Notes under the pieces: generated by a model
Databases searched by the model: none
Told to the model about the DNA's origin: nothing
What the model saw: the letters and a program-made list of their open reading frames with translations, nothing else
Origin: a virus
Taxonomy: Duplodnaviria; Caudoviricetes
IMG/VR virus record: IMGVR_UViG_3300027819_000009
Location: 1 to 64,000 of that record
Direction: 5' to 3' (one strand)
DNA length: 64,000 bases
Shown: one piece after another, positions 1-64,000 of the stretch
Layout of the letters: each line of letters begins with the position of its first letter
Position numbering within the stretch: position 1 is the first letter of the stretch
Translations under genes and position numbers: made by a program

Positions 1-121
1 TTGGCTTTTGTCAAAGCGAGTGTTCCCCGAAGGCCTCTGGCCGGCGGGGCTTCGAGAAGCGGATCGCATTCCCCAAAAGCAGGGAGGGGGCGCTTGCGCC
101 AGGACAGAGGCTTTTGGGGAA
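1..121. repeat. 144-bp GC-rich element, copy 1 (truncated by the window start)
   Basis: Identical to nt 24-144 of the copy at 1748-1891; followed by CGG and an attC-like hairpin. Confidence 0.95.
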
Positions 122-209
122 CGGTTGAGGCTAAAAGCAGTTGCCTATACAAATACTGCTATGAAATACTAATGCTGATGGCAATTGCTTTTTAGCCTTT
201 GTTATAAGC
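122..209 (-). repeat. attC-like hairpin
   Basis: Arms ggctaaaagcagttgcc / ggcaattgctttttagcc, ending in GTTATAAGC. Confidence 0.75.
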
Positions 210-229
210 TGTTAAAATAAAAATTAGCG

Positions 230-487
230 ATGGCTTTGATAATTATTGGAACTGACAAAATGTGTACCTGCAATTGTGCAATGAAATGCGTTACACAACA
301 TAAAAGCGGAATGATGCCAAGATGCACAAAAGAAGAAATTGAAAACGCAGGACATAAAACAATTGAAGTGAATAGCACAAAAGACGATAAAATTATAAGA
401 GATATTTTGTGCATTGATGGCGATGAAAAGAAGATTAGACTTGACCTTGTTAGAAACAATAAGGTGCGTAGGAAATTTTTATTTTAA
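230..487 (+). CDS. Cassette-borne hypothetical protein
   Basis: ORF exactly fills the unit 201-498. Confidence 0.7.
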   Translation: MALIIIGTDKMCTCNCAMKCVTQHKSGMMPRCTKEEIENAGHKTIEVNSTKDDKIIRDILCIDGDEKKIRLDLVRNNKVRRKFLF

Positions 488-489
488 TT

Positions 490-1005
490 GCTTATAACGG
501 ATGGGGCTAAACGCAGTTACTTAAACTTTTGAGGGAAGGAATTTAATACTAAAAATATGAAAACAAATTGCTATTGCAGAAAAAATAATATCGAGGACAG
601 GCATTCGTGCGAACATTTTAATTATGATAATGAATGTAACCTTGACATAATTAAAAAGGGATATTGTTGGAGCGAGGACAGCCAAAATAAAAGATGCAAA
701 GAACAATGCGAAGATTGTAGAAAGGATATTTTAAATACACCAGAGGTAGGCGATACAGTACATTGGCAATATACGCACCATTTGAATAGCCGAAGCACAA
801 CCGAAATAGTAAAGACTGGTGTATTGATACGAATTGGTCAAACGAAAAAGAAATTTTTGGCTGACTGGACTACCAAAATAGGAGTAGTGCAATTTAAAGG
901 AAACAAAAAGCCTTCACGAATTAGATTTGACCAATTAATTAAGAAGTACTAATGTGCGATGGCAAAAAAAGTTTAAGTAATTGTCGTTTTAGCCTGTGTT
1001 ATAAG
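490..1005 (-). repeat. attC-like site split by an ORF in its loop
   Basis: Left arm gctaaacgcagttacttaaacttt (about 506-529) pairs with right arm aaagtttaagtaattgtcgttttagc (about 968-993); encloses ORF 557-952. Confidence 0.75.
557..952 (+). CDS. Hypothetical protein with Cys-rich N-terminus, inside an attC loop
   Basis: ORF preceded by an A-rich leader. Confidence 0.75.
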   Translation: MKTNCYCRKNNIEDRHSCEHFNYDNECNLDIIKKGYCWSEDSQNKRCKEQCEDCRKDILNTPEVGDTVHWQYTHHLNSRSTTEIVKTGVLIRIGQTKKKFLADWTTKIGVVQFKGNKKPSRIRFDQLIKKY

Positions 1006-1109
1006 GCGAAGCGAACCGTTGGCTTTTCGCCAATGGCTTATAACGTTACACGGCTATAAGTAGTAAACCAAAAAAAGCGAAGGAATTATAAACTAAAAAC
1101 AAAACAAAT

Positions 1110-1376
1110 ATGAAACAAAGATTAGAGATTTTCAAAACAGAAAGAACAAAAATTATGAGCGAAATGTTTGATAACCCAGACAATTGCGGAATTTACCCAA
1201 CCACTAAATGTTTTGAGGCGTTGGATAAATTATATTCGGAATTATGCCGAAAAGAAGCAATAGCATTTGGAGCAGAATACGCTTATAGAAAAGCTAATCC
1301 AGAAGGCAAAATGGATGTACCAAGTATCGTGTATGAAAATGCTGAAAGTTATTACGATAAAAAATTTGATATATAA
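1110..1376 (+). CDS. Hypothetical protein
   Basis: ORF with A-rich leader (aaaacaaatATG). Confidence 0.75.
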   Translation: MKQRLEIFKTERTKIMSEMFDNPDNCGIYPTTKCFEALDKLYSELCRKEAIAFGAEYAYRKANPEGKMDVPSIVYENAESYYDKKFDI

Positions 1377-1398
1377 AATAAAAAACCTAAATATTAAA

Positions 1399-1668
1399 AT
1401 GGAAAATACATTAGAAGATTTAGTTTCGACAATAGAGCGAAATTCAAACGATAACAAAGCGGAAATTACTAACGTGAAATTGTGGGCGGATTCGTGGCGA
1501 GAAGAATTTAGGGACAAGATAAATGAATTGCTTAAAGAATTTGATTTGGAAGAATACGATGTAGAACTGAGAATGGATTCGGTAAAAACGCAATTAAATT
1601 ATTGGCTGAAAGAAATGGATGGAGTACAAGATAAGAACCAAACTGTTTTGAAACTAAAACGTGCGTAG
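1399..1668 (+). CDS. Hypothetical protein (likely start 1399, not 1267)
   Basis: ATG after the upstream stop with an A-rich leader; helical, acidic protein. Confidence 0.7.
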   Translation: MENTLEDLVSTIERNSNDNKAEITNVKLWADSWREEFRDKINELLKEFDLEEYDVELRMDSVKTQLNYWLKEMDGVQDKNQTVLKLKRA

Positions 1669-1747
1669 GCTTTTTGGTTTATTACTTTATAGCCGATGTT
1701 AGCAAAGTGGGTGAGCCTGTGTGTAAGCCCGTTTTAATGTTTGCTAA

Positions 1748-1891
1748 TGCGATCCGCTTTGCGAATGGCTTTGGCTTTTGTCAAAGCGAGTGTTCCCCGA
1801 AGGCCTCTGGCCGGCGGGGCTTCGAGAAGCGGATCGCATTCCCCAAAAGCAGGGAGGGGGCGCTTGCGCCAGGACAGAGGCTTTTGGGGAA
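1748..1891. repeat. 144-bp GC-rich element, copy 2
   Basis: Inserted in TAA|CGG; 88/144 G+C; internal 1827-1850 is the reverse complement of the joined ends. Confidence 0.95.
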
Positions 1892-1979
1892 CGGTTGGGG
1901 CTTAACGAAGTTTGCTTTATACCAAATTAAAAAAATGGAAAAATGATAAAGCAAATTTTGTTTAAGCCCGTGTTATGTG
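1892..1979 (-). repeat. attC-like hairpin
   Basis: Arms ggcttaacgaagtttgctttat / ataaagcaaattttgtttaagcc. Confidence 0.8.
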
Positions 1980-2053
1980 TCTGTAAAATTTTTAATAATT
2001 ATTTTTTGCGAGGGAATTTTAATTTAATCATTAACTAATAAAAACAAAATCAA

Positions 2054-2608
2054 ATGGGAACAAGAAATTTAACAATGGTAATTAGCCAAGAAAAAACGAA
2101 AGTTGCACAATACGGACAATGGGATGGCTGCCCTGAAGGACAAGGTGCAACTGCATTAGAGTTTTTAAGGAAATCAGACCTTAATAAATTTAAAGAGCAA
2201 GTGGACAAACTAAGTTTTTTCACAGAGGAAGAAATCAAAGCTATTGACAGCGATGGTAATTGGAAGGACAAATATCCTTATTTGAGTAGGGATATGGGCG
2301 CGGAAATATTAAAAGCCATTTACGATGGGCAAGTGGAAAAACTTATCAATAAAGAAGCGTTTGCTGGAGATAGTTTGATGAACGAATGGACTTATGTAAT
2401 TGACTTAGATAAAAACACCTTTGAAGTTTATGAAGGGCTTAATCAAAAACCATTAGCCGAAACAGAAAGATTTTTCAGCTACTTTAATCATCCCGAACAC
2501 AGGACTGAAAAATATTACCCTGTTAAACTTGCAAAGACATATTCGATTGCTCAATTGCCAACCGAAGAAGAATTTATTGCTGACTTTACTGAAAAGGAAG
2601 AAGAATAA
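2054..2608 (+). CDS. Cassette-borne conserved phage hypothetical protein
   Basis: 184-aa ORF filling unit 1972-2666; MGTRNLT...YGQWDG...EWTYVIDLD resembles a common phage family. Confidence 0.8.
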   Translation: MGTRNLTMVISQEKTKVAQYGQWDGCPEGQGATALEFLRKSDLNKFKEQVDKLSFFTEEEIKAIDSDGNWKDKYPYLSRDMGAEILKAIYDGQVEKLINKEAFAGDSLMNEWTYVIDLDKNTFEVYEGLNQKPLAETERFFSYFNHPEHRTEKYYPVKLAKTYSIAQLPTEEEFIADFTEKEEE

Positions 2609-2658
2609 TCATTTAATCATTTGTGCGGTGGAAAAAATAATTATTAAAAATTTTATTG

Positions 2659-2738
2659 CACATAACGTTCCGCAGCTTTGCGTCTGTTGTGCGTTGGATA
2701 GTGAGGTAGGAGAATAGCGCAAAGGTGATGTTACCAAA
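2659..2738 (-). repeat. attC-like hairpin (uninterrupted)
   Basis: CACATAAC...ctttgcg / cgcaaag...GTTACC. Confidence 0.7.
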
Positions 2739-2800
2739 GTGTGTAAGGAATTTGAGCGTAGGCTCGTTGTTTAATTAATAAAAATAAAAAAGCGAAGGAT

Positions 2801-3151
2801 ATGGAAATAAAAATGAGAATTGTTGTGCCTGATGATTACACAGGAAACGGTATTAAGTTAACCGCAGGAACGCAAATTGAAATAATAAGGCAATCTGAAT
2901 TGGTCAGAGAGAATAACTCCATTACAGGGGAGGAGTTTACAAAAAGGATGAATGAAGTTATTAGAAAGCACTTCGGATATTTTGGGAGTAAGGTTGATAA
3001 GGCGTGTGATGAAATTATACGGACAGCTTGGGAGTATAATATTGCGAGTAAAAGCCATAAATGTAGAGATTGCCCCAAAATATTAAATGAGGATGATGGA
3101 GATATTATTGCAATTGGAGTTTGCTCAACTTGTAACACTACCAGTGCGTAG
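2801..3151 (+). CDS. Cassette-borne hypothetical protein
   Basis: ORF within unit 2730-3186; C-terminal CxxC...CxxC. Confidence 0.7.
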   Translation: MEIKMRIVVPDDYTGNGIKLTAGTQIEIIRQSELVRENNSITGEEFTKRMNEVIRKHFGYFGSKVDKACDEIIRTAWEYNIASKSHKCRDCPKILNEDDGDIIAIGVCSTCNTTSA

Positions 3152-3186
3152 GCTTTTATTTTTATTAATTAAACAATGTTTGGTAA

Positions 3187-3330
3187 TGCGATCCGCTTTG
3201 CGAATGGCTTTGGCTTTTGTCAAAGCGAGTGTTCCCCGAAGGCCTCTGGCCGGCGGGGCTTCGAGAAGCGGATCGCATTCCCCAAAAGCAGGGAGGGGGC
3301 GCTTGCGCCAGGACAGAGGCTTTTGGGGAA
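3187..3330. repeat. 144-bp GC-rich element, copy 3
   Basis: Identical sequence, inserted in GGTAA|CGG. Confidence 0.95.
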
Positions 3331-3423
3331 CGGACGGGGCTTGGCGATAGTGCCACCAAGCAACCGATAAATTCAAGGCACAAAGCTGATTGGTGGCATT
3401 TTGCCAAGCCCATGTTACCAGCA
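3331..3423 (-). repeat. attC-like hairpin
   Basis: Arms gggcttggcgatagtgccacc / ggtggcattttgccaagccc. Confidence 0.85.
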
Positions 3424-3463
3424 GTATATTTAAAATTTAGGGAGGCATTAAAACAAAATTACA

Positions 3464-3733
3464 ATGGGAAATTTAGTAGGATTAGAAGGAACTAATGGCA
3501 GAGAGATGGAAGCTGTTTTTATAAAAAAGCCATCTGATATTAGAAAAATATTGCGGGCTGGAAAGGGAGCAACGACAGCCGATGATAACGGAGCTATAAA
3601 TATTTGGCGTGATGATGAGGGCATGATAAGATGCGATGCGATGGCTTATATGCGCTCACTTGAAAAGAAGAAATATAAAACGCTGACAGAGGCTGAGAAG
3701 TGGGTTGCTAAATGGCTAAATAAGATACGCTAA
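3464..3733 (+). CDS. Cassette-borne hypothetical protein
   Basis: ORF within unit 3414-3767. Confidence 0.75.
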   Translation: MGNLVGLEGTNGREMEAVFIKKPSDIRKILRAGKGATTADDNGAINIWRDDEGMIRCDAMAYMRSLEKKKYKTLTEAEKWVAKWLNKIR

Positions 3734-3767
3734 TGTGCGCTGGCAATTTTAAATATATTGCTGGTAA

Positions 3768-3911
3768 TGCGATCCGCTTTGCGAATGGCTTTGGCTTTTG
3801 TCAAAGCGAGTGTTCCCCGAAGGCCTCTGGCCGGCGGGGCTTCGAGAAGCGGATCGCATTCCCCAAAAGCAGGGAGGGGGCGCTTGCGCCAGGACAGAGG
3901 CTTTTGGGGAA
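3768..3911. repeat. 144-bp GC-rich element, copy 4
   Basis: Identical sequence, inserted in GGTAA|CGG. Confidence 0.95.
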
Positions 3912-3990
3912 CGGTAAGTATTGGTTTAGTAAAGCCATACCAATACTTCAAATAAAAAATGGCTTTATTGAACCAATACATTGTTAAATT
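3912..3990 (-). repeat. attC-like hairpin
   Basis: Arms gtattggtttagtaaagccat / atggctttattgaaccaatac. Confidence 0.8.
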
Positions 3991-4007
3991 TAGTTATTTT
4001 AAAAAAT

Positions 4008-4199
4008 ATGGCGGCATTATTTATAGGATTTGGAATTGAGTTTTTTTTTCGTTCACTTATTATATTAGCAAATATTTTTCTTATTGTGATTTGCTATAAA
4101 GGAATAAGGGAATTAAATGCTGATAGTGAAAAAAACAAAAAAGAATTGGCTAAAATGAAGGAAGAATATAAACGAGATTATGGTACGGATATTTTTTAA
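4008..4199 (+). CDS. Cassette-borne small membrane protein
   Basis: Hydrophobic N-terminal half; ATG at 4008. Confidence 0.6.
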   Translation: MAALFIGFGIEFFFRSLIILANIFLIVICYKGIRELNADSEKNKKELAKMKEEYKRDYGTDIF

Positions 4200-4207
4200 A
4201 ATAATTG

Positions 4208-4303
4208 AATTTAACGGACGAGGGTTGGCGAAGTGCCGCTAACGAAAACCTCAAATTTAGCACAAAACTACCTGCGGCATTTTGCCAAACCCGTGTTATG
4301 GGA
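4208..4303 (-). repeat. attC-like hairpin (uninterrupted)
   Basis: AATTTAAC ggacga gggttggcgaagtgccgc / gcggcattttgccaaaccc gtGTTATGGG. Confidence 0.85.
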
Positions 4304-4350
4304 TAGTTTTAAAAACCTTTTAGGGTGGGCATTTAAACAACAAATAAAAA

Positions 4351-4728
4351 ATGGAAACAAAAATTAAAAATGCAAGTGTAAAAGTAATGTTGAGTTATGA
4401 CTACTCACATTTTGAGGCTTCAATGTCATTAGAAAATGATAATGGATTGACCGTAAAAGAAATTGATGCTGCCCGTAAAGACTGCCAACGATTAGCGGAT
4501 AAAGCTGTGGCACAATACAAAACTGCAAAGGCACAAGCAGCTTCAAGAAATGACGGGCAATACAAAATGAAAAACTTTGAAGCCGAATGTATCAAAATCA
4601 AAGCGAAGGATGAACACGACAGAACGCTGAAAGAAATTGCAATGTTGAAGCAATACGAAAATGAAAACTGGCAGGCTCAATTTGATTATGATTACGATTA
4701 TGATGATGACGATAATTACGGTTTTTAA
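4351..4728 (+). CDS. Cassette-borne hypothetical protein
   Basis: ORF within unit 4295-4764; acidic DYDYD tail. Confidence 0.8.
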   Translation: METKIKNASVKVMLSYDYSHFEASMSLENDNGLTVKEIDAARKDCQRLADKAVAQYKTAKAQAASRNDGQYKMKNFEAECIKIKAKDEHDRTLKEIAMLKQYENENWQAQFDYDYDYDDDDNYGF

Positions 4729-4764
4729 GGTGCGGTGGGAAAAGGTTTTTAAAATTTCCCATAA

Positions 4765-4908
4765 TGCGATCCGCTTTGCGAATGGCTTTGGCTTTTGTCA
4801 AAGCGAGTGTTCCCCGAAGGCCTCTGGCCGGCGGGGCTTCGAGAAGCGGATCGCATTCCCCAAAAGCAGGGAGGGGGCGCTTGCGCCAGGACAGAGGCTT
4901 TTGGGGAA
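4765..4908. repeat. 144-bp GC-rich element, copy 5
   Basis: Identical sequence, inserted in CATAA|CGG. Confidence 0.95.
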
Positions 4909-4961
4909 CGGTGAGTGCTTGTTGCCGTTATTTTCAATGGCATACAAGCACATGTTAGCTT
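4909..4961 (-). repeat. Short attC-like hairpin
   Basis: Arms gtgcttgttgccgtt / aatggcatacaagcac. Confidence 0.75.
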
Positions 4962-4995
4962 TAGTTACCTATTGCGAATTATAAAACGAAAATAT

Positions 4996-5202
4996 ATGTA
5001 CGAAGAAATAAAAAAGACAAGTTACTATTATGTGATAGTACATAAAGTAAGCGGTAAAATGCTTTTGCAGGATTGTAAAGCACCGATATATTGGAGCATG
5101 AAAGTTGCAACCGAAAGATGCAAATTATTCAGCGACTTTAAGGTGGCAAAAATACCTGCAAAAGTTTTTAACGAAGCGGTAAGCAAAGCAATAGGTAATT
5201 GA
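4996..5202 (+). CDS. Cassette-borne hypothetical protein
   Basis: ATG at 4996 within unit 4954-5209. Confidence 0.65.
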   Translation: MYEEIKKTSYYYVIVHKVSGKMLLQDCKAPIYWSMKVATERCKLFSDFKVAKIPAKVFNEAVSKAIGN

Positions 5203-5590
5203 AGCTAACGTATCGGGGCTAAACGAAGATTTAAACCTTTTGTGCGGTGGGGTTACACTGCATTCACAATATAAATAAATACAAAATGAAAAAGAAAATT
5301 GTTTACGAAACACAGTGGGTTGCGAGGGACAGCCAAAAAGAATACCCTCACGGATGGGGCTTTACTGCACCGTTGGTAGAATTTCCACAGGATGCTGACC
5401 CTGCGTGGTGCGGTGAGATGTGCAGAAAGCATTTGAGTAATGAAAAATTTGAGTGCATTGGAGCAACCCCAAGAGGAGTTATCAATGGACAATTTTCTTT
5501 TGAATACCCAAAGAATGCAGAAGAATGGAAAGCGTACAAAGAGCATGAGCAAGAAAAGGTTTAAATTTTTGTTTTAGCCCTTGTTATAAG
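5202..5590 (-). repeat. attC-like site split by an ORF
   Basis: Arms gggctaaacgaagatttaaacctttt / aaaaggtttaaatttttgttttagccc enclose ORF 5286-5564. Confidence 0.75.
5286..5564 (+). CDS. Hypothetical protein inside an attC loop
   Basis: ATG at 5286 after an A-rich leader. Confidence 0.7.
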   Translation: MKKKIVYETQWVARDSQKEYPHGWGFTAPLVEFPQDADPAWCGEMCRKHLSNEKFECIGATPRGVINGQFSFEYPKNAEEWKAYKEHEQEKV

Positions 5591-5615
5591 TCAGGTGGGC
5601 ATTTTCGCCCACTTG

Positions 5616-5645
5616 CTTATAACGGTATATATACGCAATGCCTTT
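5616..5645 (-). other. Candidate attI recombination site
   Basis: Last core site; minus strand reads gcgtatatataccG^TTATAAG; has no hairpin partner; lies immediately upstream of the integrase start. Confidence 0.5.
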
Positions 5646-5689
5646 AACTATTTAGAAAGCAAAGAGTTATTTTAAGATTATAATAGAAA

Positions 5690-6874
5690 ATGGGAAAGAT
5701 ATTTATTTATAGCCTTGTTTGTCCGGTTGGCGAATCTGTTAAATATGTTGGAAAAACCAAAACCGAGTTAAGTATTCGGCTATCTGCCCACCTAACCGAT
5801 TCTGGAGAAAACATAGAAAAAAACCTATGGATCGGCTCTTTAAAAGAAAAAGGACTGCGACCTGAAATTAAATTACTTGAGGTTACAAATGATGAGTTTT
5901 GGGAAATAAAAGAGGGACAATGGATAGAGAAATTTACTAACGATGGGGTTAAGCTGTTCAATAAAACACTAGATGAAAACCATAAGTTTGTAATTTTAAC
6001 TGCATATTTATCCACATTAAAAAGGCTAAACTACCGTCCCCAAACAATCAAATCTTATAGGGGATATTTTTTATGTTACTTGCGAGATTTTACAGGAAAG
6101 ATTTATAAAGACATTAAGGTTGCTGAAATAACATCTTATTTATCTGAGTTAGTTGAAAATAAAAACATATCGCCGGTTCATCAAAACTCTCTAATCAATG
6201 CCATTAAGTTCTATTATGAAAAAGTATTAAAATACCCTAAACAAACCTACTATATTAGCCGGCCAAGAAAGCCATCTAAAATACGCCCAATTTTATCGCC
6301 AGAACAAGTTTTAAAACTAGTCGATTCTATTAGTAATTTAAAGCAAAAAACCGCAATGCAAATTATATACTCTGGTGCATTGAGAATTGGAGAGGCTGTA
6401 AAACTACTAGTTTGCGACTTTGATTTTAATATCCGAACTTTAATGATTCGGGATGCCAAAGGAGGCAAGGATAGGATAGTAACACTTCCTGAACAAACAA
6501 TGAACTTAGTTAAAATGTATTTAGAAGAATATAAATGTGATTACTGGCTTTTTGAAGGACAGAATAAAGGAGAGTGCTATTCCCCATCTTCTATACAGCA
6601 AGTTTTCGGTAGGCAAATTAAGTCTCTTGGGTTTAATTTAGAACTAACTCCACACTGCCTCCGTCATAGTAGATTAAGCCATGTTTTAAATAGCGGAGTT
6701 AAAATTGAGATGGCTAGTAAATACGCAGGACACAAAAGCATATCTACAACGGCAGATATTTACTATCACTATATGACGGATGATATGCAGTCGCAATTTG
6801 ATGCGGCAGATGAGAAAATACTAACAAAATCAAAACAATTAAATGAACTAAACAACCAAAAACAACTAAAATGA
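5690..6874 (+). CDS. Tyrosine recombinase (integron/Xer-like, SAM-like N domain) with an N-terminal GIY-YIG domain
   Basis: Catalytic set present: LRIGE (R), AKGGKDR (K), HCLRH, GH, TTADIY(Y). First ~90 aa contain IYSL...YVGKT...R...H...E...N of GIY-YIG. Confidence 0.9.
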   Translation: MGKIFIYSLVCPVGESVKYVGKTKTELSIRLSAHLTDSGENIEKNLWIGSLKEKGLRPEIKLLEVTNDEFWEIKEGQWIEKFTNDGVKLFNKTLDENHKFVILTAYLSTLKRLNYRPQTIKSYRGYFLCYLRDFTGKIYKDIKVAEITSYLSELVENKNISPVHQNSLINAIKFYYEKVLKYPKQTYYISRPRKPSKIRPILSPEQVLKLVDSISNLKQKTAMQIIYSGALRIGEAVKLLVCDFDFNIRTLMIRDAKGGKDRIVTLPEQTMNLVKMYLEEYKCDYWLFEGQNKGECYSPSSIQQVFGRQIKSLGFNLELTPHCLRHSRLSHVLNSGVKIEMASKYAGHKSISTTADIYYHYMTDDMQSQFDAADEKILTKSKQLNELNNQKQLK

Positions 6875-7308
6875 AACACGAACCAAAAAAATACAGCCTT
6901 TTTTGCTGTGCATGTGGAGATAAATTTATAGCAGTTAGATCCGATGCAAGAACATGCTCCGAAGGATGCCGACTTGCTATTTGCATGATGGGCAAGGTAA
7001 TTAGAGAACAGGAGAAAGAACTATCCGTAGAGGATAAGGCTAAACTTGAAGAGGCAACTATAAAAATAAAGTCTGCTGATACGGATATTATTCGGAGAGT
7101 AAAATACAGGAAGGATGCCGATGATAGCATTATCATTCCTGATGCTGTAAAAAAGCAACTTACAAAAGAGGAGCTTAATCCCAAGCGTAAAAAGAAGGCA
7201 AGGGATCCTAAAAACGACAAGCGCCTTATACCAGGAGAAACCGGCAAGGAGATGGATAAGCTCGAAAACAAGGAGAGGAAGGAACGCAAAAAGAAGGATA
7301 AGGAATGA
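6871..7308 (+). CDS. Hypothetical protein with Zn-binding N-terminus and basic tail
   Basis: CxxC...CxxxC; overlaps the integrase stop (ATGA-type coupling). Confidence 0.7.
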   Translation: MKHEPKKYSLFCCACGDKFIAVRSDARTCSEGCRLAICMMGKVIREQEKELSVEDKAKLEEATIKIKSADTDIIRRVKYRKDADDSIIIPDAVKKQLTKEELNPKRKKKARDPKNDKRLIPGETGKEMDKLENKERKERKKKDKE

Positions 7309-7529
7309 TACCGGCAAAAGAAAAAGCGATGCAAATAGTTAAGGCTATTTTCGAAGAGCAACACAACGACGATGGGGCCAAGATGATTTTATTGTCTACT
7401 CCTAAAATTGCTATGTTTTTAATTGGAGAAATGATGGATTCCATTGATCATGTTGCGGTAGACAGATACGAAAGGAAAAAGTTTGAGGATTATTGGGCTG
7501 AAGTCGGCAAAGAGGTGGAATTGCTATAG
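7305..7529 (+). CDS. Hypothetical protein
   Basis: Translationally coupled ORF. Confidence 0.6.
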   Translation: MIPAKEKAMQIVKAIFEEQHNDDGAKMILLSTPKIAMFLIGEMMDSIDHVAVDRYERKKFEDYWAEVGKEVELL

Positions 7530-7680
7530 AATAAGAAAGGCTAAACATCAGATTCTCCCTTTGTTTATCAAAGAGTTACATAAAATAGCCACAAGGACTG
7601 TAAGTTTAACTTGCACAGGAACTAAAGAATACCGTACTTTGACCTCGTAGCAATGAAGCTACAAATAAAAACTCGCTAAA

Positions 7681-7923
7681 ATGGAAACTACTACAACAAC
7701 CACAACAACAGCCAAACGGATTAAAAAATTCTATATTGGACAAAGAAACAACCCGTTTTTCAATAAGCCAGAATATAATGGCTACGGACAACTTTCTAAC
7801 GCAGAAGCGAAGCGAAAGGAAAAATGTACTTACGGAAGCATAATTTTAACATCATACGAAACAAAGTTAGAATACTTAACCGCCTTAGAGGAATTAAAAA
7901 CAAAAGGATTCAATATTCACTAA
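7681..7923 (+). CDS. Hypothetical protein
   Basis: ORF with good leader. Confidence 0.6.
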   Translation: METTTTTTTTAKRIKKFYIGQRNNPFFNKPEYNGYGQLSNAEAKRKEKCTYGSIILTSYETKLEYLTALEELKTKGFNIH

Positions 7924-7940
7924 CATTTAAAACAACAACG

Positions 7941-8198
7941 ATGAGTAAAACCAAAAACAACGCCATGTATGATATGGTAAACGCAATCAGAGAAGAGCAA
8001 AATCAAGAACCAAAAAAACCAAAAGTAAAACTAACGGGCCAAGACGGAAATGTATTTGTGCTTTTAGGAGTATGCTCGCGAGCATTAAAATCAATCGGAC
8101 AAGCGGATAAGGCAAAAGAAATGTCCGAAAAAGTATTTGCTTCAGGAAGCTACCACGAGGCACTTGGTATAATGGGAGAATATTGCGAGATAAGATAA
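7941..8198 (+). CDS. Conserved phage hypothetical protein (likely start 7941)
   Basis: LTGQDGNVFVLLG...SYHEAL pattern common in phages. Confidence 0.7.
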   Translation: MSKTKNNAMYDMVNAIREEQNQEPKKPKVKLTGQDGNVFVLLGVCSRALKSIGQADKAKEMSEKVFASGSYHEALGIMGEYCEIR

Positions 8199-8398
8199 TG
8201 TATAACGACTCCTACACCACCGAAACAGACTTTATTCCTACGCCGGAAATAACACTAGCCGAAGCTAGGACTAAGGCAAAATACCACGAGAAGATTATCT
8301 CCGCGAATAAAGGAGAGCTTACCAATGAGCAATTGGCAGATGATTACGAGCGACTGAATTACTACAACTACATTATACTTAAAAGAAGTAAAAAATAA
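8198..8398 (+). CDS. Hypothetical protein
   Basis: Coupled ORF (TAATG). Confidence 0.55.
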   Translation: MYNDSYTTETDFIPTPEITLAEARTKAKYHEKIISANKGELTNEQLADDYERLNYYNYIILKRSKK

Positions 8399-8668
8399 AT
8401 GGAGAAGGAGGTAGAGAGGCTGGAGAAAGATTCTGTAATGACTTTCGGGAAATACAAAGGCATAAAAATGAAGGACATCCCAGGAGAGTACTTTGTGTGG
8501 GTGTATAGGGAATACAGAAAGGATACTTTAAAATTCAGACTAGGAAAGGTGGCGCCAGTGGTAGCTTATGTTATTCGGAATCTAGACGAGATACAGGCTC
8601 ACTTTAGTATAAATACGAAGCACAACTTCGACAAGAAGGCTTGGCTTAAAAACTTTAAAAAAAAGTAA
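8399..8668 (+). CDS. DUF3820-like protein
   Basis: MTFGKYKG...DIPGEYFVW motif. Confidence 0.7.
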   Translation: MEKEVERLEKDSVMTFGKYKGIKMKDIPGEYFVWVYREYRKDTLKFRLGKVAPVVAYVIRNLDEIQAHFSINTKHNFDKKAWLKNFKKK

Positions 8669-8669
8669 T

Positions 8670-9575
8670 ATGACAATCAGCGAAGATTCACAGTTAGGAT
8701 TAAGGTTTAAAAAACAAGAAGTAAAGACTTCGTTTCTTAAAGTTTTTATAAGTAAATTAGAAAACGAGAAGTCGGCTATTACAGAAGGTATAAAGTTATT
8801 TAAGTCTCTTCCTGAAGGAATAAGCGAATCTGATGGTGAAAAACATCTTAAATCTGTTTTAGGAAGCGAGTACACAATATCTGGATTTACTAATGAAATA
8901 AAAATAGGTAAAAAAATAAGAGATATAGTTTCAAAAGAAACAAAAACAACTGTCGGGTCAATACAAAGTCTTATCCAAGAAGGAAGTATGAGTAAATACT
9001 TCTTTATCTGCGAGTCGGTTTATAAAGCATCGGAGCTTATAAAAATAGGTGAGAATTTTACAGGAAGAACGCTAAAGGATATCAAACACGGCCACTATAC
9101 CTACTTAATGGGTAAGAATACCATGATTAGATTTCTGGCCGTTCCTGGCGCAATATTAGGGCTGTATTGGGACGATAAAAAGAATCATGCATTTGAATTT
9201 GGAGTGGATTTAGAAACTGGCGAGTATTATGCCCCAATGGAAGAGGCGGTTAATTTTTCTGTTGTAATGCAATTAATGACTTTTATAGAACTCGGAGATA
9301 TCGAAGTAACTTATATAAACGCTTTATCAAACAACGGAAAGCCTAAAAAAGACGGTAAGGTTTATAACGCCTCAAATAACACCGTTTTTGTGGTAGACTC
9401 ATCTTGGAATAAACTACTTATTCGAACAGATGGTTTTGCCGTAAGAGGCCACTTCCGGTTACAGCCTTGTGGGGATGGTATGAAAGACAGGAAGCTAATT
9501 TGGATCGATGCATTTGAAAAACATGGCTATACTCGCAGGCCAAAAGGAGAGATAATTAATAAAACAACTATATGA
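8670..9575 (+). CDS. Phage hypothetical protein
   Basis: 301 aa; C-terminal VRGHFRLQPCG...IWIDAFEK motif seen in phage proteins. Confidence 0.7.
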   Translation: MTISEDSQLGLRFKKQEVKTSFLKVFISKLENEKSAITEGIKLFKSLPEGISESDGEKHLKSVLGSEYTISGFTNEIKIGKKIRDIVSKETKTTVGSIQSLIQEGSMSKYFFICESVYKASELIKIGENFTGRTLKDIKHGHYTYLMGKNTMIRFLAVPGAILGLYWDDKKNHAFEFGVDLETGEYYAPMEEAVNFSVVMQLMTFIELGDIEVTYINALSNNGKPKKDGKVYNASNNTVFVVDSSWNKLLIRTDGFAVRGHFRLQPCGDGMKDRKLIWIDAFEKHGYTRRPKGEIINKTTI

Positions 9576-9772
9576 AAGACTTCTATGTAATTTTTAAGAT
9601 GAGCCATTCTCATCAGCTTGAAATGCCAGCCGACAAAAAGGAATCTGTTTTTTACAGATATGTAATGAAGGCTCGTTCATTCGGGGAAGCCGAAAGAAAG
9701 TTCAACAAGCAAACCTCCAACAAATTCGGACAGCAAAAGCACAGAGTAATAACGGAAATTAGAATTAAGTAA
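9572..9772 (+). CDS. Hypothetical protein
   Basis: Coupled ORF. Confidence 0.55.
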   Translation: MKDFYVIFKMSHSHQLEMPADKKESVFYRYVMKARSFGEAERKFNKQTSNKFGQQKHRVITEIRIK

Positions 9773-10014
9773 TGAGTGAAAATAAAGATTTATTCGGAGA
9801 GAAAGTAAAGGAAGTCTACTTTGTAGGAGTTCCTGCTGCGGAAGATGGTGGCTTTATAATGGCCTCCTGCGGAAGAAGCAACAAAGACAACGGGCCAGTA
9901 TGGGTTGTTACAACTACTGGATTAAAAGCAGATGAGATTCCGGATGAATGCAATGATGCGGAGACTTTTGCTTTATTGGTTGCTAAACTTTTAAATGAAT
10001 ACTATAACAAATGA
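9772..10014 (+). CDS. Hypothetical protein
   Basis: Coupled ORF. Confidence 0.6.
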   Translation: MSENKDLFGEKVKEVYFVGVPAAEDGGFIMASCGRSNKDNGPVWVVTTTGLKADEIPDECNDAETFALLVAKLLNEYYNK

Positions 10015-10168
10015 ACGACAAACCATACTTATTCGAGTGGGACGGGATACAATCGGAGGTTAAATATACCCTTGTTTATGCAGAGACTCCCGAAAAAGCA
10101 CTTGAGAAATTAAACAAACTCTTAAACCCAACTACTAACCACACACAAATCAGACTCGCTACGATATT

Positions 10169-10933
10169 ATGAAGATAAAAAACCCACATACAATTTCTGT
10201 TGGATTCGTAACAAAAGCATCCATTAAGGAAGTTCCAATGCTATTTCAAACGCCTATGGTAAAAGCCTTACTTGCCGGAACGAAAACAGAAACTCGGCGG
10301 GATAAAAACATTAAGGAGATAAACCAAAATCCAGACAACTTCCGTCCTATGTATGCCAAGGATGGCATTTATTCTTTTTGCGATGAAACAAAGGATTGTA
10401 AAGTGGATATTAAATGCCCTTGGAGCAAAAATAATGTATTGTGGTGTAAGGAAACATGGAAGCCTGCAATACGCATGGCAGAAGGAGCAATGGGAGAATA
10501 CCCTATGGTTCGTTATAAAGCCGATAGTTCCGAAGTTCCAGTTTCTCCAGAGGATTACGACTGGTTCACTAATTTAACCAAAGACGGCAAGTATAATTAC
10601 CAGTCCTCAATGTTCATGCGCAGGAAGTTTGCCAGGATATTCCTGAAAATTACCGAAGTAAAACTGGAGCGACTGCACGATATAACCGAAGAAGGAGCCA
10701 TTGCGGAGGGGATAGAGCCTTGGGGATCCATTCAAGGTGCATACTTTAGAAACTACTCTAAAAATGCCACCACGTATATTAAACATCCAAATCACGAGTC
10801 GCCAGCCTTAAACAGCCCAATTAAAAGCTATAAGTCCCTATGGGATAAAATAAACGGCGCAGGATCGTGGGAAAGCAATCCTTACATCTGGGTTATTAAA
10901 TTTACTAAAATAGAAAATTATGGGAATGTTTAG
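10169..10933 (+). CDS. ASCH/PUA-like phage protein
   Basis: PMLFQTPMVKALLAGTKTETRR...ERLHDITEEGAIAEG...W..NPYIWVI pattern. Confidence 0.75.
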   Translation: MKIKNPHTISVGFVTKASIKEVPMLFQTPMVKALLAGTKTETRRDKNIKEINQNPDNFRPMYAKDGIYSFCDETKDCKVDIKCPWSKNNVLWCKETWKPAIRMAEGAMGEYPMVRYKADSSEVPVSPEDYDWFTNLTKDGKYNYQSSMFMRRKFARIFLKITEVKLERLHDITEEGAIAEGIEPWGSIQGAYFRNYSKNATTYIKHPNHESPALNSPIKSYKSLWDKINGAGSWESNPYIWVIKFTKIENYGNV

Positions 10934-11117
10934 CGAAATACACGCAGATGGACAATGTAAATCCTACGAGGATATCTTATTGAAAGCCATCGAGACACAA
11001 AATGCTGATATAATTAACTTTTGTAAGTTGGTTATTTATCCTAAATACAAATGGGATTTAGGAGAGGCTTTTAGGGAAGAAGATGAGACAATTAAAAAAT
11101 GGTTTGCAGATAAATAA
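10920..11117 (+). CDS. Hypothetical protein
   Basis: Overlapping downstream ORF in the same operon. Confidence 0.55.
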   Translation: MGMFSEIHADGQCKSYEDILLKAIETQNADIINFCKLVIYPKYKWDLGEAFREEDETIKKWFADK

Positions 11118-11637
11118 AAATAGAAAATTATGGCGGATAATAAAAGTAGTGGTGAGGGTTGTTTTATATGGATTGTTGTTATCCTTATAGGCATGCACTC
11201 CTGTGGCGGAAAAGACAATGACGTTTTAACTAAGGAAGTGAATAGCTTAAAAAAAAGAATTGATAAATTAGAGAATTATGGCAAAGAAACGAAATAAACC
11301 ATGTTGTCCCCAATGTAATCGGTTTGGTAAAGTATATAGAACTTCTTTATTTACCCAATTGAATCAGCCGAAATCATGGGCTTGCCGTAAATGCGGAATT
11401 TGGTTTGTAGGAAATTATGAAAAATAGAATAGTAGATTTAATAGTGATATTGATAGGGGGATTATACGGTTATTTATATAATCATATTATTTGGGATTAC
11501 ACCCTGATGGGATTGCTTTGTGGATTTTCACTAATTTTCACAATAAGATTATTAAGTTATATTCTTGAAGAATGCGAATAAACAGATAAACACGTGAGGA
11601 AAGATAGATTACCGCTAATGCTAAAAACAATATAAAT

Positions 11638-12270
11638 ATGGAAATGGGATCTAAAAAGTATGCTGGAAAAATAAACATGTGTTCCGCTGAAGAATTAGGC
11701 GAGGATATATTAAGTGTTTTTTCAGCCAAAGAATTAAAAGATTTAGCAGAAAAAAGGATTATACCTTATTACGAAGTAGTGAACCCATTAACATTGGAGG
11801 TAAAAATATTTTTTAAAAACCACGAATTAAGGGAATGGATCAAAGAAAAATGCACTAATAGAAAGATTTCTGTCTACGAGCCGGTTTATAACTTTTTTTC
11901 TCCTGATGGGGAACAAATAAACGAATCTACTTGTGTATTTCCAAAAGAACTATCGGCTGTTAAAAACCTAAGAAGGCTTAGTTTAAATGCCGTTTATACG
12001 ATGCCTGGAATTTATTTTTTATGTTTAAATGGTAAAATTCAATATATAGGTCAGGCGGTTTGCGTTATATCTAGGGTAAAAAATCACGAGGATAATCCGC
12101 ATAAAGAATTTGACTCTTGCTTTTTTATTACCGTTCAAAAAGAATCTTTATTTGAAATTGAAAAAGCACTTATAAAGTTTTATCAGCCCCCTTTGAATCA
12201 GAAAGAAAAATGCATGAAGTCGCAAACAGAAGAACATAGACAAATAATTAAAGATTTAATAATACAATAA
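11638..12270 (+). CDS. Protein with a C-terminal GIY-YIG nuclease domain
   Basis: GIYFL...YIGQA...SRV..H...IE.ALI...P.LN. Confidence 0.75.
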   Translation: MEMGSKKYAGKINMCSAEELGEDILSVFSAKELKDLAEKRIIPYYEVVNPLTLEVKIFFKNHELREWIKEKCTNRKISVYEPVYNFFSPDGEQINESTCVFPKELSAVKNLRRLSLNAVYTMPGIYFLCLNGKIQYIGQAVCVISRVKNHEDNPHKEFDSCFFITVQKESLFEIEKALIKFYQPPLNQKEKCMKSQTEEHRQIIKDLIIQ

Positions 12271-12271
12271 C

Positions 12272-12953
12272 ATGGCAAACACACCAAAAGAGAAGGCAGA
12301 AGAATTAGTTAAATTGTTTAAATTTACAAACGACGGAGATAGATTTAAGAACGACAAGGACTGCGCATTAATTTGCGCCAATGAATTGCAGTTGTATGCC
12401 GGAGGAATGGTATGTGCCATAAATGGCAAAAAGGTTTTAATGTACGATTACTTTGAAGAGGTAAAAAACGAAATAGAGAAGCTATGAAAACACCAATACA
12501 GGAATTGATCGACGAGATGCAGAAGCATTACGAATGGCAGCACACTACTTTTCAGGAGAAAGCCGGAATAGCAATTTGCATGAGTTTTTGCATGAAGAAA
12601 CTCGCTAACGAAAAGAGAACTATTATTAGCGCTTATCAAGAAGGCTATAAGCAATCTATAATAGATAACATCAACACAGAAACAGGACAAGAATCAGAAG
12701 AAAAATATCCAGAGCAATATTATAATGATACATTTAAAAACACCCAACCATGAAAAAACTAAAATGGGAATTTCAGAAAGAGAGCAAACACTGGTGCGCA
12801 GAATACAGGACACCCGATGCCGATTTTAGGATTTCGGTATATGAGTATCTAAAAAAGAAAGAGTACAGCCTTGAGGTAATGGGGCATCATATATGTGCCT
12901 TTAAAAAACTAAACAATGCCAAAAAAGTGGCACAACTAATAAATAACGGATAA
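12272..12953 (+). CDS. Three small coupled hypothetical ORFs (12272-12487, 12484-12753, 12750-12953)
   Basis: Tandem overlapping start/stop codons. Confidence 0.65.
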
Positions 12954-13289
12954 TATGACAACTAAAAAGAAGAAGAAGGGCAAGGGCGGGCCTAAAAAGA
13001 AGCCACACGGACTTTTAAAGAGCCGGATAGTACTCTTTATCGAAAACAACAAAATAGCAGAACGTGGCGGAGAAGAAGCCATTAAAACGTATATCTACTC
13101 CCAACTGTAATGAATAAGATAATACCAATAATCGCAGTTTTACTCATAACATTTGGGCTTGTTATGATTGGATCCATATTTGTCCCCCCAACTTTAACTT
13201 GCCAAATAGCATGGTTTTTATGTTGTTTGGCAGTCGGACTTTTTGTAAGAAAGATAATAGACAGATTATAAATAAATCAACACAACTTT

Positions 13290-13643
13290 ATGATACAGCC
13301 AATCTTACACCGATTTGAATTATACCTTGTTAATTATCTGTACAAGCAGAGCTTTCATAGGTTCGGCAGGATAAACAAGATAAAGCGGAAGATAATCTTC
13401 GGTTGGTTCGAGTGGAGCCTATTCCAATCCTTTCATTCCCCCAAAGAATGGCTCGTTTTCTCCATCCTAATACGCTGTTACGGCTATAAGGCATACGAGG
13501 AGCAACTTTGCCCATTTCGGCCACTGAAGCAAAAAATAAGCCATACTTGGGGTGAGATTCAGGATATCATCCGAGATGCTAAAAAGGTAGGCATTAGGCC
13601 TCGCCTTTCGGAGTTATCGAAGGAATCTCCTTTAAACGAGTAG
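13290..13643 (+). CDS. Hypothetical protein
   Basis: 117-aa ORF. Confidence 0.45.
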   Translation: MIQPILHRFELYLVNYLYKQSFHRFGRINKIKRKIIFGWFEWSLFQSFHSPKEWLVFSILIRCYGYKAYEEQLCPFRPLKQKISHTWGEIQDIIRDAKKVGIRPRLSELSKESPLNE

Positions 13644-13833
13644 TATCCTTATTAACAGCCCCGCACAAGTCACAAACTAGCACCGGCTCTTGGTGAAATA
13701 TATCAGCCACGCTTCCCGCCATAAGTCCTGGTATTCGCTTTAATAATATCTTCGGAACGTAAAAAGGATTTCCACATTCGCATATTACGAAAGGAACGGT
13801 ATTTAAATCTACTGTAATTTTTTTCTCTTCCAT
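13594..13833 (-). CDS. Zn-ribbon protein
   Basis: CECG...CDLCG. Confidence 0.7.
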   Translation of the reverse strand: MEEKKITVDLNTVPFVICECGNPFYVPKILLKRIPGLMAGSVADIFHQEPVLVCDLCGAVNKDTTRLKEIPSITPKGEA

Positions 13834-13901
13834 GATTTATTATTGTTAAATAAGATAATTACAAACTTAAAACAATTATCTTGTAATTCAAAAAAATAGG
13901 T

Positions 13902-13909
13902 TAAATTTG
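13902..13909 (+). promoter_or_regulatory. Bacteroidota -7 promoter element
   Basis: TAAATTTG 18 nt upstream of ORF 13928. Confidence 0.55.
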
Positions 13910-13927
13910 TAGCAATATTTATCAAAA

Positions 13928-14260
13928 ATGCAAGAGACGGAAGCGCCAACCAAAACAGCCGATAAACTACTGATAATAATCTGCAATCGCTTACATATTA
14001 AAAAAGAATACCTGAAAACAGAAACTACCCTTGAAGAACTCGGCCTTCGTACTTGGGAAAAAGAAGATTTGATTTGTAAAATAGCAGAGTCCTTTCTTAT
14101 ACCAATTGATGGCAAACTTTTGAATTTAAATGTAAATGGCACGTATTTAAAGGACACGTTTCAGGGGCATTTAAGAAGAATTAAAACAATATGGAATGTG
14201 TTGCAGTTTATTGAAAGTAACGATGGATGGAATGGAAAGCCAGCAGCTTATAATATTTAA
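13928..14260 (+). CDS. Acyl-carrier-protein-like protein lacking the DSL serine
   Basis: ETTLEELGLRTWEKEDLICKIAESFLIPI aligns by eye with ACP helices 2-3. Confidence 0.45.
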   Translation: MQETEAPTKTADKLLIIICNRLHIKKEYLKTETTLEELGLRTWEKEDLICKIAESFLIPIDGKLLNLNVNGTYLKDTFQGHLRRIKTIWNVLQFIESNDGWNGKPAAYNI

Positions 14261-14269
14261 ATTACGATT

Positions 14270-14386
14270 ATGGCAAAGAAAAAGGAAATAAAAAAGGAAA
14301 AGGTAAACAAAGAGGACATTGTTCAGTTTGTTAAAAAACTTTTAAAGAAAAACGGGCCAGCGTTCAGTAAACTAGCACATGAATAA
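14270..14386 (+). CDS. 38-aa peptide, candidate Doc antitoxin
   Basis: MAKKKEIK...FSKLAHE overlaps the Doc start; below the ORF-track cutoff. Confidence 0.5.
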   Translation: MAKKKEIKKEKVNKEDIVQFVKKLLKKNGPAFSKLAHE

Positions 14387-14783
14387 GAAACGAATTTATC
14401 TATATGAGTTCATTGTTCTTTTTGATGCCTTAGTTGCCGGTCAAAAGAAAAACAACGAGCCGCTCCCAGAAATGTCTAAAAGTAATCTGGATAAAGTGGA
14501 TAGTTGTTTAAAAACACCGTTTATGACTTTTGATGGCGAGGATTTGTACCCAACCGTTTATGATAAGGCCGCAATCCTTTTTTATGTTCTAATAAAAAAC
14601 CACCCATTAAAAAACGGAAACAAAAGGATGGCTTATACGGCACTTTCGTATTTTTTAAACAAGCACAAGATAGACCTCGATTTAACAAACGACGAGGTTT
14701 ATAAGTTTACAAAGAAAGTTGCATCTTCGGACGCATCTAGGAAAGATGCAATTATAAGCTACATTAAAAAGACTATAAAGTAA
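14379..14783 (+). CDS. doc: Death-on-curing (Doc/Fic) family protein
   Basis: YPTVYDKAAILF...HPLKNGNKRMA. Confidence 0.85.
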   Translation: MNKKRIYLYEFIVLFDALVAGQKKNNEPLPEMSKSNLDKVDSCLKTPFMTFDGEDLYPTVYDKAAILFYVLIKNHPLKNGNKRMAYTALSYFLNKHKIDLDLTNDEVYKFTKKVASSDASRKDAIISYIKKTIK

Positions 14784-14998
14784 TGGCAAGAGACTTAGTT
14801 AAAATAAACATTCAAATTGATGCGAAGGACGACAAAACAATATCTGTTGTTCTTAAAATTAACGACGCACAGGATAGCAAGGAGCTTTTTAATGGGAAGT
14901 TAAATTACGAAAACAAAGACTTGGCAGACATCTTCGAAAAACTTGATGATTTAATTGAAGCAACACTATCCTCTTACGGAGACAAATACGGGAGTTAA
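14783..14998 (+). CDS. Hypothetical protein
   Basis: Coupled ORF. Confidence 0.6.
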   Translation: MARDLVKINIQIDAKDDKTISVVLKINDAQDSKELFNGKLNYENKDLADIFEKLDDLIEATLSSYGDKYGS

Positions 14999-15001
14999 AA
15001 A

Positions 15002-15265
15002 ATGGTCACTAACTTAAAACGAATTATAATTATGGAACAATCAGACAAGGCACAGAGAGTATTAGCGATTATATCAGCAAAGGCAGATTGCGAAGTTGAA
15101 GAGCTGAAGCCTGAAAACACGTGGGCGGAAATCGGATTAGACTCATTGGATACTTTTGAGCTAGTCATGGATCTTGAAAAGGAATTCTTTATCTCAATCC
15201 CAGACGAAGACATCCACAACTTCATGACAGTCGGCGATGCAATCAAATACGTAGAGGCACACTAA
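15002..15265 (+). CDS. acpP: Acyl carrier protein (start may be 15032)
   Basis: GLDSLDTFELVMDLEKEF.ISIPDED...TVGDAIKY. Confidence 0.92.
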   Translation: MVTNLKRIIIMEQSDKAQRVLAIISAKADCEVEELKPENTWAEIGLDSLDTFELVMDLEKEFFISIPDEDIHNFMTVGDAIKYVEAH

Positions 15266-15266
15266 C

Positions 15267-16940
15267 ATGAAAAAGGAAGAATATGCATATATTGGCTTCT
15301 TTAAAGATAGGTATTTAATATCCACTCAAAGAATACTACTTTCTGAATTAGGAGAGGATGCTCATGCTAAATTATCTGATTACGCATTAGATAACGGATA
15401 CGAAATAAAAACCATATACAAAGAATTGTATCACAATCATTCTCCATTCGACAAGTACTCACTTACTGATTTGGAAGAATATTATAAAAACAAACAATCT
15501 AAACAAAAAACCAACAACATGAAAAACTATTACACCCAAATAGGGAACATTATAAAAGAAGGCGGATCGGAGTTCGAAATAGTCGGACACAAACCAGCTG
15601 GACTAATCATAAAGAAGAAATCTAGCATCGAAAAAGACCTGCCAGAACACGAATTATCCTTTACAGAGCTTCCTGAATTAATGGCAAGTAAAAAAATCAT
15701 CGTTTCAAAATGCGAAAACGATATTCTTTGCGATTTGCCTTATGAAAACGAGAGAGATAAAATATTGCTTCAAAATGAAATTACAGCAATCGAATTATCG
15801 CACAAAAACAAAAGCCTATCTGGTAAAAACGAAGAACTTACATTATCTAAGATTAGTAAATCTGGCAAAACAGCAAAACTAAAGCATGATTTAAAAGAAA
15901 AGGATAAGGCTGTCTCCGAAACAATGGCTGGAGTAGAGGCAATGTTTAAAAATGAACTTGCCGATTCTCTTACAAATCAAATACTTGTAAACGGAAAAGA
16001 TAAATGGAGAATTGAATCAGCCGAAGGAACTGGAACAAAAACAATTAACTTTAAAGCAATATCGCAAACAGGATCAGAACACTACGGCAACTGGTCAGAT
16101 AATGAGGTGAGAAGTTTATTGAATGGAGGAAAAGTTGCTGGCTGGAAAGTTTTAGAAGATAAAAAATTAAGCCGTCCAGAACACATACACAAATTAGTTG
16201 ATGAATTCGCTAAATTCCCAACATGGCAATCTTCTGGTTTAAGCCAAATAACTCCTGGTAAATACGAAAAGTTTATTAATGACTTAATCAACAGTACAAA
16301 CGAATTCACAGATGCTGAGGATTTAGAGAACTTCGTAATGACTAAAATGGATCTTAAAAAATACGGAGCGGAAGAATCCCCAATTACAAAGCGTAAAAAA
16401 GTATCTGTTAAAACCAAAAACTCGAAATGGGATGATAAACTAAATACATTCCTTAAAAAGTTTCCTAATGACGCAAAAGAATGGGATAAGGCAACCGACG
16501 AAATAAGAGATGTTGCCAAACTAATAAGAGATGCTTACAACGAGCAGGTTCTTAATGTTTTAGAAAACGAAGATGGATATATTAAAGGATTAGAATTTAG
16601 AGATTTTAAAACTCCATCACAATGGAATACAGAGGCTAAAAAACAAATACTACATCTTTGGATTTTGTTGCCAGAAAACGTAAAGAAGAACGTAATTGAA
16701 AGTAGAGAAGAATGGTTTGAATCCGAAACAAAAAAAGCAAAGTCTCTAGGAAAAACAGGCTTCAGGCAACAGGCAAAGGAGAAAAATAAAGGTAAGAAGT
16801 CTCCGAAGCGTGGAACTACTACATTATCCGAACGCAAATACATAAGAGCAAACGACAAGGAGTTTAAAGCACTTAAAGATGCTTACCCTGATTTGACGTA
16901 CAAACAATTAATAGCCAAGCATAAAAAAACAACTAAATAA
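15267..16940 (+). CDS. Large Lys/Glu-rich hypothetical protein
   Basis: 557-aa ORF with basic C-terminus. Confidence 0.75.
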   Translation: MKKEEYAYIGFFKDRYLISTQRILLSELGEDAHAKLSDYALDNGYEIKTIYKELYHNHSPFDKYSLTDLEEYYKNKQSKQKTNNMKNYYTQIGNIIKEGGSEFEIVGHKPAGLIIKKKSSIEKDLPEHELSFTELPELMASKKIIVSKCENDILCDLPYENERDKILLQNEITAIELSHKNKSLSGKNEELTLSKISKSGKTAKLKHDLKEKDKAVSETMAGVEAMFKNELADSLTNQILVNGKDKWRIESAEGTGTKTINFKAISQTGSEHYGNWSDNEVRSLLNGGKVAGWKVLEDKKLSRPEHIHKLVDEFAKFPTWQSSGLSQITPGKYEKFINDLINSTNEFTDAEDLENFVMTKMDLKKYGAEESPITKRKKVSVKTKNSKWDDKLNTFLKKFPNDAKEWDKATDEIRDVAKLIRDAYNEQVLNVLENEDGYIKGLEFRDFKTPSQWNTEAKKQILHLWILLPENVKKNVIESREEWFESETKKAKSLGKTGFRQQAKEKNKGKKSPKRGTTTLSERKYIRANDKEFKALKDAYPDLTYKQLIAKHKKTTK

Positions 16941-16942
16941 TC

Positions 16943-17248
16943 ATGGCACTAACGAAAGAAGAGAAAGTTATCCGCCTCAAAAGAGGAATAGCAAGTTCTG
17001 AAACATCAGAAGCACTAAGAAAGATTATGCAGGCAGACCTCGACGAATTACTCAATCCTGAGCCAGTTTACGTAGCTCCTGTAGTAAAAGCAAAACCCGC
17101 AGTTAAAAAAGCTGTTAAGGTAAAAGTAGAGCCTGTCGTGGAAGTAAAAGCACCAGAGCCACCAGCCCTAACCCAAGAGGAGAAAGATGAACAGTTGGCC
17201 AGATTAAAGGCTAAGTCGGCCAAAAAAAGAGAAAAACAAGAAGATTAA
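16943..17248 (+). CDS. Lys/Ala/Pro-rich hypothetical protein
   Basis: ORF composition. Confidence 0.7.
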   Translation: MALTKEEKVIRLKRGIASSETSEALRKIMQADLDELLNPEPVYVAPVVKAKPAVKKAVKVKVEPVVEVKAPEPPALTQEEKDEQLARLKAKSAKKREKQED

Positions 17249-17278
17249 TTTAATAACCATATAAAAAAACCAAACATC

Positions 17279-17668
17279 ATGGCAGAAACAAAAACAACAG
17301 TTACTTTTCCGCATCAGGATTTGATTAACGACAACAAGGTAAACGTATCTGAGTTACCACAAAAAGTACAAGACAAAATCGCAAAGTTCTCTTCGCTAAC
17401 CGAGAAAGAAAGTCAAGAGGCGATGGATGAGAGTATCTACGGATCAGTTGAAGATTTCTTAGAAGCTAAAGCAAAGGCTGAAAAAGCAAACAAAACAAAA
17501 GCCAACATTGCCGAGCATAAAAAGAAAAAAGCCGGCATAGACGTGAGTTCAGCAAATACGGCAAAAACCCCCGAAGAATTAGCAAAGGAAGAAGAAGCCG
17601 CTCGTAAAGCAGCCGATGCCGCAAAACCTCGCACAGTTTTTAACGCTATTTATCCAGGACGTAAATAA
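17279..17668 (+). CDS. Lys/Ala/Glu-rich hypothetical protein
   Basis: ORF composition. Confidence 0.75.
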   Translation: MAETKTTVTFPHQDLINDNKVNVSELPQKVQDKIAKFSSLTEKESQEAMDESIYGSVEDFLEAKAKAEKANKTKANIAEHKKKKAGIDVSSANTAKTPEELAKEEEAARKAADAAKPRTVFNAIYPGRK

Positions 17669-17681
17669 GTAAAATTATCTT

Positions 17682-18731
17682 ATGGGGGACTTAAAGCCGC
17701 AGGATACAGATTTATCATCGACAGAGCCGGTTACAAAGCGTAAACAGGGCAATCCTAATCTTAAAAAAGGAGTTAAGAACCCATATTATGCATCAGATAA
17801 AAACGCACCTCAAGAACAAAAAAACATGGCAGACGAAAAAGTAGAAGAAGTAAAAGCAGAAGTTGTAAAAGATACAAGCACAAGTTCTGATGTTTCAGGC
17901 GAGAAAAAGGTAATCCCAGACGATACGTTCTCGGACGTTATTCCTGTAGAGGAAACGCTCCCTTTGGATGGAGAGGTTAAGGTAAAGGATTATGCTACCC
18001 TTCAGGATACAACTGCCCCCAAAACAGACGGAGGCGGAACTGGAGGCAATAACAACCCTCCTCCTCCTCCTCCTAATGCAGACGGCACAACAACTCCTCC
18101 GCCAGATCCAAACAATCCGAATCCTACAGCCACCCCAATGCCAGGAGGAGATGTTAAAACTCCGGAACAAGTAAGGACAGAGGCCGAGCAATTCGTAAAG
18201 CTCCTAATAAGAGGCTATGATAAACTTCATGGCGTAATGCGCTGGTATGCTAAAGTTGATCCAAACGATTTAATGCTAATGCACGAAAAGCGCAAAATCA
18301 ACCTGGATTACAATTTACCTTTAGGAACCGGAGTTATTGGCCTACGTAAGTTCTTTGCCGACTATAATTTACAAATAGAGGATGACATCAAGGTATCCGA
18401 TGATTTTAAAAAGGAAATCGAGCCGCCACTTACACGCATCGCTATTAAAAAAGGATGGGGATTAGGCGATGAAGGAACCGTTCTTTTATTGCTTTCTGAA
18501 GATTTAGGAACTAAAGTAGCTCTTTTATACGGCCTTAAAAAGACCTGTAACATGGTTTTAGAAAGCTGTATGGCTATAATGAAGAGCCAAAACGAGAGAG
18601 CAGATAAAAAAGATAAAGCAAAGAGTGATGATACTGCCGGCACAAATGCCACCGATTTAAACACAACCGGAAACGAGTGGAGAGAATCTTTAAATAATAA
18701 CGGAGTTCAGGAAGCTGAAGAGGTAAAATAA
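17682..18731 (+). CDS. Hypothetical protein with Pro/Gly-rich linker and helical C-domain
   Basis: GGTGGNNNPPPPPP linker. Confidence 0.75.
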   Translation: MGDLKPQDTDLSSTEPVTKRKQGNPNLKKGVKNPYYASDKNAPQEQKNMADEKVEEVKAEVVKDTSTSSDVSGEKKVIPDDTFSDVIPVEETLPLDGEVKVKDYATLQDTTAPKTDGGGTGGNNNPPPPPPNADGTTTPPPDPNNPNPTATPMPGGDVKTPEQVRTEAEQFVKLLIRGYDKLHGVMRWYAKVDPNDLMLMHEKRKINLDYNLPLGTGVIGLRKFFADYNLQIEDDIKVSDDFKKEIEPPLTRIAIKKGWGLGDEGTVLLLLSEDLGTKVALLYGLKKTCNMVLESCMAIMKSQNERADKKDKAKSDDTAGTNATDLNTTGNEWRESLNNNGVQEAEEVK

Positions 18732-18755
18732 AAAGTAAACTTTAACAAACTTGAA

Positions 18756-18778
18756 AGCCCCGATTATTAGTCGGGGCT
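18756..18778. terminator. Hairpin between convergent gene blocks
   Basis: agccccga-ttattag-tcggggct. Confidence 0.7.
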
Positions 18779-18892
18779 CTCTTCTTCCTATCGTTCCCAT
18801 CCGCATACTTCCTATCAGCTACATAACGGCAGAAGTATAAAAGAGCCGGTTATACTAAGACTTGCTCGGACTTTATCGGGAACTCACGTGCA

Positions 18893-19138
18893 TTACTTTA
18901 AAAGAGCCTTTGCTGCTTCAATTTTTGCAGGATGTTCATTATAATCCTTAATAGTATTACCTACACTTCCTACGTTTCCAGATCCCATTGCCGCAACGAT
19001 ATCTTTGTTTTTTAGTAAACAAATCTCGTGCAATAACCAAATCTTAACGTGCTTGTGACTTGTTAGCTCAAGGATTTGTTTCTTTTTTGCCTCTAATTCA
19101 GCATTCACTTCTGTTGTTACTTCTTGTTCATCAGCCAT
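18893..19138 (-). CDS. Hypothetical protein
   Basis: ORF with A-rich leader. Confidence 0.65.
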   Translation of the reverse strand: MADEQEVTTEVNAELEAKKKQILELTSHKHVKIWLLHEICLLKNKDIVAAMGSGNVGSVGNTIKDYNEHPAKIEAAKALLK

Positions 19139-19178
19139 GATTTTTAGTTTTTAAGGTTTATATTTAATTGTTAATTAT

Positions 19179-19862
19179 TTATTCAAATTGCATTGTTGGG
19201 GCAGAGGCCTTGTTTGTAACTCTTTTTGTTGCCTCCGCATAATATACAGGATCTATTTCAAACCCTATAAATTGCCGGTTACAATTCAAAGCCGCCATCG
19301 CTGTAGTTCCGCTTCCCATGTACGGATCCAAAACTATATCGCCAGGCTTTGTACTTTTAAGCATCGGCCATTCCATTGCGGACATCGGCTTTTGAGTAGG
19401 ATGTACATATTCCGCTCCAGCATCCTTCCGGAGCTTCCAAATGGCCCCAGAACGGGGACTGTTTAAAATATGGCGCCCTTTTACGGCAAAGATGCATATT
19501 TCGAAGTCTACAGCAAATGCCCCTTCCAAATCGCCCATTCCGCCTCCGCCCTTACTCCAGATGCACATATTTTTTACATCAAAATGTTTTGCTATTTCAG
19601 CAACCCACTGTGGGTAAACGTGCCATGAGGTATAAATATAGCAAGCCGAATTAGGCTTTAGAACTCGGTAAAATTCGGAGAGTATTTCGAAGTCGGCCTC
19701 CCCATCGCCGGCAATTACATCAAACTTATCCTTCCGCAGACCGCTTTGGTAATTTACGCCGTATGGAGGATCTGTTGAAATTACATCGATGCACTCATCT
19801 GGAAGCTGTTTAATAAGCTCCCTAGAATCCCCAAGGGTTATTTTGTTTATAAACTGTTCCAT
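19179..19862 (-). CDS. DNA amino-methyltransferase (N6A/N4C, beta class)
   Basis: TDPPYG, HPTQKP, DPYMGSGTT, GFEID. Confidence 0.9.
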   Translation of the reverse strand: MEQFINKITLGDSRELIKQLPDECIDVISTDPPYGVNYQSGLRKDKFDVIAGDGEADFEILSEFYRVLKPNSACYIYTSWHVYPQWVAEIAKHFDVKNMCIWSKGGGGMGDLEGAFAVDFEICIFAVKGRHILNSPRSGAIWKLRKDAGAEYVHPTQKPMSAMEWPMLKSTKPGDIVLDPYMGSGTTAMAALNCNRQFIGFEIDPVYYAEATKRVTNKASAPTMQFE

Positions 19863-20260
19863 TATAACTCCGATTTTAATTGGTTTAAAGTCCCCCAGTT
19901 CATTAAGTCATCAAATTCCTTTATCCCCATCCGAACCCACTGGGCAAACTTCTCCTTTTTACGAGCCGTTGCAAGCTCATCCTGTTTTTCAGAATCCGGC
20001 TCAAAAGCAAACTTAGAATAAAAAGAATCTCCAATTTTAACTTGCCCTATTTCATAAATAAGCCCACAGTCCAATAAATTACTTATAGAAGGAGTCAATG
20101 ACTGATGCGCCATAGCCAAAGCCGTCCGCATCTCATGAACCGTAGTTCCATTGTTTCTAAATATAAAATCCAAAACCTCCATCTGATTGCCTCGGATATT
20201 TCCTTCTTGTAATTGGACAAGATAAGTCCTTATTTTTGCCTTGCGATTTTCGTTATTCAT
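19862..20260 (-). CDS. Putative winged-helix DNA-binding protein
   Basis: Helix-turn-helix-like segment TVHEMRTALAMAHQSLTPSISNL. Confidence 0.55.
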   Translation of the reverse strand: MNNENRKAKIRTYLVQLQEGNIRGNQMEVLDFIFRNNGTTVHEMRTALAMAHQSLTPSISNLLDCGLIYEIGQVKIGDSFYSKFAFEPDSEKQDELATARKKEKFAQWVRMGIKEFDDLMNWGTLNQLKSEL

Positions 20261-21113
20261 TTGTGGCCTCCTCTTCTGATTCTTCTAAAATAGACTCATG
20301 CTCAACTCCGAAAAGAGATGGCTGATTATTGGGTGGAATAAAATTATAAGTAATACATTCGGTCTTGTATTTAGTTCCTTCCCTTTTTCCAGTAACCGAA
20401 ACAATCTGCTTTAAATCTTTAAATCCCCAACCATACTCTTCTCTGAATTTAGTAAGTAAGTCCGACGGATAAGATGTTAAAATGAATTTTGCCTTGCAGT
20501 TAGCTAGTGCATTTAATAGATTTGCAAAGTCCGACTCAGTGTATCCATCATAGTGAGCCATGTCCGAGTTGAAATAGGGTGGGTCAGCGAAAATTAGTGT
20601 ATTTTCTCCCTGTCCCTTTAATTTTATCACATCTAACGCATCTCGATTAAACACTTCACAGTTCCGGAGTCTATGCATATATCTCTCCGTAAAATTATCT
20701 CTCTTGTTTGCGGTGTTTAACCCAGAACCATTCTCCCCGAATGCAAAGCCGCCACCCAAAATATGTGAGAACGAACATGTACACTGAAACCAAAAAGCCC
20801 AAGCTCTTCTTACGGGATCCGCACTTTCATCATTTAAAACAATGTCCGACTCGGTGTGTAAAATTTCAGAATGCAATGATGCTTGTATTAGTTTCTGAAG
20901 TTCTGGAAAATTAGTTTTTACTTGCTGATAAAAATTAGTTATTCTTCCATCGAAATCATTTATAACTTCGTTCCGGTGTGGGTTTTTTGCAAAAAAAACA
21001 GCACCACCCCCAACAAAACATTCAACATAAGAAACTATCCCATCTGGAATAAGCGGAAGAATCTCCGGAACCAACCTTTGTTTTCCACCATAATATGCAA
21101 TCGGGGTCTTCAT
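20253..21113 (-). CDS. Dam-like (D12 class) DNA adenine methyltransferase
   Basis: YYGGKQRL, YVECFVGGGAV, EVIND, ADPPY. Confidence 0.9.
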   Translation of the reverse strand: MKTPIAYYGGKQRLVPEILPLIPDGIVSYVECFVGGGAVFFAKNPHRNEVINDFDGRITNFYQQVKTNFPELQKLIQASLHSEILHTESDIVLNDESADPVRRAWAFWFQCTCSFSHILGGGFAFGENGSGLNTANKRDNFTERYMHRLRNCEVFNRDALDVIKLKGQGENTLIFADPPYFNSDMAHYDGYTESDFANLLNALANCKAKFILTSYPSDLLTKFREEYGWGFKDLKQIVSVTGKREGTKYKTECITYNFIPPNNQPSLFGVEHESILEESEEEATNE

Positions 21114-21124
21114 AGACTTTTAAT

Positions 21125-21319
21125 TTAAACTAGTTCAACATTAACCGCATTCGGGCCTTTTTTGCCTTCTGTAATTTCGAAGGTTACCTCGTCGCCTTCT
21201 TTTATTGGGCTGTCAACTAAACCGGTTGCATGAACGAATACCTCATCGTTTGTTTCTTTGTCAATAATAAATCCGAATCCTTTTGCCGAATTGTAGAATT
21301 TTACTTTTCCTTTACTCAT
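21125..21319 (-). CDS. cspA: Cold-shock protein
   Basis: GKVKFYNSAKGFGFI...VFVHAT...GKKGPNAVNV. Confidence 0.93.
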   Translation of the reverse strand: MSKGKVKFYNSAKGFGFIIDKETNDEVFVHATGLVDSPIKEGDEVTFEITEGKKGPNAVNVELV

Positions 21320-21471
21320 AATAATTGTTTTTTAAATGATTAATAATTTATATTGATACAATAATACAGCTTATTATTGATAGGATATCGAGAAAATTAG
21401 GCTGGTTTTCGGAAGTTTTACACAATTACAATGTGTATAAGTTGGATGTGTATAAGATTGTGGGTAACTTG

Positions 21472-22314
21472 TTAAAGCTCCATGTTGTTTCCGTAGTATT
21501 TATCGAAAAGATCCCTTGTTTTGATTTTTACAGCCTCATCGTATGTGTACATCTTCTTCCCTAAAGTGTTTTTTCTCTTTTCATATAAAGAAGTTGAACT
21601 TGGGTGTTCGTATATGTACTCTTTTATAGCATCAGCAAACATGCGCTCAGAGAATTGTCCCTTAACTCGTTTAACCATGCGATAAACATCCACATGAAAA
21701 TATTTGTTTCCTATCCGGAATTGATGGTTCACCAATTTTTCAACAATCGAGAAGATTTCGTATTCCGATTTAAGCATCTCCTTACAGTCTAAAATTGAGT
21801 CTAGCTGATAATGGTAAGAAACGATCTTAGCATTCTGTCTGAGGATTTTTGAGAATCTTCCAATCGACTGGAAATGAATAACCAAGTCGCAATTTCTGTG
21901 ACGCACCGTACACAATTTACCAATCACCTCGTCTTTTAAATTATCACCCAAAATGGATGACATATCCTCAATTAGAATTGTGCCGCCCCTGAACTCCGTC
22001 AGTGTTCTTATAAGAAGTTTTTCAGTCTCTTCCGGCGACATAGGCATCCCGTTCGGATGGAACGGGGCAATTCTTCTTACCTCAACTTTAGCTTGCTGTC
22101 CGAAAGCAATTATTCCGTTGTGAGGTATGGCTTGGATCCTATGTTTTACTCCGTCGATTTCATATTCTGCGTACTCATTTTGACTATCAAAGAGAAGTGT
22201 TTTGTTTTTATGCGGAGAAACGTAAGCTCCGTACAGTGCCGCTTTTAACGAACTGTATGACTTTCCAATTTCCTGGGCTCCACTTCGAATAAGAATTAAC
22301 CTTCCTCTTGCCAT
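21472..22314 (-). CDS. A32/FtsK-HerA-type genome-packaging ATPase
   Basis: N-terminal Walker A GAQEIGKS, Walker B ILIEDM, and RH...hhhhQ (VRHRNCDLVIHFQ); no nuclease domain. Confidence 0.75.
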   Translation of the reverse strand: MARGRLILIRSGAQEIGKSYSSLKAALYGAYVSPHKNKTLLFDSQNEYAEYEIDGVKHRIQAIPHNGIIAFGQQAKVEVRRIAPFHPNGMPMSPEETEKLLIRTLTEFRGGTILIEDMSSILGDNLKDEVIGKLCTVRHRNCDLVIHFQSIGRFSKILRQNAKIVSYHYQLDSILDCKEMLKSEYEIFSIVEKLVNHQFRIGNKYFHVDVYRMVKRVKGQFSERMFADAIKEYIYEHPSSTSLYEKRKNTLGKKMYTYDEAVKIKTRDLFDKYYGNNMEL

Positions 22315-22324
22315 AAGTACTTAA

Positions 22325-23044
22325 TTATTTAATCCCAAAGAATCCTTTTTCCGGTAAGCGAATAGCCGGAGATGATTCTATATTAAAAGCGATGCAATTG
22401 CCTTTAGGCTTCTCAACTGTAAACGGAAAGCCATAGGAACGTAACCTGCCGGTTATTTCTGCTTCTGTTTTAGTTCCTCCATTTATTGCAAAGCCACAGA
22501 TATCGTCGTACATTGGACGGTGCTTTTTAAAGATGCTGTGTAAACTATACCCGATTACAATTTCCGGATCCGCTAGGGCTTTAGGAAGCTCCTTTTTTAC
22601 TTCTTCTTTCATATCTATATTATTAGTGTTTATTTTTTCGTTAAATTCTTCTTGGGTTACGTGTATTGGTTGAACGACGTAAAATATCTTCTCTTTTGAA
22701 TGCTCTGGCTTTTGATTAGCCCATTCTATATCTTCTTTTGAGGCAGGGTAACCAATGCCAAGAGTAATTTCTTGAGCCTTTAATTCCTCCGTTAACTCCG
22801 CCACTTGTTTATCCTGAAGGCTAGGCGGCTCAAATGGGTAATACTCCTCTTCGTATTCAACCTCATCGACAATTGTGTAAAAATGAATTAAAAGAATTAA
22901 AATAATGCAAATAAGGAAAATTGCCCACTGAACCCATGTTGATGTTTCCTTTTCAATTGCTGCATCTACCCATCCGAATACCAGTCCTGCAATTATAATT
23001 ACTAGCGTAATTGGCCATTTATTCATTAAGGAGAATTTTGTCAT
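22325..23044 (-). CDS. Membrane protein (two N-terminal TM helices) upstream of the ATPase
   Basis: Two hydrophobic segments in the first 60 aa. Confidence 0.7.
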   Translation of the reverse strand: MTKFSLMNKWPITLVIIIAGLVFGWVDAAIEKETSTWVQWAIFLICIILILLIHFYTIVDEVEYEEEYYPFEPPSLQDKQVAELTEELKAQEITLGIGYPASKEDIEWANQKPEHSKEKIFYVVQPIHVTQEEFNEKINTNNIDMKEEVKKELPKALADPEIVIGYSLHSIFKKHRPMYDDICGFAINGGTKTEAEITGRLRSYGFPFTVEKPKGNCIAFNIESSPAIRLPEKGFFGIK

Positions 23045-23175
23045 GATTTATCTTTATCTTTTTTTACTTCAATTATTACTTATATTTGTACTGTCCTAAA
23101 AAAACTGGTCGGTTAGGTGTCCGATTATAGGCTCGAATAAGATTCACTATACCATCCTAATCGACCTCTTTTTTG

Positions 23176-23248
23176 AGCGGAAGACAGGGTTCGAACCTGC
23201 GACATTTAGAGTGGAAATCTAATACTCTACCAACTGAGCTACTTCCGC
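23176..23248 (-). tRNA. tRNA-Gly(TCC), no encoded CCA
   Basis: Cloverleaf GCGGAAG/CTTCCGC, anticodon loop TTTCCAC, TTCGAAC T-loop, U73; TATATTTG promoter at 23274-23281 (minus strand). Confidence 0.9.
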
Positions 23249-23346
23249 TTACAGTTATCTTTATCTTTTGTTGCAAATATACCAATTAATTATGTAAAAT
23301 GCCATTTATGTTTATATCCTAAGATTGGGCTTTTCAAATAGTTACA

Positions 23347-24018
23347 TTATGTAAGGTGGATTTTATTTCCAGATACAATTATAGCTGTGCTTGTGTTGCC
23401 CTTGTGGCATATAGCCTTAAACATCTTCGAATCTGTATCAAAGAACTCATCGTTCCTTCCTTTATCTTTCTTTATTAATAAGCCTTTAATTTCGTAGTAT
23501 TTGCCGGCCGTGTCCACCGCTGTTTTCTCATCATCTAGTATTGTTACCATCATGTTATTTATAGTTTAATGAGTCTGTTTTACATTTAATTATATTCGGG
23601 CGCCAAGGCTTATGCTGCTCTGTTGGCGTTTCCATGCACTGATATCGTCCAGAAGCCTTTTTTAGGCAATATCCGCCTATTACTATAAAGTCCCCGAATA
23701 GGTCGCGTTCTTTATCTTTTATCTCCACAAGGCGCTCTATTTCCAGATTAGTATCAAACTGCTGTAGGAACTTATCCATCTGATTTTCGGATAGGAGTTG
23801 GTATAGTTTTAGCTTTTTCATTCCTCTAGTATTACTTTATACCCGTTTAATTCTAATATTTGCTTTACATCATTTTTTGTTAGCTCTACCGTAATAATCC
23901 TGTCTGATCCATACGTGTGCTTACTGGCCAGCATTTTAGTGTGGTAAATACCAAAGATAGTCCTTGTCTCGTGGTTAAGATTTACATATACCGGCTTTAT
24001 GTATTTGTATAATTTCAT
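23347..24018 (-). CDS. Three small hypothetical ORFs (23347-23553, 23555-23821, 23818-24018)
   Basis: Tandem coupled ORFs. Confidence 0.55.
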
Positions 24019-24791
24019 TTTCTTAACTCTTCGTGGTTTTTAGATATTGCATAAATTATAGCACCAAGACCATCTAATCCAAATTTTATCTGCGCATCTT
24101 GCTCTGGAATCATACAGTAAGAAGGCGACAAGTCTTTTACTTTCCAGTCGGGGTATTCGTATTTAACAATTTTGTTTGCAAAGGCATTAGTATGGGCCTC
24201 ATCGTTATGCTCGCAAATTATACCAATCTTATAATCATCGTCGATGTTGCCGGCTAAAACTCGGCTCATTTCCAAAAATTTATCCGTCTTGCCTCCGTTA
24301 AATCCACCGCATACATAACGCTCCTTTAGGTTATCCTCCAAATAAGCCTTAGATGCTGTGTGTACGTTTTGACTTCCCCATTCGCTGTTGTTCCAAAAGC
24401 CAGGGTGTCTAGTGAAAATTAAATCAACCCATTCTTCATCTTTAAATAAAATCTCATCTGTCACATCTCCAACCATTCGCATATCTACGTCTGAATAAAA
24501 TACATGAGAGCAAATTTTCATTTTATCTGCTGCCTGGGTAAAGAATTTATAGCGGAACAGAGTACTTGCAGGCCAAGGCTCGTGTTTTGTTGGGATTATA
24601 ATTAAAGAGATTCTCTTTGGGAGTTTTAACTGGTAAAATGGCTTATCTCCAAAAAGGTACACAACGATGTCATCCAAAGGAAAGAAGTGTTTATTCACAC
24701 TCTCAATCAAAGGCTCTAAAAACTGGTCATAGCGTCCTGTTGCGATGAGTAATAATCCTATTGTTTTCTTTTTGTAATCTTTATTTTCCAT
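24015..24791 (-). CDS. Glycosyltransferase family 6 (ABO-like alpha-1,3-Gal/GalNAc transferase)
   Basis: LLLIATGRY, WPASTLFRY, SDVDM, CGGFNGG, NDEAHTN. Confidence 0.85.
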   Translation of the reverse strand: MENKDYKKKTIGLLLIATGRYDQFLEPLIESVNKHFFPLDDIVVYLFGDKPFYQLKLPKRISLIIIPTKHEPWPASTLFRYKFFTQAADKMKICSHVFYSDVDMRMVGDVTDEILFKDEEWVDLIFTRHPGFWNNSEWGSQNVHTASKAYLEDNLKERYVCGGFNGGKTDKFLEMSRVLAGNIDDDYKIGIICEHNDEAHTNAFANKIVKYEYPDWKVKDLSPSYCMIPEQDAQIKFGLDGLGAIIYAISKNHEELRK

Positions 24792-25746
24792 TTGTTTTCT
24801 CCTCTAAAATATTCATTAAGCTATTAATTCTTTCGCTGTGGAATTCTGCTCCTGCCCAATTACTTGAGTTTATAAAGTGCATAAATAACCCATCTCCTAT
24901 TTCGCTGTAAAAGTTATAAAAGGACTTTGTGAAATTAGGATTCTGAACGTGTATCTCGTTTAAGAACGGACAGGCCTCTTTTCCGTATTTTTCTATTATT
25001 CTAAAACTAAAACCTCCCGTATCTAATTTTAACTCATGCGAACAGGAGAAGTCCACAAGGCTTTGGTCTATATCTCCATTATTAAAGGCATAACATCCTG
25101 GCCAAAAGTACTCTATCCCGTCCTTATTCTGGCCCATACCGATTGCCATCTTTCCGGCGAGCATTTCTTTTATTGAAAAGGGGCGAGTCGGGAAGCAATC
25201 AAAGTCCAAGAAGAGAAAGTACTTATACTCATTTTTATAAGTAAGATAGGCTATGTTTGCCGAAAAACTATGGGACTCAGATCCATTCTTTGAGGTAGCA
25301 TCTGTTTTTAAGTAAAGGCATTTTAATTCTGTATCGTTATAATACTTGATGGCTTTAATTGTATCTTCATCCGTTGAATTATCTACAATGATTACATCAA
25401 CCGTCTCTTTATGGAACTTTCGAATAAGCTCTACCTGGCGTTTTATTAAATTAGCATTATTATAAGTGATTATTACAATGGCTGTATCATTCTGATTTTC
25501 ATTCATTACTATTTCTGTTTTATGTTGGCCCCGTTTAAGTTTTCCTATTTCATTAATTAAATGCCCAAGCTCATCTCTCTTCTCCAATGCGAAATCAACC
25601 ATCTCATCTGTTTTCTCCTGAATCTGCGATTTAAGCCTATTGTTTTCATTCCGAAGAGCCTCACACTCCGCCTCTTTTGCATTAAAGGCATTGTTTATCT
25701 TATTTAACTCTTCCTCTATTTCGGATATCTTTTTTAGTAAATCCAT
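24781..25746 (-). CDS. GT-A (GT2-like) glycosyltransferase with coiled-coil N-terminus
   Basis: IVIITYNN...IIVDNST...FLDFDCF. Confidence 0.75.
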   Translation of the reverse strand: MDLLKKISEIEEELNKINNAFNAKEAECEALRNENNRLKSQIQEKTDEMVDFALEKRDELGHLINEIGKLKRGQHKTEIVMNENQNDTAIVIITYNNANLIKRQVELIRKFHKETVDVIIVDNSTDEDTIKAIKYYNDTELKCLYLKTDATSKNGSESHSFSANIAYLTYKNEYKYFLFLDFDCFPTRPFSIKEMLAGKMAIGMGQNKDGIEYFWPGCYAFNNGDIDQSLVDFSCSHELKLDTGGFSFRIIEKYGKEACPFLNEIHVQNPNFTKSFYNFYSEIGDGLFMHFINSSNWAGAEFHSERINSLMNILEEKTNGK

Positions 25747-25756
25747 TATTTCTTAG

Positions 25757-25954
25757 TTATAATATTTTATTAAAAACTACAAATTTATAAGTTCTCTTTC
25801 CTGTTATTGGCGGATTCTGCGAGGACATTGTTGTTAGATAATGAGTCTCGTTTTGAAAATCATCAAAACTGTTTCCGTATGCCTTCTCTGCGTTGCTGTA
25901 CTTATTTAGCATATCGCATATTTGGCAAAGTTGATTTGTTGTATATGTTTCCAT
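25757..25954 (-). CDS. Hypothetical protein
   Basis: Short ORF in the operon. Confidence 0.5.
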   Translation of the reverse strand: METYTTNQLCQICDMLNKYSNAEKAYGNSFDDFQNETHYLTTMSSQNPPITGKRTYKFVVFNKIL

Positions 25955-25960
25955 TATTCT

Positions 25961-26842
25961 TTAAGCATAAATAAAATTAGTATCATTGTATGCTTCACCT
26001 CTTAGCCTTCTTGCTAGAATGTTAGGACTTTTAATGTTATTAACAGAGTTAACGGCATTTTGAAGTCCAATATAAAAAATACCAGTTTGTGTATTTAATA
26101 TAATTCTACTTTTAGCTTCTATTGTTTTTTGAGAATGTTTTTTTCCAAAGAAATGGTTTTTTTCACCCTTACTTGATTCGCTAATCCTTCGCCTTACATC
26201 TTCCGAATGTTTTTTTCCAAACATTCCATTCCCCTCTCCGCTATTGGCTATGCTTATTTTTTCTCCAGTTTCTTTTGGTCGTTTTCTGCCTTTATGAAAT
26301 TTACTTACCTTAAGCCTCGCTTCTTTAGAATGCGATTTCCCAAACATAGGATGCTTGTCGCCTGAAACGGCATCGCTTTGTTTTTTCCTAGTTTCAATAC
26401 TCGCCTTTCTGCCTGTATGGATTAATGATATTTTTTTTCTTGTTTCTAAAGATGGGGATTTGCCAAAATTATGATTTTTGTTGCCTTTTTGCGCCTCACT
26501 CATTAAACGTTTAGTTTCAGGAGAATGACTACCTTTACTACCGCCACATTTTCTTAAGTTTAAACCATTTTCTCCGTACACATTGTATAGTTCTCCATAA
26601 TATATTTCAAGTAAATTTAATTCCTCTTTGTTATAAATACCGAGTATATGTATGATTTCTTTTTTATGGGAGTCCCATCCGTATTTTTTCAATGAATTAT
26701 ATAGCCTTCTTTGAGTTTTGCAATTATAATTACAATATCTATCAATCCATGCTTGATATATATGTGTAGATTGCCCAATGTAAATTCTTCCTGTTGGAGA
26801 TGTTAATTTATATATTCCTATTATTTTTTCTTTTTTATTCAT
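25961..26842 (-). CDS. GIY-YIG homing endonuclease with NUMOD3 repeats
   Basis: GIYKLT...IYIGQS; repeated HS.ETRKK.S...G..N.MFGK. Confidence 0.9.
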   Translation of the reverse strand: MNKKEKIIGIYKLTSPTGRIYIGQSTHIYQAWIDRYCNYNCKTQRRLYNSLKKYGWDSHKKEIIHILGIYNKEELNLLEIYYGELYNVYGENGLNLRKCGGSKGSHSPETKRLMSEAQKGNKNHNFGKSPSLETRKKISLIHTGRKASIETRKKQSDAVSGDKHPMFGKSHSKEARLKVSKFHKGRKRPKETGEKISIANSGEGNGMFGKKHSEDVRRRISESSKGEKNHFFGKKHSQKTIEAKSRIILNTQTGIFYIGLQNAVNSVNNIKSPNILARRLRGEAYNDTNFIYA

Positions 26843-26978
26843 AACAAAAAACTACCTACTCCAAATGCAAAGGAACCCCAGTTGCACGAGAGTGCTATGG
26901 CAATGCAGATGGGTAGGATTATTTTAAATGTTTTCATACTGAGGTTCATGGCAAATATAAACAATCATATTTAAATAA

Positions 26979-27572
26979 TCAAGTTTTAGTTATTAGTGCA
27001 GATACCATATTTTGGTTATCAAAAAAATTCATCGTGCATTCTGCGTTTACTTCTAATATATGCTTAGAAAAAAGATTATATAACGTATAAGGGCTAAACC
27101 AAAAAAAATGGTCTCTGTGTATTTTTTCTGTAAATATACCATTCGCATAAGTCGCTTGTTCATAAACTTTGTAATTCGGGACAAGAACAAACATCTTTTT
27201 AAAGTTTAAAGAAAAAAGCTCATCCACAATTTTACCAGGATTAACAAGATGCTCTATAATATTAGGAACCAAAACAACATCATATTCTGTTTGTCGCAAC
27301 ATTGGCTCTGTAAGATTTTTAAAGTACTTACCTTCAGGATAATGTTTAATAAGTTCTTCTATCCCATTCGGATCCACTCCATGTAATTCTTTACAGAACT
27401 CCGACAGGAATATATGCATATTCCCTTTAGGATTGAATATAGGCCAGTCCGAGCATCCGATATGAAGTACTTTTTTATCTCGGCATAAGTCCTTACAGAA
27501 GCTCCATGAATGTAGGTCTATATTTCCTACAGCTAGTTTTTGTGTAAAGAAGTCGTCTGTTTTAGTTTCCAT
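26979..27572 (-). CDS. Class I SAM-dependent methyltransferase
   Basis: KVLHIGC...GVD...IIEHLVNPG. Confidence 0.75.
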   Translation of the reverse strand: METKTDDFFTQKLAVGNIDLHSWSFCKDLCRDKKVLHIGCSDWPIFNPKGNMHIFLSEFCKELHGVDPNGIEELIKHYPEGKYFKNLTEPMLRQTEYDVVLVPNIIEHLVNPGKIVDELFSLNFKKMFVLVPNYKVYEQATYANGIFTEKIHRDHFFWFSPYTLYNLFSKHILEVNAECTMNFFDNQNMVSALITKT

Positions 27573-28227
27573 TTGTTCTTATATAAAAATCGTTAATATC
27601 CAGCCTCTTGTCCGCAACATATCCTTGCCTATCCATATATTCGTAGTATTCGGGATTGCTTGGGATATTTTCCGCAATAAGCAACTTTGGTTTTAATTTA
27701 TCAAATCTAATGCCCTTAAAAACATCCAATTCAAAACCCTCAACATCAATTATAATAGCATCAATTTCTTTTAAGTCCGGATGGTGTCTTTTTAAAATAG
27801 TATCTAGAGTCAAAGCCTCTACCTTTATAGTTTTTGTGTTCCCGTTTTTAGGAAAGAATTCCCAATCAAACGATTCAGATAAACCGTTTCCTTTTGCTGT
27901 ATATATGTTATATTCGCCAGTTAAGTCTGGCTTAACCACACTCTCTACGCCTTTTATAACAAGCATAGATGCAGATATTCCATTCGGGGTAACCATAAAA
28001 TCTGTATCACCGGCATCTGAACTATAACAGGCGTATCTTAGAATTGGGTAATTCAGGGCTTTGTATTCGGCACAAAAAACAGGGTTAGGCTCTATTGAAA
28101 TTATATCCCATCCTTTTTCTCTTAGGCCAAATATAGGATTGCCGAGTTTAGGAAAGCCTGCGCCTATTTCAATTATAGTTCCTTTGTATCCTTCAGGAAA
28201 GTATTTAAGTATCTCTTCAGTCAGCAT
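27562..28227 (-). CDS. FkbM-family methyltransferase
   Basis: IIEIGAG...SIEPNP...TLDTIL...IDVEGFELDVFKG. Confidence 0.85.
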   Translation of the reverse strand: MLTEEILKYFPEGYKGTIIEIGAGFPKLGNPIFGLREKGWDIISIEPNPVFCAEYKALNYPILRYACYSSDAGDTDFMVTPNGISASMLVIKGVESVVKPDLTGEYNIYTAKGNGLSESFDWEFFPKNGNTKTIKVEALTLDTILKRHHPDLKEIDAIIIDVEGFELDVFKGIRFDKLKPKLLIAENIPSNPEYYEYMDRQGYVADKRLDINDFYIRTNGN

Positions 28228-29167
28228 TTTTTAGTTTTTCTATTTTTTCATTCATTAAACTATTTGTTGGATAGGACTCCTTTGTTGTTCCGTTCCATAA
28301 GTTCCGGCTAAGAATTTCAAGAGAAGGCGCTTTGTTTGCCTTTGCTAGATTTACCATCTCCTCAATAAGTTCATCCGAATAATCCTCGTTTATCTTGTTT
28401 AAATAATAAGAGTACATCTTAGGCATTTGGTTAAGCACTGTTAATGCTTCCCTGTGGCTCCCGAAATGGAAAACACAATCTTCTATGAGTCTACCAAACG
28501 AGGGTTCAATATAACCAGTTATGGCGAGGCCTAGCTTGTCAGCGACTCTATGTTTATCTTGCCAATGAAAAGCCACCACGTCGTCGTCTGACCCCCTTGA
28601 TTGATAATCTTCGGATGCCCAAGTTGCCCAATCAGAAGATGCCCATTCCATTCCTGAATCTTTACGATTATGAAACCTACAAAACCCCGGAATCATCGCA
28701 AGCTCTCTGTAAATATGCGTAGGAGCCACGTTGTAACATTGGGCCATTGCAAAGAATTTATCCGGAGGGTATATTGAAGCCTTGCCATCTGCTATAAATT
28801 GTAATTGCCCTACGAAAGCCAACTTGCTCTCTTCAATTAAAGTTATCGGCATCATGATCCAATTTTTAGAGACAGGCAGGACATCAGTGTGAATTTGAAC
28901 TATATATTCATATTTACTCAAATCTTCGTTTCTAAATAAATAGTCCAGCCCATACCCCGAATAAAGCGGTTTTGTTCCTATAATTGTAACATCGTTTTCA
29001 TAAATATAATCTTCAAATAGTTTAACATAAGTCGACTCACAACTTTGATCAATTATAAAAATATGTTGGTTTATTTTCTCGTGCTTATACTTTCTGATTT
29101 GACGAATAGATGCCCTCAAAAACTGGAGCGATTCGAAATGTGATATTACTATAGCGACTGATTTCAT
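28217..29167 (-). CDS. GT-A-like glycosyltransferase
   Basis: AIVISHF...IIDQS...HTDV. Confidence 0.6.
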   Translation of the reverse strand: MKSVAIVISHFESLQFLRASIRQIRKYKHEKINQHIFIIDQSCESTYVKLFEDYIYENDVTIIGTKPLYSGYGLDYLFRNEDLSKYEYIVQIHTDVLPVSKNWIMMPITLIEESKLAFVGQLQFIADGKASIYPPDKFFAMAQCYNVAPTHIYRELAMIPGFCRFHNRKDSGMEWASSDWATWASEDYQSRGSDDDVVAFHWQDKHRVADKLGLAITGYIEPSFGRLIEDCVFHFGSHREALTVLNQMPKMYSYYLNKINEDYSDELIEEMVNLAKANKAPSLEILSRNLWNGTTKESYPTNSLMNEKIEKLKNAD

Positions 29168-29180
29168 AATTTATTTTTAG

Positions 29181-29289
29181 TGCAAAAGGATGGATTCGAA
29201 CCACCGACTTGGGCCAAATAAGGCATGGCTATTATTTCCCCATCTCCTTTTTCTCAATGCCGACCGCTCTACCGCTGAGCTACTTTTGC
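29181..29289 (-). tRNA. tRNA-like gene with about 36 extra nt in the anticodon/variable region (intron-containing or pseudo)
   Basis: Acceptor GCAAAAG/CTTTTGC-A, D-arm GCTC-AGCGGTA-GAGC and T-arm GGTGG-TTCGAAT-CCATC are intact; 109 nt in total. Confidence 0.7.
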
Positions 29290-29292
29290 GTT

Positions 29293-30234
29293 TTATATTG
29301 TTTTCCATACCTTATCCTTTGAAATTTCACTGTAAACTTGTCTTATCCCGTCCTGTAAGTCAATCTTATGCCGCCATCCAAGACTATGCAGTTTACTTAC
29401 ATCAAGCATTTTACTTAAATTCCCATCCGGCATATTTGAATTGAATTTTATCTCCCCATTGTACCCAACAATCCCCTTAATTGTATAAGCCAAATCATTA
29501 ATACTAATCTCCTCCTGTGGCCCTACATTTATAGGCTCTCTGTCGCTGTAGTTTTCCATAAGGAACAAACAGGCATCAGCCAAATCATCCGAGTGCATAA
29601 ATTCTCTCTTACTTAAGCCAGATCCCCACACTTCAACAAACTCGCTGTTTTTCTCTTTAGCCGTATGAAACTTAGAAAGTAACGCCGGCATTACGTGGCT
29701 TGTTTCGAGATTATAATTATCTCCACTTCCATACATATTTACAGGTAAAGCCGTTATAAAATTACATCCGTATTGATCCCTATAAGCCTGGCACATCTTT
29801 ATTCCGGCAATTTTAGCAATCGCATAAAACTCTGTGGTTGGCTCCAGTTTTCCAGCAAGCAGATATTCCTCCTTAATCGGCAAAGTACAAAGTTTAGGAT
29901 ACAAACAATTACTCCCTAAAAACAATAACTTCTTAACTTTATTTACATAACTCGCATGTATTACATTGCATTGCATAGCTAAGTTGTCGTATATGAAATC
30001 TGCTCTGTAGGTATTATTAGCATGAACGCCTCCTACTTTAGCCGCAGCCATAATTACATATTCCGGCTGTTCTTTTTTAAAGAAAGAGTCCACAGCCTCC
30101 TGGCAACGCAAATCTAAGTACTTAGACTGTGCTGTAATTATACCTGTATAGCCATCCTCTATTAGTCTGCGGAGGATTGCGGAGCCGACTAAACCGGTAT
30201 GGCCAGATAAAAATATGCGTGAGTTCTTGTTCAT
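29293..30234 (-). CDS. fcl: GDP-L-fucose synthase
   Basis: GHTGLVGSA, AAAKVGG, FLGSNCLYP, YAIAKIAG, REFMHSDDLADA. Confidence 0.95.
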   Translation of the reverse strand: MNKNSRIFLSGHTGLVGSAILRRLIEDGYTGIITAQSKYLDLRCQEAVDSFFKKEQPEYVIMAAAKVGGVHANNTYRADFIYDNLAMQCNVIHASYVNKVKKLLFLGSNCLYPKLCTLPIKEEYLLAGKLEPTTEFYAIAKIAGIKMCQAYRDQYGCNFITALPVNMYGSGDNYNLETSHVMPALLSKFHTAKEKNSEFVEVWGSGLSKREFMHSDDLADACLFLMENYSDREPINVGPQEEISINDLAYTIKGIVGYNGEIKFNSNMPDGNLSKMLDVSKLHSLGWRHKIDLQDGIRQVYSEISKDKVWKTI

Positions 30235-30908
30235 TAGTTTTTTATAAAGTGTAAAAGCCCGAAAGTGTAAAAAACATCTTTTACGGGGCTACAGAATTCT
30301 GGCGTAATCACCCACTCGCTAGTTGTCCAGTCTATTTCTGAAGTTAATCGCAATCCTACTTTTTCCATTTCAGAAACTAATCTCTCAACATCTTCTCGGC
30401 ACAAAATATTCCAGTCAAGTGAAAACAACTTCATTCCTTCTGTTTTCATTTTTGGTTCTGCGTAATCAAAGCTACAAAAGAGATCCCCACCTGATTGTAA
30501 AATACGACTTGCTTCTTTTGCAAATGCAGTGTAGTTTATCTCATGTTCCAAAACCGACAAACAGCAGGCCTGACCGAACTCTCCGTCTGCAAATGGAGTC
30601 TGTGTAAGTGGCCCAACAAAGTATTCAGCATCTCCAATTCTATCATGATCTGCCACTGGAACTAAATCTATTCCTACTCTGCGAGATTTAAATCCCAATA
30701 CGGAATGGTTGTGCAGAATAAAACTTCCGGCGGCTCCCATATCTATCAGAGGAGTATCTTTTAAATATGGCACAATATTTCTGATGTCAAAATTTTTGCA
30801 ACTTAAGCCGTGTAATTTAAGACTCGCACGAGTTAAATCCTCAGTGCATTGATTCACTTCCTCCCTACTTTGGAGGAACTTGTTTAATGGTAGTTTTGTT
30901 AATTGCAT
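30234..30908 (-). CDS. Class I SAM-dependent methyltransferase
   Basis: IDMGAAG...GIDL...CLSVLEH...RILQSGG. Confidence 0.75.
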   Translation of the reverse strand: MQLTKLPLNKFLQSREEVNQCTEDLTRASLKLHGLSCKNFDIRNIVPYLKDTPLIDMGAAGSFILHNHSVLGFKSRRVGIDLVPVADHDRIGDAEYFVGPLTQTPFADGEFGQACCLSVLEHEINYTAFAKEASRILQSGGDLFCSFDYAEPKMKTEGMKLFSLDWNILCREDVERLVSEMEKVGLRLTSEIDWTTSEWVITPEFCSPVKDVFYTFGLLHFIKN

Positions 30909-30909
30909 A

Positions 30910-31176
30910 TTATAGTTTTAAATTATCTGCCGTTGGTTCGATTTTTGTTCCAGTAGACGAGTCCTTACTTGATGGATAAGGATTTGCCTCACCCAGTCGT
31001 TTTAAGTCCATCCCAAGCCACATTACGCCTTCCTGTAGCTTTGTAATCGATAATGATTTCTCACGAGAAGTTGGTTGGTTTTTAATCCTTTGAATAATAT
31101 CGTCCGTATCCTTGCGTAACTGTTTAATACTTACAACTTCTTGTTCGTATGCTGTTATTTCTTTTTGCTCTTCCAT
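30910..31176 (-). CDS. Acb2/Tad1-like helical hairpin protein (candidate nucleotide-signal sponge)
   Basis: SREKSLSITKLQEGVMWL resembles Tad1 SRENACALTHVEEALMW. Confidence 0.5.
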   Translation of the reverse strand: MEEQKEITAYEQEVVSIKQLRKDTDDIIQRIKNQPTSREKSLSITKLQEGVMWLGMDLKRLGEANPYPSSKDSSTGTKIEPTADNLKL

Positions 31177-31186
31177 GTTTTTATTT

Positions 31187-31684
31187 TTAAATTGTGTTTA
31201 TTTCTTTTTCAATATAGCCTTTAGTTCTTAAAATTACATAACAACTATTCCATATTCTATCTTCCAATTTAGTTTTATTTTTTATTGTTTCAAATTGATG
31301 GTAATTGCCATCTTCTAATTCTTTCAATATTATAATAAAATTATGAACAGCAAAACCTTTATGTTTTTTATAACCATAATCAAGAAACGAAAGCCCGTCT
31401 TGTGTTATTTTAATTGGCGGATGTTTTTTCATGGTGTTTTATTTTTTTCCTAAAATTACCTCTTTAATTAATGCCTTGCCAAACGTTTTAGGGATAATAC
31501 CATTCATTTTATTCATTATTTTTAATAAATCAACTTGATTTTTCCCATGTGCTATTAGTGTTTTGTGGAAATCTTTAGTTTTTTTATGGCAATCATCAAT
31601 GTACTTAGTAAATATTTCTCTTTTTTTAGTTGGTAGTTTCACTAACTTTTTGCCAACCATTTGTTTGTTAAAATCTGTTCTCAT
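31187..31684 (-). CDS. Two small hypothetical ORFs (31187-31432, 31439-31684)
   Basis: Same-strand ORFs in the cluster. Confidence 0.5.
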
Positions 31685-31696
31685 ATTATATAGGTT

Positions 31697-32782
31697 TTAA
31701 ATTGTTTCTAATACTTCGCTAAGTTTTTGGTAAAATTCGGTATCTGCCACTTCTTTTGATTTTCCGTCCGTCGTCACTAATTCTATTGGCCCGTTTGCTA
31801 TTCCTACAGTGGAGCATTTTTTACTTCCGCAGTATTGGAGCTTTTTTACAGGCTTTAATCCCCAAGCCGAAGTCGCACAAGATACCCCCGACGACATACA
31901 AACCATAAGGTCGCAGTAATTTATTAGCAGACCAGCTTGTCGTACAGTAAAATGAGCAGCAGATACAACTCCTTCTTCATCTATAAACATATCGTGAGGC
32001 AAGCCCTCGTTATTGGGGCCTCCTTTGTGCTTATGTGATGCGAAAATAAAGTTTGTTGGGCCAAGTTTCTCTCTGCAAATAGCCATTATCTTCTTTGTGG
32101 TAAACTCATCCCAATAGCACGATTGTCCAGAACCACAAAACGTTTCCATTAGGATTGTTTTTCTGAATGGTATTTCCGGTAACTTCATTACAAAGTCATG
32201 TATTTGTTTCTCTTCTTCTGCACTCCAGTTTAATACAGGCTTCCACTCCCACTCTTTAGGAACTCCAAAAATCATCTTACTACAATCAGTGTAATCGATT
32301 CCGTCTTGTTTTTCAGAAGGAATCATGTGAGGGGCTGGAAAAAAACCATTTTGAAGGTCTTTAGTATCTTCGAAGTCTTTTGCAATATCTAATTTTAATT
32401 GGTTTTCTGAATTACAAAGGAACTTATCATAGTCGGGGCATCCGACTGGCAAATGATTTCCAGACCAAGGCCATCTTCTTACTTCTGAAACATTGCTGTA
32501 CTTAAGCGCATCGGCGTTTGGGAAATTTGCGAACCAAATTATCTCCTTATTTGGAAATAAAACATCTATGTATTTTAAAACCGAAGTCGCAGTTATTAAA
32601 TCTCCTGCCTGCCCGAAAAGAAAGCATCCAATCTTGCCAGTCTTTTCTCCTGTCGAAGGAGTAAGTGTTTGGTTGAGTTCTTTTATTAGTTCATCGTTCA
32701 TTATTCCGTATTTTTCAGTTTCTTTTATTGTCCAACTTCTATTTAATTTATTTTGACCAATTAAAAAATCAATTATTCGCAT
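31697..32782 (-). CDS. GT9-like (GT-B) glycosyltransferase
   Basis: GQAGDLIT...LFPNKEI; LINYCDLMVCMSSG. Confidence 0.7.
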   Translation of the reverse strand: MRIIDFLIGQNKLNRSWTIKETEKYGIMNDELIKELNQTLTPSTGEKTGKIGCFLFGQAGDLITATSVLKYIDVLFPNKEIIWFANFPNADALKYSNVSEVRRWPWSGNHLPVGCPDYDKFLCNSENQLKLDIAKDFEDTKDLQNGFFPAPHMIPSEKQDGIDYTDCSKMIFGVPKEWEWKPVLNWSAEEEKQIHDFVMKLPEIPFRKTILMETFCGSGQSCYWDEFTTKKIMAICREKLGPTNFIFASHKHKGGPNNEGLPHDMFIDEEGVVSAAHFTVRQAGLLINYCDLMVCMSSGVSCATSAWGLKPVKKLQYCGSKKCSTVGIANGPIELVTTDGKSKEVADTEFYQKLSEVLETI

Positions 32783-32788
32783 GGGTTT

Positions 32789-33688
32789 TTAAATTGTAAT
32801 TTTCATTTGTGTCTGAATTATCTTGCCATTCTTTTTATTATTATCCACAGACCAAAGTGGTTGTAAATTTGTATAGTGGCAAAGCAAAGTAAGCCCTTCG
32901 ATTGTCTTTGCAGAAGATAATGGTATTGCGTGGTCTATCTCCCAATAAGTTAACCCGCTTTTTTTACCGTAATTACCCCATGACATTCCTGGTAAAAATA
33001 GCCTTTCTAAATGTTTCTTAACTGTTTCATAATCTACACCAAGCATTTCTTCTGTTTTTGAATCTTTAGTGTATCCGCCCCTATCAAAAACCTTAGATGT
33101 TCTTGATCTTAAGTTAAGAGTCATTCTGTACAGTGGATTTTCCTCTCTTTTTTTAACTTCAAATGCATTTCTTTTAGGCTTCCTTCTTTCTCTTTGTCTC
33201 TTACTCTGTTCTTTTACGCATGGATTGTTCTTGTTTTTATGATATCTTTCATTGTCCTGTTTTCTGTATTTTTCAGGATTTTGTTTTCGCTTTTGTTTTG
33301 CTATTTCATTAAGCTCTTTCGCTTTGTCTGGATTTTCTAAGTTATACTGCCTTCTTTTAGCATTTCTAATATCTTTTGTTTTATCTCGTCTTATTTTTGA
33401 ATTAGCCCTGTATTCTGGTGTTTTCCTTTTAGATGATACTTTTTCTTTATTTTTATGCTCCCAATCTCTTTGAGATTTTCTCCTTTTAGACCTATTGTTT
33501 TTGCCCCACTCATAACTCCTTCTTTTTGCTTTTTCTGGATCTTTTAAATAGTGCTTTTTTGCTATGTTAGCAACGCACTCCTTACAGTCTTTACGTCTCT
33601 TTATTGTTCCTGATTTGTCTTTTTTATCTCTTCTTTCGTAAAACTCCGATTCTTCTTTTGGAACTTTACACTTGCTACAAGTTTTCAT
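32789..33688 (-). CDS. HNH-like homing endonuclease (likely start 33688)
   Basis: KTCSKCK...; WEIDHAIPLS...HYTNLQPLWS.DN. Confidence 0.8.
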   Translation of the reverse strand: MKTCSKCKVPKEESEFYERRDKKDKSGTIKRRKDCKECVANIAKKHYLKDPEKAKRRSYEWGKNNRSKRRKSQRDWEHKNKEKVSSKRKTPEYRANSKIRRDKTKDIRNAKRRQYNLENPDKAKELNEIAKQKRKQNPEKYRKQDNERYHKNKNNPCVKEQSKRQRERRKPKRNAFEVKKREENPLYRMTLNLRSRTSKVFDRGGYTKDSKTEEMLGVDYETVKKHLERLFLPGMSWGNYGKKSGLTYWEIDHAIPLSSAKTIEGLTLLCHYTNLQPLWSVDNNKKNGKIIQTQMKITI

Positions 33689-33822
33689 TTTGATTAAAAT
33701 AATGTTGCTCCCTACGCCAACGTGCTTTAACTCCAACCCAGAGGAAGGAATATCGTTAGTTTCAGGAGCAAGTTTATTTTTTTGTGAATTCATGGATTGA
33801 AGTTAAAGCGATATAAATATAC

Positions 33823-34461
33823 TTACTTTCTTTTGAAAATCCAAAGACCGCAGTGAATAAACATAGCAGATATCATTCGGCTAAATTCAGGAACGGCAGG
33901 CTCCGTAGATGGGTGGTCAATACAAAAGTTTTGTTCACCGCACATACCCCTGCCGGCTACGTTTATATGATAAGGTAAATCAGCAAAGAAATTATAAGCC
34001 TTAGTTCTTCCGTTAGGCTCAAATGCTCCACTATAGTGCTCAGAAAAAATACAGTGTGTGTCTTCCAGCATATACAGAGATCCAGATTTCATTTTAGGAA
34101 ATACATATTTAAATGTGTCGATCATATCTTGCCCAACGTGACTTCCATCTTCGATAAGGATATCCGGAACTCCTATTTCGGAAAATAATTTATCTAAGAA
34201 GGCGTGGTCTGTTTGTGATCCAATATGTACATTCGGAACATATCCGGCGCAATCTGGATTAATATCAATTCCATGCAGGTTTGCCTTGGGGAATCCTTCT
34301 TTCCACATTTTCATTGATGACCCGCCGGCTACCCCCACCTCTAAAAGATTAAACTCTTTATCTCTTAGGTGTCCAAGATAATGTTCGTAGGTGTCCATGT
34401 AAAAATGTGTGGTAGCTTTGTCTGTGGTGTGTCGCAATCCAATCTGTTGTAGTGTTTCCAT
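33823..34461 (-). CDS. Sugar O-methyltransferase-like protein
   Basis: LLEVGVAGGSS...GIDI...IEDGSH...YMLEDTH. Confidence 0.8.
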   Translation of the reverse strand: METLQQIGLRHTTDKATTHFYMDTYEHYLGHLRDKEFNLLEVGVAGGSSMKMWKEGFPKANLHGIDINPDCAGYVPNVHIGSQTDHAFLDKLFSEIGVPDILIEDGSHVGQDMIDTFKYVFPKMKSGSLYMLEDTHCIFSEHYSGAFEPNGRTKAYNFFADLPYHINVAGRGMCGEQNFCIDHPSTEPAVPEFSRMISAMFIHCGLWIFKRK

Positions 34462-34464
34462 AAT

Positions 34465-35697
34465 TTATAAATCGTTTTTAGTTATTATTTTAAACTCAGG
34501 CATAATGCAGATAAATTTAGTTCCAGACTCCAATAGTTCCCTCTCCCGTTCCATAAACTCAGATAAGAAATGGGCAGGGCCTAAAATAAGAAAATCCGGC
34601 TTTTCTAAACGCATCTGCTCTTCGGAGATTATATTTATATTACTCCCAACAGTCCTTCTTCCGTATTTAGCTGGAGAACGCTCTGCTATAGATGTTATAA
34701 GAGAAGAATCTAACCCGAAGTATTGAAGAACTGTGTTAAATTTGGTACTCGCCCCGTATCCGTAAATCTTCTTCCCTTTACTTACTTCTTCTTTAATGAA
34801 ATCAACAGTCTTTTTCTTTAGCTCTTCGATTGCGTAAAAAAAGCATTTCCATGTTGTCTCTTGGTCTAAGCCTAATGTTTTCTCGTAAGCCAATAAAGAT
34901 TCTATTCGGAAGTTGCAGACGTCCCTATGGGTGGCTGTTCCAAACTTATTTATATCGGCATCTTTTTTCATTGCGAAAACTCTAAATGAACCGGCGTTGG
35001 TATTATTTAAAGAAACATCCATGATGCGAAAATTGTGTTTTTCCAATAATGCTTTCAGGTTAAAGAAGGAGTAATATCGAGCGTGTTCGTGGCACACGTT
35101 TCCTATTTCTAACTGCTTTATCATAAGCGGAGAGTGGCTCATTTGTAAAACAAAAAGTCCATCAGGATTCATTATTTCATGAACGTCATTTAAAAACTTT
35201 TCAGGAGAGGCGAGGTCATAAAACATAGAAATGCAACTTACTATATCTGTTTTAATTTTAGTTGTATTAAAATACTCCTGCGAACTAAAATACTTATGGA
35301 TAACTTCATTGCAATTTTCGTCCGCCTCCTTAAAATAGTCTGGATTTTCACAAACAGGATCTATATTTATTCTCCAAAAATCATCAGGAACTTGCGACAG
35401 CATATAGCCCGTATTTCCTGCAATATCTACCCAATACGGAGCGATTGGCGCTTTAAATACCGATAAAACCTCCCGAACAACATCTTTTAACTGTTCCTTC
35501 ATGACGCCGGAAATTGAGCTAGAGTACCAGTACCTTTTGCCCCATAAAACATTAGCCGGCGCCATTTCACTTAGCTTTACAATACCATCATCGTCGAGTA
35601 TAAGTTTTAATTCCACTGGCTCACAAAGCGGCTGTTCTTCCGGTAAGAGAAAATCTGAGGGATAAAGTTTGCCTAGGCTAAATAATTCTTTGCTCAT
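34465..35697 (-). CDS. NDP-hexose C-methyltransferase-like protein
   Basis: YWYSSS, VDIAGNTG, NVCHEHARYYS, YGYGASTK. Confidence 0.85.
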   Translation of the reverse strand: MSKELFSLGKLYPSDFLLPEEQPLCEPVELKLILDDDGIVKLSEMAPANVLWGKRYWYSSSISGVMKEQLKDVVREVLSVFKAPIAPYWVDIAGNTGYMLSQVPDDFWRINIDPVCENPDYFKEADENCNEVIHKYFSSQEYFNTTKIKTDIVSCISMFYDLASPEKFLNDVHEIMNPDGLFVLQMSHSPLMIKQLEIGNVCHEHARYYSFFNLKALLEKHNFRIMDVSLNNTNAGSFRVFAMKKDADINKFGTATHRDVCNFRIESLLAYEKTLGLDQETTWKCFFYAIEELKKKTVDFIKEEVSKGKKIYGYGASTKFNTVLQYFGLDSSLITSIAERSPAKYGRRTVGSNINIISEEQMRLEKPDFLILGPAHFLSEFMERERELLESGTKFICIMPEFKIITKNDL

Positions 35698-36728
35698 TTT
35701 TTATTTAATTTCTTTAAGTCGTCCATTGTCTTTGACATAATCTCTCCGCCAATTTTAATCATCTCAAATTCAACCATCTGCTTTATTAATTCTAATACCG
35801 TAACCTTCGGCTGCCATTTAAGCTCAAGTTTAATCTTTTTGTTGTTGGCACAAAGGCTCCACATGTCCTTCTTGCGGGTGAATTCCGGCACTTGCTCAAT
35901 GTGTTCCATATAATCGAGCTGTTGGTAAGCAAATGCCTCCCTAACAAAGAATTCTGTGCTAGTTAGTACTCCGCTTCCTATAACATAATCTTCAGGCTTC
36001 TCTGCCGTCATCATTCTGTAAATAGCATCAACCGCATCTTCACAAGCCATCCAATCCCGCATGTGACTAATATCTCCAAGTTTTAACTTGTCTTTCTTTA
36101 CCCCCATTTTTATTTCGGCCACAGCTTTTGCGACCTTACGGGTAAAAAAGCCCTCTCCTCTTCGGCTTGACTCTGTTGGGAATAAAATGCCGGAACAGGC
36201 GAATAAGCCAAATGAATCTCTAAATGCCATCACTATATTGTCGGCATAATTTTTCGAGGCACCATACGCCCACAGAGGTGATCGTGGAGTTGCTTCGTTT
36301 TGAAAGCCAGTCTTGTCCTTTCCGAATACCAGGCAGGATGAAGCCTGGAAATAGCGGATGTTTTTATCTGTAGTAACTATTGTTTCAAGTATTCGCTGTG
36401 GGAACTTGGCATTTAAATCTAAAACAGAATCTATATCTGCCCAAGGCTGGAACGTATTAGTTACGCCGATAAAATTGTAGATGCACTCAGGTCTTAAATT
36501 ATTTATAATCATCGAAAGCTCTAGTGTCTTTGCGATGTCTATTTTGTAGATGGCGATATTTGGAACTAAAGACTTTATCCATTCTATTCTTTCGGGAGAT
36601 GTATTTTTCCGGACAACACCATGTACTTCGTAGCCCTTGGAGTAAAGAAGCTCGGCTAAAAATGAACCCATCTGGCCCAAAACTCCAAGCACCAATGCCG
36701 TCTTTTTTATGTTAGTTTCCTGTTTCAA
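35694..36728 (-). CDS. gmd: GDP-mannose 4,6-dehydratase
   Basis: ALVLGVLGQMGSFLAELL, YFQASS, PLWAYGASK, SSRRGEGFFTRK, RDW. Confidence 0.9.
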   Translation of the reverse strand: MKQETNIKKTALVLGVLGQMGSFLAELLYSKGYEVHGVVRKNTSPERIEWIKSLVPNIAIYKIDIAKTLELSMIINNLRPECIYNFIGVTNTFQPWADIDSVLDLNAKFPQRILETIVTTDKNIRYFQASSCLVFGKDKTGFQNEATPRSPLWAYGASKNYADNIVMAFRDSFGLFACSGILFPTESSRRGEGFFTRKVAKAVAEIKMGVKKDKLKLGDISHMRDWMACEDAVDAIYRMMTAEKPEDYVIGSGVLTSTEFFVREAFAYQQLDYMEHIEQVPEFTRKKDMWSLCANNKKIKLELKWQPKVTVLELIKQMVEFEMIKIGGEIMSKTMDDLKKLNKK

Positions 36729-36990
36729 ATTCTTTTTCGACTAGTTTATAAAGTTCTTGTTTGTTTTTGCTTAATCTATTGTGTATTTTATTTAAAAGCA
36801 CATCTTTTTTATCTGCCCTCTCTTTTACAGCATCCGTTGTTTCTATACTTAAAGGAAGGAATGTTAGATAGATTATATCCAGCAAATTCTCGTCTTCTTT
36901 TATTTCATTAATTAATCTTTTCTTTAATATTAGATTTGGGTCACTCTCCCATACCGATTTAAAAACTTTATCTTTGTTATTTTCGTCCAT
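36712..36990 (-). CDS. Hypothetical protein
   Basis: Coupled ORF. Confidence 0.5.
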   Translation of the reverse strand: MDENNKDKVFKSVWESDPNLILKKRLINEIKEDENLLDIIYLTFLPLSIETTDAVKERADKKDVLLNKIHNRLSKNKQELYKLVEKEFETGN

Positions 36991-37225
36991 AGCTTTTATT
37001 ACTTCCGTATAGTTTCTGTTTCATTCCGTCTGCCAAATCATTTAAAGCCAAATCAATCTCGTCGATTAAGTTATTCCTCTGTACATTAAGAACATTTGTT
37101 TTACGAGTAGCATCGGCCACAACTTTATCTGTAGCTTTTGGATCCCGCTTAATATCCTCGGCCATGTAAATTTTCAAATTACAAATCGAAAGTTGGTCTA
37201 TCATATTTCCAATAGTCATTTTCAT
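36977..37225 (-). CDS. DUF4254-like protein
   Basis: IDQLSICNLKIY...LNVQRNNLIDEID; family often found beside glycan genes. Confidence 0.6.
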   Translation of the reverse strand: MKMTIGNMIDQLSICNLKIYMAEDIKRDPKATDKVVADATRKTNVLNVQRNNLIDEIDLALNDLADGMKQKLYGSNKSYGRK

Positions 37226-37863
37226 GAGTTGTTCTGTTTAGAAACTTTTCCGTTGTGTATTCTATAGTGAAGCAGAAATTCCGGCGCAATCGCAAATTTA
37301 TAATCATTCCCACTATCAAAGCTCCTCCGCCATAGCTTAAAATCATCAAAAGGAATCTCGTCAGGATTTAACTTTGTGCAAGTTGTCCAGAACTTCCGAG
37401 AGTAAGCCAATACAGGATGTGCCAAGATGTTGTGGCCTTTATTTGCCTCCTCTATAAGATTTAAATTAGACATCCACATTTGATCCATTAGCCTTCCTTC
37501 GGAATCTATATTGTAAAAATTAGAGGATATAACGTCGAATCCTGCCCGCATGTACTTCATTTGAACTTCGAGCCGGTTTAATGAAAACCAGTCGTCCACG
37601 TTTACATTACAAACATAATCGAAATCCAATTTAAAAGCCTCGTCTAAAAGGTAGTTGTGGGCCAAGGCGTGATTATCGAGTTCGAAGGTAGAGAAATGGC
37701 TGTCCGGATAAATCTGAGTGTTTGTATTTCCGTAATCAAGCTCAAAAACTTCAAATTCCTTATAAGTCTGCTTTTGGATAGACTCGACGCATTTTTTAAT
37801 CCACTCAGGATTATAGTTCTGGACGTTCTTGTGATAAATTATAAAGCAGACTTTTGGATTCAT
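37222..37863 (-). CDS. GT2 glycosyltransferase
   Basis: CVESIQKQT, NVDDWFS.NRLEVQ, DDFKLW. Confidence 0.8.
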   Translation of the reverse strand: MNPKVCFIIYHKNVQNYNPEWIKKCVESIQKQTYKEFEVFELDYGNTNTQIYPDSHFSTFELDNHALAHNYLLDEAFKLDFDYVCNVNVDDWFSLNRLEVQMKYMRAGFDVISSNFYNIDSEGRLMDQMWMSNLNLIEEANKGHNILAHPVLAYSRKFWTTCTKLNPDEIPFDDFKLWRRSFDSGNDYKFAIAPEFLLHYRIHNGKVSKQNNS

Positions 37864-38018
37864 TTCTTTTTACCTTTTTTAGCCTTGTGTTCGTTAACCA
37901 CATCCCACAGCTTTAACCTTATAAAATCAGATAAGTTCCGGCGATCATCTTTAGCCATTACCTTCAGTTCCTTTTTTAATTCAGGCTCAACTCTCGTCAT
38001 TAATAGCTCATTTTTCAT
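37860..38018 (-). CDS. Ribbon-helix-helix (Arc-like) regulator
   Basis: MTRVEPELKKEL...A...RRNLSDFIR. Confidence 0.7.
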   Translation of the reverse strand: MKNELLMTRVEPELKKELKVMAKDDRRNLSDFIRLKLWDVVNEHKAKKGKKK

Positions 38019-38093
38019 AGCCACAATATTACAAAATATTACATCGGATAGTAAGGCTGTAATTACAAAGTTATACAAGAGTTTTACACAATT

Positions 38094-38873
38094 TTATCTA
38101 AGCGATCTCGGCAACATAAGAAGGAACGGAAGGCATAAATCCATATTTGTTGCGTAGTAATCTATCCCAATATTAATGTTTTTATAGTAATCTTGCTTTC
38201 TTATAGAGTAGTATTTTTCGCTTTTTATAGACCATGCGTTTTGTCCTATTTTTTCAACTAAAAACCACTTCTCTAATAGCCGGCCAGCCCTTCCGTTGCC
38301 ATCTGTGAATGGATGTATTTTCTCAAATCTAAGGTGAATCATAGATGCGTAATAAAACATTTCTTTATAGGATAAATCCCGACTCATAAGTTCTTTAACA
38401 TCAAAGAACAGTTTATCCATTTCTTTTTTAATAAATTGACTTTCTATAGCGACGTAATGAACCCTTTCAGAGCTAACCACCCCCATTATTCCAGTTCTAA
38501 ACCTTCCTCTTTCATGTTCTTTTTTAAGGAGATTCTTACTTAGTATTTTATGTGAATTTAAAAACGATGATGCTGTTAGTTTATTTTCTTTAGCATAGTT
38601 ATATGCATTTACCAAATCATCAATTTCGGCAGTTTCTTTAGGTTTAGATTTTACTCCGAATGTTTTTATTTTTAAATAATCATCCGGCGTTATGGTATTG
38701 CCCTCTATGTTAGATGAGTAGGTTGCCGAAACCATAATCATGTGTTTAAAATCCTCGGCGGTAAACTTATCTCTACCCCTAAGTCTATTAAACACGTCTT
38801 GCCAATCAATAGTTACCTCATTAGAGTATTCCTCTAAGTATTTTGCTGTTAGTATTTTTAAATGCTTTGCCAT
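38094..38873 (-). CDS. Fic family protein
   Basis: SSNIEGN; IHPFTDGNGRAGR. Confidence 0.92.
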   Translation of the reverse strand: MAKHLKILTAKYLEEYSNEVTIDWQDVFNRLRGRDKFTAEDFKHMIMVSATYSSNIEGNTITPDDYLKIKTFGVKSKPKETAEIDDLVNAYNYAKENKLTASSFLNSHKILSKNLLKKEHERGRFRTGIMGVVSSERVHYVAIESQFIKKEMDKLFFDVKELMSRDLSYKEMFYYASMIHLRFEKIHPFTDGNGRAGRLLEKWFLVEKIGQNAWSIKSEKYYSIRKQDYYKNINIGIDYYATNMDLCLPFLLMLPRSLR

Positions 38874-39258
38874 AATTAAAAAGATGCCCTACTCAAAACT
38901 AATGGCAAAATCAGTCTGACGAGGAGTCAAAAAGAACATTAATCTTTTTCGGGCAATTGTTTAAATTTCATTTTTGTAACCTGATTTTGCATAACAAATA
39001 TAGTGAATTATAATATATAATCCAAATTACCAACGAGAAAGCCCCACTTTTTAGGGTGAGGCTCTCCGTTGTGACTTAGGTGTCTATGAAACCACTAATT
39101 CAAGGTAGGGCAAATATAAATCAAACTTTCGGAATAAAAAAATCCCCCAGAAGAGACCTTAAAACTCTTGACTCTGGAGGATTATTGTAACGACTTGGCA
39201 ATCTTTACTATTACAAACCTAATTAAATAATAGTAAATAACCAAATCAAATTATGAGT

Positions 39259-39636
39259 TTAGTTTTTATTTAAATCTTCTATATCATACCATGCATACTG
39301 TGGGAATGGCGGCATTAGGGGGTTTCTGTTTTTAATCAAACTTTCCAATGTAATCTTTTTCGCATCTATAAGCCTTGCATGTTTGGCACAAGGAATAAAG
39401 CCGGTAAACTTCCCATTTATACAGCCGGCATCGTATTTTAATCTACCATCTGGCAATGGAACTCCTTTTATTTTAAACCACCGAATTATAATTGGAGGAT
39501 ATTGTCCAAACTCTCTAATACAACACTTCGGATAGCCCAAATCTATCCCTAATGGCTCATTTAATTTATACCATGCCTTTCCATGCTTTCTGAATTTTAG
39601 TATGAATTTTATTAGCTTAATCATATCTTTATCCAA
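39259..39636 (-). CDS. Hypothetical protein
   Basis: LGYPKCCI...GFIPCAKH. Confidence 0.65.
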   Translation of the reverse strand: MDKDMIKLIKFILKFRKHGKAWYKLNEPLGIDLGYPKCCIREFGQYPPIIIRWFKIKGVPLPDGRLKYDAGCINGKFTGFIPCAKHARLIDAKKITLESLIKNRNPLMPPFPQYAWYDIEDLNKN

Positions 39637-40439
39637 TTTTCAGGTAGTAAATCTTTAGTATTATTGTTCTTTCCGGTTTCTCCGAACCAGTTATTTGGGC
39701 ATACAACTTTTTTATTCGGGTTCTTGTTCAACATGGCAGACCACCAACTAAAAGATGAATTTGCTATTATATTATCTGAACATTTAGCCATTAAATACAT
39801 ATCAATGATATCGTAATCCTCCTTGCAAGAGGCCATCGATTGAGTTTCTGAAAAATAAGTGTTCTCTCCCAATCCTTTAAACCACTCTTTACACCATCCG
39901 ATATCGTCAGAGCAAATAATAAACATTGTTTTAGATGCGGATATGTCGTATGGGTATAAAACCTCGCTTATAGCGGCTGTATAGTAATCAATTGGCAAAA
40001 CACCATGATACTCATTTGTTCCTGGATTTAAATAATCCGATCTACGTACATGAATAGCGCAAGTATGCAAACCATTAGGATTAATCTTTTCGTAAAGCTC
40101 ATCGATGCTCTCCTTCCAGTTGTCTTTTAGTTCAAATAAAATAGTAGGATCCAAATCATCGTGGTATAAGTGGCTCTGGAAATAACCCTCAAGACTAACG
40201 TTACCTTCAAAAAACGGAATCTCAGAATAATGAAAATGCGGCTCATTGTAATGATGCGCAGATACAATATTGTCACTCGTAGGAAACGGAAAATCAAAAT
40301 ATTTAAAATACTTCCACTCCGGAAACAATACTGTCTTATTGTGTTTTAAAGCATAAGCCCATGTTGCTATTATCTGATGAAGCGAGTTGCCACACCTGCC
40401 CATGTTGCCTAGCTGCGGAAAAGATACTACTCCACTCAT
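39621..40439 (-). CDS. Glycosyltransferase family 11 (alpha-1,2-fucosyltransferase)
   Basis: GRCGNSLHQ, EGYFQS, AIHVRRSDY, IIANSSFSWWSA. Confidence 0.92.
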   Translation of the reverse strand: MSGVVSFPQLGNMGRCGNSLHQIIATWAYALKHNKTVLFPEWKYFKYFDFPFPTSDNIVSAHHYNEPHFHYSEIPFFEGNVSLEGYFQSHLYHDDLDPTILFELKDNWKESIDELYEKINPNGLHTCAIHVRRSDYLNPGTNEYHGVLPIDYYTAAISEVLYPYDISASKTMFIICSDDIGWCKEWFKGLGENTYFSETQSMASCKEDYDIIDMYLMAKCSDNIIANSSFSWWSAMLNKNPNKKVVCPNNWFGETGKNNNTKDLLPENWIKI

Positions 40440-40578
40440 TTCAAAATCCTCCCTTCCTTCTCTGCTATTTTCGCATACCATTTAGAATGATATGTCTTTC
40501 TCTTCGGCTGATGCTCCTTCAGCTTACCGGCTTTTAAATCCCGCAGCCACAATTCAAATGGGCCAATGTTTGCTATCT

Positions 40579-40998
40579 TCATTTTTTACTTACTGTTTTT
40601 ACGTGTTTTTGCATCTCTAATAAAATATCGTGTTTCATGTTCGAAATCTGAGTCCCTAATTCCGTCCTTATGTTCTTTAAAATACCATCTCTTAACTGTA
40701 TGCTAGTATGTATTTCTTTAATCCTATCCGCAAGAACAGTTTTTAATTCTTTCCTATTCCAAATCTTAGAATTGGCAGCTTCTAATTTTTGATACTGAAC
40801 ATCGTTTTCATTCCGCAGCCTAAGAACCTTCTTTTCCAAATGCTGGCTATATAGGAAGTAAGCGATAGCGGTCGCTAAAAGACACCCAATCAACGCATCT
40901 TTATTTAAAAAGAAAACACCTAACTCTTGGTTAAAATAGCCAATAACAAACGATGCTATAATCCCAACTATTACTAAAACTCTTGTTTTTCCGTACAT
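40579..40998 (-). CDS. Membrane protein (2 TM plus coiled coil)
   Basis: Hydrophobic N-terminal helices. Confidence 0.65.
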   Translation of the reverse strand: MYGKTRVLVIVGIIASFVIGYFNQELGVFFLNKDALIGCLLATAIAYFLYSQHLEKKVLRLRNENDVQYQKLEAANSKIWNRKELKTVLADRIKEIHTSIQLRDGILKNIRTELGTQISNMKHDILLEMQKHVKTVSKK

Positions 40999-41157
40999 AT
41001 ATTTATTTTTCGTTTACTAATTTTACTTCTATTATTGATGTTTCGTTTACATTAAATAAAGACTTGAATTTTTTAATCGCATGAACATCAGACTTTGCAT
41101 ATAAAATACAAAAATGTTCTATTTTCTTTATGAAATATTTAATCTTATACTGCCTCA

Positions 41158-41592
41158 TTAAATCCGATGCTGTGTGTTCGTTTCTTTTTCCAAATCTAAT
41201 CCCATTAGTATAGCAAATGCCAAGAACAAAAGTCCCGCCCCTATAAGAAGTGTAAATGCCTCCTGTGCCGTTAGATCATGATTCTCGCCTGCGTGATTAA
41301 ATTTAACCCAGTCCTTGCCATCCTTTTTATATACCTCGTATGGGTATTTAGTGTTTTTTATTTCTGTAACTTTCATTTATTTTATATGCTGTTTAATCTC
41401 ATCTTCATTTAAAACCCTAAACACCCGCCAGTTTCCGCCTTCCCAAAACGGAATGTTGCCATACTTATATCCAGACCAACCGTACTCTGTAACATGAGTT
41501 ACTTTAGTTATTCCAGATGGGGTAAACATGTAATCTCCGACTTTTGGCTTAACCCATGCCTTCATTTCTATTAAATCTTTGTCCATTCCCAT
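41158..41592 (-). CDS. Two small hypothetical ORFs (41158-41376, 41377-41592)
   Basis: Tandem ORFs. Confidence 0.55.
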
Positions 41593-42308
41593 TCTGATAC
41601 GTATTTTTCTAAGGATTTTTTATCCATATTCTTAACCTTTAAATACTCCACGTTATTTGATGTCGCATAAGGATTAGCCTTGCTGTCCTTTGATGGTGGA
41701 TGCATTATATGATAGCAGTCTCCTTCAACTCTTCCGATGAGATAGCCTAAGTTTTTAACCCTCTCATAGCGCTCCTTATCTTCTGGCACATGCGCTCCAA
41801 GAAGATGTTCGTTTTCGAGTCCGCATTTTAAATAGTGTTCTCGATTCAAAAAACAAGCACCACCGCAACTTCCGGTTACATAAGAATTGTGCTTTTTAAT
41901 TACACCGTCAGTAATGTAGCTTCTTTCTATGTCATAAAAGGATCCGTAGTATGGATAAGTTAGGGTTAATCCTTCCCGAAGCAACTGAACGGCCTTTAGA
42001 ATGTTTTCAGGCTCAAATACACAGTCTGTGTCGTAAATTGCGATGTAGGGAGTTTCTGCATTTATAATTCCATAATTAATAACTTTTGTTCTATGAAAAT
42101 CATCTCCAAATAAAATACTATGCTTATATCCTTTGTCTGGCGAATTGTAAACACTTATTTGACTTCCCGATTCCACTAAGTTAATTTTAGTATCAAAGTT
42201 GTCTTTTAAAAACTTCAGAATACATTGCAGATTCTCCCCCCTCTCCAGCGAATCTCGGAAGTAAGGAATTATGAATGTCACGTCAGATAAGTCTATTCGA
42301 GATTTCAT
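41571..42308 (-). CDS. GT2/GT7-type glycosyltransferase (galactosyltransferase-like C-terminus)
   Basis: FIIPYF, IYDTDC, GGACFLNR...ENE...EDKE...R. Confidence 0.8.
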   Translation of the reverse strand: MKSRIDLSDVTFIIPYFRDSLERGENLQCILKFLKDNFDTKINLVESGSQISVYNSPDKGYKHSILFGDDFHRTKVINYGIINAETPYIAIYDTDCVFEPENILKAVQLLREGLTLTYPYYGSFYDIERSYITDGVIKKHNSYVTGSCGGACFLNREHYLKCGLENEHLLGAHVPEDKERYERVKNLGYLIGRVEGDCYHIMHPPSKDSKANPYATSNNVEYLKVKNMDKKSLEKYVSEWEWTKI

Positions 42309-43373
42309 TTGTTTTTAATTAATGCTTGCAATGTTTTTAATCTTTCTCTATTATGTTCTGTCGGAGCATGTTTTACCATTTGAATCCAATTAGTAAATAA
42401 GCCCTTCATTCCGTATTTCTCTACATACTTATTAGATGCAAATAAATCAGCAGATGAATCTGAGTTAACTAAAAACCGATTGTAAGCATAAAACAACAAC
42501 CATAAGCGAAACTTTTTATCAAACTGTTTAAATCGTTTGTAGTTTATTTCAATGTTGCCAGATATAGCCCCGACTCTAATTGGATTTCTAACACTTACTA
42601 CCGTAGGATCGGAACGGTCAGCCATTTCTGGATTACAGAAGATTAATCTTCCGCTATCCAACACAAAAACCGAATCACTCTTTATGAGGTCTTTTTCGGC
42701 TAGCTCCTGTAGCATTTCTAAATCGAGTTTATTCATTTCTTTTAGTTTTACAATCCACTATAACAAACCTTCCCATTAATATAGATGTTAATGGTGTTTA
42801 CAAACTCATGTGCCAATATTTTACTTCCAAACTCATGGCGAAGTTCCTGTTTTCCGGTTAGCCCATTCATTTGATTTACTATATACACACTCTTCTCTTT
42901 GCGAGGCTCTGTATAATATACGCTTGGTGTTTTGCTCATAGTTATTTATTTTGGTAAACGTTAGTTAAAAAATTCAAATGCCCCTTAAGCTCGAAATACA
43001 GCTCGTTCCTTCGCTCCTGGCTAATACCCACCATCTCAGCCTTATAAGCCTCAACAAGCGGCCCTATTTTCGACGTAACCCCCATAGGCTCCTTACCAAT
43101 CCACTTGCTTATTTCGGTTATTAGCTTATCCAATCTTAAGTTAGCCTCCGCAGACTCTAATTCAAATTCGGCCATCCTCTGCTTCTTTAAGATTTCCTGT
43201 TTGCTCTCTCCTATAGCAATCGCCGATTCCTTATCCATCTTCCGGAGATTTAATAAAAACTCCACCGATTTTGGATCGTTCTTTATTCTAAGTAAGTCGT
43301 TGATATCCTCAACCTCTTTCTTATACTTCGAGAGCTTCTCTTCGTTCTGTGCTATTTGCGCTTTCAAATTCAT
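42305..43373 (-). CDS. Three hypothetical ORFs (42305-42736, 42748-42939, 42942-43373)
   Basis: Tandem same-strand ORFs. Confidence 0.6.
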
Positions 43374-43711
43374 GCCTCTTCCTCCTCTTCATCATCGGCG
43401 AAAATTCCACCAAAGTCTATAAATACACCATGCGGACGGGTATCCTCTTCGTTTTCAAAAAATCCAATTACAGAATAAGCACCATCTCCGTACAGTGTAC
43501 TCGTACAAATACCCTCTTTAAATACCTTTAGATTATCGTCACCTAGTATATCACAAAACTCATCCCAGTTCTTACCGAGAGATTTAGGAACGCCATCTTC
43601 GTTGTGTAAAATATAGCATGGGTCTCCTATCCATACTATTCCGGCATCCACCGTTATATACCCCAACTCTCGTGGTATAAAGTTTTTTAGTTTTTTAATC
43701 TTGTCTTTCAT
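43370..43711 (-). CDS. DUF4241-like hypothetical protein
   Basis: VDAGIVWIGDPCY...T.YGDG.Y. Confidence 0.55.
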   Translation of the reverse strand: MKDKIKKLKNFIPRELGYITVDAGIVWIGDPCYILHNEDGVPKSLGKNWDEFCDILGDDNLKVFKEGICTSTLYGDGAYSVIGFFENEEDTRPHGVFIDFGGIFADDEEEEEA

Positions 43712-44564
43712 ATTCTAATATTGGTTTAAAATCGTATTCCACTAACTCATGCAACTTTTCTATTGGTGTGCTTAGCCAAATCTCTAAATGTTTAGGGTTA
43801 AACTTTCCATTCTTTTGTAAGTTTTCCTTTTCCCACATAGGGCGATAATTAGCCCAGTGAAATGCTCTTTGCTGACACTCCGTAATCTTCATATCAAATG
43901 CAACTAAGGGTATCCGATGTTCAAAATGCCACCCATTTTTTCCGTAATTTTCCCAAGTCATACCTTCTAAAAACAACGATTCAATATGTTTAATAAAAAA
44001 TCCTATTGTGCAATCAAGCAACCAAAATGTTTTATTTTTCTTACCGCCCATTAAAACAGCCCTTCTTACATATCCTCTAAGTAAATCCGAAACCCTATAC
44101 TGAAGATTTTCTTTTCTTAGCTTGTTTTTTTGTAATCTTCTTGCGTTTTTCGCTTCTGGAGTTTGCGCTCTTATCTTGTTTTTTTCACGAATCGATTCTT
44201 TGTTTTTTTCTTCGTATATTCTGCGCTTTTCCAATACTACATCTCTGTTTTCTTCGTAGTATTTTTTTCCGTAATCATAATGATACTGTTTTCTTTTTTT
44301 AGATTTCTTATTCCATTCTAGTCTTTTGCATATTTTACAAACTACACCTCTTCCTTTAGGGAATTCAGTTAGTGGCTTTTCTTCCTTGCAATTGTTGCAG
44401 TTTTTGGTTTCTTTTTTTATTTTTATTATAGAAATACGTCCGATGTCTTTTGTTTTTTTAGGCCTTCGTTTATTATAGTTTGCCACACAAGACCTACATC
44501 GTGTCTGCTTTTTACTAAAAGCTGAATCTTCTTTTTCTGTTTTACACTTACTGCAAAATTTCAT
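43695..44564 (-). CDS. HNH-like homing endonuclease, paralog of 32789-33688
   Basis: KFCSKCK; GMTWENYG..GWHFEHRIPL...ANYRPMWEKENLQK. Confidence 0.8.
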   Translation of the reverse strand: MKFCSKCKTEKEDSAFSKKQTRCRSCVANYNKRRPKKTKDIGRISIIKIKKETKNCNNCKEEKPLTEFPKGRGVVCKICKRLEWNKKSKKRKQYHYDYGKKYYEENRDVVLEKRRIYEEKNKESIREKNKIRAQTPEAKNARRLQKNKLRKENLQYRVSDLLRGYVRRAVLMGGKKNKTFWLLDCTIGFFIKHIESLFLEGMTWENYGKNGWHFEHRIPLVAFDMKITECQQRAFHWANYRPMWEKENLQKNGKFNPKHLEIWLSTPIEKLHELVEYDFKPILEYERQD

Positions 44565-44565
44565 T

Positions 44566-45216
44566 TTAATTCGATTCTAAATGTGAAATATTAGAGTGGT
44601 GAATAACATAGCCACACCCGTATAACTTGACTTTGTTTTTGTACTTATCTAGTAGTTGTTTATTGAATGCTTTATTGTCTTGTAATCCATTCGCTCCAAC
44701 CCACGTAACATCTAAATCTTTGCGCCAAATTACATTAGTGGTAAACAAAGAATCTAAATCAGGAGTCGCACTAAGCAATTCTTCAATCCCTTTTAAATTA
44801 TCTAGTTTCCTGTAAACATTAAAATAGGCCCACTGGTACATAGTAGGATCGAATGCTGTTTTAATGTTCCATAGATGGTTGGGTAAAAACGAATCATCTG
44901 CATCTAAATTCACTAATACAACTCCAGAAGCCCTATCTATACCGGTTTGCCTCACTCTGCCGTCGAATGCCTCGTGTTTTGGAAGTTCGATTAGCTTTAT
45001 TTTTCCAGATTTCAAATATTGATTATACTCAGTTTTGAGTATTTTGTTAGTCTCTTGACATCCGTCGCTAATAATAATAAGCTCAAAGTTAGTATAAGAC
45101 TGGTTTAGTGCCGAATTAACCGCTCGCCGGAATTTTTTAGGCAAATTGTCGGTTCTATCTGCCCTAACCCCCAAAAAACTAGGCATAATAACAGATATTT
45201 TATAATTATTACTCAT
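44566..45216 (-). CDS. GT2 glycosyltransferase
   Basis: ISVIMPS...SALNQSY.NFELIIISDG...LDADD. Confidence 0.88.
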   Translation of the reverse strand: MSNNYKISVIMPSFLGVRADRTDNLPKKFRRAVNSALNQSYTNFELIIISDGCQETNKILKTEYNQYLKSGKIKLIELPKHEAFDGRVRQTGIDRASGVVLVNLDADDSFLPNHLWNIKTAFDPTMYQWAYFNVYRKLDNLKGIEELLSATPDLDSLFTTNVIWRKDLDVTWVGANGLQDNKAFNKQLLDKYKNKVKLYGCGYVIHHSNISHLESN

Positions 45217-45460
45217 CCTTTTCCTGTTTTTTTACCCAATCTCGCATTACACCAATGACCAACTGAGTAATTGATGCCTCCCCTTTTAGGGCGTATAAAT
45301 CCTGGTATAGGGATTCTGGCCATTTCATTTGCCTAGGACATACTTTTTCTTTTACTGCGCTCGGAGGGAAATCAACAAGCGCTTCTTTAAATTTTTTTCT
45401 TCCTGCCATGTTGGGTATAAATATATATAACAACACTGTATTATCCAAATATGGTGTCAA
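45209..45460 (-). CDS. Small regulator, RHH-like
   Basis: RQMKWPESLY...SITQLVIGVMR. Confidence 0.45.
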   Translation of the reverse strand: MTPYLDNTVLLYIFIPNMAGRKKFKEALVDFPPSAVKEKVCPRQMKWPESLYQDLYALKGEASITQLVIGVMRDWVKKQEKDE

Positions 45461-45535
45461 AAAGATTTGAGTTTTCCTTGTGGATAACTTTATATATCCC
45501 CAACTTTGCTTTTAAACAATTTGAAAATTTCAATC

Positions 45536-45628
45536 ATGAAAGAAAACGCGATTTTAGGCCTTGTTATTGTACTATCAATAGTAGTTGCATTACAGGCTAA
45601 CAAACAACTTGATAAATTAACTGCTTAA
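45536..45628 (+). CDS. 30-aa hydrophobic peptide preceding the capsid candidate
   Basis: MKENAILGLVIVLSIVVALQANKQLDKLTA; not in the ORF track. Confidence 0.55.
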   Translation: MKENAILGLVIVLSIVVALQANKQLDKLTA

Positions 45629-45683
45629 TTGACTCTGTAGTCAACAGCAATTAATCATCAATGATGAAAAACAAAAAAGAACA

Positions 45684-46373
45684 ATGAAAAAAAGAAACAC
45701 GCCAGTAAACCCTCATAATGAGTGGTTCTCGGCAAATGGAGATCAAGATTGGAACAGTGCAGATGAGTGGAGAGGTGCTGATTCTAGTTGGGACGCAAAT
45801 GGCGGAGATCGCCAAGCAGTGCAAACACACTCAAGCGCACCTTACATTTTACAAATTGTTAACGCATGTACAAGTGCAATAGCAGATGTAGATATTGGAG
45901 ATGCAGCAAGAAACCGCACAAGCGCAACGTTCAACCTAAACTCGAACATCACAGTTACATCAACTGTGCAGGGTATTAACTACCTTGAGTATTTGGCTAT
46001 GTCAGAATCTCAACCGTTTTTAGTAGGTGCAACGATGATTATTTCAACAAGCGCCGGGCAACTGGATCAGACTGTTAAAATAACTCACCGTAATCCTTCT
46101 GGGGACGACTGGGGCCACGTAATTACGCCCACCCTCACTTTGAACCAAAACCAAACGGATCGTGTAATTGATGACTATGAGTATCTTATGACATCAATGA
46201 CTCGTTTGAGATGGAACCAAATCAATGCATCTGCGACAGTAACTTGTCGTCAGTACTTGAAAGGCAAATTTGCAGCAAATCAAATTTTAGTTGGACGTCC
46301 TGCTTTGCAGGGTTACGGACAGCCGAATGTTGTGGCAAATGCTAAAGGTATCCAAACGTTGATTCGCGGTTAA
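45684..46373 (+). CDS. Candidate major capsid protein 1 (beta-rich, single-jelly-roll sized)
   Basis: First large gene of the virion module; alternating beta pattern; codon usage differs from neighbours; followed by a terminator. Confidence 0.6.
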   Translation: MKKRNTPVNPHNEWFSANGDQDWNSADEWRGADSSWDANGGDRQAVQTHSSAPYILQIVNACTSAIADVDIGDAARNRTSATFNLNSNITVTSTVQGINYLEYLAMSESQPFLVGATMIISTSAGQLDQTVKITHRNPSGDDWGHVITPTLTLNQNQTDRVIDDYEYLMTSMTRLRWNQINASATVTCRQYLKGKFAANQILVGRPALQGYGQPNVVANAKGIQTLIRG

Positions 46374-46395
46374 TTTAGTAGCGATTATTTAATTT

Positions 46396-46432
46396 AAAAG
46401 GGCAGGCATCTGTATGTTCTGCTCTTTTTTTT
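46396..46432 (+). terminator. Rho-independent terminator after capsid candidate 1
   Basis: agggcaggcat / atgttctgctct followed by a T-run. Confidence 0.6.
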
Positions 46433-46462
46433 AAACTAAACGATTTAATTCCATTTCGCCAG

Positions 46463-47077
46463 ATGAACAACACAGAATTTTTTAACAACGAGTCGTCCCA
46501 AAATAGGGATATTTGGCGTTATGCGAATGGTAGTAATATTTCAAAGGAAGATTTAATTAAAGGGCCGGCGCCTTTTATTTTTCAGATTGTAAACGATCAG
46601 TCTGCTCCGGAGCCAGCGATAGCAGATGTGGATATTGGGGATGCTGCGAGAAACAGAACAAGTGCAACGTTCAATTTAAATTCACACATTACAGTTACAT
46701 CAGCGGTTCAGGGCATTAATTACAGAGAGTTTTTAGCCATATCAGAGAATAGTCCATTCTTGGTAGGTGCAATTATGATTATTTCAACAAGTGCAGGTCA
46801 GCTTGACCAAACTGTTAAAATAACTCATAGAAACGCAAGCGGAGATGAGGTTGGACACGTTATCTCGCCAACGATTACATTAAATCAAAGACAGACGGAT
46901 AGAGTGGCGGATGATTATGAGTTTATGTTTGATTCTCTTACTAGAATTAGATTTAACCAGATTAATGCCGGTGCAACTGTTACGATAAGGATTTATCCTA
47001 AAGAGATTTATTCTTCTGCGGATTTATTAGCGAGAAGAGGTGAAATTGAAAGATTTGGCAAACCAAGACTTTATTAA
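46463..47077 (+). CDS. Candidate capsid protein 2, paralog of 45684-46373
   Basis: 99/122 identical residues over the IADVD...ATVT core (manual alignment). Confidence 0.6.
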   Translation: MNNTEFFNNESSQNRDIWRYANGSNISKEDLIKGPAPFIFQIVNDQSAPEPAIADVDIGDAARNRTSATFNLNSHITVTSAVQGINYREFLAISENSPFLVGAIMIISTSAGQLDQTVKITHRNASGDEVGHVISPTITLNQRQTDRVADDYEFMFDSLTRIRFNQINAGATVTIRIYPKEIYSSADLLARRGEIERFGKPRLY

Positions 47078-47221
47078 ATGACAGATAAAGAAATTGAAAT
47101 ATCGGAAAAACAACATGCTGAAGTAATTCGGCAGATGAAAATAAGCAATATCACAAGTGGTATTATTGCCACAGCTTCTTTATTTACATTGATTACAATT
47201 TTTGTAAAACTTACAAAATGA
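47078..47221 (+). CDS. 47-aa tail-anchored protein
   Basis: C-terminal TM; coupled to both neighbours. Confidence 0.55.
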   Translation: MTDKEIEISEKQHAEVIRQMKISNITSGIIATASLFTLITIFVKLTK

Positions 47222-47691
47222 TTTATTTAAAACATAATCTACAGCAGAATATAGCGAGTGCGAATAGCACGAAGGATCCTGCTATGCGTGAGGATATTGT
47301 TTTATCTGAGATAGGCAAGCGGATTGCTGTTCGGCCGGAGGTTGTTATTGGGTTTTTAAAAAAATCAGATATTAATGTTTCTGATACGGCATCTACTGGC
47401 AAGATGGTTAGTCTTGTTTCAAAGAACATTGGTAAAAACAAAAACCTAATTGTTTTATTTGCTAAAGATATTGGGGCGGGAGAAGGCTCGGAGTTAATGG
47501 CGAAGTCTATTTATGAGGTTTTTAAAAAGCCAGGAGCGGAGAGTGAATTAATGAAATACACTAAGGCGATTAAGGGAATAGCTCTTAGCGCTGATGGCGG
47601 GGACGATATTAAATGGGGGGCGAGGGTTGCTGTTGGGATTGTTGTTGTTTTAGGGATAGGATTTGCAGTTTATAAATATAAGAATGGGTAA
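47218..47691 (+). CDS. Virion membrane protein (C-terminal TM)
   Basis: SADGG motif before the TM. Confidence 0.7.
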   Translation: MIYLKHNLQQNIASANSTKDPAMREDIVLSEIGKRIAVRPEVVIGFLKKSDINVSDTASTGKMVSLVSKNIGKNKNLIVLFAKDIGAGEGSELMAKSIYEVFKKPGAESELMKYTKAIKGIALSADGGDDIKWGARVAVGIVVVLGIGFAVYKYKNG

Positions 47692-47935
47692 GAGTTTGGA
47701 TGATAAAAAATTAGAGGAGGCTGTGCAGGCGATGTATAGCGGGAGCCTTGGGGCGAAGATTAAGAAAAACTCGTCGTATGTGATTACGGGGATGTTTATA
47801 GGGGGGGTTGCTGGGCTAATGATTGCAAGTTTTATGGGTAAGAGTAAATTGTGGGGTGCGGTGATTGGGGCGGGAGTTTCGGGAATTGGAGGATATATAG
47901 TTTCGAATAATACTAAAAATAAAGAAGATGAGTAA
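47684..47935 (+). CDS. Gly-zipper membrane protein
   Basis: GGVAG...GAVIGAGVSGIGG. Confidence 0.7.
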   Translation: MGKSLDDKKLEEAVQAMYSGSLGAKIKKNSSYVITGMFIGGVAGLMIASFMGKSKLWGAVIGAGVSGIGGYIVSNNTKNKEDE

Positions 47936-48278
47936 CACAGCAGAAGAAGTAATGGAAAAGGCTGGAACTAATCAGCACACCGGATCGTATGGTAATACGA
48001 AAGGCAAATCTGCTAATTCTCTTTATAAGAGTTATAAAACGTTCGTTACAGATAGGGGACAGAAACCGCTAGATTTTACTCCTTGGTTAAAATGGGCAAA
48101 GGCTAAAGGTATTGTTCCGGCTAATGTAAGTGAGAAAGAAGAGTTTAAGGCTGATGCGGAAAACAATAATACTAATGTTACTACAGATTCTATTCCTACT
48201 TGGAAAATTGCGGTTGGAGTTGTGTTGGTGGTTGGCATAGGAGTGGCTATTTATATGAATTATAAAAAACCTTCATAA
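47928..48278 (+). CDS. Virion membrane protein (C-terminal TM)
   Basis: WKIAVGVVLVVGIGVAIY. Confidence 0.7.
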   Translation: MSNTAEEVMEKAGTNQHTGSYGNTKGKSANSLYKSYKTFVTDRGQKPLDFTPWLKWAKAKGIVPANVSEKEEFKADAENNNTNVTTDSIPTWKIAVGVVLVVGIGVAIYMNYKKPS

Positions 48279-48282
48279 AAAA

Positions 48283-49068
48283 ATGAAATTCGGAGTTGCG
48301 AGAAAATACGGAGACCAGCAGATTATAATTCCTGTTCGCACAAGGAGCAAGGAGAGGATTGTTGTTAGGATATCGCATCCAACTAAACCTAATACGGTTT
48401 ATTTCGATATTGCTCCAATTATAAACGGGGAAGATGTTATTGTGGCGAAGATACCAAAGATGCCGGAAACGGTAATAATGGAGGTTTATAACGAGGCTAA
48501 TGGGCATACAGATAAGGATGGCTCGTTCCAAATTAAAGAACCGAGGATAATGCCTATTATTCAGGGCTTTGCAGTTAAGCGATTGATGGATCCGAATGTT
48601 AATCGGTTTGCTATGTTCTTGGATGATTTTGCGGAGAATGCGGCGATTATTTCGGCACAGAATAGTATTTATAGGAGTCCGGACGGAAAATTTGAGATTC
48701 ATTATAAGGATGTTATTCGGGATGATAAAGGAAATGAATTAAGGACGCCATTGCGTGTGAATAGTAAAAGCAAGATAATGGAGATTGCAAAAAAATACTA
48801 CATTACCTATACTGTTCCTGGGCGTAAGATGTGGGCTTGGCATGAGTTTGCTCATGTTTGGATAAACAATAATCCGGCAGATGAACTTGAGGCTGATAAG
48901 CATGCTATAAAAATTTACTTGGGTTATGGAAATCCAATCGCAGAGGCTTATAATGTGGTGTTGAAGGTTTTTAAGAATACGCCGTCGGATTTAAATAAGC
49001 AGAGATACTTGGCACTAAACGATTATATAAAGAATTTTAACAAAGAAATGACTAAAAACTTATCATAA
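48283..49068 (+). CDS. Zincin metallopeptidase, candidate virion maturation protease
   Basis: HEFAH followed by ELEADKHA (HEXXH...ExxAD). Confidence 0.7.
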   Translation: MKFGVARKYGDQQIIIPVRTRSKERIVVRISHPTKPNTVYFDIAPIINGEDVIVAKIPKMPETVIMEVYNEANGHTDKDGSFQIKEPRIMPIIQGFAVKRLMDPNVNRFAMFLDDFAENAAIISAQNSIYRSPDGKFEIHYKDVIRDDKGNELRTPLRVNSKSKIMEIAKKYYITYTVPGRKMWAWHEFAHVWINNNPADELEADKHAIKIYLGYGNPIAEAYNVVLKVFKNTPSDLNKQRYLALNDYIKNFNKEMTKNLS

Positions 49069-49078
49069 ACTAAAAAAC

Positions 49079-49408
49079 ATGAATAAAGTAGCAATTGGAG
49101 CATCATTATTACTAGCATTTGGTATAGGGTATGCCATAGCGAGTAGAAACAAAATCCCAGAAGGGATAGTTGTTGATTACATTAATAAGAAAAACAGAAC
49201 GTTTGATGTGTTCGTTAACTATGGCGGACAGGTTTCTTATGCTGATGAGGCGAAATGGGATCAGATTCACATCCTAACGCCGATTAATGATAACGGAAAG
49301 TATTCTTTTGGTATTGATTATGAAGGAAACAAAACGTATATAACAATTAAAGAAAGATTAACTGGAAAAGTTATTCAAGAAAAAGTTATTGATTGGGATA
49401 AAGTTTAA
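49079..49408 (+). CDS. Membrane protein (N-terminal TM)
   Basis: Hydrophobic N-terminus. Confidence 0.65.
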   Translation: MNKVAIGASLLLAFGIGYAIASRNKIPEGIVVDYINKKNRTFDVFVNYGGQVSYADEAKWDQIHILTPINDNGKYSFGIDYEGNKTYITIKERLTGKVIQEKVIDWDKV

Positions 49409-49419
49409 AAACTAATATT

Positions 49420-49911
49420 ATGGAAAAAGGAGCGAAAATAGCATTAGTGGTTGGTGGGATTGTTGTTGCCATATGTGCAGCAATAGGAATATACTATGCC
49501 ACAAGGCCTAAAGATACAACATCTGGAAATACCGGTGGTGGTTCTGGTGATGGAAGCGGAAGTGGCGGAACTGGACTGAATTTAAACATAGACCAGATAA
49601 AAGATGTTCTTGGCCAATTTGCTCAAGCGACAAAAGAGAAGTTTCCCTTCCGGATTGGTATGTACGGGCCGAATATAAAAGCTATGCAGACGGCGTTAAA
49701 GAATAAGTTCGGGCAGGATTTGAAAACTGATGGTATTTTTGGAGTTAAAACATTTAATGCTTTGAAAAAGACTGGTTATGCTACTCTTTTGGAGAATACT
49801 ATAAATGACGAGAAGTTTTTAGATATCATTGATGGTAAAAAGATAACAGGCTTTTCGGCGAATGGCGCGAAGAATGTATTAATGCCATCTGGTAATTATA
49901 TGCCGATTTAA
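49420..49911 (+). CDS. Membrane protein with a peptidoglycan-binding-like domain
   Basis: N-terminal TM, Gly linker, GMYGPNIKAMQTAL...DGIFGVKTFNAL. Confidence 0.7.
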   Translation: MEKGAKIALVVGGIVVAICAAIGIYYATRPKDTTSGNTGGGSGDGSGSGGTGLNLNIDQIKDVLGQFAQATKEKFPFRIGMYGPNIKAMQTALKNKFGQDLKTDGIFGVKTFNALKKTGYATLLENTINDEKFLDIIDGKKITGFSANGAKNVLMPSGNYMPI

Positions 49912-49923
49912 AAATAAGAAATT

Positions 49924-50370
49924 ATGACAAAAGGACAAGTTGTATTATTAACAGGAGGGGCATTGGCTACAATAGCTATTGTTTACTTCGGCTTCATTAA
50001 GGAAGATGCCGCAGGGCTTACTTGGCTTGAGAGACTTAAGTTAGGTAATGAGGGTGATGCGATTGGTGGCGGAAGTGAAACTCAAAAAGAAAACTTTGAA
50101 AAACTGCTTGTTAATACTGGATTAAAACCAACAGGAAAGGATTCTGGCGGTAAAGATGTTTTAACGATTAAATTTAACGGGGATAAAAACGTGGCAGATT
50201 TTTATACTAATAGTAGGGTTTGGATTTATATGCTTTCTCCTACGGGGGCGAAGTCTACTCCTCGCAAGGCAACTTATAGCGATGGGGGTAAAACTTTTTT
50301 AATGGATAAGGACGGAAGTCAAATAACAAAAAGCAGTGTTTTTGCAACTTTACTAGAGGCGATAAAATAA
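49924..50370 (+). CDS. Membrane protein (N-terminal TM)
   Basis: Hydrophobic N-terminus similar to that of 54892. Confidence 0.65.
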   Translation: MTKGQVVLLTGGALATIAIVYFGFIKEDAAGLTWLERLKLGNEGDAIGGGSETQKENFEKLLVNTGLKPTGKDSGGKDVLTIKFNGDKNVADFYTNSRVWIYMLSPTGAKSTPRKATYSDGGKTFLMDKDGSQITKSSVFATLLEAIK

Positions 50371-50371
50371 A

Positions 50372-50872
50372 ATGGCAGATTTAGTTATACCATATAATTC
50401 ACAACCTGACTATGATGAATGGGGGTCGGACACGTTTTGGCCTTTAGCGACATGGGTTGCTTGGCATAGGGGACTAGTGAAAAAATACGGCAGGTCTTTA
50501 AATCCTGGCGGATATCCTTTTGCGGATGCTATTTGGTTGAATGCGTGGAGTAAGCAGAGTTACGGAGCGAGTCCTTTACTAGCAATTGGTCAGCCGAGTA
50601 GATTTAAAGAGGAGACGGATTATTTAAAGAAGTTTCCTTTGCTGTACGAATACACAGGATTAAAAAAGCATGAAACAGGAATAAATCCTATTGATGCTAC
50701 ATATAAGCTGATTCAGAAATCAGCGACGGCTTTGCAGGATTTGGGAGAGGGAGTTACGGATACGATTTCCGGAGTTGGATCTGGACTTAGCGTTTTAAAG
50801 TATGCGATTCCTGTTGTTCTTGTGATTGTAATAGGAACGGGTTTATACATTGGTTACAAAAAATTAGCGTAA
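50372..50872 (+). CDS. Virion membrane protein (C-terminal TM)
   Basis: YAIPVVLVIVIGTGLYIGYKK. Confidence 0.7.
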   Translation: MADLVIPYNSQPDYDEWGSDTFWPLATWVAWHRGLVKKYGRSLNPGGYPFADAIWLNAWSKQSYGASPLLAIGQPSRFKEETDYLKKFPLLYEYTGLKKHETGINPIDATYKLIQKSATALQDLGEGVTDTISGVGSGLSVLKYAIPVVLVIVIGTGLYIGYKKLA

Positions 50873-51612
50873 TGGCAGACATTAAATATATAATTCCTTT
50901 TACTTATAAGTGGGAGGGCGGTTTAAGTAGAGCAACAACAGACTCGGCTTCGAAAAACCCTGCCAATATAAGTCCATACACTATTAATGGTCAAACTGGC
51001 TGGCATACAAATAAGGGAATTACTTATTCGGTATTTAAAGCCGGAGCATCTAAGTATGGGTATCAAGATACTTTAAATAATTGGAAAGATATGCCACACG
51101 ATATTTGGTTAAAAATAACTAAGAGTGGGTATTGGGATAGATTAAAACTTGACACCTATAATAGCCAGCCCGTAGCAAATGTAATGTTTTCATGGGTTTG
51201 GGGATCTGGATTAGCATGGCAACCAAGAATGGAGAGATATTTAAAAACGAAAGGTATTAATTGGGCTCGTAATAATTTTGGAGACTTGGCTACAAATTTA
51301 AATGGCCTAGTTACAAAAGATGGGGAGAAAAAAATATTTGATGAGTTGGTTGAGCAGAAAAAACAGTTTTTACTATCCTTAAAGGGAACAGACTCTAATC
51401 CAGTAACTGATGCAAAGCCTCAAGGGGTTTATACAGATGGGTGGATGAATAGACTTAGGGATTTACAGACGTATAGTTATACTCTGCTTAGTAAAACGAT
51501 TACGGATATAGGCGAGGGTTTAAAGAACAACAGTGGAAAGATAATAGTGTTTTTTTTTGCTTTCTCGATTATAGCGGGGGGAATAGTTTTATATAATAAT
51601 GCGAAAAGTTAA
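50872..51612 (+). CDS. GH108 lysozyme-like protein with a C-terminal membrane anchor
   Basis: WEGG...TNKGIT...YW...VMFSWVWGSG; C-terminal TM. Confidence 0.8.
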   Translation: MADIKYIIPFTYKWEGGLSRATTDSASKNPANISPYTINGQTGWHTNKGITYSVFKAGASKYGYQDTLNNWKDMPHDIWLKITKSGYWDRLKLDTYNSQPVANVMFSWVWGSGLAWQPRMERYLKTKGINWARNNFGDLATNLNGLVTKDGEKKIFDELVEQKKQFLLSLKGTDSNPVTDAKPQGVYTDGWMNRLRDLQTYSYTLLSKTITDIGEGLKNNSGKIIVFFFAFSIIAGGIVLYNNAKS

Positions 51613-51617
51613 ATAAA

Positions 51618-52355
51618 ATGGCAGAATCAAATAATAACAGACAGTACTTTAACAGCGAGGCTTCGAAAAATCGGGATACTTGGAAGTATGCTGATGCCGG
51701 TACTGAGCGAACTCTAAGGATTGGTAATGTAAGGACAAACCTATATGCCACAGGAAAGTTTGATGATGTGCTACGTGCTGAAAAATGGCATAATGCAGAT
51801 AGCGAGTCGGAAAACGAAGATTCAGTTGAGTATGAAAACGAACTTCCCGAAGAGGAATTTACAGAGGAGGAACTTCCGAAATTTCGTCATTTAGTTCGTG
51901 CAAAGAAATTAGAATATAAGGCGCAATACGGAAAGGCTCATTTACAAACAAAAACGGCTTATAAGAAAGTTTGTTTAGGCGGATGGGTAGATATTAAGGG
52001 AGACGGTAAGGGGCCTATATGGAAATCGGATATTAATTGCACGAATATTCCTTATCCACAAATCACATGGGTTTGGGGATGGAGAAAAAAGTGGAGAGAG
52101 TTTAAACAGGCTGGTGGATTAGCACAGTTAAAAATGCAATCTAAAGGAACGGCACCAATACCAGGATACGTGCCTGATGCTAATGCGGGAAATGGAAGTG
52201 GAACTGGGACTGGCACAGGAACAGGAAACAAGCCACCAAAACCAGATATTACGCTTGATTTACCTGAAAAACAAGAGGCATCAATGGTTACTAATGTAGT
52301 TGGTGGCATTTTAGTTGTTGGGCTTTTAATTGGAATATTTAAAACTTTAAAATAG
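51618..52355 (+). CDS. Virion membrane protein (C-terminal TM)
   Basis: N-terminal leader resembles capsid candidate 2; GT-rich linker. Confidence 0.7.
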   Translation: MAESNNNRQYFNSEASKNRDTWKYADAGTERTLRIGNVRTNLYATGKFDDVLRAEKWHNADSESENEDSVEYENELPEEEFTEEELPKFRHLVRAKKLEYKAQYGKAHLQTKTAYKKVCLGGWVDIKGDGKGPIWKSDINCTNIPYPQITWVWGWRKKWREFKQAGGLAQLKMQSKGTAPIPGYVPDANAGNGSGTGTGTGTGNKPPKPDITLDLPEKQEASMVTNVVGGILVVGLLIGIFKTLK

Positions 52356-52361
52356 AAAAAA

Positions 52362-52928
52362 ATGGTAAACAAATTCAGTATATTAAAATTTGATGATGCC
52401 GTAGTGGCATCGTATCATTCGGCAGATGGGCCAGTCCCAGAGGAATTTAATTTATCAAAATACAATGGCGTGTTAGGTCAAGGATACACAGACTCTAATC
52501 TTGTGTTTTTAATTGATAATACTTACTTGCCAGAAGTAAACGGGTTAATACAACAGTATAAAGAGAAGAAGATGGTATTGGGCTCTAGTCCACAAAATAG
52601 CTTTTTAAAACAACAATATGCTGATTATATAGCAACTATGTCGCAGGTTAAGAGTGAGTTGACTATTATAAGAAATGCTGCAAAAGGTAGGATTCAATAT
52701 GCTGTTGATCACCCACAGTCTGTTATTGGAGAGGGGACAGATCTTGGGCAGGTAAATCTTAATTTTGGTAGCCCCAAAACAGATGGTGGTAAGGGAAGGA
52801 ATGTTGGCGAGACGGTTAATGTTGATTTAAATTTACCAAAAACACAAAAAGCATCGCTTACAGGGAATATAATCGGAACAGTCCTTATTTTAGGATTAGT
52901 TTTCGGAGCAATAAAATTTATGAAATAA
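52362..52928 (+). CDS. Virion membrane protein (C-terminal TM)
   Basis: SADG motif; tail homologous to 51618. Confidence 0.7.
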   Translation: MVNKFSILKFDDAVVASYHSADGPVPEEFNLSKYNGVLGQGYTDSNLVFLIDNTYLPEVNGLIQQYKEKKMVLGSSPQNSFLKQQYADYIATMSQVKSELTIIRNAAKGRIQYAVDHPQSVIGEGTDLGQVNLNFGSPKTDGGKGRNVGETVNVDLNLPKTQKASLTGNIIGTVLILGLVFGAIKFMK

Positions 52929-52935
52929 AAACATT

Positions 52936-53340
52936 ATGCCAGGAACATTAGAAAATCCATCAGGAAACACAGGAAGGGGATCTGCTCCAACATCTGAACA
53001 GTATGCTCAGTGGGCGCAACAGTCTGCTGCTCTTGCGGCTCAAATCGCAGAGGCTAAAAATAAGAGAGATGCTTTAATGGCTCAGACGGGATGTAAAAAG
53101 CCGTTAATAATGGCTGGTAAAAAGAAAAAAGCGTATTTGGCATGTTTGGAGAATTACAAAGCAAAAGTTGAGGCAGCAAAACAAGCGGATAGAGATTTGG
53201 TTCGTATGCAACTGGAAATGAGAAGGCTTGATGCTCTGCAAAATAAAGGCTTAAGTACCGGCGCATGGATAGCGATATCGGTTGGTGCAGCATTGTTAAT
53301 TACCGGAGTTGTGGTATTGGTAGTAAAATTAAAAAAATAA
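52936..53340 (+). CDS. Helical virion membrane protein (C-terminal TM)
   Basis: GLSTGAWIAISVGAALLITGVVVLVV. Confidence 0.7.
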   Translation: MPGTLENPSGNTGRGSAPTSEQYAQWAQQSAALAAQIAEAKNKRDALMAQTGCKKPLIMAGKKKKAYLACLENYKAKVEAAKQADRDLVRMQLEMRRLDALQNKGLSTGAWIAISVGAALLITGVVVLVVKLKK

Positions 53341-53344
53341 AATT

Positions 53345-54526
53345 ATGACAACAGAAGAACGCAGAATTAAAATACTTGAAAAGCGACTAAGGCTTTTAGG
53401 TGAGTATCTTGAGAGATTCTCTGATGGCGATGGGCCATCATTTGCCGAGTTTGCAAAATCGAAAGATATTACTTATGAGATGTTTGTTAAAGACTTGCCT
53501 CCTGGATTTGAGAATGTTCCGGCGAGTGGATACGATAATGTTTTAGAATATGCCCTACAGCTAAATGAGCTTCTTAACGGACAGCGTAACCTTTCCGAAA
53601 TGGAGGAGATAGCGGCTGATGGAAACAACCTTGAAAGAGGAGTAACTGACTATTATGGGCAGTATATCAGAGAGGATTGCGGATGTGGTGGTGGTAGTGA
53701 AGATGATAATAGTGCTAGTGCTGACGGGGATGAATTTTCGGCAGCAGGATGTGGTTTGCCTCCAGTTCCGCCTCCGTTTCCAAATCCTAAAAAGACAAAT
53801 AATGCCATTACTAGAGCGGCGAGAAAATCATGGGATAAGTATAAAGAAAAACATGCTAAATACAGAAGGTGTGTGAACGCTCAAAAAGAAAAGAGAAAAG
53901 GATATTCTCTTAACGATAAGGCATCTCACGCTCTGCATCTTTCAAATCCATCAGAGGCTATCGGACGGGTGGCGTTTTTAAAACTAATAGCATTAAATAT
54001 TTTTGGATTAGCTCAGACTTATGAAAGAATGAGAAGTCATCCGAATCAAACCCATTGGGACAGAATGAAAAAATTATGGTACAGGCTCGGTGGATCGGAG
54101 GTAAAATTAGATAAAAACATAAGCATTGGAAGAGGAAAAAAGCCTATATTTAGACCGAAAGGATGGAAACCAAAACCATTAAATGCGGATGGGGGGATTT
54201 ACTCGGCGGATGGTGGTGTTTGGCATAATGCTTACGATGGGATTGCTATCGGTGGAATGATTACTGCGGCCACTGGATTGATTGGATCTGTTGCTCCGAT
54301 TATAAAATCCTTCAAAAAGGATAACGCAGAGCCCGATGCCGACACTTATGACCCTTTAAATCCAGACATGAGGCTTCCTGAAGACACCGAACTCCCAGAT
54401 GATACCGGAGTTGATGGAGATGGGCTAACCACTAATCAATGGATTGGAATATCGGCAGGGGTAGCTGTGGTTCTTGGGGTTATTATATTTGCAGGATATA
54501 AAATGAGTAAAGAAATAATAAATTAA
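53345..54526 (+). CDS. Large virion membrane protein with multiple ADG motifs
   Basis: AADG, SADG, NADG, SADG; C-terminal TM. Confidence 0.75.
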   Translation: MTTEERRIKILEKRLRLLGEYLERFSDGDGPSFAEFAKSKDITYEMFVKDLPPGFENVPASGYDNVLEYALQLNELLNGQRNLSEMEEIAADGNNLERGVTDYYGQYIREDCGCGGGSEDDNSASADGDEFSAAGCGLPPVPPPFPNPKKTNNAITRAARKSWDKYKEKHAKYRRCVNAQKEKRKGYSLNDKASHALHLSNPSEAIGRVAFLKLIALNIFGLAQTYERMRSHPNQTHWDRMKKLWYRLGGSEVKLDKNISIGRGKKPIFRPKGWKPKPLNADGGIYSADGGVWHNAYDGIAIGGMITAATGLIGSVAPIIKSFKKDNAEPDADTYDPLNPDMRLPEDTELPDDTGVDGDGLTTNQWIGISAGVAVVLGVIIFAGYKMSKEIIN

Positions 54527-54570
54527 ACATCAATAAATAAAGGTAATTATATATTTATTGATACAAAAAA

Positions 54571-54867
54571 ATGAGAAAGCTAATTAGAAATATAAAATAT
54601 GGGTTAGATTTCCGTAAAACAGCTAATAACTTGCGGAAAATAATCGAAGCCACTTTTATTACAGAATTTAAAATTACTAATCCTAAAATAAAGGTTAATT
54701 TTCGGTTTGGGTACGCACAATATTTTTATAGACCATCTGTGTGGTTTGGAACAAGGCAAATTGGTATTATAAGGGAAGATTACCAAGATTCTGGGTGGGT
54801 TTCTTCATTTTATACAATAAAACAGTATTTAGAACTGAAGAAAAAATTAGTATCAACAAATATATAG
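54571..54867 (+). CDS. Hypothetical protein
   Basis: 98-aa ORF. Confidence 0.5.
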   Translation: MRKLIRNIKYGLDFRKTANNLRKIIEATFITEFKITNPKIKVNFRFGYAQYFYRPSVWFGTRQIGIIREDYQDSGWVSSFYTIKQYLELKKKLVSTNI

Positions 54868-54891
54868 TTACCTAAATAAAAAACAAATAAT

Positions 54892-55242
54892 ATGGAAAAA
54901 GGAATGAAAATAGGGTTAGGGATTGGTGGAGCCGCCCTTGCTATCGCTGTAATTTACTTTGGTTTTACAGAAAAGGGTAAACAACAATGGTCTGTAATGT
55001 TTGACCCAACAAAAGGAGGTACAAATGTTCCGCCAAGAACAGGAACAGCCGAAGATGGGGGCAAGAGCAGAGATGTTGGTGCGGATGGGTTAAATACACG
55101 CATAAGAAAAGGATCAGGTTCTGTCGGTTCTGGAAAGTGGATTATTAAAGGTGATATGATAGGAAAATCATGTCCGTCTGGTCAATATCCAATATATCTA
55201 GAGGGAGAGAAAAAATGGGTTTGTGCCATATCTGATAGATAA
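54892..55242 (+). CDS. Membrane protein (N-terminal TM)
   Basis: GADG motif; C-terminal Cys pair. Confidence 0.65.
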   Translation: MEKGMKIGLGIGGAALAIAVIYFGFTEKGKQQWSVMFDPTKGGTNVPPRTGTAEDGGKSRDVGADGLNTRIRKGSGSVGSGKWIIKGDMIGKSCPSGQYPIYLEGEKKWVCAISDR

Positions 55243-55306
55243 TTTATAATCTTTTATAATAAAGTTGTATTTTTGAGGCTTTAAACCTATTAATACAATC
55301 TCTATC

Positions 55307-56038
55307 ATGGCGGAAGTAAAAAACAATGTCTTTGCTGATAAACTAGCGGGGCTTAAATTAGATTATGAAGATTATGGGCGTTTACCGATGCGAATGGATG
55401 TCCAAGCTCTTGTTGCACCAGATGGTAAAAACACAGCAGATGTTGTTTCGCAATTTGATAAACTTCAGTACATAAGAGAGCATTTAAAAAAGATTGATGA
55501 TTACATTAAGGCAAAAACGAATGTTCCTATTAATGAGTGGAGTGCAAAGAATAACAAAAATCTAAGCACTAAAGTTCTTTCAAAGCTAAAAGGTCATACT
55601 AACGAAACTGGAGGTATTTCAAAATACTTTCATGATTTACAAACTATTTATGACTCCGAAGAGGCTCTTTATGATAAAATGGAGGCCGACTGCAAATCGG
55701 ACGAGGCATCAAATAAGATGTTTTACGGAATGCGGGCGGATAGGGATGAGAAGAGAAAAACAAGATCCGCAGAGAGAAAACTTTTAGTAAAGGATTTAAA
55801 GAAAGACGGGAAGGGATTCTTGTTTGTTGAAGTTGAGGAAGCGCCGGTTGCGAAAGAGGAAGTGAAAAAAGAAGAGAAGGAAAATGAACATGCTGCCGAT
55901 GGGGATTCGAAGGAGAAAATTGAAAAGGAAGTTGATAAGATACAAAAGACCACAAAGAACGTGGGGATTTACATTGCCGGCTTTACAATACTGCTTACTG
56001 CGGTTATAGTTGTAGCCTCGGCAACAAAAGAAAAATAA
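55307..56038 (+). CDS. Virion membrane protein (C-terminal TM)
   Basis: AADG motif; TATTTTTG promoter at 55268-55275. Confidence 0.7.
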   Translation: MAEVKNNVFADKLAGLKLDYEDYGRLPMRMDVQALVAPDGKNTADVVSQFDKLQYIREHLKKIDDYIKAKTNVPINEWSAKNNKNLSTKVLSKLKGHTNETGGISKYFHDLQTIYDSEEALYDKMEADCKSDEASNKMFYGMRADRDEKRKTRSAERKLLVKDLKKDGKGFLFVEVEEAPVAKEEVKKEEKENEHAADGDSKEKIEKEVDKIQKTTKNVGIYIAGFTILLTAVIVVASATKEK

Positions 56039-56039
56039 A

Positions 56040-56579
56040 ATGAGCAGAGTTTGGAGAAATATAGCGGCTGTAGGTGTGGCAATAGTAGTGCCACTTGGCT
56101 TCTATGCATACTTTTCAGTTAAACTTCTAACTCAAATCGCTGTTAGTGTTTTTAGTATAAAAATTAAAAGTGTAGGGGCGGGATTTATTGATTTAGTGCT
56201 TACTCTTCGAGTTGAGAATCCCGCAAATGTAGGGGTTTCTATTGAGGGGTATGATATGAAAATAAAGATTAACGGGGCAGATGTGGCTGATATAAAAAAC
56301 ACAACTAGTAAAAAACTCGAATCGAAGGCCGTATCTTACCTTGATATTCCGATTACAATAAAATATCCAGAGTTTGCTAGTAAGGTAAAATTTAATGAAA
56401 TACTTCAGTACTTATTACTGAGTAAATTTGAGAAAATTTCGTTAACTTTGGATGGCGCCATTTTAGGATCCGTTGCTAAAGTTCCGGTTGCTACAAGTAT
56501 AAAGGCTACTCTTACAATGCGGGACATAATGGATAAGAAGGATCCGAAATTTGATATTGGTAAAATAAAGTTTTTTTAA
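56040..56579 (+). CDS. LEA_2/WHy-domain protein with N-terminal TM
   Basis: LTLRVENPANVGVSIEGYDMKIKING. Confidence 0.75.
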   Translation: MSRVWRNIAAVGVAIVVPLGFYAYFSVKLLTQIAVSVFSIKIKSVGAGFIDLVLTLRVENPANVGVSIEGYDMKIKINGADVADIKNTTSKKLESKAVSYLDIPITIKYPEFASKVKFNEILQYLLLSKFEKISLTLDGAILGSVAKVPVATSIKATLTMRDIMDKKDPKFDIGKIKFF

Positions 56580-56581
56580 TT

Positions 56582-56986
56582 ATGGGATTTATAGACAACA
56601 AAGTAAAAAAGACATTTGAAAAGATTTTTAAAGGCGTTGCAAAAGAAATCAACTGCGATGTATCTGAGGTAAAAATTGGAATCGTTTATAAAGACGGTCA
56701 GATTGTTTACGAGGCTTATAGGGGGAATGAAAAAGAAAAGGACATTAAACTATCTGACTATTTAAATATGTTTGACTCTGCTCCACATGTAATTGAGGCA
56801 ACAATAGGACAAGCGAGCGGAAGATATGCCTCAGAGGTTGCTACAAAGTTAAACAAGGAAGTGCATCCGAATGATGTAAGTATAATTTTTAAAGATGTCC
56901 CAGGAGAAATTCCACGTGCTGTTTTAATGGCATTCGGACAAAAACAAAGAGAAATTGATGTAAAAACAGAATTTTCACAAAGTTAA
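56582..56986 (+). CDS. Hypothetical protein
   Basis: ORF in the virion operon. Confidence 0.65.
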   Translation: MGFIDNKVKKTFEKIFKGVAKEINCDVSEVKIGIVYKDGQIVYEAYRGNEKEKDIKLSDYLNMFDSAPHVIEATIGQASGRYASEVATKLNKEVHPNDVSIIFKDVPGEIPRAVLMAFGQKQREIDVKTEFSQS

Positions 56987-56998
56987 AAAAATAAAAAG

Positions 56999-57361
56999 AT
57001 GCCGAGTCAGATACCTATTATATTTTTCAACAGGGAGGTTACCAACACCCTTGTTTTAGTTGCTTCAGGAAGGGTTACTCTTGTTGGATGGTTGCTATCG
57101 AATCATAGCACTGCCGCTTATTTAAAACTTTATAATGCAGCAGCAATAACAGATGTTGCGCTGGCATCAACTGTTCCTAATAAAATTCTACCAATACCAA
57201 CAGGGCCTGGAGGATTATTTTTTCTTAGTAATGAGGATAAGTTTCAACAGAATTTTAATTTAGGTTTGGTTATAGCTGTTGTTTCTACACTAACCGAATC
57301 TGCAACGGCACCGGCACAAGCATGTAGCGTGGAGTTGTCTTACGATAATATTAGTCAATAG
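56999..57361 (+). CDS. Small beta-rich vertex/penton-like protein
   Basis: LVGWLLSN...AYLKLYNA...ILPIP pattern; directly precedes the spike. Confidence 0.45.
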   Translation: MPSQIPIIFFNREVTNTLVLVASGRVTLVGWLLSNHSTAAYLKLYNAAAITDVALASTVPNKILPIPTGPGGLFFLSNEDKFQQNFNLGLVIAVVSTLTESATAPAQACSVELSYDNISQ

Positions 57362-57367
57362 AAAGAT

Positions 57368-58654
57368 ATGGGATCATTCGCAACTAGCAACCCCACAGGG
57401 GGATCAGATATAACAGGAAGCGGAACGGCCAATCAAGTTGCTGTTTTTGCATCGGCATCATCTATAGGAAATCCTACTATTTCATTTACGTCTAGTGCAA
57501 CTGGCTTTACTATAGGCTCGCTTACGGCAGAGCCGGCTGGAATACTTACACTTACATCTATTACACAGGGGTTTATTCCTCCAAGACTTACGTCAGCACA
57601 AAGAAATGCAATGCCGGCGGTTCTAGTTGGGATGTCTATATTTAACACAACAAGAGATACAATTGATATTTATACAGAAGGTGGCGGGGTTCCAGCTTGG
57701 GCATCACTGATTACATCTACGATGTATCCAACGGCGTTTACTGTTGGTGCGCTTTTAATGGCCAATACAACAACCACTATCACCACATTATCTGCTGGGG
57801 CGGGAGTCGGTTCGTATTTAAGGTCGGCTGGAGCGGCAACAGAGTTGGTGTGGAGCGTTTTAACACTTCCTAACGCCGCTACCGTAGGAGATATTTTTTA
57901 CTCAGATACGACTAATGTAATGGGTAGGCTTGCCTCTGGGGCAACGGCTGGAATGTTTTTAAGAAACGTAGGGGCATCAACGGCTCCGGTATGGAGTACG
58001 CTTATACTTCCGAATGCTGCAACAGCTAATCAAATAGTTTATGCTTCAGCCACCAACACATACGGAGGCACAACAACGTTTTTATTTAACGGCACATCGT
58101 TTTTAGTAGGTACAGCGACTCAAATAGGCGCAGGAAATATTTGTGACTTTTTTAGAAATCAGAATGGCGCAACGTCTGTGTGGACTACTAATAATACATC
58201 GGGAACTGCCGCTTTTGCTATGAATGCAGTAACGGCGGATAATGGGACAACCAATACAAGTATGCGCTCATTAAGCGCAGGTTATACTACGTCAGGAATG
58301 CTTGTGGCTAGTACTGGTGTTGTATTAACAACCTGTACTGCCGGAATGAACCTTGGTACTTTTTCTAACACACAATTGTCTTTTTGGACAAATAATACAC
58401 AACAATGGAGCATAACATCCGGCGGCATATTAACGGCTGTGGATGCTAAAGATATAGCGTTTGGAACCACAACAGGAACAAAAATAGGCACAGCGACATC
58501 GCAAAAATTAGCTTTTTATAACGCCACGCCTATTGTTCAGGGGGCAAGCATAGCGGATGCTTCTGGTGGGGCAATTATAGATGCCGAGGCAAGGACGGCT
58601 ATAAACGCTCTTATATCAAGAATCGAGGCAACTGGACTTATAGCAACGGTTTAA
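57368..58654 (+). CDS. Spike/fibre protein (Thr/Gly/Ala-rich, repeated)
   Basis: Repeated LPNAAT.G.(I/L)(F/L).../..W S.L.LPNAA fibre units. Confidence 0.75.
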   Translation: MGSFATSNPTGGSDITGSGTANQVAVFASASSIGNPTISFTSSATGFTIGSLTAEPAGILTLTSITQGFIPPRLTSAQRNAMPAVLVGMSIFNTTRDTIDIYTEGGGVPAWASLITSTMYPTAFTVGALLMANTTTTITTLSAGAGVGSYLRSAGAATELVWSVLTLPNAATVGDIFYSDTTNVMGRLASGATAGMFLRNVGASTAPVWSTLILPNAATANQIVYASATNTYGGTTTFLFNGTSFLVGTATQIGAGNICDFFRNQNGATSVWTTNNTSGTAAFAMNAVTADNGTTNTSMRSLSAGYTTSGMLVASTGVVLTTCTAGMNLGTFSNTQLSFWTNNTQQWSITSGGILTAVDAKDIAFGTTTGTKIGTATSQKLAFYNATPIVQGASIADASGGAIIDAEARTAINALISRIEATGLIATV

Positions 58655-58680
58655 AAATAATAAAATGTGCAAAACTAATT

Positions 58681-59889
58681 ATGGCAATAGGATTTATAAG
58701 ATCTACACCCGTTAATATTCCATTGCCTATTGGTAATCTAATTAATGATTCATTTTCTGGCGCAGCATTAAGCTCCAACTGGACAGCAACAAATCCAAAT
58801 ACTACAATTACAGTTAGTGGGGGGGATTTGCTTTTAAATAGGTCGGTTGGAGGCGGATATCAGCTTAATAGCGATTACTTATTATACACTGGATATGGTG
58901 GGACTTGTCTTGAGGATTGGACAATTACAGTTCCTTTTAAAATAACAGAAACAAGCGCAACGAGTACCGGCTTTGCTATTGGTGTTAAGTCGACTGCAAA
59001 TTGGTATTCTAACTATTGGTATCTAGTTCAGTTTAACACAAATAGTGGCGCTGGAAATAAAAAGCTGTATTTTTATATGGCTGGCGCAACAACCGCCACT
59101 ACAATATCCTCAACGGCACTAACGGCAGCACTAAATGATGAGTGTACTCTTACTGTTACTAGGTCGGCAGATACCACAAATGGACAAAAAATAACAGCTA
59201 CAGTTACAAATTTAACTAATCCCAACAGCGTAAGCCACTCCTATACATTTACAGAGGCGTATCAGATTACTGTCGGATCGCCACCCACATGCTACTTCGC
59301 TATTTTCCCATTCGTTGGGCAAATAACGCTTCACTCCTTTACAGTTAGCACAGCTTATTATAAAAACTGCAATATAATTACAAGGGGAGATAGTATAACT
59401 AGGGGTGTTTATGCTTTATCCTACACGAACAGATGGACTACTTTATTCTTTGGAAGCTCTCTTAAAAAAAACTATTCGTGTGGTGGCCCAGGAGACAGAA
59501 CAACATCTGTACTGGACAATATACCGGAATTGCTTTTATTTAAGCCTAAGTTTGTTGTTTTAATGATTGGAGGGAACGACCTAGCTGGCGGCGTGGCAAT
59601 AGGCACAGTGCAGACCAATTACCAAAGTATAGTAACTCAGCTTATAGCCGGCGGTATCACAGTGTGGCATTGTATGACTCCGCCGAGAAATGGTTATGAT
59701 TATACAACGTGGAACAGCTGGTTAAGCTCAACTTATTTAAATGTAGTCAACACATTTACTAATTTAAAAGCTGCTGTTGGAACTGGATTAAATGCCGCAT
59801 ACAATAGCGGAGATGGAACACATGAAAACACAGCTGGCCACGCATTAATAGCATCCGACTGCACATCATCTATAGGAAGTTTAGTATAA
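58681..59889 (+). CDS. SGNH/GDSL hydrolase with an N-terminal beta (lectin-like) domain
   Basis: GDSIT, GGPG, GGNDL, DGTH. Confidence 0.88.
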   Translation: MAIGFIRSTPVNIPLPIGNLINDSFSGAALSSNWTATNPNTTITVSGGDLLLNRSVGGGYQLNSDYLLYTGYGGTCLEDWTITVPFKITETSATSTGFAIGVKSTANWYSNYWYLVQFNTNSGAGNKKLYFYMAGATTATTISSTALTAALNDECTLTVTRSADTTNGQKITATVTNLTNPNSVSHSYTFTEAYQITVGSPPTCYFAIFPFVGQITLHSFTVSTAYYKNCNIITRGDSITRGVYALSYTNRWTTLFFGSSLKKNYSCGGPGDRTTSVLDNIPELLLFKPKFVVLMIGGNDLAGGVAIGTVQTNYQSIVTQLIAGGITVWHCMTPPRNGYDYTTWNSWLSSTYLNVVNTFTNLKAAVGTGLNAAYNSGDGTHENTAGHALIASDCTSSIGSLV

Positions 59890-59901
59890 AATAAATAAAT
59901 T

Positions 59902-60312
59902 ATGAGAAGAACTCGGCAAGGATTTGATACAGCGTTAAGAAACTCGACAAGGGGAGATGTTGAGGATTTAGCAGATAGTTTTTATAACTTACTCTCTGAT
60001 GGGGCGGTTCAGCCACTTACAGACGGAGCAACTATATCTTGGGACACAGAATCTGGCATGAATGCCTCAGTGACATTAACTGGAAACAGAGTATTATCAA
60101 TACTAAACCCATTAGCTGGTTGTTTTTATACAATACGAGTTTCGCAAGATTCAACCGGATCAAGAACACTCTCGCTCCCATCGCCAAGCAAGGTTGTTAA
60201 TGGTGGGGCTGGGGCAGTAACCCTTACCCCAACAGCCAATGCAATAGATATACTAACCGCATATTATGATGGGACTACGTATTATTGGACTTATGTATTA
60301 AACTTTACTTAA
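59902..60312 (+). CDS. Fibre/receptor-binding tip-type domain protein
   Basis: LTDGATISWD...QDSTGSRTL...T.TANAIDIL..YYDG. Confidence 0.65.
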   Translation: MRRTRQGFDTALRNSTRGDVEDLADSFYNLLSDGAVQPLTDGATISWDTESGMNASVTLTGNRVLSILNPLAGCFYTIRVSQDSTGSRTLSLPSPSKVVNGGAGAVTLTPTANAIDILTAYYDGTTYYWTYVLNFT

Positions 60313-60349
60313 AAAATTATTTATATATTTGTATAAATAGATTGAATCT

Positions 60350-60817
60350 ATGAAAAAGAAAATTACCTATAAAAAACTTCAAGAATTTGATAAAATGGCA
60401 ACAAACTACCTAGTTAAAAACGGGTACTTTACTCCAGCTGTTTTTAAAGATGGCCACCCTGTATCTGCCGGCGAATTTACAAACAAAGAGCAGACGAAAC
60501 TTGTGGCTAATATGAAAAACATAGTTAAGCAAGGGAAAAAAGCATTCGAGGAGTTTACAGAATTACAAAACAATATATACATCGATAATTGTGCTGTAGA
60601 TGAAAAAACGAAGGTTATGATTTTAGATGCGAAAGGCGGATACCAGTTTACTCCTGAAAAACAAAAAGAGGTAAATAAAAAAATCAAAGAGCTTGTTATT
60701 TCTGAAATTGAAATACACGCAAGAATTACAGAAGGAGAGTGGGGATTAACGGACGAGGAGAAAGAGGCATTTAACGGAATAATTATACCGGAATTTAAAA
60801 CAGAAGAAACTGAATAG
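60350..60817 (+). CDS. Fibre assembly chaperone-like protein
   Basis: Helical acidic ORF after the fibre genes; TATATTTG at 60324-60331. Confidence 0.45.
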   Translation: MKKKITYKKLQEFDKMATNYLVKNGYFTPAVFKDGHPVSAGEFTNKEQTKLVANMKNIVKQGKKAFEEFTELQNNIYIDNCAVDEKTKVMILDAKGGYQFTPEKQKEVNKKIKELVISEIEIHARITEGEWGLTDEEKEAFNGIIIPEFKTEETE

Positions 60818-60824
60818 AACTCTT

Positions 60825-61284
60825 ATGGATATACACACACACGATGCCGACTTTAGTGTAAGTACAAACAATAAACTTACAATACTATTTCTTTTATTCA
60901 GCGGATTGTTTCATTGGATGCAGACGCTAAGTGCTGATGTAATTTATATTTGGTTTTTTAGAACCCTTACGGTTATCTCTGTTATGTTAGTTATCGTGCT
61001 AAATTTAATTAAACTTATAGAGTGGTATAAATCAAAAAAAACAAAATAGAATGAAAAAGTATAAAGTTCATTTTTCAATTTTCAACATCTTCTCCGATAG
61101 CCAATCGGAGGTTGTGAAATTACAAACTGTTTTTAAATCTATATCTGCAGCCGTTGTTGGGACTGTTTGGTATGAGTCAAACTCTACTAATGCCCTTTAT
61201 TTTGCAATTGGAGGATGTGTTGTAGATGCTATTCTGGCGTGTTTCTATTTCGAGCATATAAATAAGGACGAGTTAAAGCCATAA
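60825..61284 (+). CDS. Two small 2-TM proteins, holin candidates (60825-61049, 61051-61284)
   Basis: Two TM helices each; basic C-terminus in the first. Confidence 0.5.
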
Positions 61285-61287
61285 AAC

Positions 61288-61437
61288 ATGAAATCAATGA
61301 AATTTTTATTTGTATTTATAGGACTTGGATTTATTTGTTATGGAATAAATAGGTGCGATAAAGAAAATCAAGATTGTGTTTCTGTAAAAACAGAAACTTC
61401 CATTGTGGATTCATTAAAAACAGACTCACTGAAATAA
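61288..61437 (+). CDS. Small membrane/lipoprotein-like peptide
   Basis: MKSMKFLFVFIGLGFIC...; coupled to the next ORF. Confidence 0.4.
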   Translation: MKSMKFLFVFIGLGFICYGINRCDKENQDCVSVKTETSIVDSLKTDSLK

Positions 61438-61769
61438 TGCGGAAGGAAGTTTTAAAATACACACTAATTATTGTTGGTGTTTTTATATTAGTTCGGCTGT
61501 ATGACTTTGTAACCAAAAAGCCGGCGCCGATTGAAAGAACGGTAGATCCCAGAATTTTAAGGCTAGATTCTGAAATTACAGTCCTTAAAAAAGAAATGGA
61601 GCTATCAGCCAAAGAAAGGGCAGTTAGGGACTCAAACATTAACTCTCGTTTTGATAGTATAAGAACGGATCGCCAAAAAGCAAATAATGAAAAAAAGAAG
61701 TTATATAAAATTCCAGATTCGGAGCTTATTCGTATCCGTGATTCTATTCGGAAAGTTAACGGCTTATAG
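61437..61769 (+). CDS. i-spanin-like protein
   Basis: N-terminal TM plus coiled coil. Confidence 0.5.
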   Translation: MRKEVLKYTLIIVGVFILVRLYDFVTKKPAPIERTVDPRILRLDSEITVLKKEMELSAKERAVRDSNINSRFDSIRTDRQKANNEKKKLYKIPDSELIRIRDSIRKVNGL

Positions 61770-62118
61770 CCAGGCTGGTGAGGTAATTTGCCTTACCCCC
61801 AATGAATACCGGTTCTATGCAGGAGCAGTTATTGATAGGCAAGCGATGGCTAAAGATACCACTCGGTTAAAAGAGGCTATATTTGACTTAAAAACCAATA
61901 ATGCGTCCCTAGAGTCGGACTTGGCGAAATCTCGCGACGTAGAGGCTAAAATGGGCGAAAAAGAGGCTATTTACGTACATAAGATAGATACACTTTCGGA
62001 TGCTGTGGATAAGTATAAAATAAAAACTGTCCGGAATAGGCGGATGGCTATTGTTGGTGGAGGAGTTTCGGTTTTAGAAACAGTGCTTATTGTTTTGGGA
62101 CTTATTTTAATTTTTTAG
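61687..62118 (+). CDS. Spanin-like protein (signal, coiled coil, C-terminal TM)
   Basis: Overlaps the previous ORF. Confidence 0.45.
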   Translation: MKKRSYIKFQIRSLFVSVILFGKLTAYSQAGEVICLTPNEYRFYAGAVIDRQAMAKDTTRLKEAIFDLKTNNASLESDLAKSRDVEAKMGEKEAIYVHKIDTLSDAVDKYKIKTVRNRRMAIVGGGVSVLETVLIVLGLILIF

Positions 62119-62617
62119 TTAGTTTTTCAAATTCTTGCAAGAATGTGTTTTTCGCATAACCCCTATCCCAACACTCCGTTTTTGGATCGTTCTTAATCAT
62201 TATAGTCTCCCATTCAAATTCCAAAAGCATCACATCGGCATGTTTTACCTTCTCATGCATTGGCCAATCGAAACCAAACTTCTCGGCTATTTTATGCATT
62301 AAATTCTCCTCGATGTTTTTATATTCCGGCATATTTGCTTTTATAGGCTTTGGGATATCCATTAAAAAACTTTCTGACGCATCATGTAATAGGGCTTGAA
62401 GTTTTAATTCCTCATTTTCCATATACCTCATTACCATTACGGAATGCTGTGCTACAGAGTAAAATCTTGGAAGGTGGCCCGCAAATCTGCATTGTTGGGA
62501 AAGACTATGTGCTATATCTAAGATGTCTATTGTTTCCAGCTTCGGGTCAAATACATTTATATATTTTCCGGTAAAAGTTCTGATGTGGTCTTTCGTGTAT
62601 AGGTTTTCTTTTGTCAT
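62102..62617 (-). CDS. HD-domain phosphohydrolase (5'-deoxynucleotidase-like)
   Basis: DIAHSLS..CRFAGH...YSVAQHS...LLHDASE. Confidence 0.88.
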   Translation of the reverse strand: MTKENLYTKDHIRTFTGKYINVFDPKLETIDILDIAHSLSQQCRFAGHLPRFYSVAQHSVMVMRYMENEELKLQALLHDASESFLMDIPKPIKANMPEYKNIEENLMHKIAEKFGFDWPMHEKVKHADVMLLEFEWETIMIKNDPKTECWDRGYAKNTFLQEFEKLTKKLK

Positions 62618-63999
62618 TCTATTTGGTTTAAAAAATCATTATTGCTTTCTAATTGTTTTATTGGTTCTGGAGATTCTATTACGGCCTGCTCGTATTGATT
62701 TTTAAATTTCATTAACTCTCCAATCCATTTAAGGTATATTTCTTTTGTGGCCCCGTGCCTGTTTTTTGCATTTATAATTTGAACAATGCCTTGTGTTGAG
62801 TTTCCTTCAGCATCTTGTGTTATGCCATAGGATGATGGGTTATAAATAAAGAATACCATATCCGCATCCTGTTCTATACTTCCACTATCTCTTAAATCGG
62901 AAAGCTGTGGGCGTTTATCGGGGCGCAATTCAACGGCCCTACTTAACTGCGACAATGCTATAATTGGGATTTCTAATTCTTTTGCAAGTGATTTTATCCC
63001 CCTACTAATAACACTTATCTCTTGCTCTCTATTTCCTTCTTTGCCGGTTCCAGACATTAACTGAAGGTAATCTATTATTATAAGGCTTATATTCTCCTCT
63101 CTTTTTAATTTCCTTGCCTTGTTTCGTAATTCAAAAATACTTAATCCTCCAGAATCATCTATAAAAAGAGGTGCATCTTTTAAAATCTGCATATCTCTTT
63201 TAAATAGTTTTTCTGTGTCATCATCCATTCCGTTTTTAACCAACTCGTGTGGTATTTCGGTCTCTTGTGCGGCCATTCTTATATAAAGTTGTTCTGCCGA
63301 CATCTCCATGCTAAAAATAGCGGTTGGGCTTCCGGACAACACTGCGTTTTTTGCTAAACAAAGAGCGAGTGCTGTTTTGCCCTGTCCTGGGCGGGCGGCT
63401 AAAATAATTAAATCTGATTTTTGCCAACCCCTCATTAGTTTATTAAATTCAACAAACCCTGTTTCAACTCCAATTACTATATTTGGGTTTTCTCTAATTT
63501 GCTTATTCCTTTCTAGTAACAGCGAGTATAGTGTACTTGATTTTACACCTTTCGAAGTGTTAAACCCAGAAACTATTCCTGTTATTTCCTTTTCATGCTC
63601 CTCAAGTAAATCAAAGCAGTCTGTGCCTTCTTCATAAGCAGACTTTATTGTTGCAGTTCCTATTCGTATTAATTCTCTTTGTATAAACTTCTGAGCCACA
63701 ATTCTAGCGTGGAATTCAATATTAGCAGAAGATGCTATTCTATTTGTTAGTTGTGAAACGTAATAGGATCCACCAACAAACTCAAGCTCCCCTGTTCTTT
63801 TAAGCTCTTGGGTAACTGTTAGAATATCAATAGGACTGTTTATTTTAAATAAATTAACTATCGCATTAAATACCTTTCCGTTTTGTTCTTTATAAAAACT
63901 TGCGGGGGTTAATATATCAATAACTACACTTAAACCTTCTTTCTCAAGAAGTACTGCTCCTAATACAGCCTCTTCAAGTTCTACTGATTGGGGTGGAAG
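62614..63999 (-). CDS. dnaB: Replicative DNA helicase, 5'-truncated by the window edge
   Basis: Frame is open to the edge (LPPQSVELEEAVLG); AARPGQGKT, IDYLQL, QLSR, DLRDSGSIEQDAD. Confidence 0.95.
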   Translation of the reverse strand, partial: LPPQSVELEEAVLGAVLLEKEGLSVVIDILTPASFYKEQNGKVFNAIVNLFKINSPIDILTVTQELKRTGELEFVGGSYYVSQLTNRIASSANIEFHARIVAQKFIQRELIRIGTATIKSAYEEGTDCFDLLEEHEKEITGIVSGFNTSKGVKSSTLYSLLLERNKQIRENPNIVIGVETGFVEFNKLMRGWQKSDLIILAARPGQGKTALALCLAKNAVLSGSPTAIFSMEMSAEQLYIRMAAQETEIPHELVKNGMDDDTEKLFKRDMQILKDAPLFIDDSGGLSIFELRNKARKLKREENISLIIIDYLQLMSGTGKEGNREQEISVISRGIKSLAKELEIPIIALSQLSRAVELRPDKRPQLSDLRDSGSIEQDADMVFFIYNPSSYGITQDAEGNSTQGIVQIINAKNRHGATKEIYLKWIGELMKFKNQYEQAVIESPEPIKQLESNNDFLNQIE

Positions 64000-64000
64000 T

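Follow-up and report, generated by a model that had tools for sequence, protein, structure and literature searches.

A putative integron-like gene-capture platform beside a GIY-YIG/Xer-type recombinase gene in a groundwater virus

Integrons are the textbook gene-capture device of bacteria. Their attC sites are composed of R''(..AAC), an unpaired spacer, an L box, a variable loop and R'(GTT..), span 50-150 nt and are conserved as structure; their integrase, IntI, is distinguished by an extra domain of about 35 aa (helix I2) located between patch III and box II. Clusters of attC-type sites and integrons have also been described in virulent and temperate phages, including a phage of Bacteroidota (Polaribacter); these clusters were found with IntegronFinder, have canonical attC and were tested with the bacterial IntI1 (Qi et al. 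2023, PMC9892861). The view taken in the initial annotation of the DNA studied here, that integrons are normally chromosomal or plasmid-borne, therefore needs to be qualified. T4-type PeSLs, each consisting of a promoter and a terminator, recombine by homology, and gene shuffling and mini-circles occur in these systems (PMC2839356, PMC4122927). No published description of the viral system reported below was found in the literature.

The window (the whole stretch analysed, 64,000 nt) opens with an array that occupies the first 5.7 kb of a groundwater virus record and is composed of ten gene cassettes and five identical copies of a 144-nt gene-less cassette, E (bases 122-5622, plus copy 1 at 1-121; Table 1). 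Each cassette is made of one L hairpin (GGGGCT..AGCCC) and one R hairpin (GTTA..TAAC), and the cargo lies in the loop of either, R in seven cassettes and L in three. Cassette limits are AA^C(T) throughout, the 15 junctions being all AA^C or AA^T. Because E is present in five copies, the order of array segments obtained from short reads is uncertain. At least seven gene-bearing GTT..AAC units had been proposed, and seven units indeed start with GTTA and end with TAAC (201-498, 1973-2667, 2729-3186, 3414-3767, 3983-4215, 4294-4764 and 4954-5209). Three further gene units, at 503-994, 1053-1695 and 5215-5581, had been overlooked within supposed hairpins, as had the GC-rich 144-nt element at TAA^CGG, with four sites in the window and a fifth copy cut by its start.

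Table 1. Coordinates of cassettes, attI-like site and recombinase gene in the window.
Feature	Position	Strand	Remark
E copy 1, gene-less 144-nt cassette, cut by window start	1..121	+	remainder at contig end, 74532-74657
Cassette 1: L hairpin 127-199; R unit 201-498 with gene 230-487	122..497	+	
Cassette 2: L unit 503-994 with gene 557-952 in loop; R hairpin 998-1046	498..1044	+	
Cassette 3: L unit 1053-1695 with genes 1110-1376 and 1399-1668; R hairpin 1699-1747	1045..1747	+	
E copy 2, inserted at TAA^CGG	1748..1891	+	corresponding empty site in soil contig
Cassette 4: L hairpin 1897-1970; R unit 1973-2667 with gene 2054-2608	1892..2665	+	
Cassette 5: L hairpin about 2672-2727; R unit 2729-3186 with gene 2801-3151	2666..3186	+	
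E copy 3	3187..3330	+	
Cassette 6: L hairpin 3336-3411; R unit 3414-3767 with gene 3464-3733	3331..3767	+	
E copy 4	3768..3911	+	
Cassette 7: L hairpin 3914-3979; R unit 3983-4215 with gene 4008-4199	3912..4214	+	
Cassette 8: L hairpin 4220-4291; R unit 4294-4764 with gene 4351-4728	4215..4764	+	
E copy 5	4765..4908	+	
Cassette 9: L hairpin 4913-4950; R unit 4954-5209 with gene 4996-5202	4909..5208	+	
Cassette 10: L unit 5215-5581 with gene 5286-5564; R hairpin 5583-5623	5209..5622	+	
attI-like site C-GG-TATATATACGCAAT..TAAC..	5623..5689	+	kept upstream of four recombinases 52-58% identical
GIY-YIG nuclease domain (aa 1-95) and Xer/XerA-type tyrosine recombinase (aa 104-361)	5690..6874	+	

The cassette array is confirmed as real and far beyond chance. 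Every small gene on the + strand in 1-5690 is bracketed by inverted repeats of 22-50 nt, and under DNA energy parameters the best pairing partner of a unit is its own far end in 17 of 18 units, with a mean of -19.5 kcal/mol for own-end pairing vs -7.1 across 306 cross pairings. A flank-complementarity score of at least 14 was reached by 9/10 array gene units, the two-gene unit 1110-1668 not being scored as a single unit, vs 1/128 ORFs elsewhere in the genome. All five occurrences of the junction motif AACGGNNGRGGNT lie within the array (0.09 expected). Both strands of the 64 kb were also scanned for the attC-like pattern AAC[GT], hairpin, GTT[AG]: six sites lie in the array, none outside it on either strand and none in 30 dinucleotide shuffles; as these sites are chosen through a folding filter, their percentage of paired bases is inflated. 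The proposal of an integron-like array with structured AAC/GTT hairpin sites is thus borne out by own-end pairing and by the confinement of the sites to the array. The complementarity of GTT and AAC ends is present too; it is not the 7-nt signature of a split R box, but a stem of 22-50 nt inside one cassette.

The site family, assembled from 36 distinct stems of 18 sources (17 contigs in addition to the window), is kept as structure and not as sequence. Compensatory changes are found in 10/11 L-stem pairs, and the covariation score is 0.541 vs 0.152 in shuffles (0/500 reach 0.541) and 0.05-0.13 with slid partners. The sites have the architecture of attC, namely an imperfect hairpin with an unpaired spacer, an L box, a variable loop and a GTT arm, conserved structurally. 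The spacer is mostly of 5 nt vs 1-3 nt in attC, and 8/36 stems carry a bulged base on the 3' arm, 8-9 pairs up. The attC consensus RYYYAAC / GTTRRRY is absent from the array sites, which keep only TAAC/GTTA, with the core variants GTTATAA, GTTATGT, GTTACCA, GTTAAAT and GTTAGCT. The stems contain many G-T (G-U) and few A-C pairs. By folding energy only, the top (coding) strand is the more stable in 33/35 viral sites and the bottom strand in 12/12 sites of a bacterial control array (L105); the viral sites consequently depart from the integron rule that the folding strand is the bottom one relative to the cargo ORF. Better folding of the coding strand agrees with a top-strand cut at AA^C.

Cutting had been placed at G^TT of the top strand in the initial annotation, and this position was not supported: every mapped breakpoint coincides, within about 3 nt, with the AA^C that marks the 5' side of a hairpin, and a cassette is therefore a hairpin followed by a gene. 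Taken together with coding-strand folding, these breakpoints describe an integron-like platform with its cargo on the other strand. E follows four different R arms, always at TAA^CGG, and an unoccupied version of one of its insertion sites was found. A different dumbbell element, E', lies at xAA^CGG in a contig (L089) whose recombinase is 57% identical to that of the array, in three complete copies and a fourth cut by the contig start. Homology to the first hairpin module begins at base 120 (AACGG) in 11/13 viral contigs, and contigs of group X6 begin at 1890 and 3910. Position 1747 is joined directly to cassette 10 in X6, and 5624 to hairpin 3337 in X5.

Genomes were compared on assembled contigs. 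Contigs from unrelated metagenomes carry the same hairpin modules, 86-100% identical, joined in other orders (X5, X6); this is comparative evidence that modules and cassettes are re-assorted between genomes, as expected by the initial annotation. The junction next to the recombinase is polymorphic as well. Two related viruses of about 90% identity (L028 and L040) have collinear arrays. Modules that are 90-100% identical recur across metagenomes of soil, of lakes and of viruses, which suggests a cassette pool shared among environmental viruses, and the cargo of one array (L052) includes DNA methyltransferases. Excised-circle junctions were not seen among the assembled contigs compared. Some contigs retain the arms with a different ORF between them, and at one weak joint ORF 5286-5564 stands behind other arms; genes may therefore also be exchanged by a further process acting at ORF boundaries. 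The same order, with an attI-like site between array and recombinase, is found in five other lineages (L089, L028, L025, L017 and L066/L008). In four viral records rated 98-100% complete (G002, G003, G008, G010) such sites are present and a homologous recombinase was not found, and therefore the sites can persist or be served in trans. The cellular relatives nearest to the recombinase (about 40% identity) stand at the head of chromosomal arrays whose cassettes have attC-type sites, for example one of 14 cassettes in Nibribacter koreensis (L105).

At its end the array reads ..GCTTATAA^CGG and passes into non-hairpin sequence, 67 nt ahead of the recombinase ATG. A conserved attI-like site was found where a candidate attI had been proposed, between array and recombinase: the block AACG(G)TAWATATACGCWAT..TAAC.. 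is retained upstream of the genes for recombinases that share 52-58% identity with the viral enzyme. Contigs L093/L095 and L094, from different samples, encode an identical recombinase (P0004) and diverge exactly upstream of TATAAC|G, so that the cassettes abutting the attI-like site differ among contigs encoding the same enzyme.

The adjoining gene encodes a protein of 394 aa in which the catalytic residues of both domains are intact. Its recombinase part matches PF13495 and PF00589, has the catalytic set and the SAM-like/catalytic fold of the tyrosine recombinase superfamily, and keeps R232, K257, H322, R325, H348 and Y358 invariant in 12 homologues. The closest fold matches are XerA and IntI4; in the alignment to IntI4 (2a3v), residues 112-303 of the viral enzyme correspond to 15-207 and 301-362 to 246-306, so that IntI4 residues 207-246, the IntI-specific insert, are without counterpart. 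All NCBIfam scores are sub-threshold: the integron-integrase models TIGR02249 / NF011946 give 131.8 bits vs a cut-off of 265 and 92.5 vs 435, and the best model, NF040815 (XerA/integron integrase), 162 vs 220. A tyrosine recombinase lacking the IntI insert had been read from the sequence, and the alignment and the scores uphold this. The same two observations speak against placing the enzyme in IntI itself. The N-terminal domain, which had escaped earlier notice, belongs to the GIY-YIG superfamily (PF01541, 23.3 bits vs a cut-off of 22.6 on aa 1-102), with Y7, Y19, R30, H34, E75 and N91 invariant. Its model has the order beta-beta-alpha-alpha-beta-alpha, and the best structural matches are PD-T4-3, I-TevI, UvrC-N and T4 EndoII (TM 0.5-0.66, weak E-values).

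On the architecture and its specificity, the covariation of the sites, the breakpoint positions, the re-assortment of modules between genomes and the domains of the recombinase, we consider that the locus is probably an integron-like platform with which a virus captures genes. Its mobile unit would be the AA^C-bounded cassette, an L stem and an R stem linked by short unpaired spacers, with one or more cargo genes carried in the loop of either hairpin. In a circular cassette or in single-stranded DNA, the proximal parts of the stems and the spacer between them could form an R-box/spacer/L-box arrangement like that of a folded attC. The GIY-YIG/Xer-type recombinase, the presumed catalyst, would cut the folded coding strand at AA^C, in its 5' arm, and exchange strands with another cassette site or with the attI-like site ahead of its own gene, resulting in insertion, excision or reordering of cassettes. 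The geometry of recombinase gene, attI and site would be that of a canonical integron turned round, with the cargo ORFs on the opposite strand and therefore read towards the recombinase gene.

That general homologous recombination shuffles the genes, with the hairpin modules serving as portable homology like T4-type PeSLs and the recombinase acting as an integrase or dimer resolvase, appears unlikely. The near identity of modules across unrelated metagenomes while the ORFs between their arms differ, the arrays in apparently complete viruses lacking the recombinase, and the PeSL mini-circles as precedent (PMC2839356) would all suit such an explanation. However, the breakpoints lie within about 3 nt of AA^C and are not spread through the homology, stems covary while diverging in sequence, a feature not required for exchange through homology, and cassette-unique arms are useless as shared homology. 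Moreover, of the strong sigma-70-type promoter and the terminator stem-loop that follow one another in PeSLs, neither was enriched, with 19 promoter-like sites vs 22.9 in shuffles and 6 terminator-like sites vs 6.2, in a scan for promoters of sigma-70 type as opposed to Bacteroidota type.

The favoured folding of the coding strand and the abundance of G-T (G-U) over A-C pairs, together with a stem that encloses every gene and Shine-Dalgarno-like internal loops in the 5' arms, could also indicate that the stems act in RNA, where pairing of 5' and 3' untranslated regions would provide processing sites, stabilisers or weak terminators of a long early transcript and DNA mobility would be secondary. 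We regard this as quite improbable, since it leaves the precise AA^C DNA insertions, the conserved attI-like site and the polymorphic junction unexplained, and gene-less hairpins and E elements have nothing to regulate; an Rfam search matched no family. RNA-level and DNA-level roles of the stems could nevertheless coexist. E and E', being identical, multi-copy, ORF-less dumbbells inserted 3' of a fixed short target (xAA), resemble IS608-type insertion 3' of TTAC, and the hairpins and E might accordingly be selfish palindromic elements (MITE, REP, IS200/IS605-like PATEs), piled up between genes by a single-strand transposase encoded elsewhere. This is very unlikely: protein-family scans of the genes in the cassettes and of about 20 of the record's larger ORFs revealed no HUH/TnpA-type gene, independent insertions would not give hairpins that alternate strictly between L and R and hold genes inside their stems, and the association with a tyrosine recombinase is seen in six lineages.

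If the gene-capture platform is the correct reading, it touches three questions about integrons, namely their origin from Xer-type recombinases, the birth of cassettes and attC, and their use by viruses. Judging from its sequence, the locus would work in an integron-like manner without the IntI-specific domain, in a virus genome and next to a recombinase that is joined to a nuclease of a structure-specific type. Its cassettes are found in three states: empty, or with a gene in either the R or the L loop. It is possible, although still doubtful, that viruses of Bacteroidota and their allies run an integron analogue of their own, in which the GIY-YIG nuclease of the Xer-type recombinase nicks or resolves the single-strand-exchange junction, so that host replication would not be needed to finish the reaction, and in which two-hairpin dumbbell cassettes with cargo in either loop, probably anti-defence genes, are traded among the viruses of soil, freshwater and groundwater; the birth of cassettes would then be visible in the empty slots and the dumbbells that lack a gene. 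Both the enzyme and its sites, which are short and defined by structure, lend themselves to direct testing and could serve as a recombination tool.

With integrons the viral locus shares one-gene cassettes, imperfect hairpins in which AAC/GTT cores are combined with a spacer left unpaired, a second box and a loop of variable size or sequence, an attI-like site from which the adjoining gene of a tyrosine recombinase is read away, a breakpoint at AA^C in the 5' arm of whichever strand folds better, and cassettes that seem to vary between relatives. It differs from them in a recombinase without the IntI insert, below integron-integrase cut-offs and with a GIY-YIG domain, in cores that keep GTTA/TAAC only and not GTTRRRY, in stems of 22-50 nt, in cargo ORFs lying on the other strand with respect to the site, which makes the coding strand the one that folds, and in having genes in hairpin loops and 144-nt gene-less cassettes. 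The published phage clusters likewise have clustered attC-type sites and DNA methyltransferase cargo, as in L052, but none has its own non-IntI recombinase and attI-like site, and they contain 2 or more sites vs 15 junctions here (PMC9892861). The Xer/XerA-headed array of N. koreensis has a recombinase of the same domain type, about 40% identical and also without the IntI insert, beside single-gene cassettes with AAC..hairpin..GTT sites; in contrast to the viral array, its sites are near-canonical (CCTAAC..GTTGGG), of about 65 nt and mutually similar, the bottom strand folds better (12/12), the array lies downstream of the recombinase, and the GIY-YIG domain, genes in loops and E elements are all absent. 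T4-type PeSLs, finally, are also stem-loop modules between small accessory genes in a hyperplastic region (PMC2839356, PMC4122927), whereas the viral array is without enrichment of promoters or terminators and has fixed breakpoints, covarying stems and a dedicated recombinase.

The virus record, a groundwater entry of IMG/VR, is 74,657 nt long, and the window holds its bases 1-64000. Eleven small genes lie on the + strand within AT-rich bases 1-5689, where a base-by-base reading reveals a strict alternation of two hairpin types, L and R: ..TAA^C-GG-NN-[GGGGCT.. L arm ... L arm' ..AGCCC]-NN-[GTTA.. R arm ... R arm' ..TAA]^C-GG... Whether L or R, a unit encloses a gene or a short loop; a repeat finder brackets the genes by inverted repeats of 22-50 nt and, with DNA energy parameters, the best pairing partner of a unit is its own far end in 17 of 18 cases (mean -19.5 kcal/mol versus -7.1 for cross pairings). 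Complementary flanks characterize 9/10 array gene units, a count in which the two-gene unit 1110-1668 is not scored as one unit, versus 1/128 ORFs elsewhere in the genome, and matches to the junction motif and in an attC-like scan are restricted to the array, with zero in shuffles. Pairing, ORF comparison and motif scans therefore agree in bearing out the inverted-repeat array of the initial annotation, including its seven GTTA..TAAC gene units; three more gene units, inside L stems, had been overlooked. None of the eleven genes has a useful family match, Pfam and PHROGs searches of the cassette proteins returning a single family of unknown function.

The mapped breakpoints all fall at AA^C, the 5' junction, and they include the insertions of E, a gene-less 144-nt cassette, and of E', a different dumbbell element in contig L089. 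Of 13 viral contigs, 11 have homology to the first hairpin module that sets in at base 120, and soil contigs start at 1890 and 3910. At joints in contigs, the 1699-1747 hairpin is followed by cassette 10 and the 5583-5623 hairpin by hairpin 3337. Contigs encoding one identical recombinase (P0004) part from each other immediately 5' of a conserved AACG-TAWATATACGCWAT block. Exchange had originally been placed at the top-strand G^TT, where no breakpoint was found. Because all mapped breakpoints are at AA^C, the cassette is C-GG-NN-[L unit]-NN-[R unit ..TAA], and the array consists of ten gene cassettes and copies of E. If crossover is confined to this point, neither excision nor insertion breaks a stem or disturbs the L/R alternation, which explains both the matching of units to their own far ends and the presence of cargo in either loop. 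A shufflon or inverton with sites in alternating orientation was dropped, since the genes share one strand and inverted variants were not seen. A metagenome contig (X3) joining 3183, E and 1896 resembled an excised circle but was not counted as one; both of its junctions are present in window order, the sequencing run has 3-6x depth, and the contig most likely reflects an assembly path across the E repeat.

E is GC-rich and ORF-less and folds into two hairpins. The window has five copies, identical in length, and the contig end holds the matching half; E always stands at TAA^CGG, and in a soil contig the 1747 site is seen empty. E' is unrelated to it in sequence and shares the two-hairpin design and the xAA^CGG position. 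Both elements look like minimal selfish cassettes. The idea that E is a cassette inserted in reverse at the bottom-strand G^TT was abandoned, since breakpoints are all at AA^C and E fits an ordinary forward cassette. The exact E pattern has zero matches in IMG/VR, and Rfam searches of the hairpins and E, under gathering and E-value thresholds, gave nothing (two tRNAs elsewhere and one chance miRNA match were reported). The "direct terminal repeat" of the record is E itself (window 1-130; contig 74532-74657, i.e. 12532-12657 of L007, the end of the source record), so that circular closure and the order of segments between E copies rest on a 144-nt repeat. The first E copy has a different left flank (..GGCACC before GCGATCC) and is preceded by about 300 nt of non-coding DNA, which follows a second recombinase and a methyltransferase gene.

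Several short motifs accompany the cassettes. In most cassettes a G-rich motif is found at the stop codon or just 3' of it, often providing the TAG, and a purine-rich motif (AGCGAAGGA, GAGGGAAGGA) precedes the gene starts. In places the two meet with no intervening ORF, as though a slot had been emptied. Further positions at which these motifs were noted are window 2738-2766 and the hairpin-2 loop of E' in L089. Many L hairpins, in different viral contigs, have in their loops a common motif close to TTCAAATTTAGCACAAA, and a similar one stands before the gene in L-type gene cassettes. Elsewhere in the window, a tRNA gene carries a 54-nt insertion in its anticodon region, possibly an intron.

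Coordinates of elements, motifs and genes (window positions unless a contig is named)
Feature	Coordinates	Remark
E copies	1-121, 1748-1891, 3187-3330, 3768-3911, 4765-4908	
E' complete copies	L089 449-597, 2858-3000, 3280-3422	fourth copy cut by contig start
G-rich motif GTGCG-N-[TA]-GG	462-474, 953-968, 1659-1675, 2621-2636, 3143-3157, 3734-3750, 4728-4744	
TTCAAATTTAGCACAAA-like loop motif	4246-4262, 3370-3385	also hairpin loops of L052, L046, L067, L074, L101, L103 (alignment A4)
Second Xer-type tyrosine recombinase (319 aa) and N6/N4 DNA methyltransferase	contig 72481-74225 (L007 10481-12225)	upstream of array
tRNA gene	29181-29289 (-)	
DnaB-type replicative helicase	62614-63999 (-)	

The enzyme adjacent to the array, ORF 5690-6874, contains Phage_int_SAM_4 and Phage_integrase domains, and its nearest solved structures are archaeal XerA and then IntI4. 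As had been claimed, it lacks the integron-specific insert: IntI4 segment 207-246 has no counterpart, and the protein scores below all NCBIfam cut-offs. The first reading had missed that residues 1-95 form a GIY-YIG domain (Pfam 23.3 bits for the domain alone, cut-off 22.6), in which Y7, Y19, R30, H34, E75 and N91 are invariant and whose predicted fold best matches I-TevI, UvrC-N, T4 EndoII and PD-T4-3. Among 5.8 billion proteins there are about 15 full-length homologues (51-65% identity), metagenomic without exception; the next tier, at about 40% identity, comprises Bacteroidota proteins named "tyrosine recombinase/integron integrase" by NCBI.

The same architecture is present in other uncultivated viruses. 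L052 and L067 carry arrays of 4-9 sites, and no recombinase was found in these records, which are rated complete. In L028, L040, L057 and L072 the array closes with an R hairpin, after which comes a 281-aa recombinase; L025, L017 and a Sunxiuqinia provirus (L066/L008) have sites upstream of a recombinase, and the recombinase of L089 is 57% identical to that of the window. Across 36 distinct stems geometry is kept and sequence varies freely. In a 20-site alignment, compensatory changes affect 10 of 11 L-stem pairs, with a covariation score of 0.541 versus 0.152 in shuffles (0/500) and 0.05-0.13 for slid partners; the sites were picked with a folding filter, which inflates the percentage paired and not the compensatory changes. 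A distant blastn search of isolated phages (INPHARED) did not find the hairpin module, the sole match being coding (gene 2054-2608). Among the cargo of the relatives are a Dam-type methyltransferase and a PAPS-reductase-like protein, which would be compatible with anti-restriction functions. The difference between L028 and L040 is not array-related and is located in a helicase gene: 380 nt of L028 (484-863) are replaced in L040 (reverse complement, 7901-8940) by an additional endonuclease-like ORF together with a 5' helicase part that has diverged, in what looks like a homing-endonuclease insertion. One public contig begins with a Nextera transposase adapter (L091 1-34), an assembly contaminant.

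At 33 of 35 distinct viral sites the coding strand folds more stably (by a mean of 2.3 kcal/mol, Wilcoxon p = 5e-7), and G-T pairs are common on it. Given this bias, the stems may act at the RNA level as a second function; such a role would leave the DNA insertions and the polymorphic junction unexplained. Homology modules like the PeSLs, the stem-loop modules of T4-type phages, are not favoured, given that promoter and terminator patterns are not in excess, breakpoints are fixed and the cassette-specific arms covary. Palindromic elements moved by a single-strand transposase would fit E in isolation, but not the ordered array, and limited protein-family scans found no gene for such an enzyme.

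Judging from sequence comparison, site-specific cassette exchange by the adjacent enzyme is the probable explanation. Against this reading stand hints in contigs of ORFs exchanged between conserved arms, the collinear arrays of one pair of related viruses (L028/L040) and the existence of site-bearing viruses without the recombinase. We hold with less confidence that the substrate is single-stranded, and likewise that the nuclease domain takes part. The virus encodes a DnaB-type helicase and therefore replicates with a lagging strand, which would expose single-stranded DNA.

As a control we considered the chromosomal array of Nibribacter koreensis (L105 10001-21000), in which about 14 single-gene cassettes lie beside a related Xer/XerA-type recombinase, also without the IntI insert. 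Its sites are near-canonical (CCTAAC..GTTGGG) and, as in classical integrons, the bottom strand folds better (12/12); IntI-based tools may class this integron-like system as integrase-less. Read from the opposite strand, the viral platform has the canonical geometry, with the recombinase gene reading away from the attI-like site and the folded strand predicted to be cut at AA^C in its 5' arm, whereas the cargo ORFs are inverted with respect to a canonical integron and read towards the recombinase. The viral system works like an integron, yet it fails the tests for IntI membership, and its site consensus, strand, stem length and position of the cargo are different. A search of the literature available without subscription found no published account of this site family or of a tyrosine recombinase fused to a GIY-YIG domain. 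The array is real and represents a viral variation on the integron principle that is apparently undescribed; the attC clusters already published in phages (PMC9892861), in contrast, have canonical sites and no dedicated non-IntI enzyme.

Follow-up and report, generated by a model that had tools for sequence, protein, structure and literature searches.

The window, which comprises the first 64,000 nt of a 74,657-nt virus record, opens on a cassette array that spans from the record end to position 5623, where it abuts a conserved attI-like platform and a recombinase gene (Table 1). The array consists of alternating half-sites of the xxxxTAAC and GTTAxxxx types, which make up 11 half-site pairs. 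Its ORFs point toward the recombinase gene, and the + strand is the sense strand of all of them. The order by which integrons are recognised, an attI beside the integrase gene and then an array of attC cassettes, is present here.

XerA proteins are the best solved relatives of the candidate cassette-moving enzyme. Against TIGR02249 it scored 131.8 bits, with a cut-off of 265, its alignment to VchIntI4 skips chain residues 208-245, and the additional domain specific to IntI was not found in it. Judged from these sequence comparisons, the enzyme is not a true IntI or canonical integron integrase. Genes of the IS110 (DEDD), HUH (Y1) and reverse-transcriptase types were searched for and none was found in the 74.7-kb record. 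Beside the array lies a methyltransferase gene that is widespread in phages, in contexts that are not syntenic, and it is therefore no lead to further arrays. A 184-aa cassette protein has 2,617 homologues; since contig L054 carries one of them in an ordinary early-gene row without hairpin sites, this protein is of no help in mapping cassette boundaries.

Table 1. Features of the array, the element and the recombinase gene (window positions unless stated; a caret marks the crossover).
Feature	Position	Strand	Remarks
Partial element copy	1..121	+	nt 24-144, cut by record start; model match 135 bits, model positions 24-144
Empty TAAC half-site	495..498	+	followed by GG
Empty TAAC half-site	1041		followed by GT
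Reference element copy	1748..1891	+	144 nt
Stem A of reference copy	1748-1760/1826-1838	+	
Inner stem of reference copy	1762-1765/1821-1824	+	
Hairpin a1 of reference copy	1768-1775/1780-1787	+	
Internal half-site	1790..1807	+	like array GTT-type half-sites (..TG^TTC..)
Hairpin a2 of reference copy	1795-1799/1815-1819 and 1802-1805/1809-1812	+	
Internal 24-mer	1827..1850	+	complementary to joined ends; 3' arm of stem A and 5' arm of stem B
Stem B of reference copy	1839-1850/1880-1891	+	
Empty TAAC half-site	2663		followed by GT
Identical full element copy	3187..3330	+	
Identical full element copy	3768..3911	+	
Empty TAAC half-site	4212		followed by GG
Identical full element copy	4765..4908	+	
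Empty TAAC half-site	5206		followed by GT
Last array TAAC and attI-like platform	5620..5689	+	conserved, empty here; TAAC followed by GG; 5' of recombinase gene
Recombinase gene	5690..6874	+	GIY-YIG and XerA-like tyrosine recombinase, 394 aa
Partial element copy at record end	74532-74657 of the 74,657-nt record		nt 2-127

Crossover point of the array

The crossover of the whole array was mapped to AA^C by three independent comparisons. The platforms beside six lineages of the recombinase all begin immediately after TAAC; contigs with identical recombinases from different samples (L039, L041 and L042 versus L040) diverge left of TATAAC; and our record and contig L009 have in common a conserved flank plus element that stops at GGGGAA^, beyond which lie unrelated hairpins. 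The conserved platform, 60-90 nt upstream of the recombinase gene, was recognised in seven lineages (our own and six relatives), and the DNA beyond TAAC is variable.

Because the crossover of the array maps to AA^C, the 144-nt element described below occupies ordinary cassette boundaries, and it reads as a cassette-sized unit in the chain and not as an insertion into a site. That the element sits in attC crossover points, and that its removal restores TAAC, as had been predicted, is true of the element but equally true of every cassette in the array. In keeping with a cassette, ..AA^ stands on either side of it, and joining its ends restores an inverted-repeat site of its own, as happens over 26 nt in the second family (L036). 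Its right end fits the TTG..AAC half-site pattern of the array, and the short hairpin between its complementary boxes matches the 30-nt array hairpins at 1009-1043, 1709-1748 and 5582-5620.

Copies and fold of the element

The element is ORF-less and is present as four full and one or two partial copies that are 100% identical. Five identical copies with 61% GC had been predicted; the four full copies agree over all 144 nt, the sequence at 1-121 is nt 24-144 of another, and the computed GC content is 0.611. Because both record ends are partial copies, the total is five if the record is circular and six if it is not, and the 104-nt terminal direct repeat of the record falls entirely within the element. 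At the record end, the copy starts with C in place of T and its left flank differs, lacking TAA; this non-TAA flank is conserved in L009. The four full copies are all flanked as ..TAA^element^CGG.., with a boundary that is ambiguous by 2 nt since the element ends in AA. The genome minus the copies holds 43 TAACGG and about 4,760 TAA sites (both strands), yet all four full copies lie at array sites in one orientation, beyond what chance would give. The element fills about a third of the array slots, and 6 of the 11 sites are without it. Besides a recent spread, gene conversion or assembly consensus could also account for the identity of the copies.

Joined together, the last 12 and the first 12 nt of the element are the exact reverse complement of its nt 80-103, a predicted match that we computed directly and that extends over all 24 nt. 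Folding of both strands, suggested with the original prediction, gave strong structure on either one: the + strand forms two back-to-back hairpin domains (-81 kcal/mol, z -5.6), and the - strand reached z -6.3. In its layout, a single, perfectly paired site of 12 + 12 bp is combined with a three-way junction of 65 nt and a hairpin of 29 nt; the junction takes the place of the loop or gene of other cassettes, and the hairpin that of the gene. Between our record and L009, a single stem substitution converts a G-T pair to A-T.

The core of the element's own site is AAT/ATT in our family, matching the variant core that had been predicted, and AAA/TTT in L036, in contrast to AAC/GTT at all other sites. 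Of the canonical attC features sought (an AAC/GTT core, an unpaired central spacer and extrahelical bases), none was found, the core being variant and the stem perfect, without the asymmetric internal loop seen in the array hairpins. An AAC/GTT core arises in the element solely via an alternative stem, in which its right end and the flanking C pair over 18 bp with nt 43-60. The original prediction was right about this 18-bp pairing but placed its internal arm at 1792-1809; the arm lies at 1790-1807, a direct repeat of 1836-1850, and the stem includes two G-T pairs. Both families have this alternative fold, but the dumbbell is the stronger by 7 to 22 kcal/mol. None of the Rfam covariance models matched the element at gathering score, with only chance-level miRNA and snoRNA matches below it. 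Scanning in and at the element found no promoter or terminator signal, and a terminator or promoter role was dropped.

A second element family in a related phage

A related groundwater phage (L036-L038), whose recombinase is 57% identical to ours, carries a 141-nt element of different sequence at the same position, in three identical copies and one partial copy, at (T/C)AA^..GAA^CG. In each of the three assemblies a copy abuts the platform directly, at the site equivalent to 5620..5689, and one copy in L036 is followed by CGT. Both families have every helix in common (13/15, 4/4, 8/8, 5/6, 4/4 and 12/13 bp). A model built from our family only recovered all L036 copies at full length, with 34.6 bits on the + strand versus 10.1 bits on the - strand. 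In an alignment fitted to the structure, 98.6% of cells are paired and 23 of 50 pairs are changed on both sides, versus 1-3 when the partners are slid. Since the helices are kept through these two-sided changes, we take this to be a real, structure-constrained element family.

These copies also bear on the choice of site. The AA^CGG position proposed originally holds for all four full copies, as TAA^CGG, but not for the record-end copy, which lacks TAA, nor for the L036 copy followed by CGT. Likewise, the three TAACGT sites are empty as had been claimed, but three TAACGG sites (495, 4212 and 5620) are empty too. Avoidance of TAACGT is not significant (p about 0.12, hypergeometric count) and is contradicted by the same L036 copy; CGG as a requirement for the element, not significant in our own array either, was rejected on that copy as well.

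Exact 22-24-mers of either family had no match in IMG/VR or in species genomes (185,579 species genomes for the exact 22-mer), and an exact-k-mer search among metagenomes gave matches only in two short Hainich groundwater contigs. The IMG/VR relatives of both recombinases are only 29-38% identical and contain no such element, and a platform pattern search of IMG/VR returned no match. In Polaribacter Freya phages, length varies just upstream of a distant integrase, but comparable hairpins or repeats were not found there.

Origin and possible role of the element

Vibrio chromosomal integrons contain ORF-less paralogous cassettes with many near-identical copies per array, for which both a selfish integron element and an array function have been proposed (Boucher et al. 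2006, PMC1382264). Our element is similarly ORF-less, cassette-bounded, multi-copy in one array and confined to close relatives; it differs in being virus-borne, beside a GIY-YIG–XerA-like recombinase without the IntI insertion, in measuring only 144 nt, with a perfect 24-bp stem and variant core as its site, and in the direction of the surrounding ORFs, which point toward the recombinase gene. Other ORF-less cassettes, in Treponema and Xanthomonas, carry promoters or sRNAs (review PMC8876359); like these, the element could act through nucleic acid, but it has no promoter-like signal, and its multi-copy state and conserved three-way junction stand out. The attC clusters (CALINs) and integrons of phage genomes are short clusters, mostly without integrase (Qi et al. 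2023, PMC9892861), and neither the abstract nor section 3.4 of that paper mentions a repeated ORF-less unit. Set against these, attC-like sites and cassettes on a phage are common to both, but the array of our record runs to 15 units, served by a dedicated recombinase and a platform. Like the element, IS1111-attC insertion sequences and group IIC-attC introns occur specifically in attC sites, keep to one orientation and leave no target duplication; however, they measure 1-2 kb and encode or need an enzyme of their own (DEDD transposase, RT) that is absent from the record, whereas the element consists of half-sites of the array itself. REP/BIME and IS200/IS605-derived palindromic elements are likewise short, GC-rich, intergenic, hairpin-forming repeats, but they depend on a Y1 HUH enzyme, and none was found in the record; their hairpins are subterminal with targets set upstream, whereas those of the element reach its very ends, at cassette crossovers.

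The element is probably an ORF-less mini-cassette that is moved and amplified by the recombinase of the array. We favour this reading because the crossover was mapped without reference to the element and all copies lie there in a single orientation; because the element is built from the array's own half-site parts; because the second family has the same helices at the same position; because the record encodes no other transposition enzyme; and because the highly paralogous non-coding cassettes of Vibrio arrays give a precedent (PMC1382264). The original view of a mini-cassette of the recombination system thus keeps the perfect 24-bp stem predicted for its circular form, but not the wording of an intruder in a site. 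A foreign MITE was rejected, as the element has no terminal inverted repeats (each end pairs with an internal arm) and no target duplication beyond the 2-nt AA ambiguity; as far as sequence can tell, it is part of the cassette recombination system. On this reading it would be a cassette that is selfish, or accessory at best, and would not serve to carry genes.

In the mechanism that we propose, which assumes, by analogy, single-strand chemistry for the recombinase, units would be exchanged at AA^C beside the conserved platform. The integrated element would form two abutting hairpins as a single strand, and the excised circle a rod. The recombinase may excise the element and re-insert it at the platform or at other half-sites, while the donor copy would stay behind through replicative resolution. 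Such a hairpin, very stable and free of bulges, could be a strong substrate and lead to build-up to about a third of the slots, but the AAT/ATT or AAA/TTT core and the missing asymmetric internal loop mean that the element may instead be a poor one. It is possible, though doubtful, that the dumbbell elements have co-evolved, as a specialised lineage, with a viral cassette system that is undescribed and IntI-independent. The element would then be either a hyperparasite, reduced to a perfected hairpin substrate and multiplying within the array, or a nucleic-acid device that controls the recombination or expression of its neighbours through the conserved three-way junction and the two alternative folds.

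We think it unlikely that the fold mainly serves the array as punctuation, with spread by the recombinase being secondary. As RNA it would be a stabiliser, a processing site or a regulator with two alternative folds in a polycistronic + strand transcript; as single-stranded DNA it would enhance recombination or insulate cassettes from one another. The whole architecture, with the inner hairpins and the duplicated half-site that allows the alternative pairing, is kept in two diverged families, and retention of the entire three-way junction beyond the known needs of a recombination site hints at an additional function. Moreover, both the G-T pairs and the score of the model point to the + strand, the sense strand of the cassette ORFs, the sole stem substitution relative to L009 turns G-T into A-T, and ORF-less cassettes with sRNA or promoter function are on record (PMC8876359). 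However, stems of 12-15 bp that pair perfectly, with no wobble, are commoner in DNA sites than in old RNAs, neither an Rfam family nor a promoter or terminator signal was found, and 6 of 11 sites do without the element. It is less probable still that the element originally belongs to the attI-like site or array boundary, as its outer arm, the internal copies being relics of rare left-edge recombination: this would account for its origin but not for its repeated exact spread, since in two independent families the internal copies begin and end at precise, identical boundaries, and contig L010 has the element behind an ORF, yet another context. In its support, the record-end copy lies in conserved non-cassette DNA with a non-TAA left junction, here and in L009, the analogous element stands directly against the platform in the three assemblies of L036-L038, and an integron-type insertion would move the outer attI arm to the far end of the array, which is the place of the record-end copy. 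The array boundary may include that copy as a fixed part, and the mobile copies possibly derive from this one.

We give little credence to an unrelated non-autonomous transposon (IS200/IS605-type or IS110/IS1111-type) that would insert at attC-like sites with the help of a host enzyme acting in trans. Its insertion 3' of ..AA without duplication, in one orientation throughout and with hairpins at both ends, would suit such an element, the common AA core would also fit IS110-type chemistry, and attC-targeting IS1111 and group IIC elements exist. Yet the record has no DEDD, Y1 HUH or RT gene, although a host-encoded transposase might still act in trans, the exact 22-mer is absent from the 185,579 species genomes and IMG/VR, the constant flank (CGG/CGT) is downstream while IS200/IS605 targets are upstream, and the parts of the element match array half-sites. 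Least credible of all is that assembly produced the repeat artificially, by collapse or as a chimera. The record starts and ends inside the element, the identical copies exceed common k-mers in length, and at least 8 related contigs break off a short way 5' of the recombinase gene; but the element-flank junctions recur across independent assemblies (L009 and L010; L036, L037 and L038), and each of the four copies has a pair of flanks of its own.

These repeats are points where short-read assemblies of such viruses break, which for this record led to a false terminal-repeat call; cassette arrays of this kind are therefore probably under-reported. The mini-cassette already has known kin in the paralogous non-coding cassettes of Vibrio integrons, and the variant described here is new. 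Ever since multi-copy non-coding cassettes were described in Vibrio, it has been asked whether they are selfish or of use to the integron. In the present case the question comes down to 144 nt of fully defined fold, for which nature supplies a second family with compensatory changes, in a viral array that is small and has a recombinase of its own; excision, integration and strand choice can thereby be tested directly.

Identical copies of the element in a cassette array

The window covers bases 1-64000 of an IMG/VR virus record of 74,657 nt. The array runs from the record end to 5623 and consists of small plus-strand ORFs without Pfam matches. Between them, half-sites form a regular chain, in which one hairpin arm comes after xxxxTAAC and another before GTTAxxxx. 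Reading rightwards, every GTTA box has its complement in the TAAC box that comes next, and every TAAC-side arm has its own in the following GTTA-side arm; integron cassettes obey this logic. The last TAAC, at 5620-5623, closes the array, and after it comes the platform, a conserved attI-like stretch that leads to the recombinase gene. Counted by AA|C units, it contains 15 units, 5 of which are the element.

As originally predicted, the 144-nt element is present in identical copies lacking an ORF: the four full copies (starting at 1748, 3187, 3768 and 4765) are 100% identical, and no ORF common to the copies was found. Its GC content is 61%, against about 37% in the surroundings. With the partial copies (see the table), this gives a total of five for a record with joined ends and of six otherwise. 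The 104-nt 'direct terminal repeat' (record 74554-74657 plus window 1-104) lies wholly within the element, so the circularity call of the record and its 66% completeness estimate should be taken cautiously, and the circular, complete call for the virus may be a repeat artefact. L009, a short Hainich groundwater contig carrying an element of the same family, supports the order methyltransferase-spacer-element-array. The left flank of the record-end copy is not TAA, and the same flank is conserved in L009; this copy may belong to the array boundary or be an immobile source.

Features of the record, the array and the element
Feature	Position	Strand	Description
Partial element copy	window 1-121		element nt 24-144
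Partial element copy	record 74532-74657 (record end)		element nt 2-127
Domain A	element nt 1-91		three-way junction with two inner hairpins, closed by a 13-bp stem
Domain B	element nt 92-144		12-bp stem, 29-nt loop
GTGCG-N-(A/T)-GG sites	window 464, 954, 1661, 2623, 2689, 3144, 3735, 4730, 5242	+	
394-aa protein	window 5690-6874		GIY-YIG domain fused to tyrosine recombinase; gene 67 nt past TAAC 5620-5623
Second tyrosine recombinase and methyltransferase	record 72481-74225 (L008 1117-2861)		Xer-like, 319 aa, with N6/N4 DNA methyltransferase; before the record-end element copy, just short of the far array end

Several other properties of the array were observed. In three units the hairpin arms enclose the ORF or ORFs in the 'loop' (window 494-1016, 1036-1712 and 5202-5590), leaving only an 18-33-nt hairpin between complementary TAAC and GTTA boxes; the element has the layout of these units minus the gene. 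The motif GTGCG-N-(A/T)-GG has nine occurrences in the 74.7-kb record, always within the array and on the plus strand. Most lie just 3' of a cassette ORF, and the distance to the following TAAC crossover is 33-87 nt, usually 33-43 nt. One cassette (window 2054-2608) encodes a 184-aa protein from a large family (2,617 homologues) with no Pfam model; since a homologue in contig L054 lies in a normal row of phage genes, the cassette seems to be a captured phage gene. The hairpin pattern of the array (TAACGG..GGGGCT...AGCCC.TGTTA) matches canonical-looking attC sites in genome contigs of Pseudanabaena (L052 2220-2300) and Microcoleus (L053 5966-6051). The upstream gene in L052 is oriented in the same way relative to the site; in the window array, the crossover maps instead to the TAAC side.

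Position of the crossover

Relatives of the 394-aa protein, with 52-65% identity, were retrieved together with the contigs that encode them. Among the contigs with DNA returned, eight begin only 47-91 nt before the gene (L035, L037-L043, L049), as if the assemblies always broke there at a variable or repetitive array. Positions 1-47 of L035, which has the closest recombinase relative, are an apparent Nextera adaptor, an assembly contaminant. Wherever upstream DNA is visible, the platform starts immediately after TAAC, or after GAAC where the element of L036, another Hainich groundwater phage contig, abuts it. Four contigs from different samples, with an identical recombinase, have the platform in common and two different sequences left of TATAAC. 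Finally, the record and L009 match at 95.5% in the methyltransferase-side spacer, have the element in common with three substitutions, and part ways directly after its final AA. Taken together, these sequence comparisons indicate that AA|C on the plus strand is where the array exchanges its units, and that the element boundaries coincide with the crossover, exactly where the element had been placed. Removal of a copy does restore TAAC, as had also been proposed, but so does removal of any other unit.

Homologous hairpin modules (window 1889-1984 and L036 2995-3086, 77%) lie between unrelated ORFs, and L009 and L010, the latter a second short groundwater contig, diverge after a GTTA box, suggesting that exchange may also occur at GTT half-sites. 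In the genomes of Freya_1 to Freya_10, the DNA immediately before the gene for a distantly related integrase varies by up to 4.9 kb; positions 1-4147 of Polaribacter phage Freya_10 (L051) showed no comparable chain of hairpins.

Could the repeats have another origin? A pure assembly product was rejected, because the junctions between element and flank are found again in five independent contigs. Chance placement was likewise excluded: 43 TAACGG sites are available, yet all four full copies occupy array sites, in one orientation. Nor is the element an ordinary MITE, in agreement with the original prediction, since both terminal inverted repeats and a duplication are absent. The record contains no DEDD, HUH or RT gene, the element matches no Rfam family, and no promoter- or terminator-like signal was found at it. 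Searches of 185,579 species genomes and of IMG/VR with an exact 22-mer of the element gave no match.

A fold conserved in two families

The element folds far better than its shuffles (z -5.6 and -6.3 for the two strands). Its domains A and B abut without a spacer, and for this reason the joined ends are the exact reverse complement of the internal segment 1827-1850, as predicted. Its own core is AAT instead of AAC; in the L036 element described next it is AAA.

L036, whose recombinase is 57% identical, carries three identical copies and one cut copy of a 141-nt element, placed as (T/C)AA|...GAA|CG(G/T), the joined ends of which complement an internal 26-mer. One copy sits directly on the platform, an arrangement confirmed by two independent Logan assemblies; the corresponding site in the window is empty. 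MAFFT could not align the two elements in register, but their anatomy is the same: the independent folds of the two families agree in their helices and in the order of these (13/15, 4/4, 8/8, 5/6, 4/4 and 12/13 bp). A covariance model built from the window's own family and its fold only found 3/3 L036 copies at full length, with 34.6 bits on the plus strand versus 10.1 on the minus strand. In the two-family alignment, itself fitted to this model, 98.6% of cells are paired, and both sides have changed in 23 of 50 pairs, versus 1-3 pairs with the partners displaced by 1-3 columns. Conservation between the two families extends to the whole three-way junction.

In both families the 5' arm of stem B, the stem of domain B, recurs as a further copy in the second inner hairpin, where it follows ..TG and resembles the GTT half-sites of the array. 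This copy can pair with the right end of the element plus the flanking C. The alternative stem originally proposed for that end can thus form, though the dumbbell is more stable by 6-7 kcal/mol in the window element and by about 22 in L036.

The recombinase, known precedents and the element's way of life

The GIY-YIG domain of the 394-aa protein scores 23.2 bits (cut-off 22.6). The closest structures to the recombinase are archaeal XerA; aligned to Vibrio IntI4 it lacks an IntI-specific segment of about 38 residues, and it scores under the integron-integrase cut-off. The fusion forms a family (with L035-L043, L049 and L050), some members having 460-470 aa, with a conserved upstream platform. 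The putative structure-specific nuclease fused to it could resolve the unusual junction that arises in hairpin recombination. Elsewhere, the window has two minus-strand tRNA genes (23176-23248 and 29181-29289); the latter match covers 109 nt for a 71-position model, and an insertion or intron is possible.

Among known systems, the paralogous non-coding cassettes of Vibrio arrays come closest; they reach up to 45 copies, and the same 'selfish or beneficial' alternatives were stated for them (PMC1382264). ORF-less cassettes with promoters or sRNAs are already known (PMC8876359), and the account in PMC9892861 includes attC clusters in phages. What is new is that the host is a virus, that the enzyme is fused to GIY-YIG and is no IntI, that the site is perfect, without bulges and with a variant core, and that the architecture is strongly conserved.

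The element is shown to be bounded by crossovers, made of the half-site vocabulary of the array, conserved in structure in two lineages, and multi-copy and identical within each genome. The observation behind the proposed cassette parasite, a cassette-crossover unit, is confirmed, and its interpretation is supported in part. Integrons use folded single-strand sites, one-strand exchange and replicative resolution. By analogy, the recombinase would excise the element as a small circle and then re-insert it; the donor copy would stay in one daughter, so that copies would accumulate between other cassettes. Such an element may be purely selfish, or it may also be useful.

Follow-up and report, generated by a model that had tools for sequence, protein, structure and literature searches.

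The virus described here, an uncultured bacterial virus from groundwater, most likely forms icosahedral particles that lack a tail and carry a membrane inside, a conclusion that rests on computation only, without particle, lipid or expression data, and it probably belongs to a widespread, undescribed lineage. A sequence-only reading of the window (the whole stretch of 64,000 nucleotides that was analysed) had proposed an undescribed large-genome lineage of tailless, membrane-containing viruses of Bacteroidota. At the computational level this proposal is supported, its ATPase, jelly-roll and membrane-protein components having been borne out at the level of fold or sequence features; for a Bacteroidota host the support is indirect only. 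All the features located by that reading were confirmed in place (Table 1).

Table 1. Positions and strands of the features discussed in the text
Feature	Position	Strand	Size	Description and basis
g52	21125..21319	-	64 aa	CspA-like cold-shock domain protein; KGFGFI motif; Pfam CSD E 4.4e-19 (genome tally)
g53	21472..22314	-	280 aa	Putative genome-packaging ATPase; FtsK-HerA superfamily, B204/A32-like
g54	22325..23044	-	239 aa	Two-pass membrane protein; two predicted hydrophobic helices
tRNA-Gly (TCC)	23175..23248	-		ARAGORN
Glycan-synthesis island	24015..45216	-	21 kb	Per-gene Pfam and genome tally
g94	45684..46373	+	229 aa	Major capsid protein candidate 1; first gene of late operon
g95	46463..47077	+	204 aa	Major capsid protein candidate 2; g94 paralog
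g96-g98	47218..48278	+		Three small single-pass membrane proteins; hydrophobic-anchor scan
g99	48283..49068	+	261 aa	Conserved soluble protein; HEFAH (HExxH) motif
13-ORF run	49079..56579	+		12 of 13 predicted to have a single membrane anchor, at the N or the C terminus
g104	50872-51612	+		Tail-anchored muramidase, GH108 and PG_binding_3; Pfam and anchor scan
g112	56040-56579	+		Likely LEA_2-like protein; Pfam tally
g114	56999..57361	+	120 aa	Penton candidate by position only
g115	57368..58654	+	428 aa	Fibre/spike-like protein (possible); sequence repeats
g116	58681..59889	+	402 aa	Spike protein with C-terminal SGNH/GDSL esterase; Pfam Lipase_GDSL_2 E 5.7e-16
Distal module	59902..62118	+		g117, g118 small soluble; g119, g120, g122 small, C-terminally anchored; ORF list and anchor scan

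The packaging ATPase and the jelly-roll genes

The g53 product carries a Walker A (GAQEIGKS) and a Walker B (ILIEDMS) motif, and E116, D117, R138, H139 and Q149 are invariant in its family of 31 clusters, the last three showing no variation among 29 members. Its AF2 model is of high confidence (pLDDT 89.8). When this model was compared with the PDB through Foldseek, the top 13 rows were all STIV/STIV2 B204 (E 7e-8 to 3e-6; TM by target 0.6-0.68), the first other matches beginning at E 6e-5. The independent exhaustive aligner VIA also placed B204 first (Z 15.8, 187/204 residues, 2.9 A), ahead of HerA (Z 14.7), DndH, VirB4 (Z 13.5), TrwB and FtsK, and the match to Pfam Zot fell just under the cut-off (20.2 against 20.3 bits). 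These data bear out the A32/FtsK-like ATPase with Walker A, Walker B and RH...Q motifs claimed by the sequence-only reading. It remains possible that g53 is a DNA translocase without a packaging role, as HerA and VirB4 trail B204 by only 1-2 Z.

On either side of g53 lie g52, directly downstream in an ATPase-then-CSD order also seen in a relative (L014), and g54, directly upstream. No Pfam or PHROG match was found for g54, which may be a membrane partner of the packaging vertex, a possibility resting on inference only.

The same reading had noted two beta-rich paralogs heading an operon, and this held: g94 and g95 share 60% identity (BLASTP, E 3e-83) and both lie at the start of the plus-strand block, their intergenic region showing a hairpin and, after it, a T8 run (46400-46435, read by eye). 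Specifically, g94 consists of a disordered, W/A-D-rich N-terminal arm followed by a single jelly-roll core (approximately residues 46-205; core pLDDT ~75-89 in AF2). Jelly-roll capsid proteins predominate in three fold searches with g94 at Z 5-7.4, the matches including GFLV (Z 7.4), CPMV (Z 6.7-7.0), the penton P31 of PR772 (Z 6.5-6.9) and the FLiP MCP (Z 6.0). The matches also take in non-capsid jelly rolls, such as nucleoplasmin, Ena pili (Z 5.6-5.9), phage tail proteins and carbohydrate-binding modules, as well as cement proteins and nucleoplasmin-like pentamers; those from BFVD are generic only. At the sequence level, no link to PRD1 P9 or P31, SSIP-1 or any PDB chain was found. In conclusion, g94 is predicted to be a viral-type single jelly roll, its best Z of 7.4 lying in the middling range of the tool, and the capsid assignment of g94 and g95, which we consider likely, rests on a generic fold. 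The single-jelly-roll capsids that had been thought probable are supported by this model; whether the jelly rolls stand vertically and whether lipid is present are beyond the reach of computation.

The g94 family forms 63 clusters, and the capsid-like family comprises 631 representatives at 50% identity. Two full jelly-roll domains occur in one ORF in P0170 (397 aa) and P0197 (307 aa), and other members carry an insertion of ~290 aa within a loop. Domain fusion and loop insertion are both typical evolutionary routes for capsid jelly rolls. In addition, the conservation of g94 and g95 equals that of the ATPase g53.

The late operon, the vertex genes and the glycan island

The co-directional plus-strand block runs from g94 and g95 to position 62118, and the 16-kb operon of membrane proteins previously proposed was confirmed: one membrane anchor, as called by a crude hydropathy scan, is predicted in 18 of its 29 ORFs, compared with 10 of 118 elsewhere (Fisher p 3.5e-9). 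The g96-g98 genes are kept in distant relatives (L003 and L004, by BLASTP), in which g99 shows 58% and 53% identity, respectively, a conservation on a par with that of the capsid protein. No Pfam match and no meaningful PDB sequence match were obtained for g99; its HExxH motif points to a putative zinc metalloprotease, a possible maturation protease. The 13-ORF run likely also holds a PG_binding_1 protein; this assignment and that of LEA_2 are partly inferred from the annotation of a relative, the Pfam tally giving families and not members. The module contains a glycine-zipper Pfam match, and g104, g111 and g112 are kept in a further relative (G001:C26). Most late-module proteins have no recognisable family, and the distal module gave no informative family matches.

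As regards the vertex genes, the proposed penton-like gene g114 showed neither a family match nor a PDB sequence match, and only its position fits, directly upstream of the fibre genes in a placement that mirrors P31 (penton) followed by P5 (spike) in PRD1. The claim of spike genes held in part. Specifically, the Pfam esterase domain of g116, from which a receptor-modifying enzyme is inferred as likely, is accompanied by a match of residues 222-266 to a PHROG 'tail protein' (E 3.7e-6). The fibre-like nature of g115 is no more than a possible lead from the Atlas, where proteins resembling it bear Mtd_N, PTL_trimer and Peptidase_S74 (scores <=0.93, TM <0.4).

The glycan island comprises GT6, GT11 and four GT2 genes, an NDP-sugar epimerase, a GDP-mannose-dehydratase-like enzyme, a C-methyltransferase and further methyltransferases, with a NUMOD3 endonuclease-like gene and a Fic gene scattered within it. 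It is syntenic in relatives, and the nearest 25 matches of the dehydratase-like gene are on virus-size contigs at 45-75% identity, cellular enzymes reaching at most 40%. The ATPase gene stands at the far end of the minus-strand block, itself mostly glycan island, which starts back-to-back with the capsid operon. It had been considered unusual that the ATPase lies 23 kb from the capsid genes and on the opposite strand; this held, and the position is accounted for by the lineage-conserved island separating them, the gap being 6.5-14.5 kb in relatives. The island may glycosylate virion proteins or else remodel the host surface, both functions being inferred.

Genome extent, tailed-phage genes and relatives

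The whole IMG/VR record, classed there as viral, measures 74,657 bp, so that the claim of a genome above 64 kb held; the window covers ~86% of the genome and 10.6 kb lies beyond it. Three independent assemblies (74,657, 70,475 and 69,901 bp) all end at one 146-bp element, and a repeat-bounded unique segment of 69.9 kb recurs across them. One assembly connects the right end with a left-end cassette, and only small cassettes are joined via the 146-bp repeat. The 104-bp terminal repeat falls within this six-copy element and is no proof of closure, which therefore depends on the independent assemblies; a missing segment remains possible, and CheckV estimates completeness at 66%. Overall, the genome is likely circular and of ~70-75 kb.

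Nowhere in the record could a gene for a terminase, a portal, an HK97 capsid or a tail tube be detected. Scans of every ORF with PHROG and Pfam, which also took each ORF of at least 227 aa outside the glycan island, revealed none of these and neither a sheath nor a tape measure, and a six-frame search with Terminase_6N, TerL_ATPase, Phage_portal and Phage_capsid was empty, positive controls being used. The reported absence of terminase, portal, HK97 capsid and tail genes from 64 kb thus held, also for the remaining 10.6 kb, where a TerL, portal or HK97 MCP would have refuted the reading. The longest ORF in the record is of 557 aa, and weak PHROG matches to a tail fibre, a tail assembly protein and P22 gp7 were obtained (E 0.003-0.01).

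At least six contigs of relatives carry both the ATPase and the capsid family, and the core kept with respect to a relative of 53% identity consists of the ATPase, the capsid protein, g96-g99, the lysozyme, g111 and g112. The relatives are discrete contigs of 40-107 kb, the distant ones reaching 107 kb, and none was seen embedded in a chromosome; their Atlas clusters are labelled Uroviricota.

Known viruses, the proposed particle and alternative explanations

The architecture inferred for the present virus is that of the Halopanivirales (Sphaerolipoviridae, Simuloviridae and Matsushitaviridae, with SH1, HHIV-2, SNJ1, P23-77 and IN93), which have two single-jelly-roll coat-protein genes and a packaging ATPase, bear spikes at their vertices and contain a membrane with proteins that the virus itself encodes (PMC12642351, PMC12643093). 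However, the two coat proteins of these viruses have diverged strongly from one another, unlike g94 and g95, their genomes are of 16-31 kb, their hosts are haloarchaea or Thermus, and no coat protein of theirs appeared among the g94 fold matches; to our knowledge, no member has a glycan island. SSIP-1, a phage that infects a Bacteroidota-related host, has no tail, contains a membrane and carries circular dsDNA of 44 kb; with T=49 and two suggested coat-protein types, it is the largest bacterial entry in one table of such viruses (PMC6260650, PMC6356626). The earlier statement that known prokaryotic members are well under the present size held only in part, SSIP-1 being the exception (PMC6260650). 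A six-frame translation of SSIP-1 did not match the capsid and ATPase family profiles, and SSIP-1 encodes a structural protein of 2,319 aa, a size not approached here.

STIV and STIV2 (Turriviridae) also combine an ATPase with many membrane proteins, and their B204, grouped here with the A32/P9-like ATPases of tailless viruses that contain a membrane, is, like g53, a minimal single-domain FtsK-HerA protein with Walker A and B motifs. Sequence identity to g53 is only 13-15%, and g53 is extended at its C terminus by a further helical part of ~60 aa (residues 222-280). In addition, these are archaeal viruses with double jelly rolls and, for STIV, a genome of 18 kb, ~4x smaller than the present one (PMC6260650), whereas here the host is bacterial and the capsid genes encode single jelly rolls. 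PRD1 (Tectiviridae) likewise encodes many small membrane proteins in its late region, has a peptidoglycan hydrolase associated with the membrane (P7), which parallels g104, and carries a spike gene immediately after its penton gene, as in the g114-g115-g116 run; it differs in its one double-jelly-roll coat protein, linear 15-kb genome and protein-primed replication, and when the ATPase and capsid profiles were aligned with P9 and P31 by hhalign, nothing past the Walker A motif emerged. Chloroviruses (PBCV-1) glycosylate their jelly-roll capsid protein with virus-encoded enzymes. A functional analogy exists here, where a lineage-conserved glycosyltransferase and sugar-nucleotide block, diverged from cellular enzymes, adjoins the jelly-roll capsid genes, but the present host would be bacterial and the genome is far smaller. 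There is no evidence that the virion is the glycan acceptor, and modification of the host surface is just as possible.

As inferred from this anatomy, the shell would be built of g94 and g95, probably as pairs within pseudo-hexameric capsomers, the arrangement of viruses that have two single-jelly-roll coat proteins, around a lipid vesicle bearing ~18 virus-encoded single-pass membrane proteins. The vertices would carry the small penton-type protein g114, placed there by gene position only, with the fibre and esterase spikes g115 and g116. The ATPase would pump DNA into preformed particles via a special vertex, g99 may process virion proteins, and the muramidase g104 would breach peptidoglycan at entry or exit.

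The alternative that survives best, although unlikely, is that the same gene set builds another particle, either pleomorphic/enveloped or icosahedral without a lipid core, or, as a variant, that g94 and g95 are vertex, cement or nucleoid proteins and another module protein, of a fold that was not recognised, forms the true shell. In its favour are the penton, cement and nucleoplasmin-like pentamer matches of g94, the lack of a recognisable family for most module proteins, and the inability of sequence to reveal lipid or symmetry. Against it, the only other soluble, conserved, capsid-size module protein is g99, which bears HExxH; g94 and g95 lead the operon and belong to a large conserved family including fused two-domain forms; and B204-type ATPases are known from capsid-packaging viruses.

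We consider very unlikely a highly divergent tailed phage whose terminase, portal, HK97-fold capsid and tail genes are missing from the record or too diverged. This explanation is favoured by the unproven closure and the CheckV estimate, the resemblance of g115 and g116 to tail fibres, the weak PHROG hints and the Uroviricota label. However, three assemblies yield the same 69.9-kb unique segment, the repeat bounding it joins only small cassettes, no ORF exceeds 557 aa, and TerL, the most conserved phage gene, was absent from both ORF and six-frame searches. Moreover, tailless viruses bear fibres too, for instance P5 of PRD1, and tailed phages are not known to combine a B204-like ATPase with 18 anchored late-operon proteins.

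Equally improbable is a non-viral mobile element (a plasmid, or an integrative element with a cassette array) with a HerA/VirB4-type translocase, an envelope or secretion apparatus and jelly-roll surface or pilus subunits, since the two tyrosine recombinases, repeat-bounded cassette array, DNA methyltransferases, Fic, RecT, and proximity of HerA, VirB4 and Ena pilus folds that favour it are set against the lack of any relaxase, coupling-protein or T4SS family in the Pfam and PHROG scans, a g53 of B204 size without HerA/VirB4 accessory domains, a virion-type kit of lysozyme and esterase spike, relatives that are discrete contigs, and the viral classification in IMG/VR.

If the reading of a tailless, membrane-containing particle is true, this would be a tailless membrane-type bacterial virus with a genome ~1.7x that of SSIP-1, the largest such bacterial entry in the table (PMC6260650).

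Search for tailed-phage genes and extent of the genome

On the whole 74,657-bp record, comprising the window and the last 10.6 kb, we called 147 ORFs of at least 50 aa, which cover 93% of the sequence and the largest of which encodes 557 aa. The GC content ranges from 34 to 40%, and the strand skews switch together with gene orientation. Pfam and PHROG scans covered the full set of 147 ORFs, and those of at least 227 aa outside the glycan-synthesis island were tabulated one by one. No PHROG or Pfam match to a large terminase was found in any ORF of the record. Six-frame searches of the record with Terminase_6N and TerL_ATPase were empty, as were those with Phage_portal and Phage_capsid (HK97), each of the latter two proteins being represented by one Pfam family; in both cases the control genomes were positive. 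Specifically, the late operon contains no capsid, portal, terminase, tube, sheath, tape-measure or baseplate family, tail-type matches being limited to weak fibre-type ones (E 3.7e-6 to 0.01), and the 557-aa ORF matched no phage family. The sequence-only reading had claimed that terminase, portal, HK97 capsid and tail genes are absent, and had stated that TerL, portal or an HK97 MCP encoded in the remainder of the genome would refute it. This check was negative, and the claim held for the window and the last 10.6 kb. The observation is confirmed and the reading of a tailless membrane-containing virus is supported; that the particle lacks a tail and contains a membrane, and that the capsid candidates form its coat, is inferred from gene content and fold.

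Positions of the features discussed in the text (window coordinates unless indicated)
Feature	Position	Strand	Content or remarks
Early region	1-19 kb	+	
Minus-strand block	19-45.5 kb	-	
Plus-strand block	45.7-62 kb	+	
Replication/recombination genes	past the 62-kb block		DnaB, primosomal protein, RecT, second integrase, methyltransferase
146-bp GC-rich element, six copies	1-124, 1749-1894, 3188-3333, 3769-3914, 4766-4911; genome 74532-74657 (L002:12533-12658)		
g44	15267-16940		Longest ORF
g46	17279-17668		Function unknown
g47	17682-18731		Function unknown
g53	21472-22314	-	Putative packaging ATPase, 280 aa
Glycan-synthesis island	45216 down to 24015	-	GT6, GT11, four GT2, epimerase, GDP-mannose-dehydratase-like enzyme, C-methyltransferase, several other methyltransferases
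g61	25961-26842		NUMOD3 motifs
31-codon ORF	45536-45631		Single hydrophobic helix
g94	45684-46373	+	Putative coat protein, 229 aa
Hairpin and T run	46400-46435		Between g94 and g95
g95	46463-47077	+	Putative coat protein, 204 aa
[S/N/Y/G/A]-A-[D/N]-G carriers	45684-56038		g94, g95, g96, g99, g101, g106, g108, g110, g111
g99	48283-49068	+	HExxH protein
Muramidase	50872-51612	+	GH108, PG_binding_3, C-terminal anchor (Pfam, anchor scan)
PG_binding_1 match, glycine-zipper proteins, LEA_2-like protein	late operon	+	Family scans
g114	56999-57361	+	Before two fibre-type genes, like the PRD1 penton gene before the spike gene
SGNH esterase	end of 58681-59889	+	Family scans

The IMG/VR record is flagged with direct terminal repeats and carries a CheckV estimate of 66%. 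The 104-bp terminal repeat was confirmed as real; as proof of a complete circle it was rejected, because it lies within the six-copy 146-bp element. As each contig end lies in a copy of this element, what the record flags as a 'direct terminal repeat' belongs to the element. Closure was judged instead by comparing independent assemblies. Two further assemblies of the same virus, of 70,475 bp (ENA, k141) and 69,901 bp (NCBI metagenome), are 100% identical to the record over the aligned stretches, and the name of one contig indicates a groundwater metagenome as origin; the assemblies stem from groundwater samples (PRJEB22302, ERZ27253369, GCA_900218215.1). At the left end, small gene cassettes are delimited by the 146-bp element, which is also the break point of all three assemblies: the 69,901-bp contig begins within it, at position 4772, and the 70,475-bp contig crosses the right end and the element and then enters the 3188-3902 cassette. 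Therefore, a 69.9-kb unique segment is flanked on both sides by the element, and the only sequences found joined through it are the small left-end cassettes. Resting on this assembly comparison, the genome is likely a circle of about 70-75 kb with the cassette order unresolved; a large missing segment appears improbable, without being excluded.

The putative packaging ATPase and the coat-protein candidates

The putative packaging ATPase, g53, carries a Walker A motif (GAQEIGKS, residues 11-19) and a Walker B motif (ILIEDMS, at about residues 113-119). Its family amounts to 31 metagenomic clusters, across which the motifs are kept; in 29 family sequences E116 and D117 are invariant, and K18 and S19 nearly so. 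The ATPase motifs noticed in the sequence-only reading thus held. Sequence comparisons gave little: Pfam reported Zot at 20.2 bits (cut-off 20.3) and DUF87/HerA at E 0.099, no PHROG matched, tblastn of g53 against 50,697 phage records gave no match, the family profile found nothing among PDB sequences, and its hhalign alignment to PRD1 P9 was limited to the Walker A motif. The AF2 model is of high confidence (pLDDT 89.8). In the Foldseek search, B204, the NTPase that packages the STIV and STIV2 genomes, occupied each of the first 13 rows (E 7e-8 to 3e-6), followed by ATP synthase and RecA from 6e-5, and then by Zot, HerA and VirB4. B204 was also at the top with the exhaustive aligner VIA, which works independently of Foldseek (Z 15.8, 187/204 residues, 2.9 A), above HerA (14.7), DndH (14.2), VirB4 (13.5), TrwB (11.2), FtsK (9.9) and Zot (9.8). 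Taken together, motifs and fold matches place g53 in the FtsK-HerA superfamily, with B204 as the nearest structure. Among packaging ATPases of membrane-containing viruses, B204 is the only one with a solved structure, and ATP-driven DNA packaging at a vertex by g53 is inferred.

Three further ORFs were noticed in this part of the genome. The adjacent g46 and g47, without any family match, are conserved beside the ATPase in the related contigs L004 and L006 (37-44% identity), and the first half of g47 is a long, low-complexity, proline- and glycine-rich stretch. The 557-aa g44 is lysine-rich, has no Pfam or PHROG match and aligns weakly with a 1,191-aa protein of L006 (29% identity, E 1e-9). 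Just upstream of it, the annotation of the identical contig L017 places two ORFs, one PP-binding (acyl-carrier-like) and the other Fic.

The two coat-type genes, g94 and g95, are 60% identical overall, with a core that is more alike, and the g94 family, clustered at 90% identity, consists of 63 clusters made up entirely of unnamed metagenomic proteins. In the AF2 model of g94, the N-terminal arm is disordered and the beta core has a pLDDT of about 75-89. Foldseek against the PDB retrieved picornavirus, comovirus, tymovirus and satellite-virus coat proteins (E about 1e-3), and VIA retrieved the coat protein of grapevine fanleaf virus (Z 7.4), the PR772 penton P31 (6.9), CPMV (6.7) and the FLiP coat protein (6.0), together with the STIV turret, phiCjT23 capsid chains and non-capsid jelly rolls. 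Re-checking Foldseek's own matches gave the same picture. These matches indicate that the fold of g94 is a viral-type single jelly roll, as predicted from a model and with scores in the aligner's own middling range. The coat proteins of Halopanivirales (P23-77 VP16/VP17, SH1-type VP4/VP7) were absent from the 50 top-ranking rows in three PDB fold searches, and the capsid sequence gave no meaningful match in the PDB, and none to these proteins. In addition, a BFVD fold search with g94 returned generic jelly rolls only, and hhalign of the capsid profile with PRD1 P31 gave nothing.

Each of the two genes carries one jelly-roll domain, modelled for g94 and assigned to g95 through the 60% identity; as they are separate one-domain genes, the criterion of a double jelly roll in one coat chain is not met. 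That g94 and g95 are coat proteins is not shown but inferred from their jelly-roll fold, from the fact that the late operon starts with them, from conservation at the level of the ATPase and from the absence of any other candidate.

Searching 1.84 billion representatives with the capsid profile identified 631 proteins at E <=1e-3, 339 at 1e-10 and 68 at 1e-30. Among the IMG/VR contigs the profile found its own record only, and no relatives; neither it nor the ATPase profile matched the six-frame translation of SSIP-1. Domain mapping revealed two full jelly-roll domains in a single ORF in P0170 (397 aa; L010:10001-11194) and P0197 (307 aa; L008:686-1609), such fused forms occurring only in distant relatives, and a single domain whose first strands are followed by about 290 inserted aa in the ORF at 10692-12431 of L003 and in the capsid-family proteins P0095 and P0106. 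P0170 lies on a 107,188-bp scaffold, right behind another glycan-synthesis cluster. Capsid jelly rolls are known to form tandem paralogs, fused doubles and loop insertions, and the presence of tandem, fused and loop-insertion forms in this family supports the coat role.

As for the sequences around the capsid genes, consensus promoter and terminator scans were not above shuffles. The stretch between g94 and g95 contains a hairpin of 6-bp G+C-rich stem and 13-nt loop, with eight T behind it, which the terminator scan missed because the loop exceeds its limit. This hairpin could attenuate transcription and lead to an excess of the first paralog. The 31-codon ORF, outside the set of ORFs of at least 50 aa, lies between the divergent promoter region and g94.

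The late operon and the glycan-synthesis island

A single hydrophobic anchor is predicted, mostly at the extreme C-terminus, in 18 of the 29 ORFs of the late operon (45684-62118) as compared to 10/118 elsewhere (p 3.5e-9). This gives only indirect support to an internal lipid membrane, which, like the perpendicular orientation of the jelly rolls, is inferred. Few functions are recognisable in the operon, and megablast of the module against the 50,697 phage records gave no match. The penton role proposed for g114 by the sequence-only reading is putative, and what speaks for it here is a gene position that mirrors PRD1; sequence and profile comparisons of g99 and g114 with the PDB gave no meaningful match.

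Both g99 (261 aa, conserved like the capsid protein) and the fibre-like g115 were considered as double-jelly-roll coat proteins, the former of PM2 size, and both were rejected, g99 for its HExxH motif and g115 for its fibre-like appearance. The motif of g99, HEFAH, occurs in a protein without Pfam or PHROG family, conserved in distant relatives; it may be a new virion-associated metalloprotease, as inferred from the motif.

The late module (5,256 residues) contains 11 copies of the short motif [S/N/Y/G/A]-A-[D/N]-G, as compared to 3 in the 17,803 residues elsewhere (p 1.5e-5). Furthermore, the N-terminal leader of the membrane protein g105 (FNSEASKNRDTWKYADAG) is much like that of the capsid paralog g95 (FNNESSQNRDIWRYANGS), with a family HMM E of 0.008. 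A cleavage, targeting or calcium-binding signal is conceivable for the shared motif and leader.

The distance of 23 kb between the ATPase and the capsid genes, which had been regarded as unusual, held. The gap corresponds to the glycan-synthesis island, which is interrupted by a NUMOD3 endonuclease-like gene and by a Fic gene; after it, the minus-strand block continues with a tRNA-Gly, a two-pass membrane protein, the ATPase and a CspA-like gene. The arrangement is common to relatives, with shorter distances: 6.5 kb in a contig binned as Planctomycetota, about 14 kb in one binned as Woesebacteria and 14.5 kb in L014, where a CSD gene again follows the ATPase. Virus-size contigs carry each of the 25 closest homologues of the dehydratase-like gene (45-75% identity), and cellular enzymes reach at most 40%. 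Together, these data indicate that the island is an old resident of the lineage and not a recent capture. Its function, inferred and not shown, would be to glycosylate the virion or to remodel the host surface.

Within the island, g61 contains four NUMOD3 motifs (E 5e-41), which are typical of homing endonucleases, and a GIY-YIG/NUMOD3 gene is found at the equivalent place of the 130-kb contig L020.

Host, known viruses and significance

The peptidoglycan hydrolase with its peptidoglycan-binding domains points to a bacterial host. Shine-Dalgarno-like motifs precede 21/146 genes, a share (14.4%) that matches the background (14.6%), and the leaders are 50-65% A; lack of Shine-Dalgarno enrichment with A-rich leaders is a Bacteroidota pattern. 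One integrase matches Phage_int_SAM_5, a domain common in Bacteroidota elements, and the structural neighbours of the fibre protein are Bacteroidota proteins. The Bacteroidota -7 promoter motif TANNTTTG showed no genome-wide enrichment (84 vs 89.6 expected), and the relatives of DnaB and RecT are a mixture of Flavobacteriia and Firmicutes phages. Among the related contigs one is binned as Bacteroidia and others as Woesebacteria, Planctomycetota and Nanoarchaeota; we take these others to be mis-binned virus contigs. The assignment to Bacteroidota made by the sequence-only reading is, therefore, a best guess that we slightly favour, and the host remains open.

In a published table, viruses of the same structural lineage have genomes of 9 to 44 kb (FLiP 9 kb, PM2 10 kb, PRD1 15 kb, STIV 18 kb, HHIV-2 30 kb and SSIP-1, the largest tabulated, 44 kb; PMC6260650). 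Halopanivirales type genomes measure 16-31 kb, with Simuloviridae at 16-19 kb and Sphaerolipoviridae at about 30 kb (PMC12642351, PMC12643093), whereas the record described here has 74,657 bp and three assemblies share its unique core of 69.9 kb. No description of bacterial viruses of this type of at least 70 kb was found in the literature searched (full text).

A bolder reading, which we regard as possible, is that of a widespread and so far undescribed lineage of bacterial viruses that are large, tailless and membrane-containing (70-75 kb here, with contigs of distant relatives up to 107 kb), with a coat family at every stage of single, tandem and fused jelly roll and an ancestral, virus-specific virion glycosylation. 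By analogy, the latter would be the bacterial counterpart of chlorovirus capsid glycosylation. If true, a common lineage of at least 70 kb would raise the size ceiling for tailless membrane-containing particles in bacteria, and a share of the "tailed phage" labels in databases would be wrong, the Atlas metagenomic protein clusters of the ATPase relatives being labelled Uroviricota. It would also help to explain the dominance of non-tailed particles in many aquatic virus counts. The capsid family holds separate, tandem and fused forms, and with the conserved glycan island beside the capsid genes, virion glycosylation can be tested directly in a bacterial jelly-roll virus.
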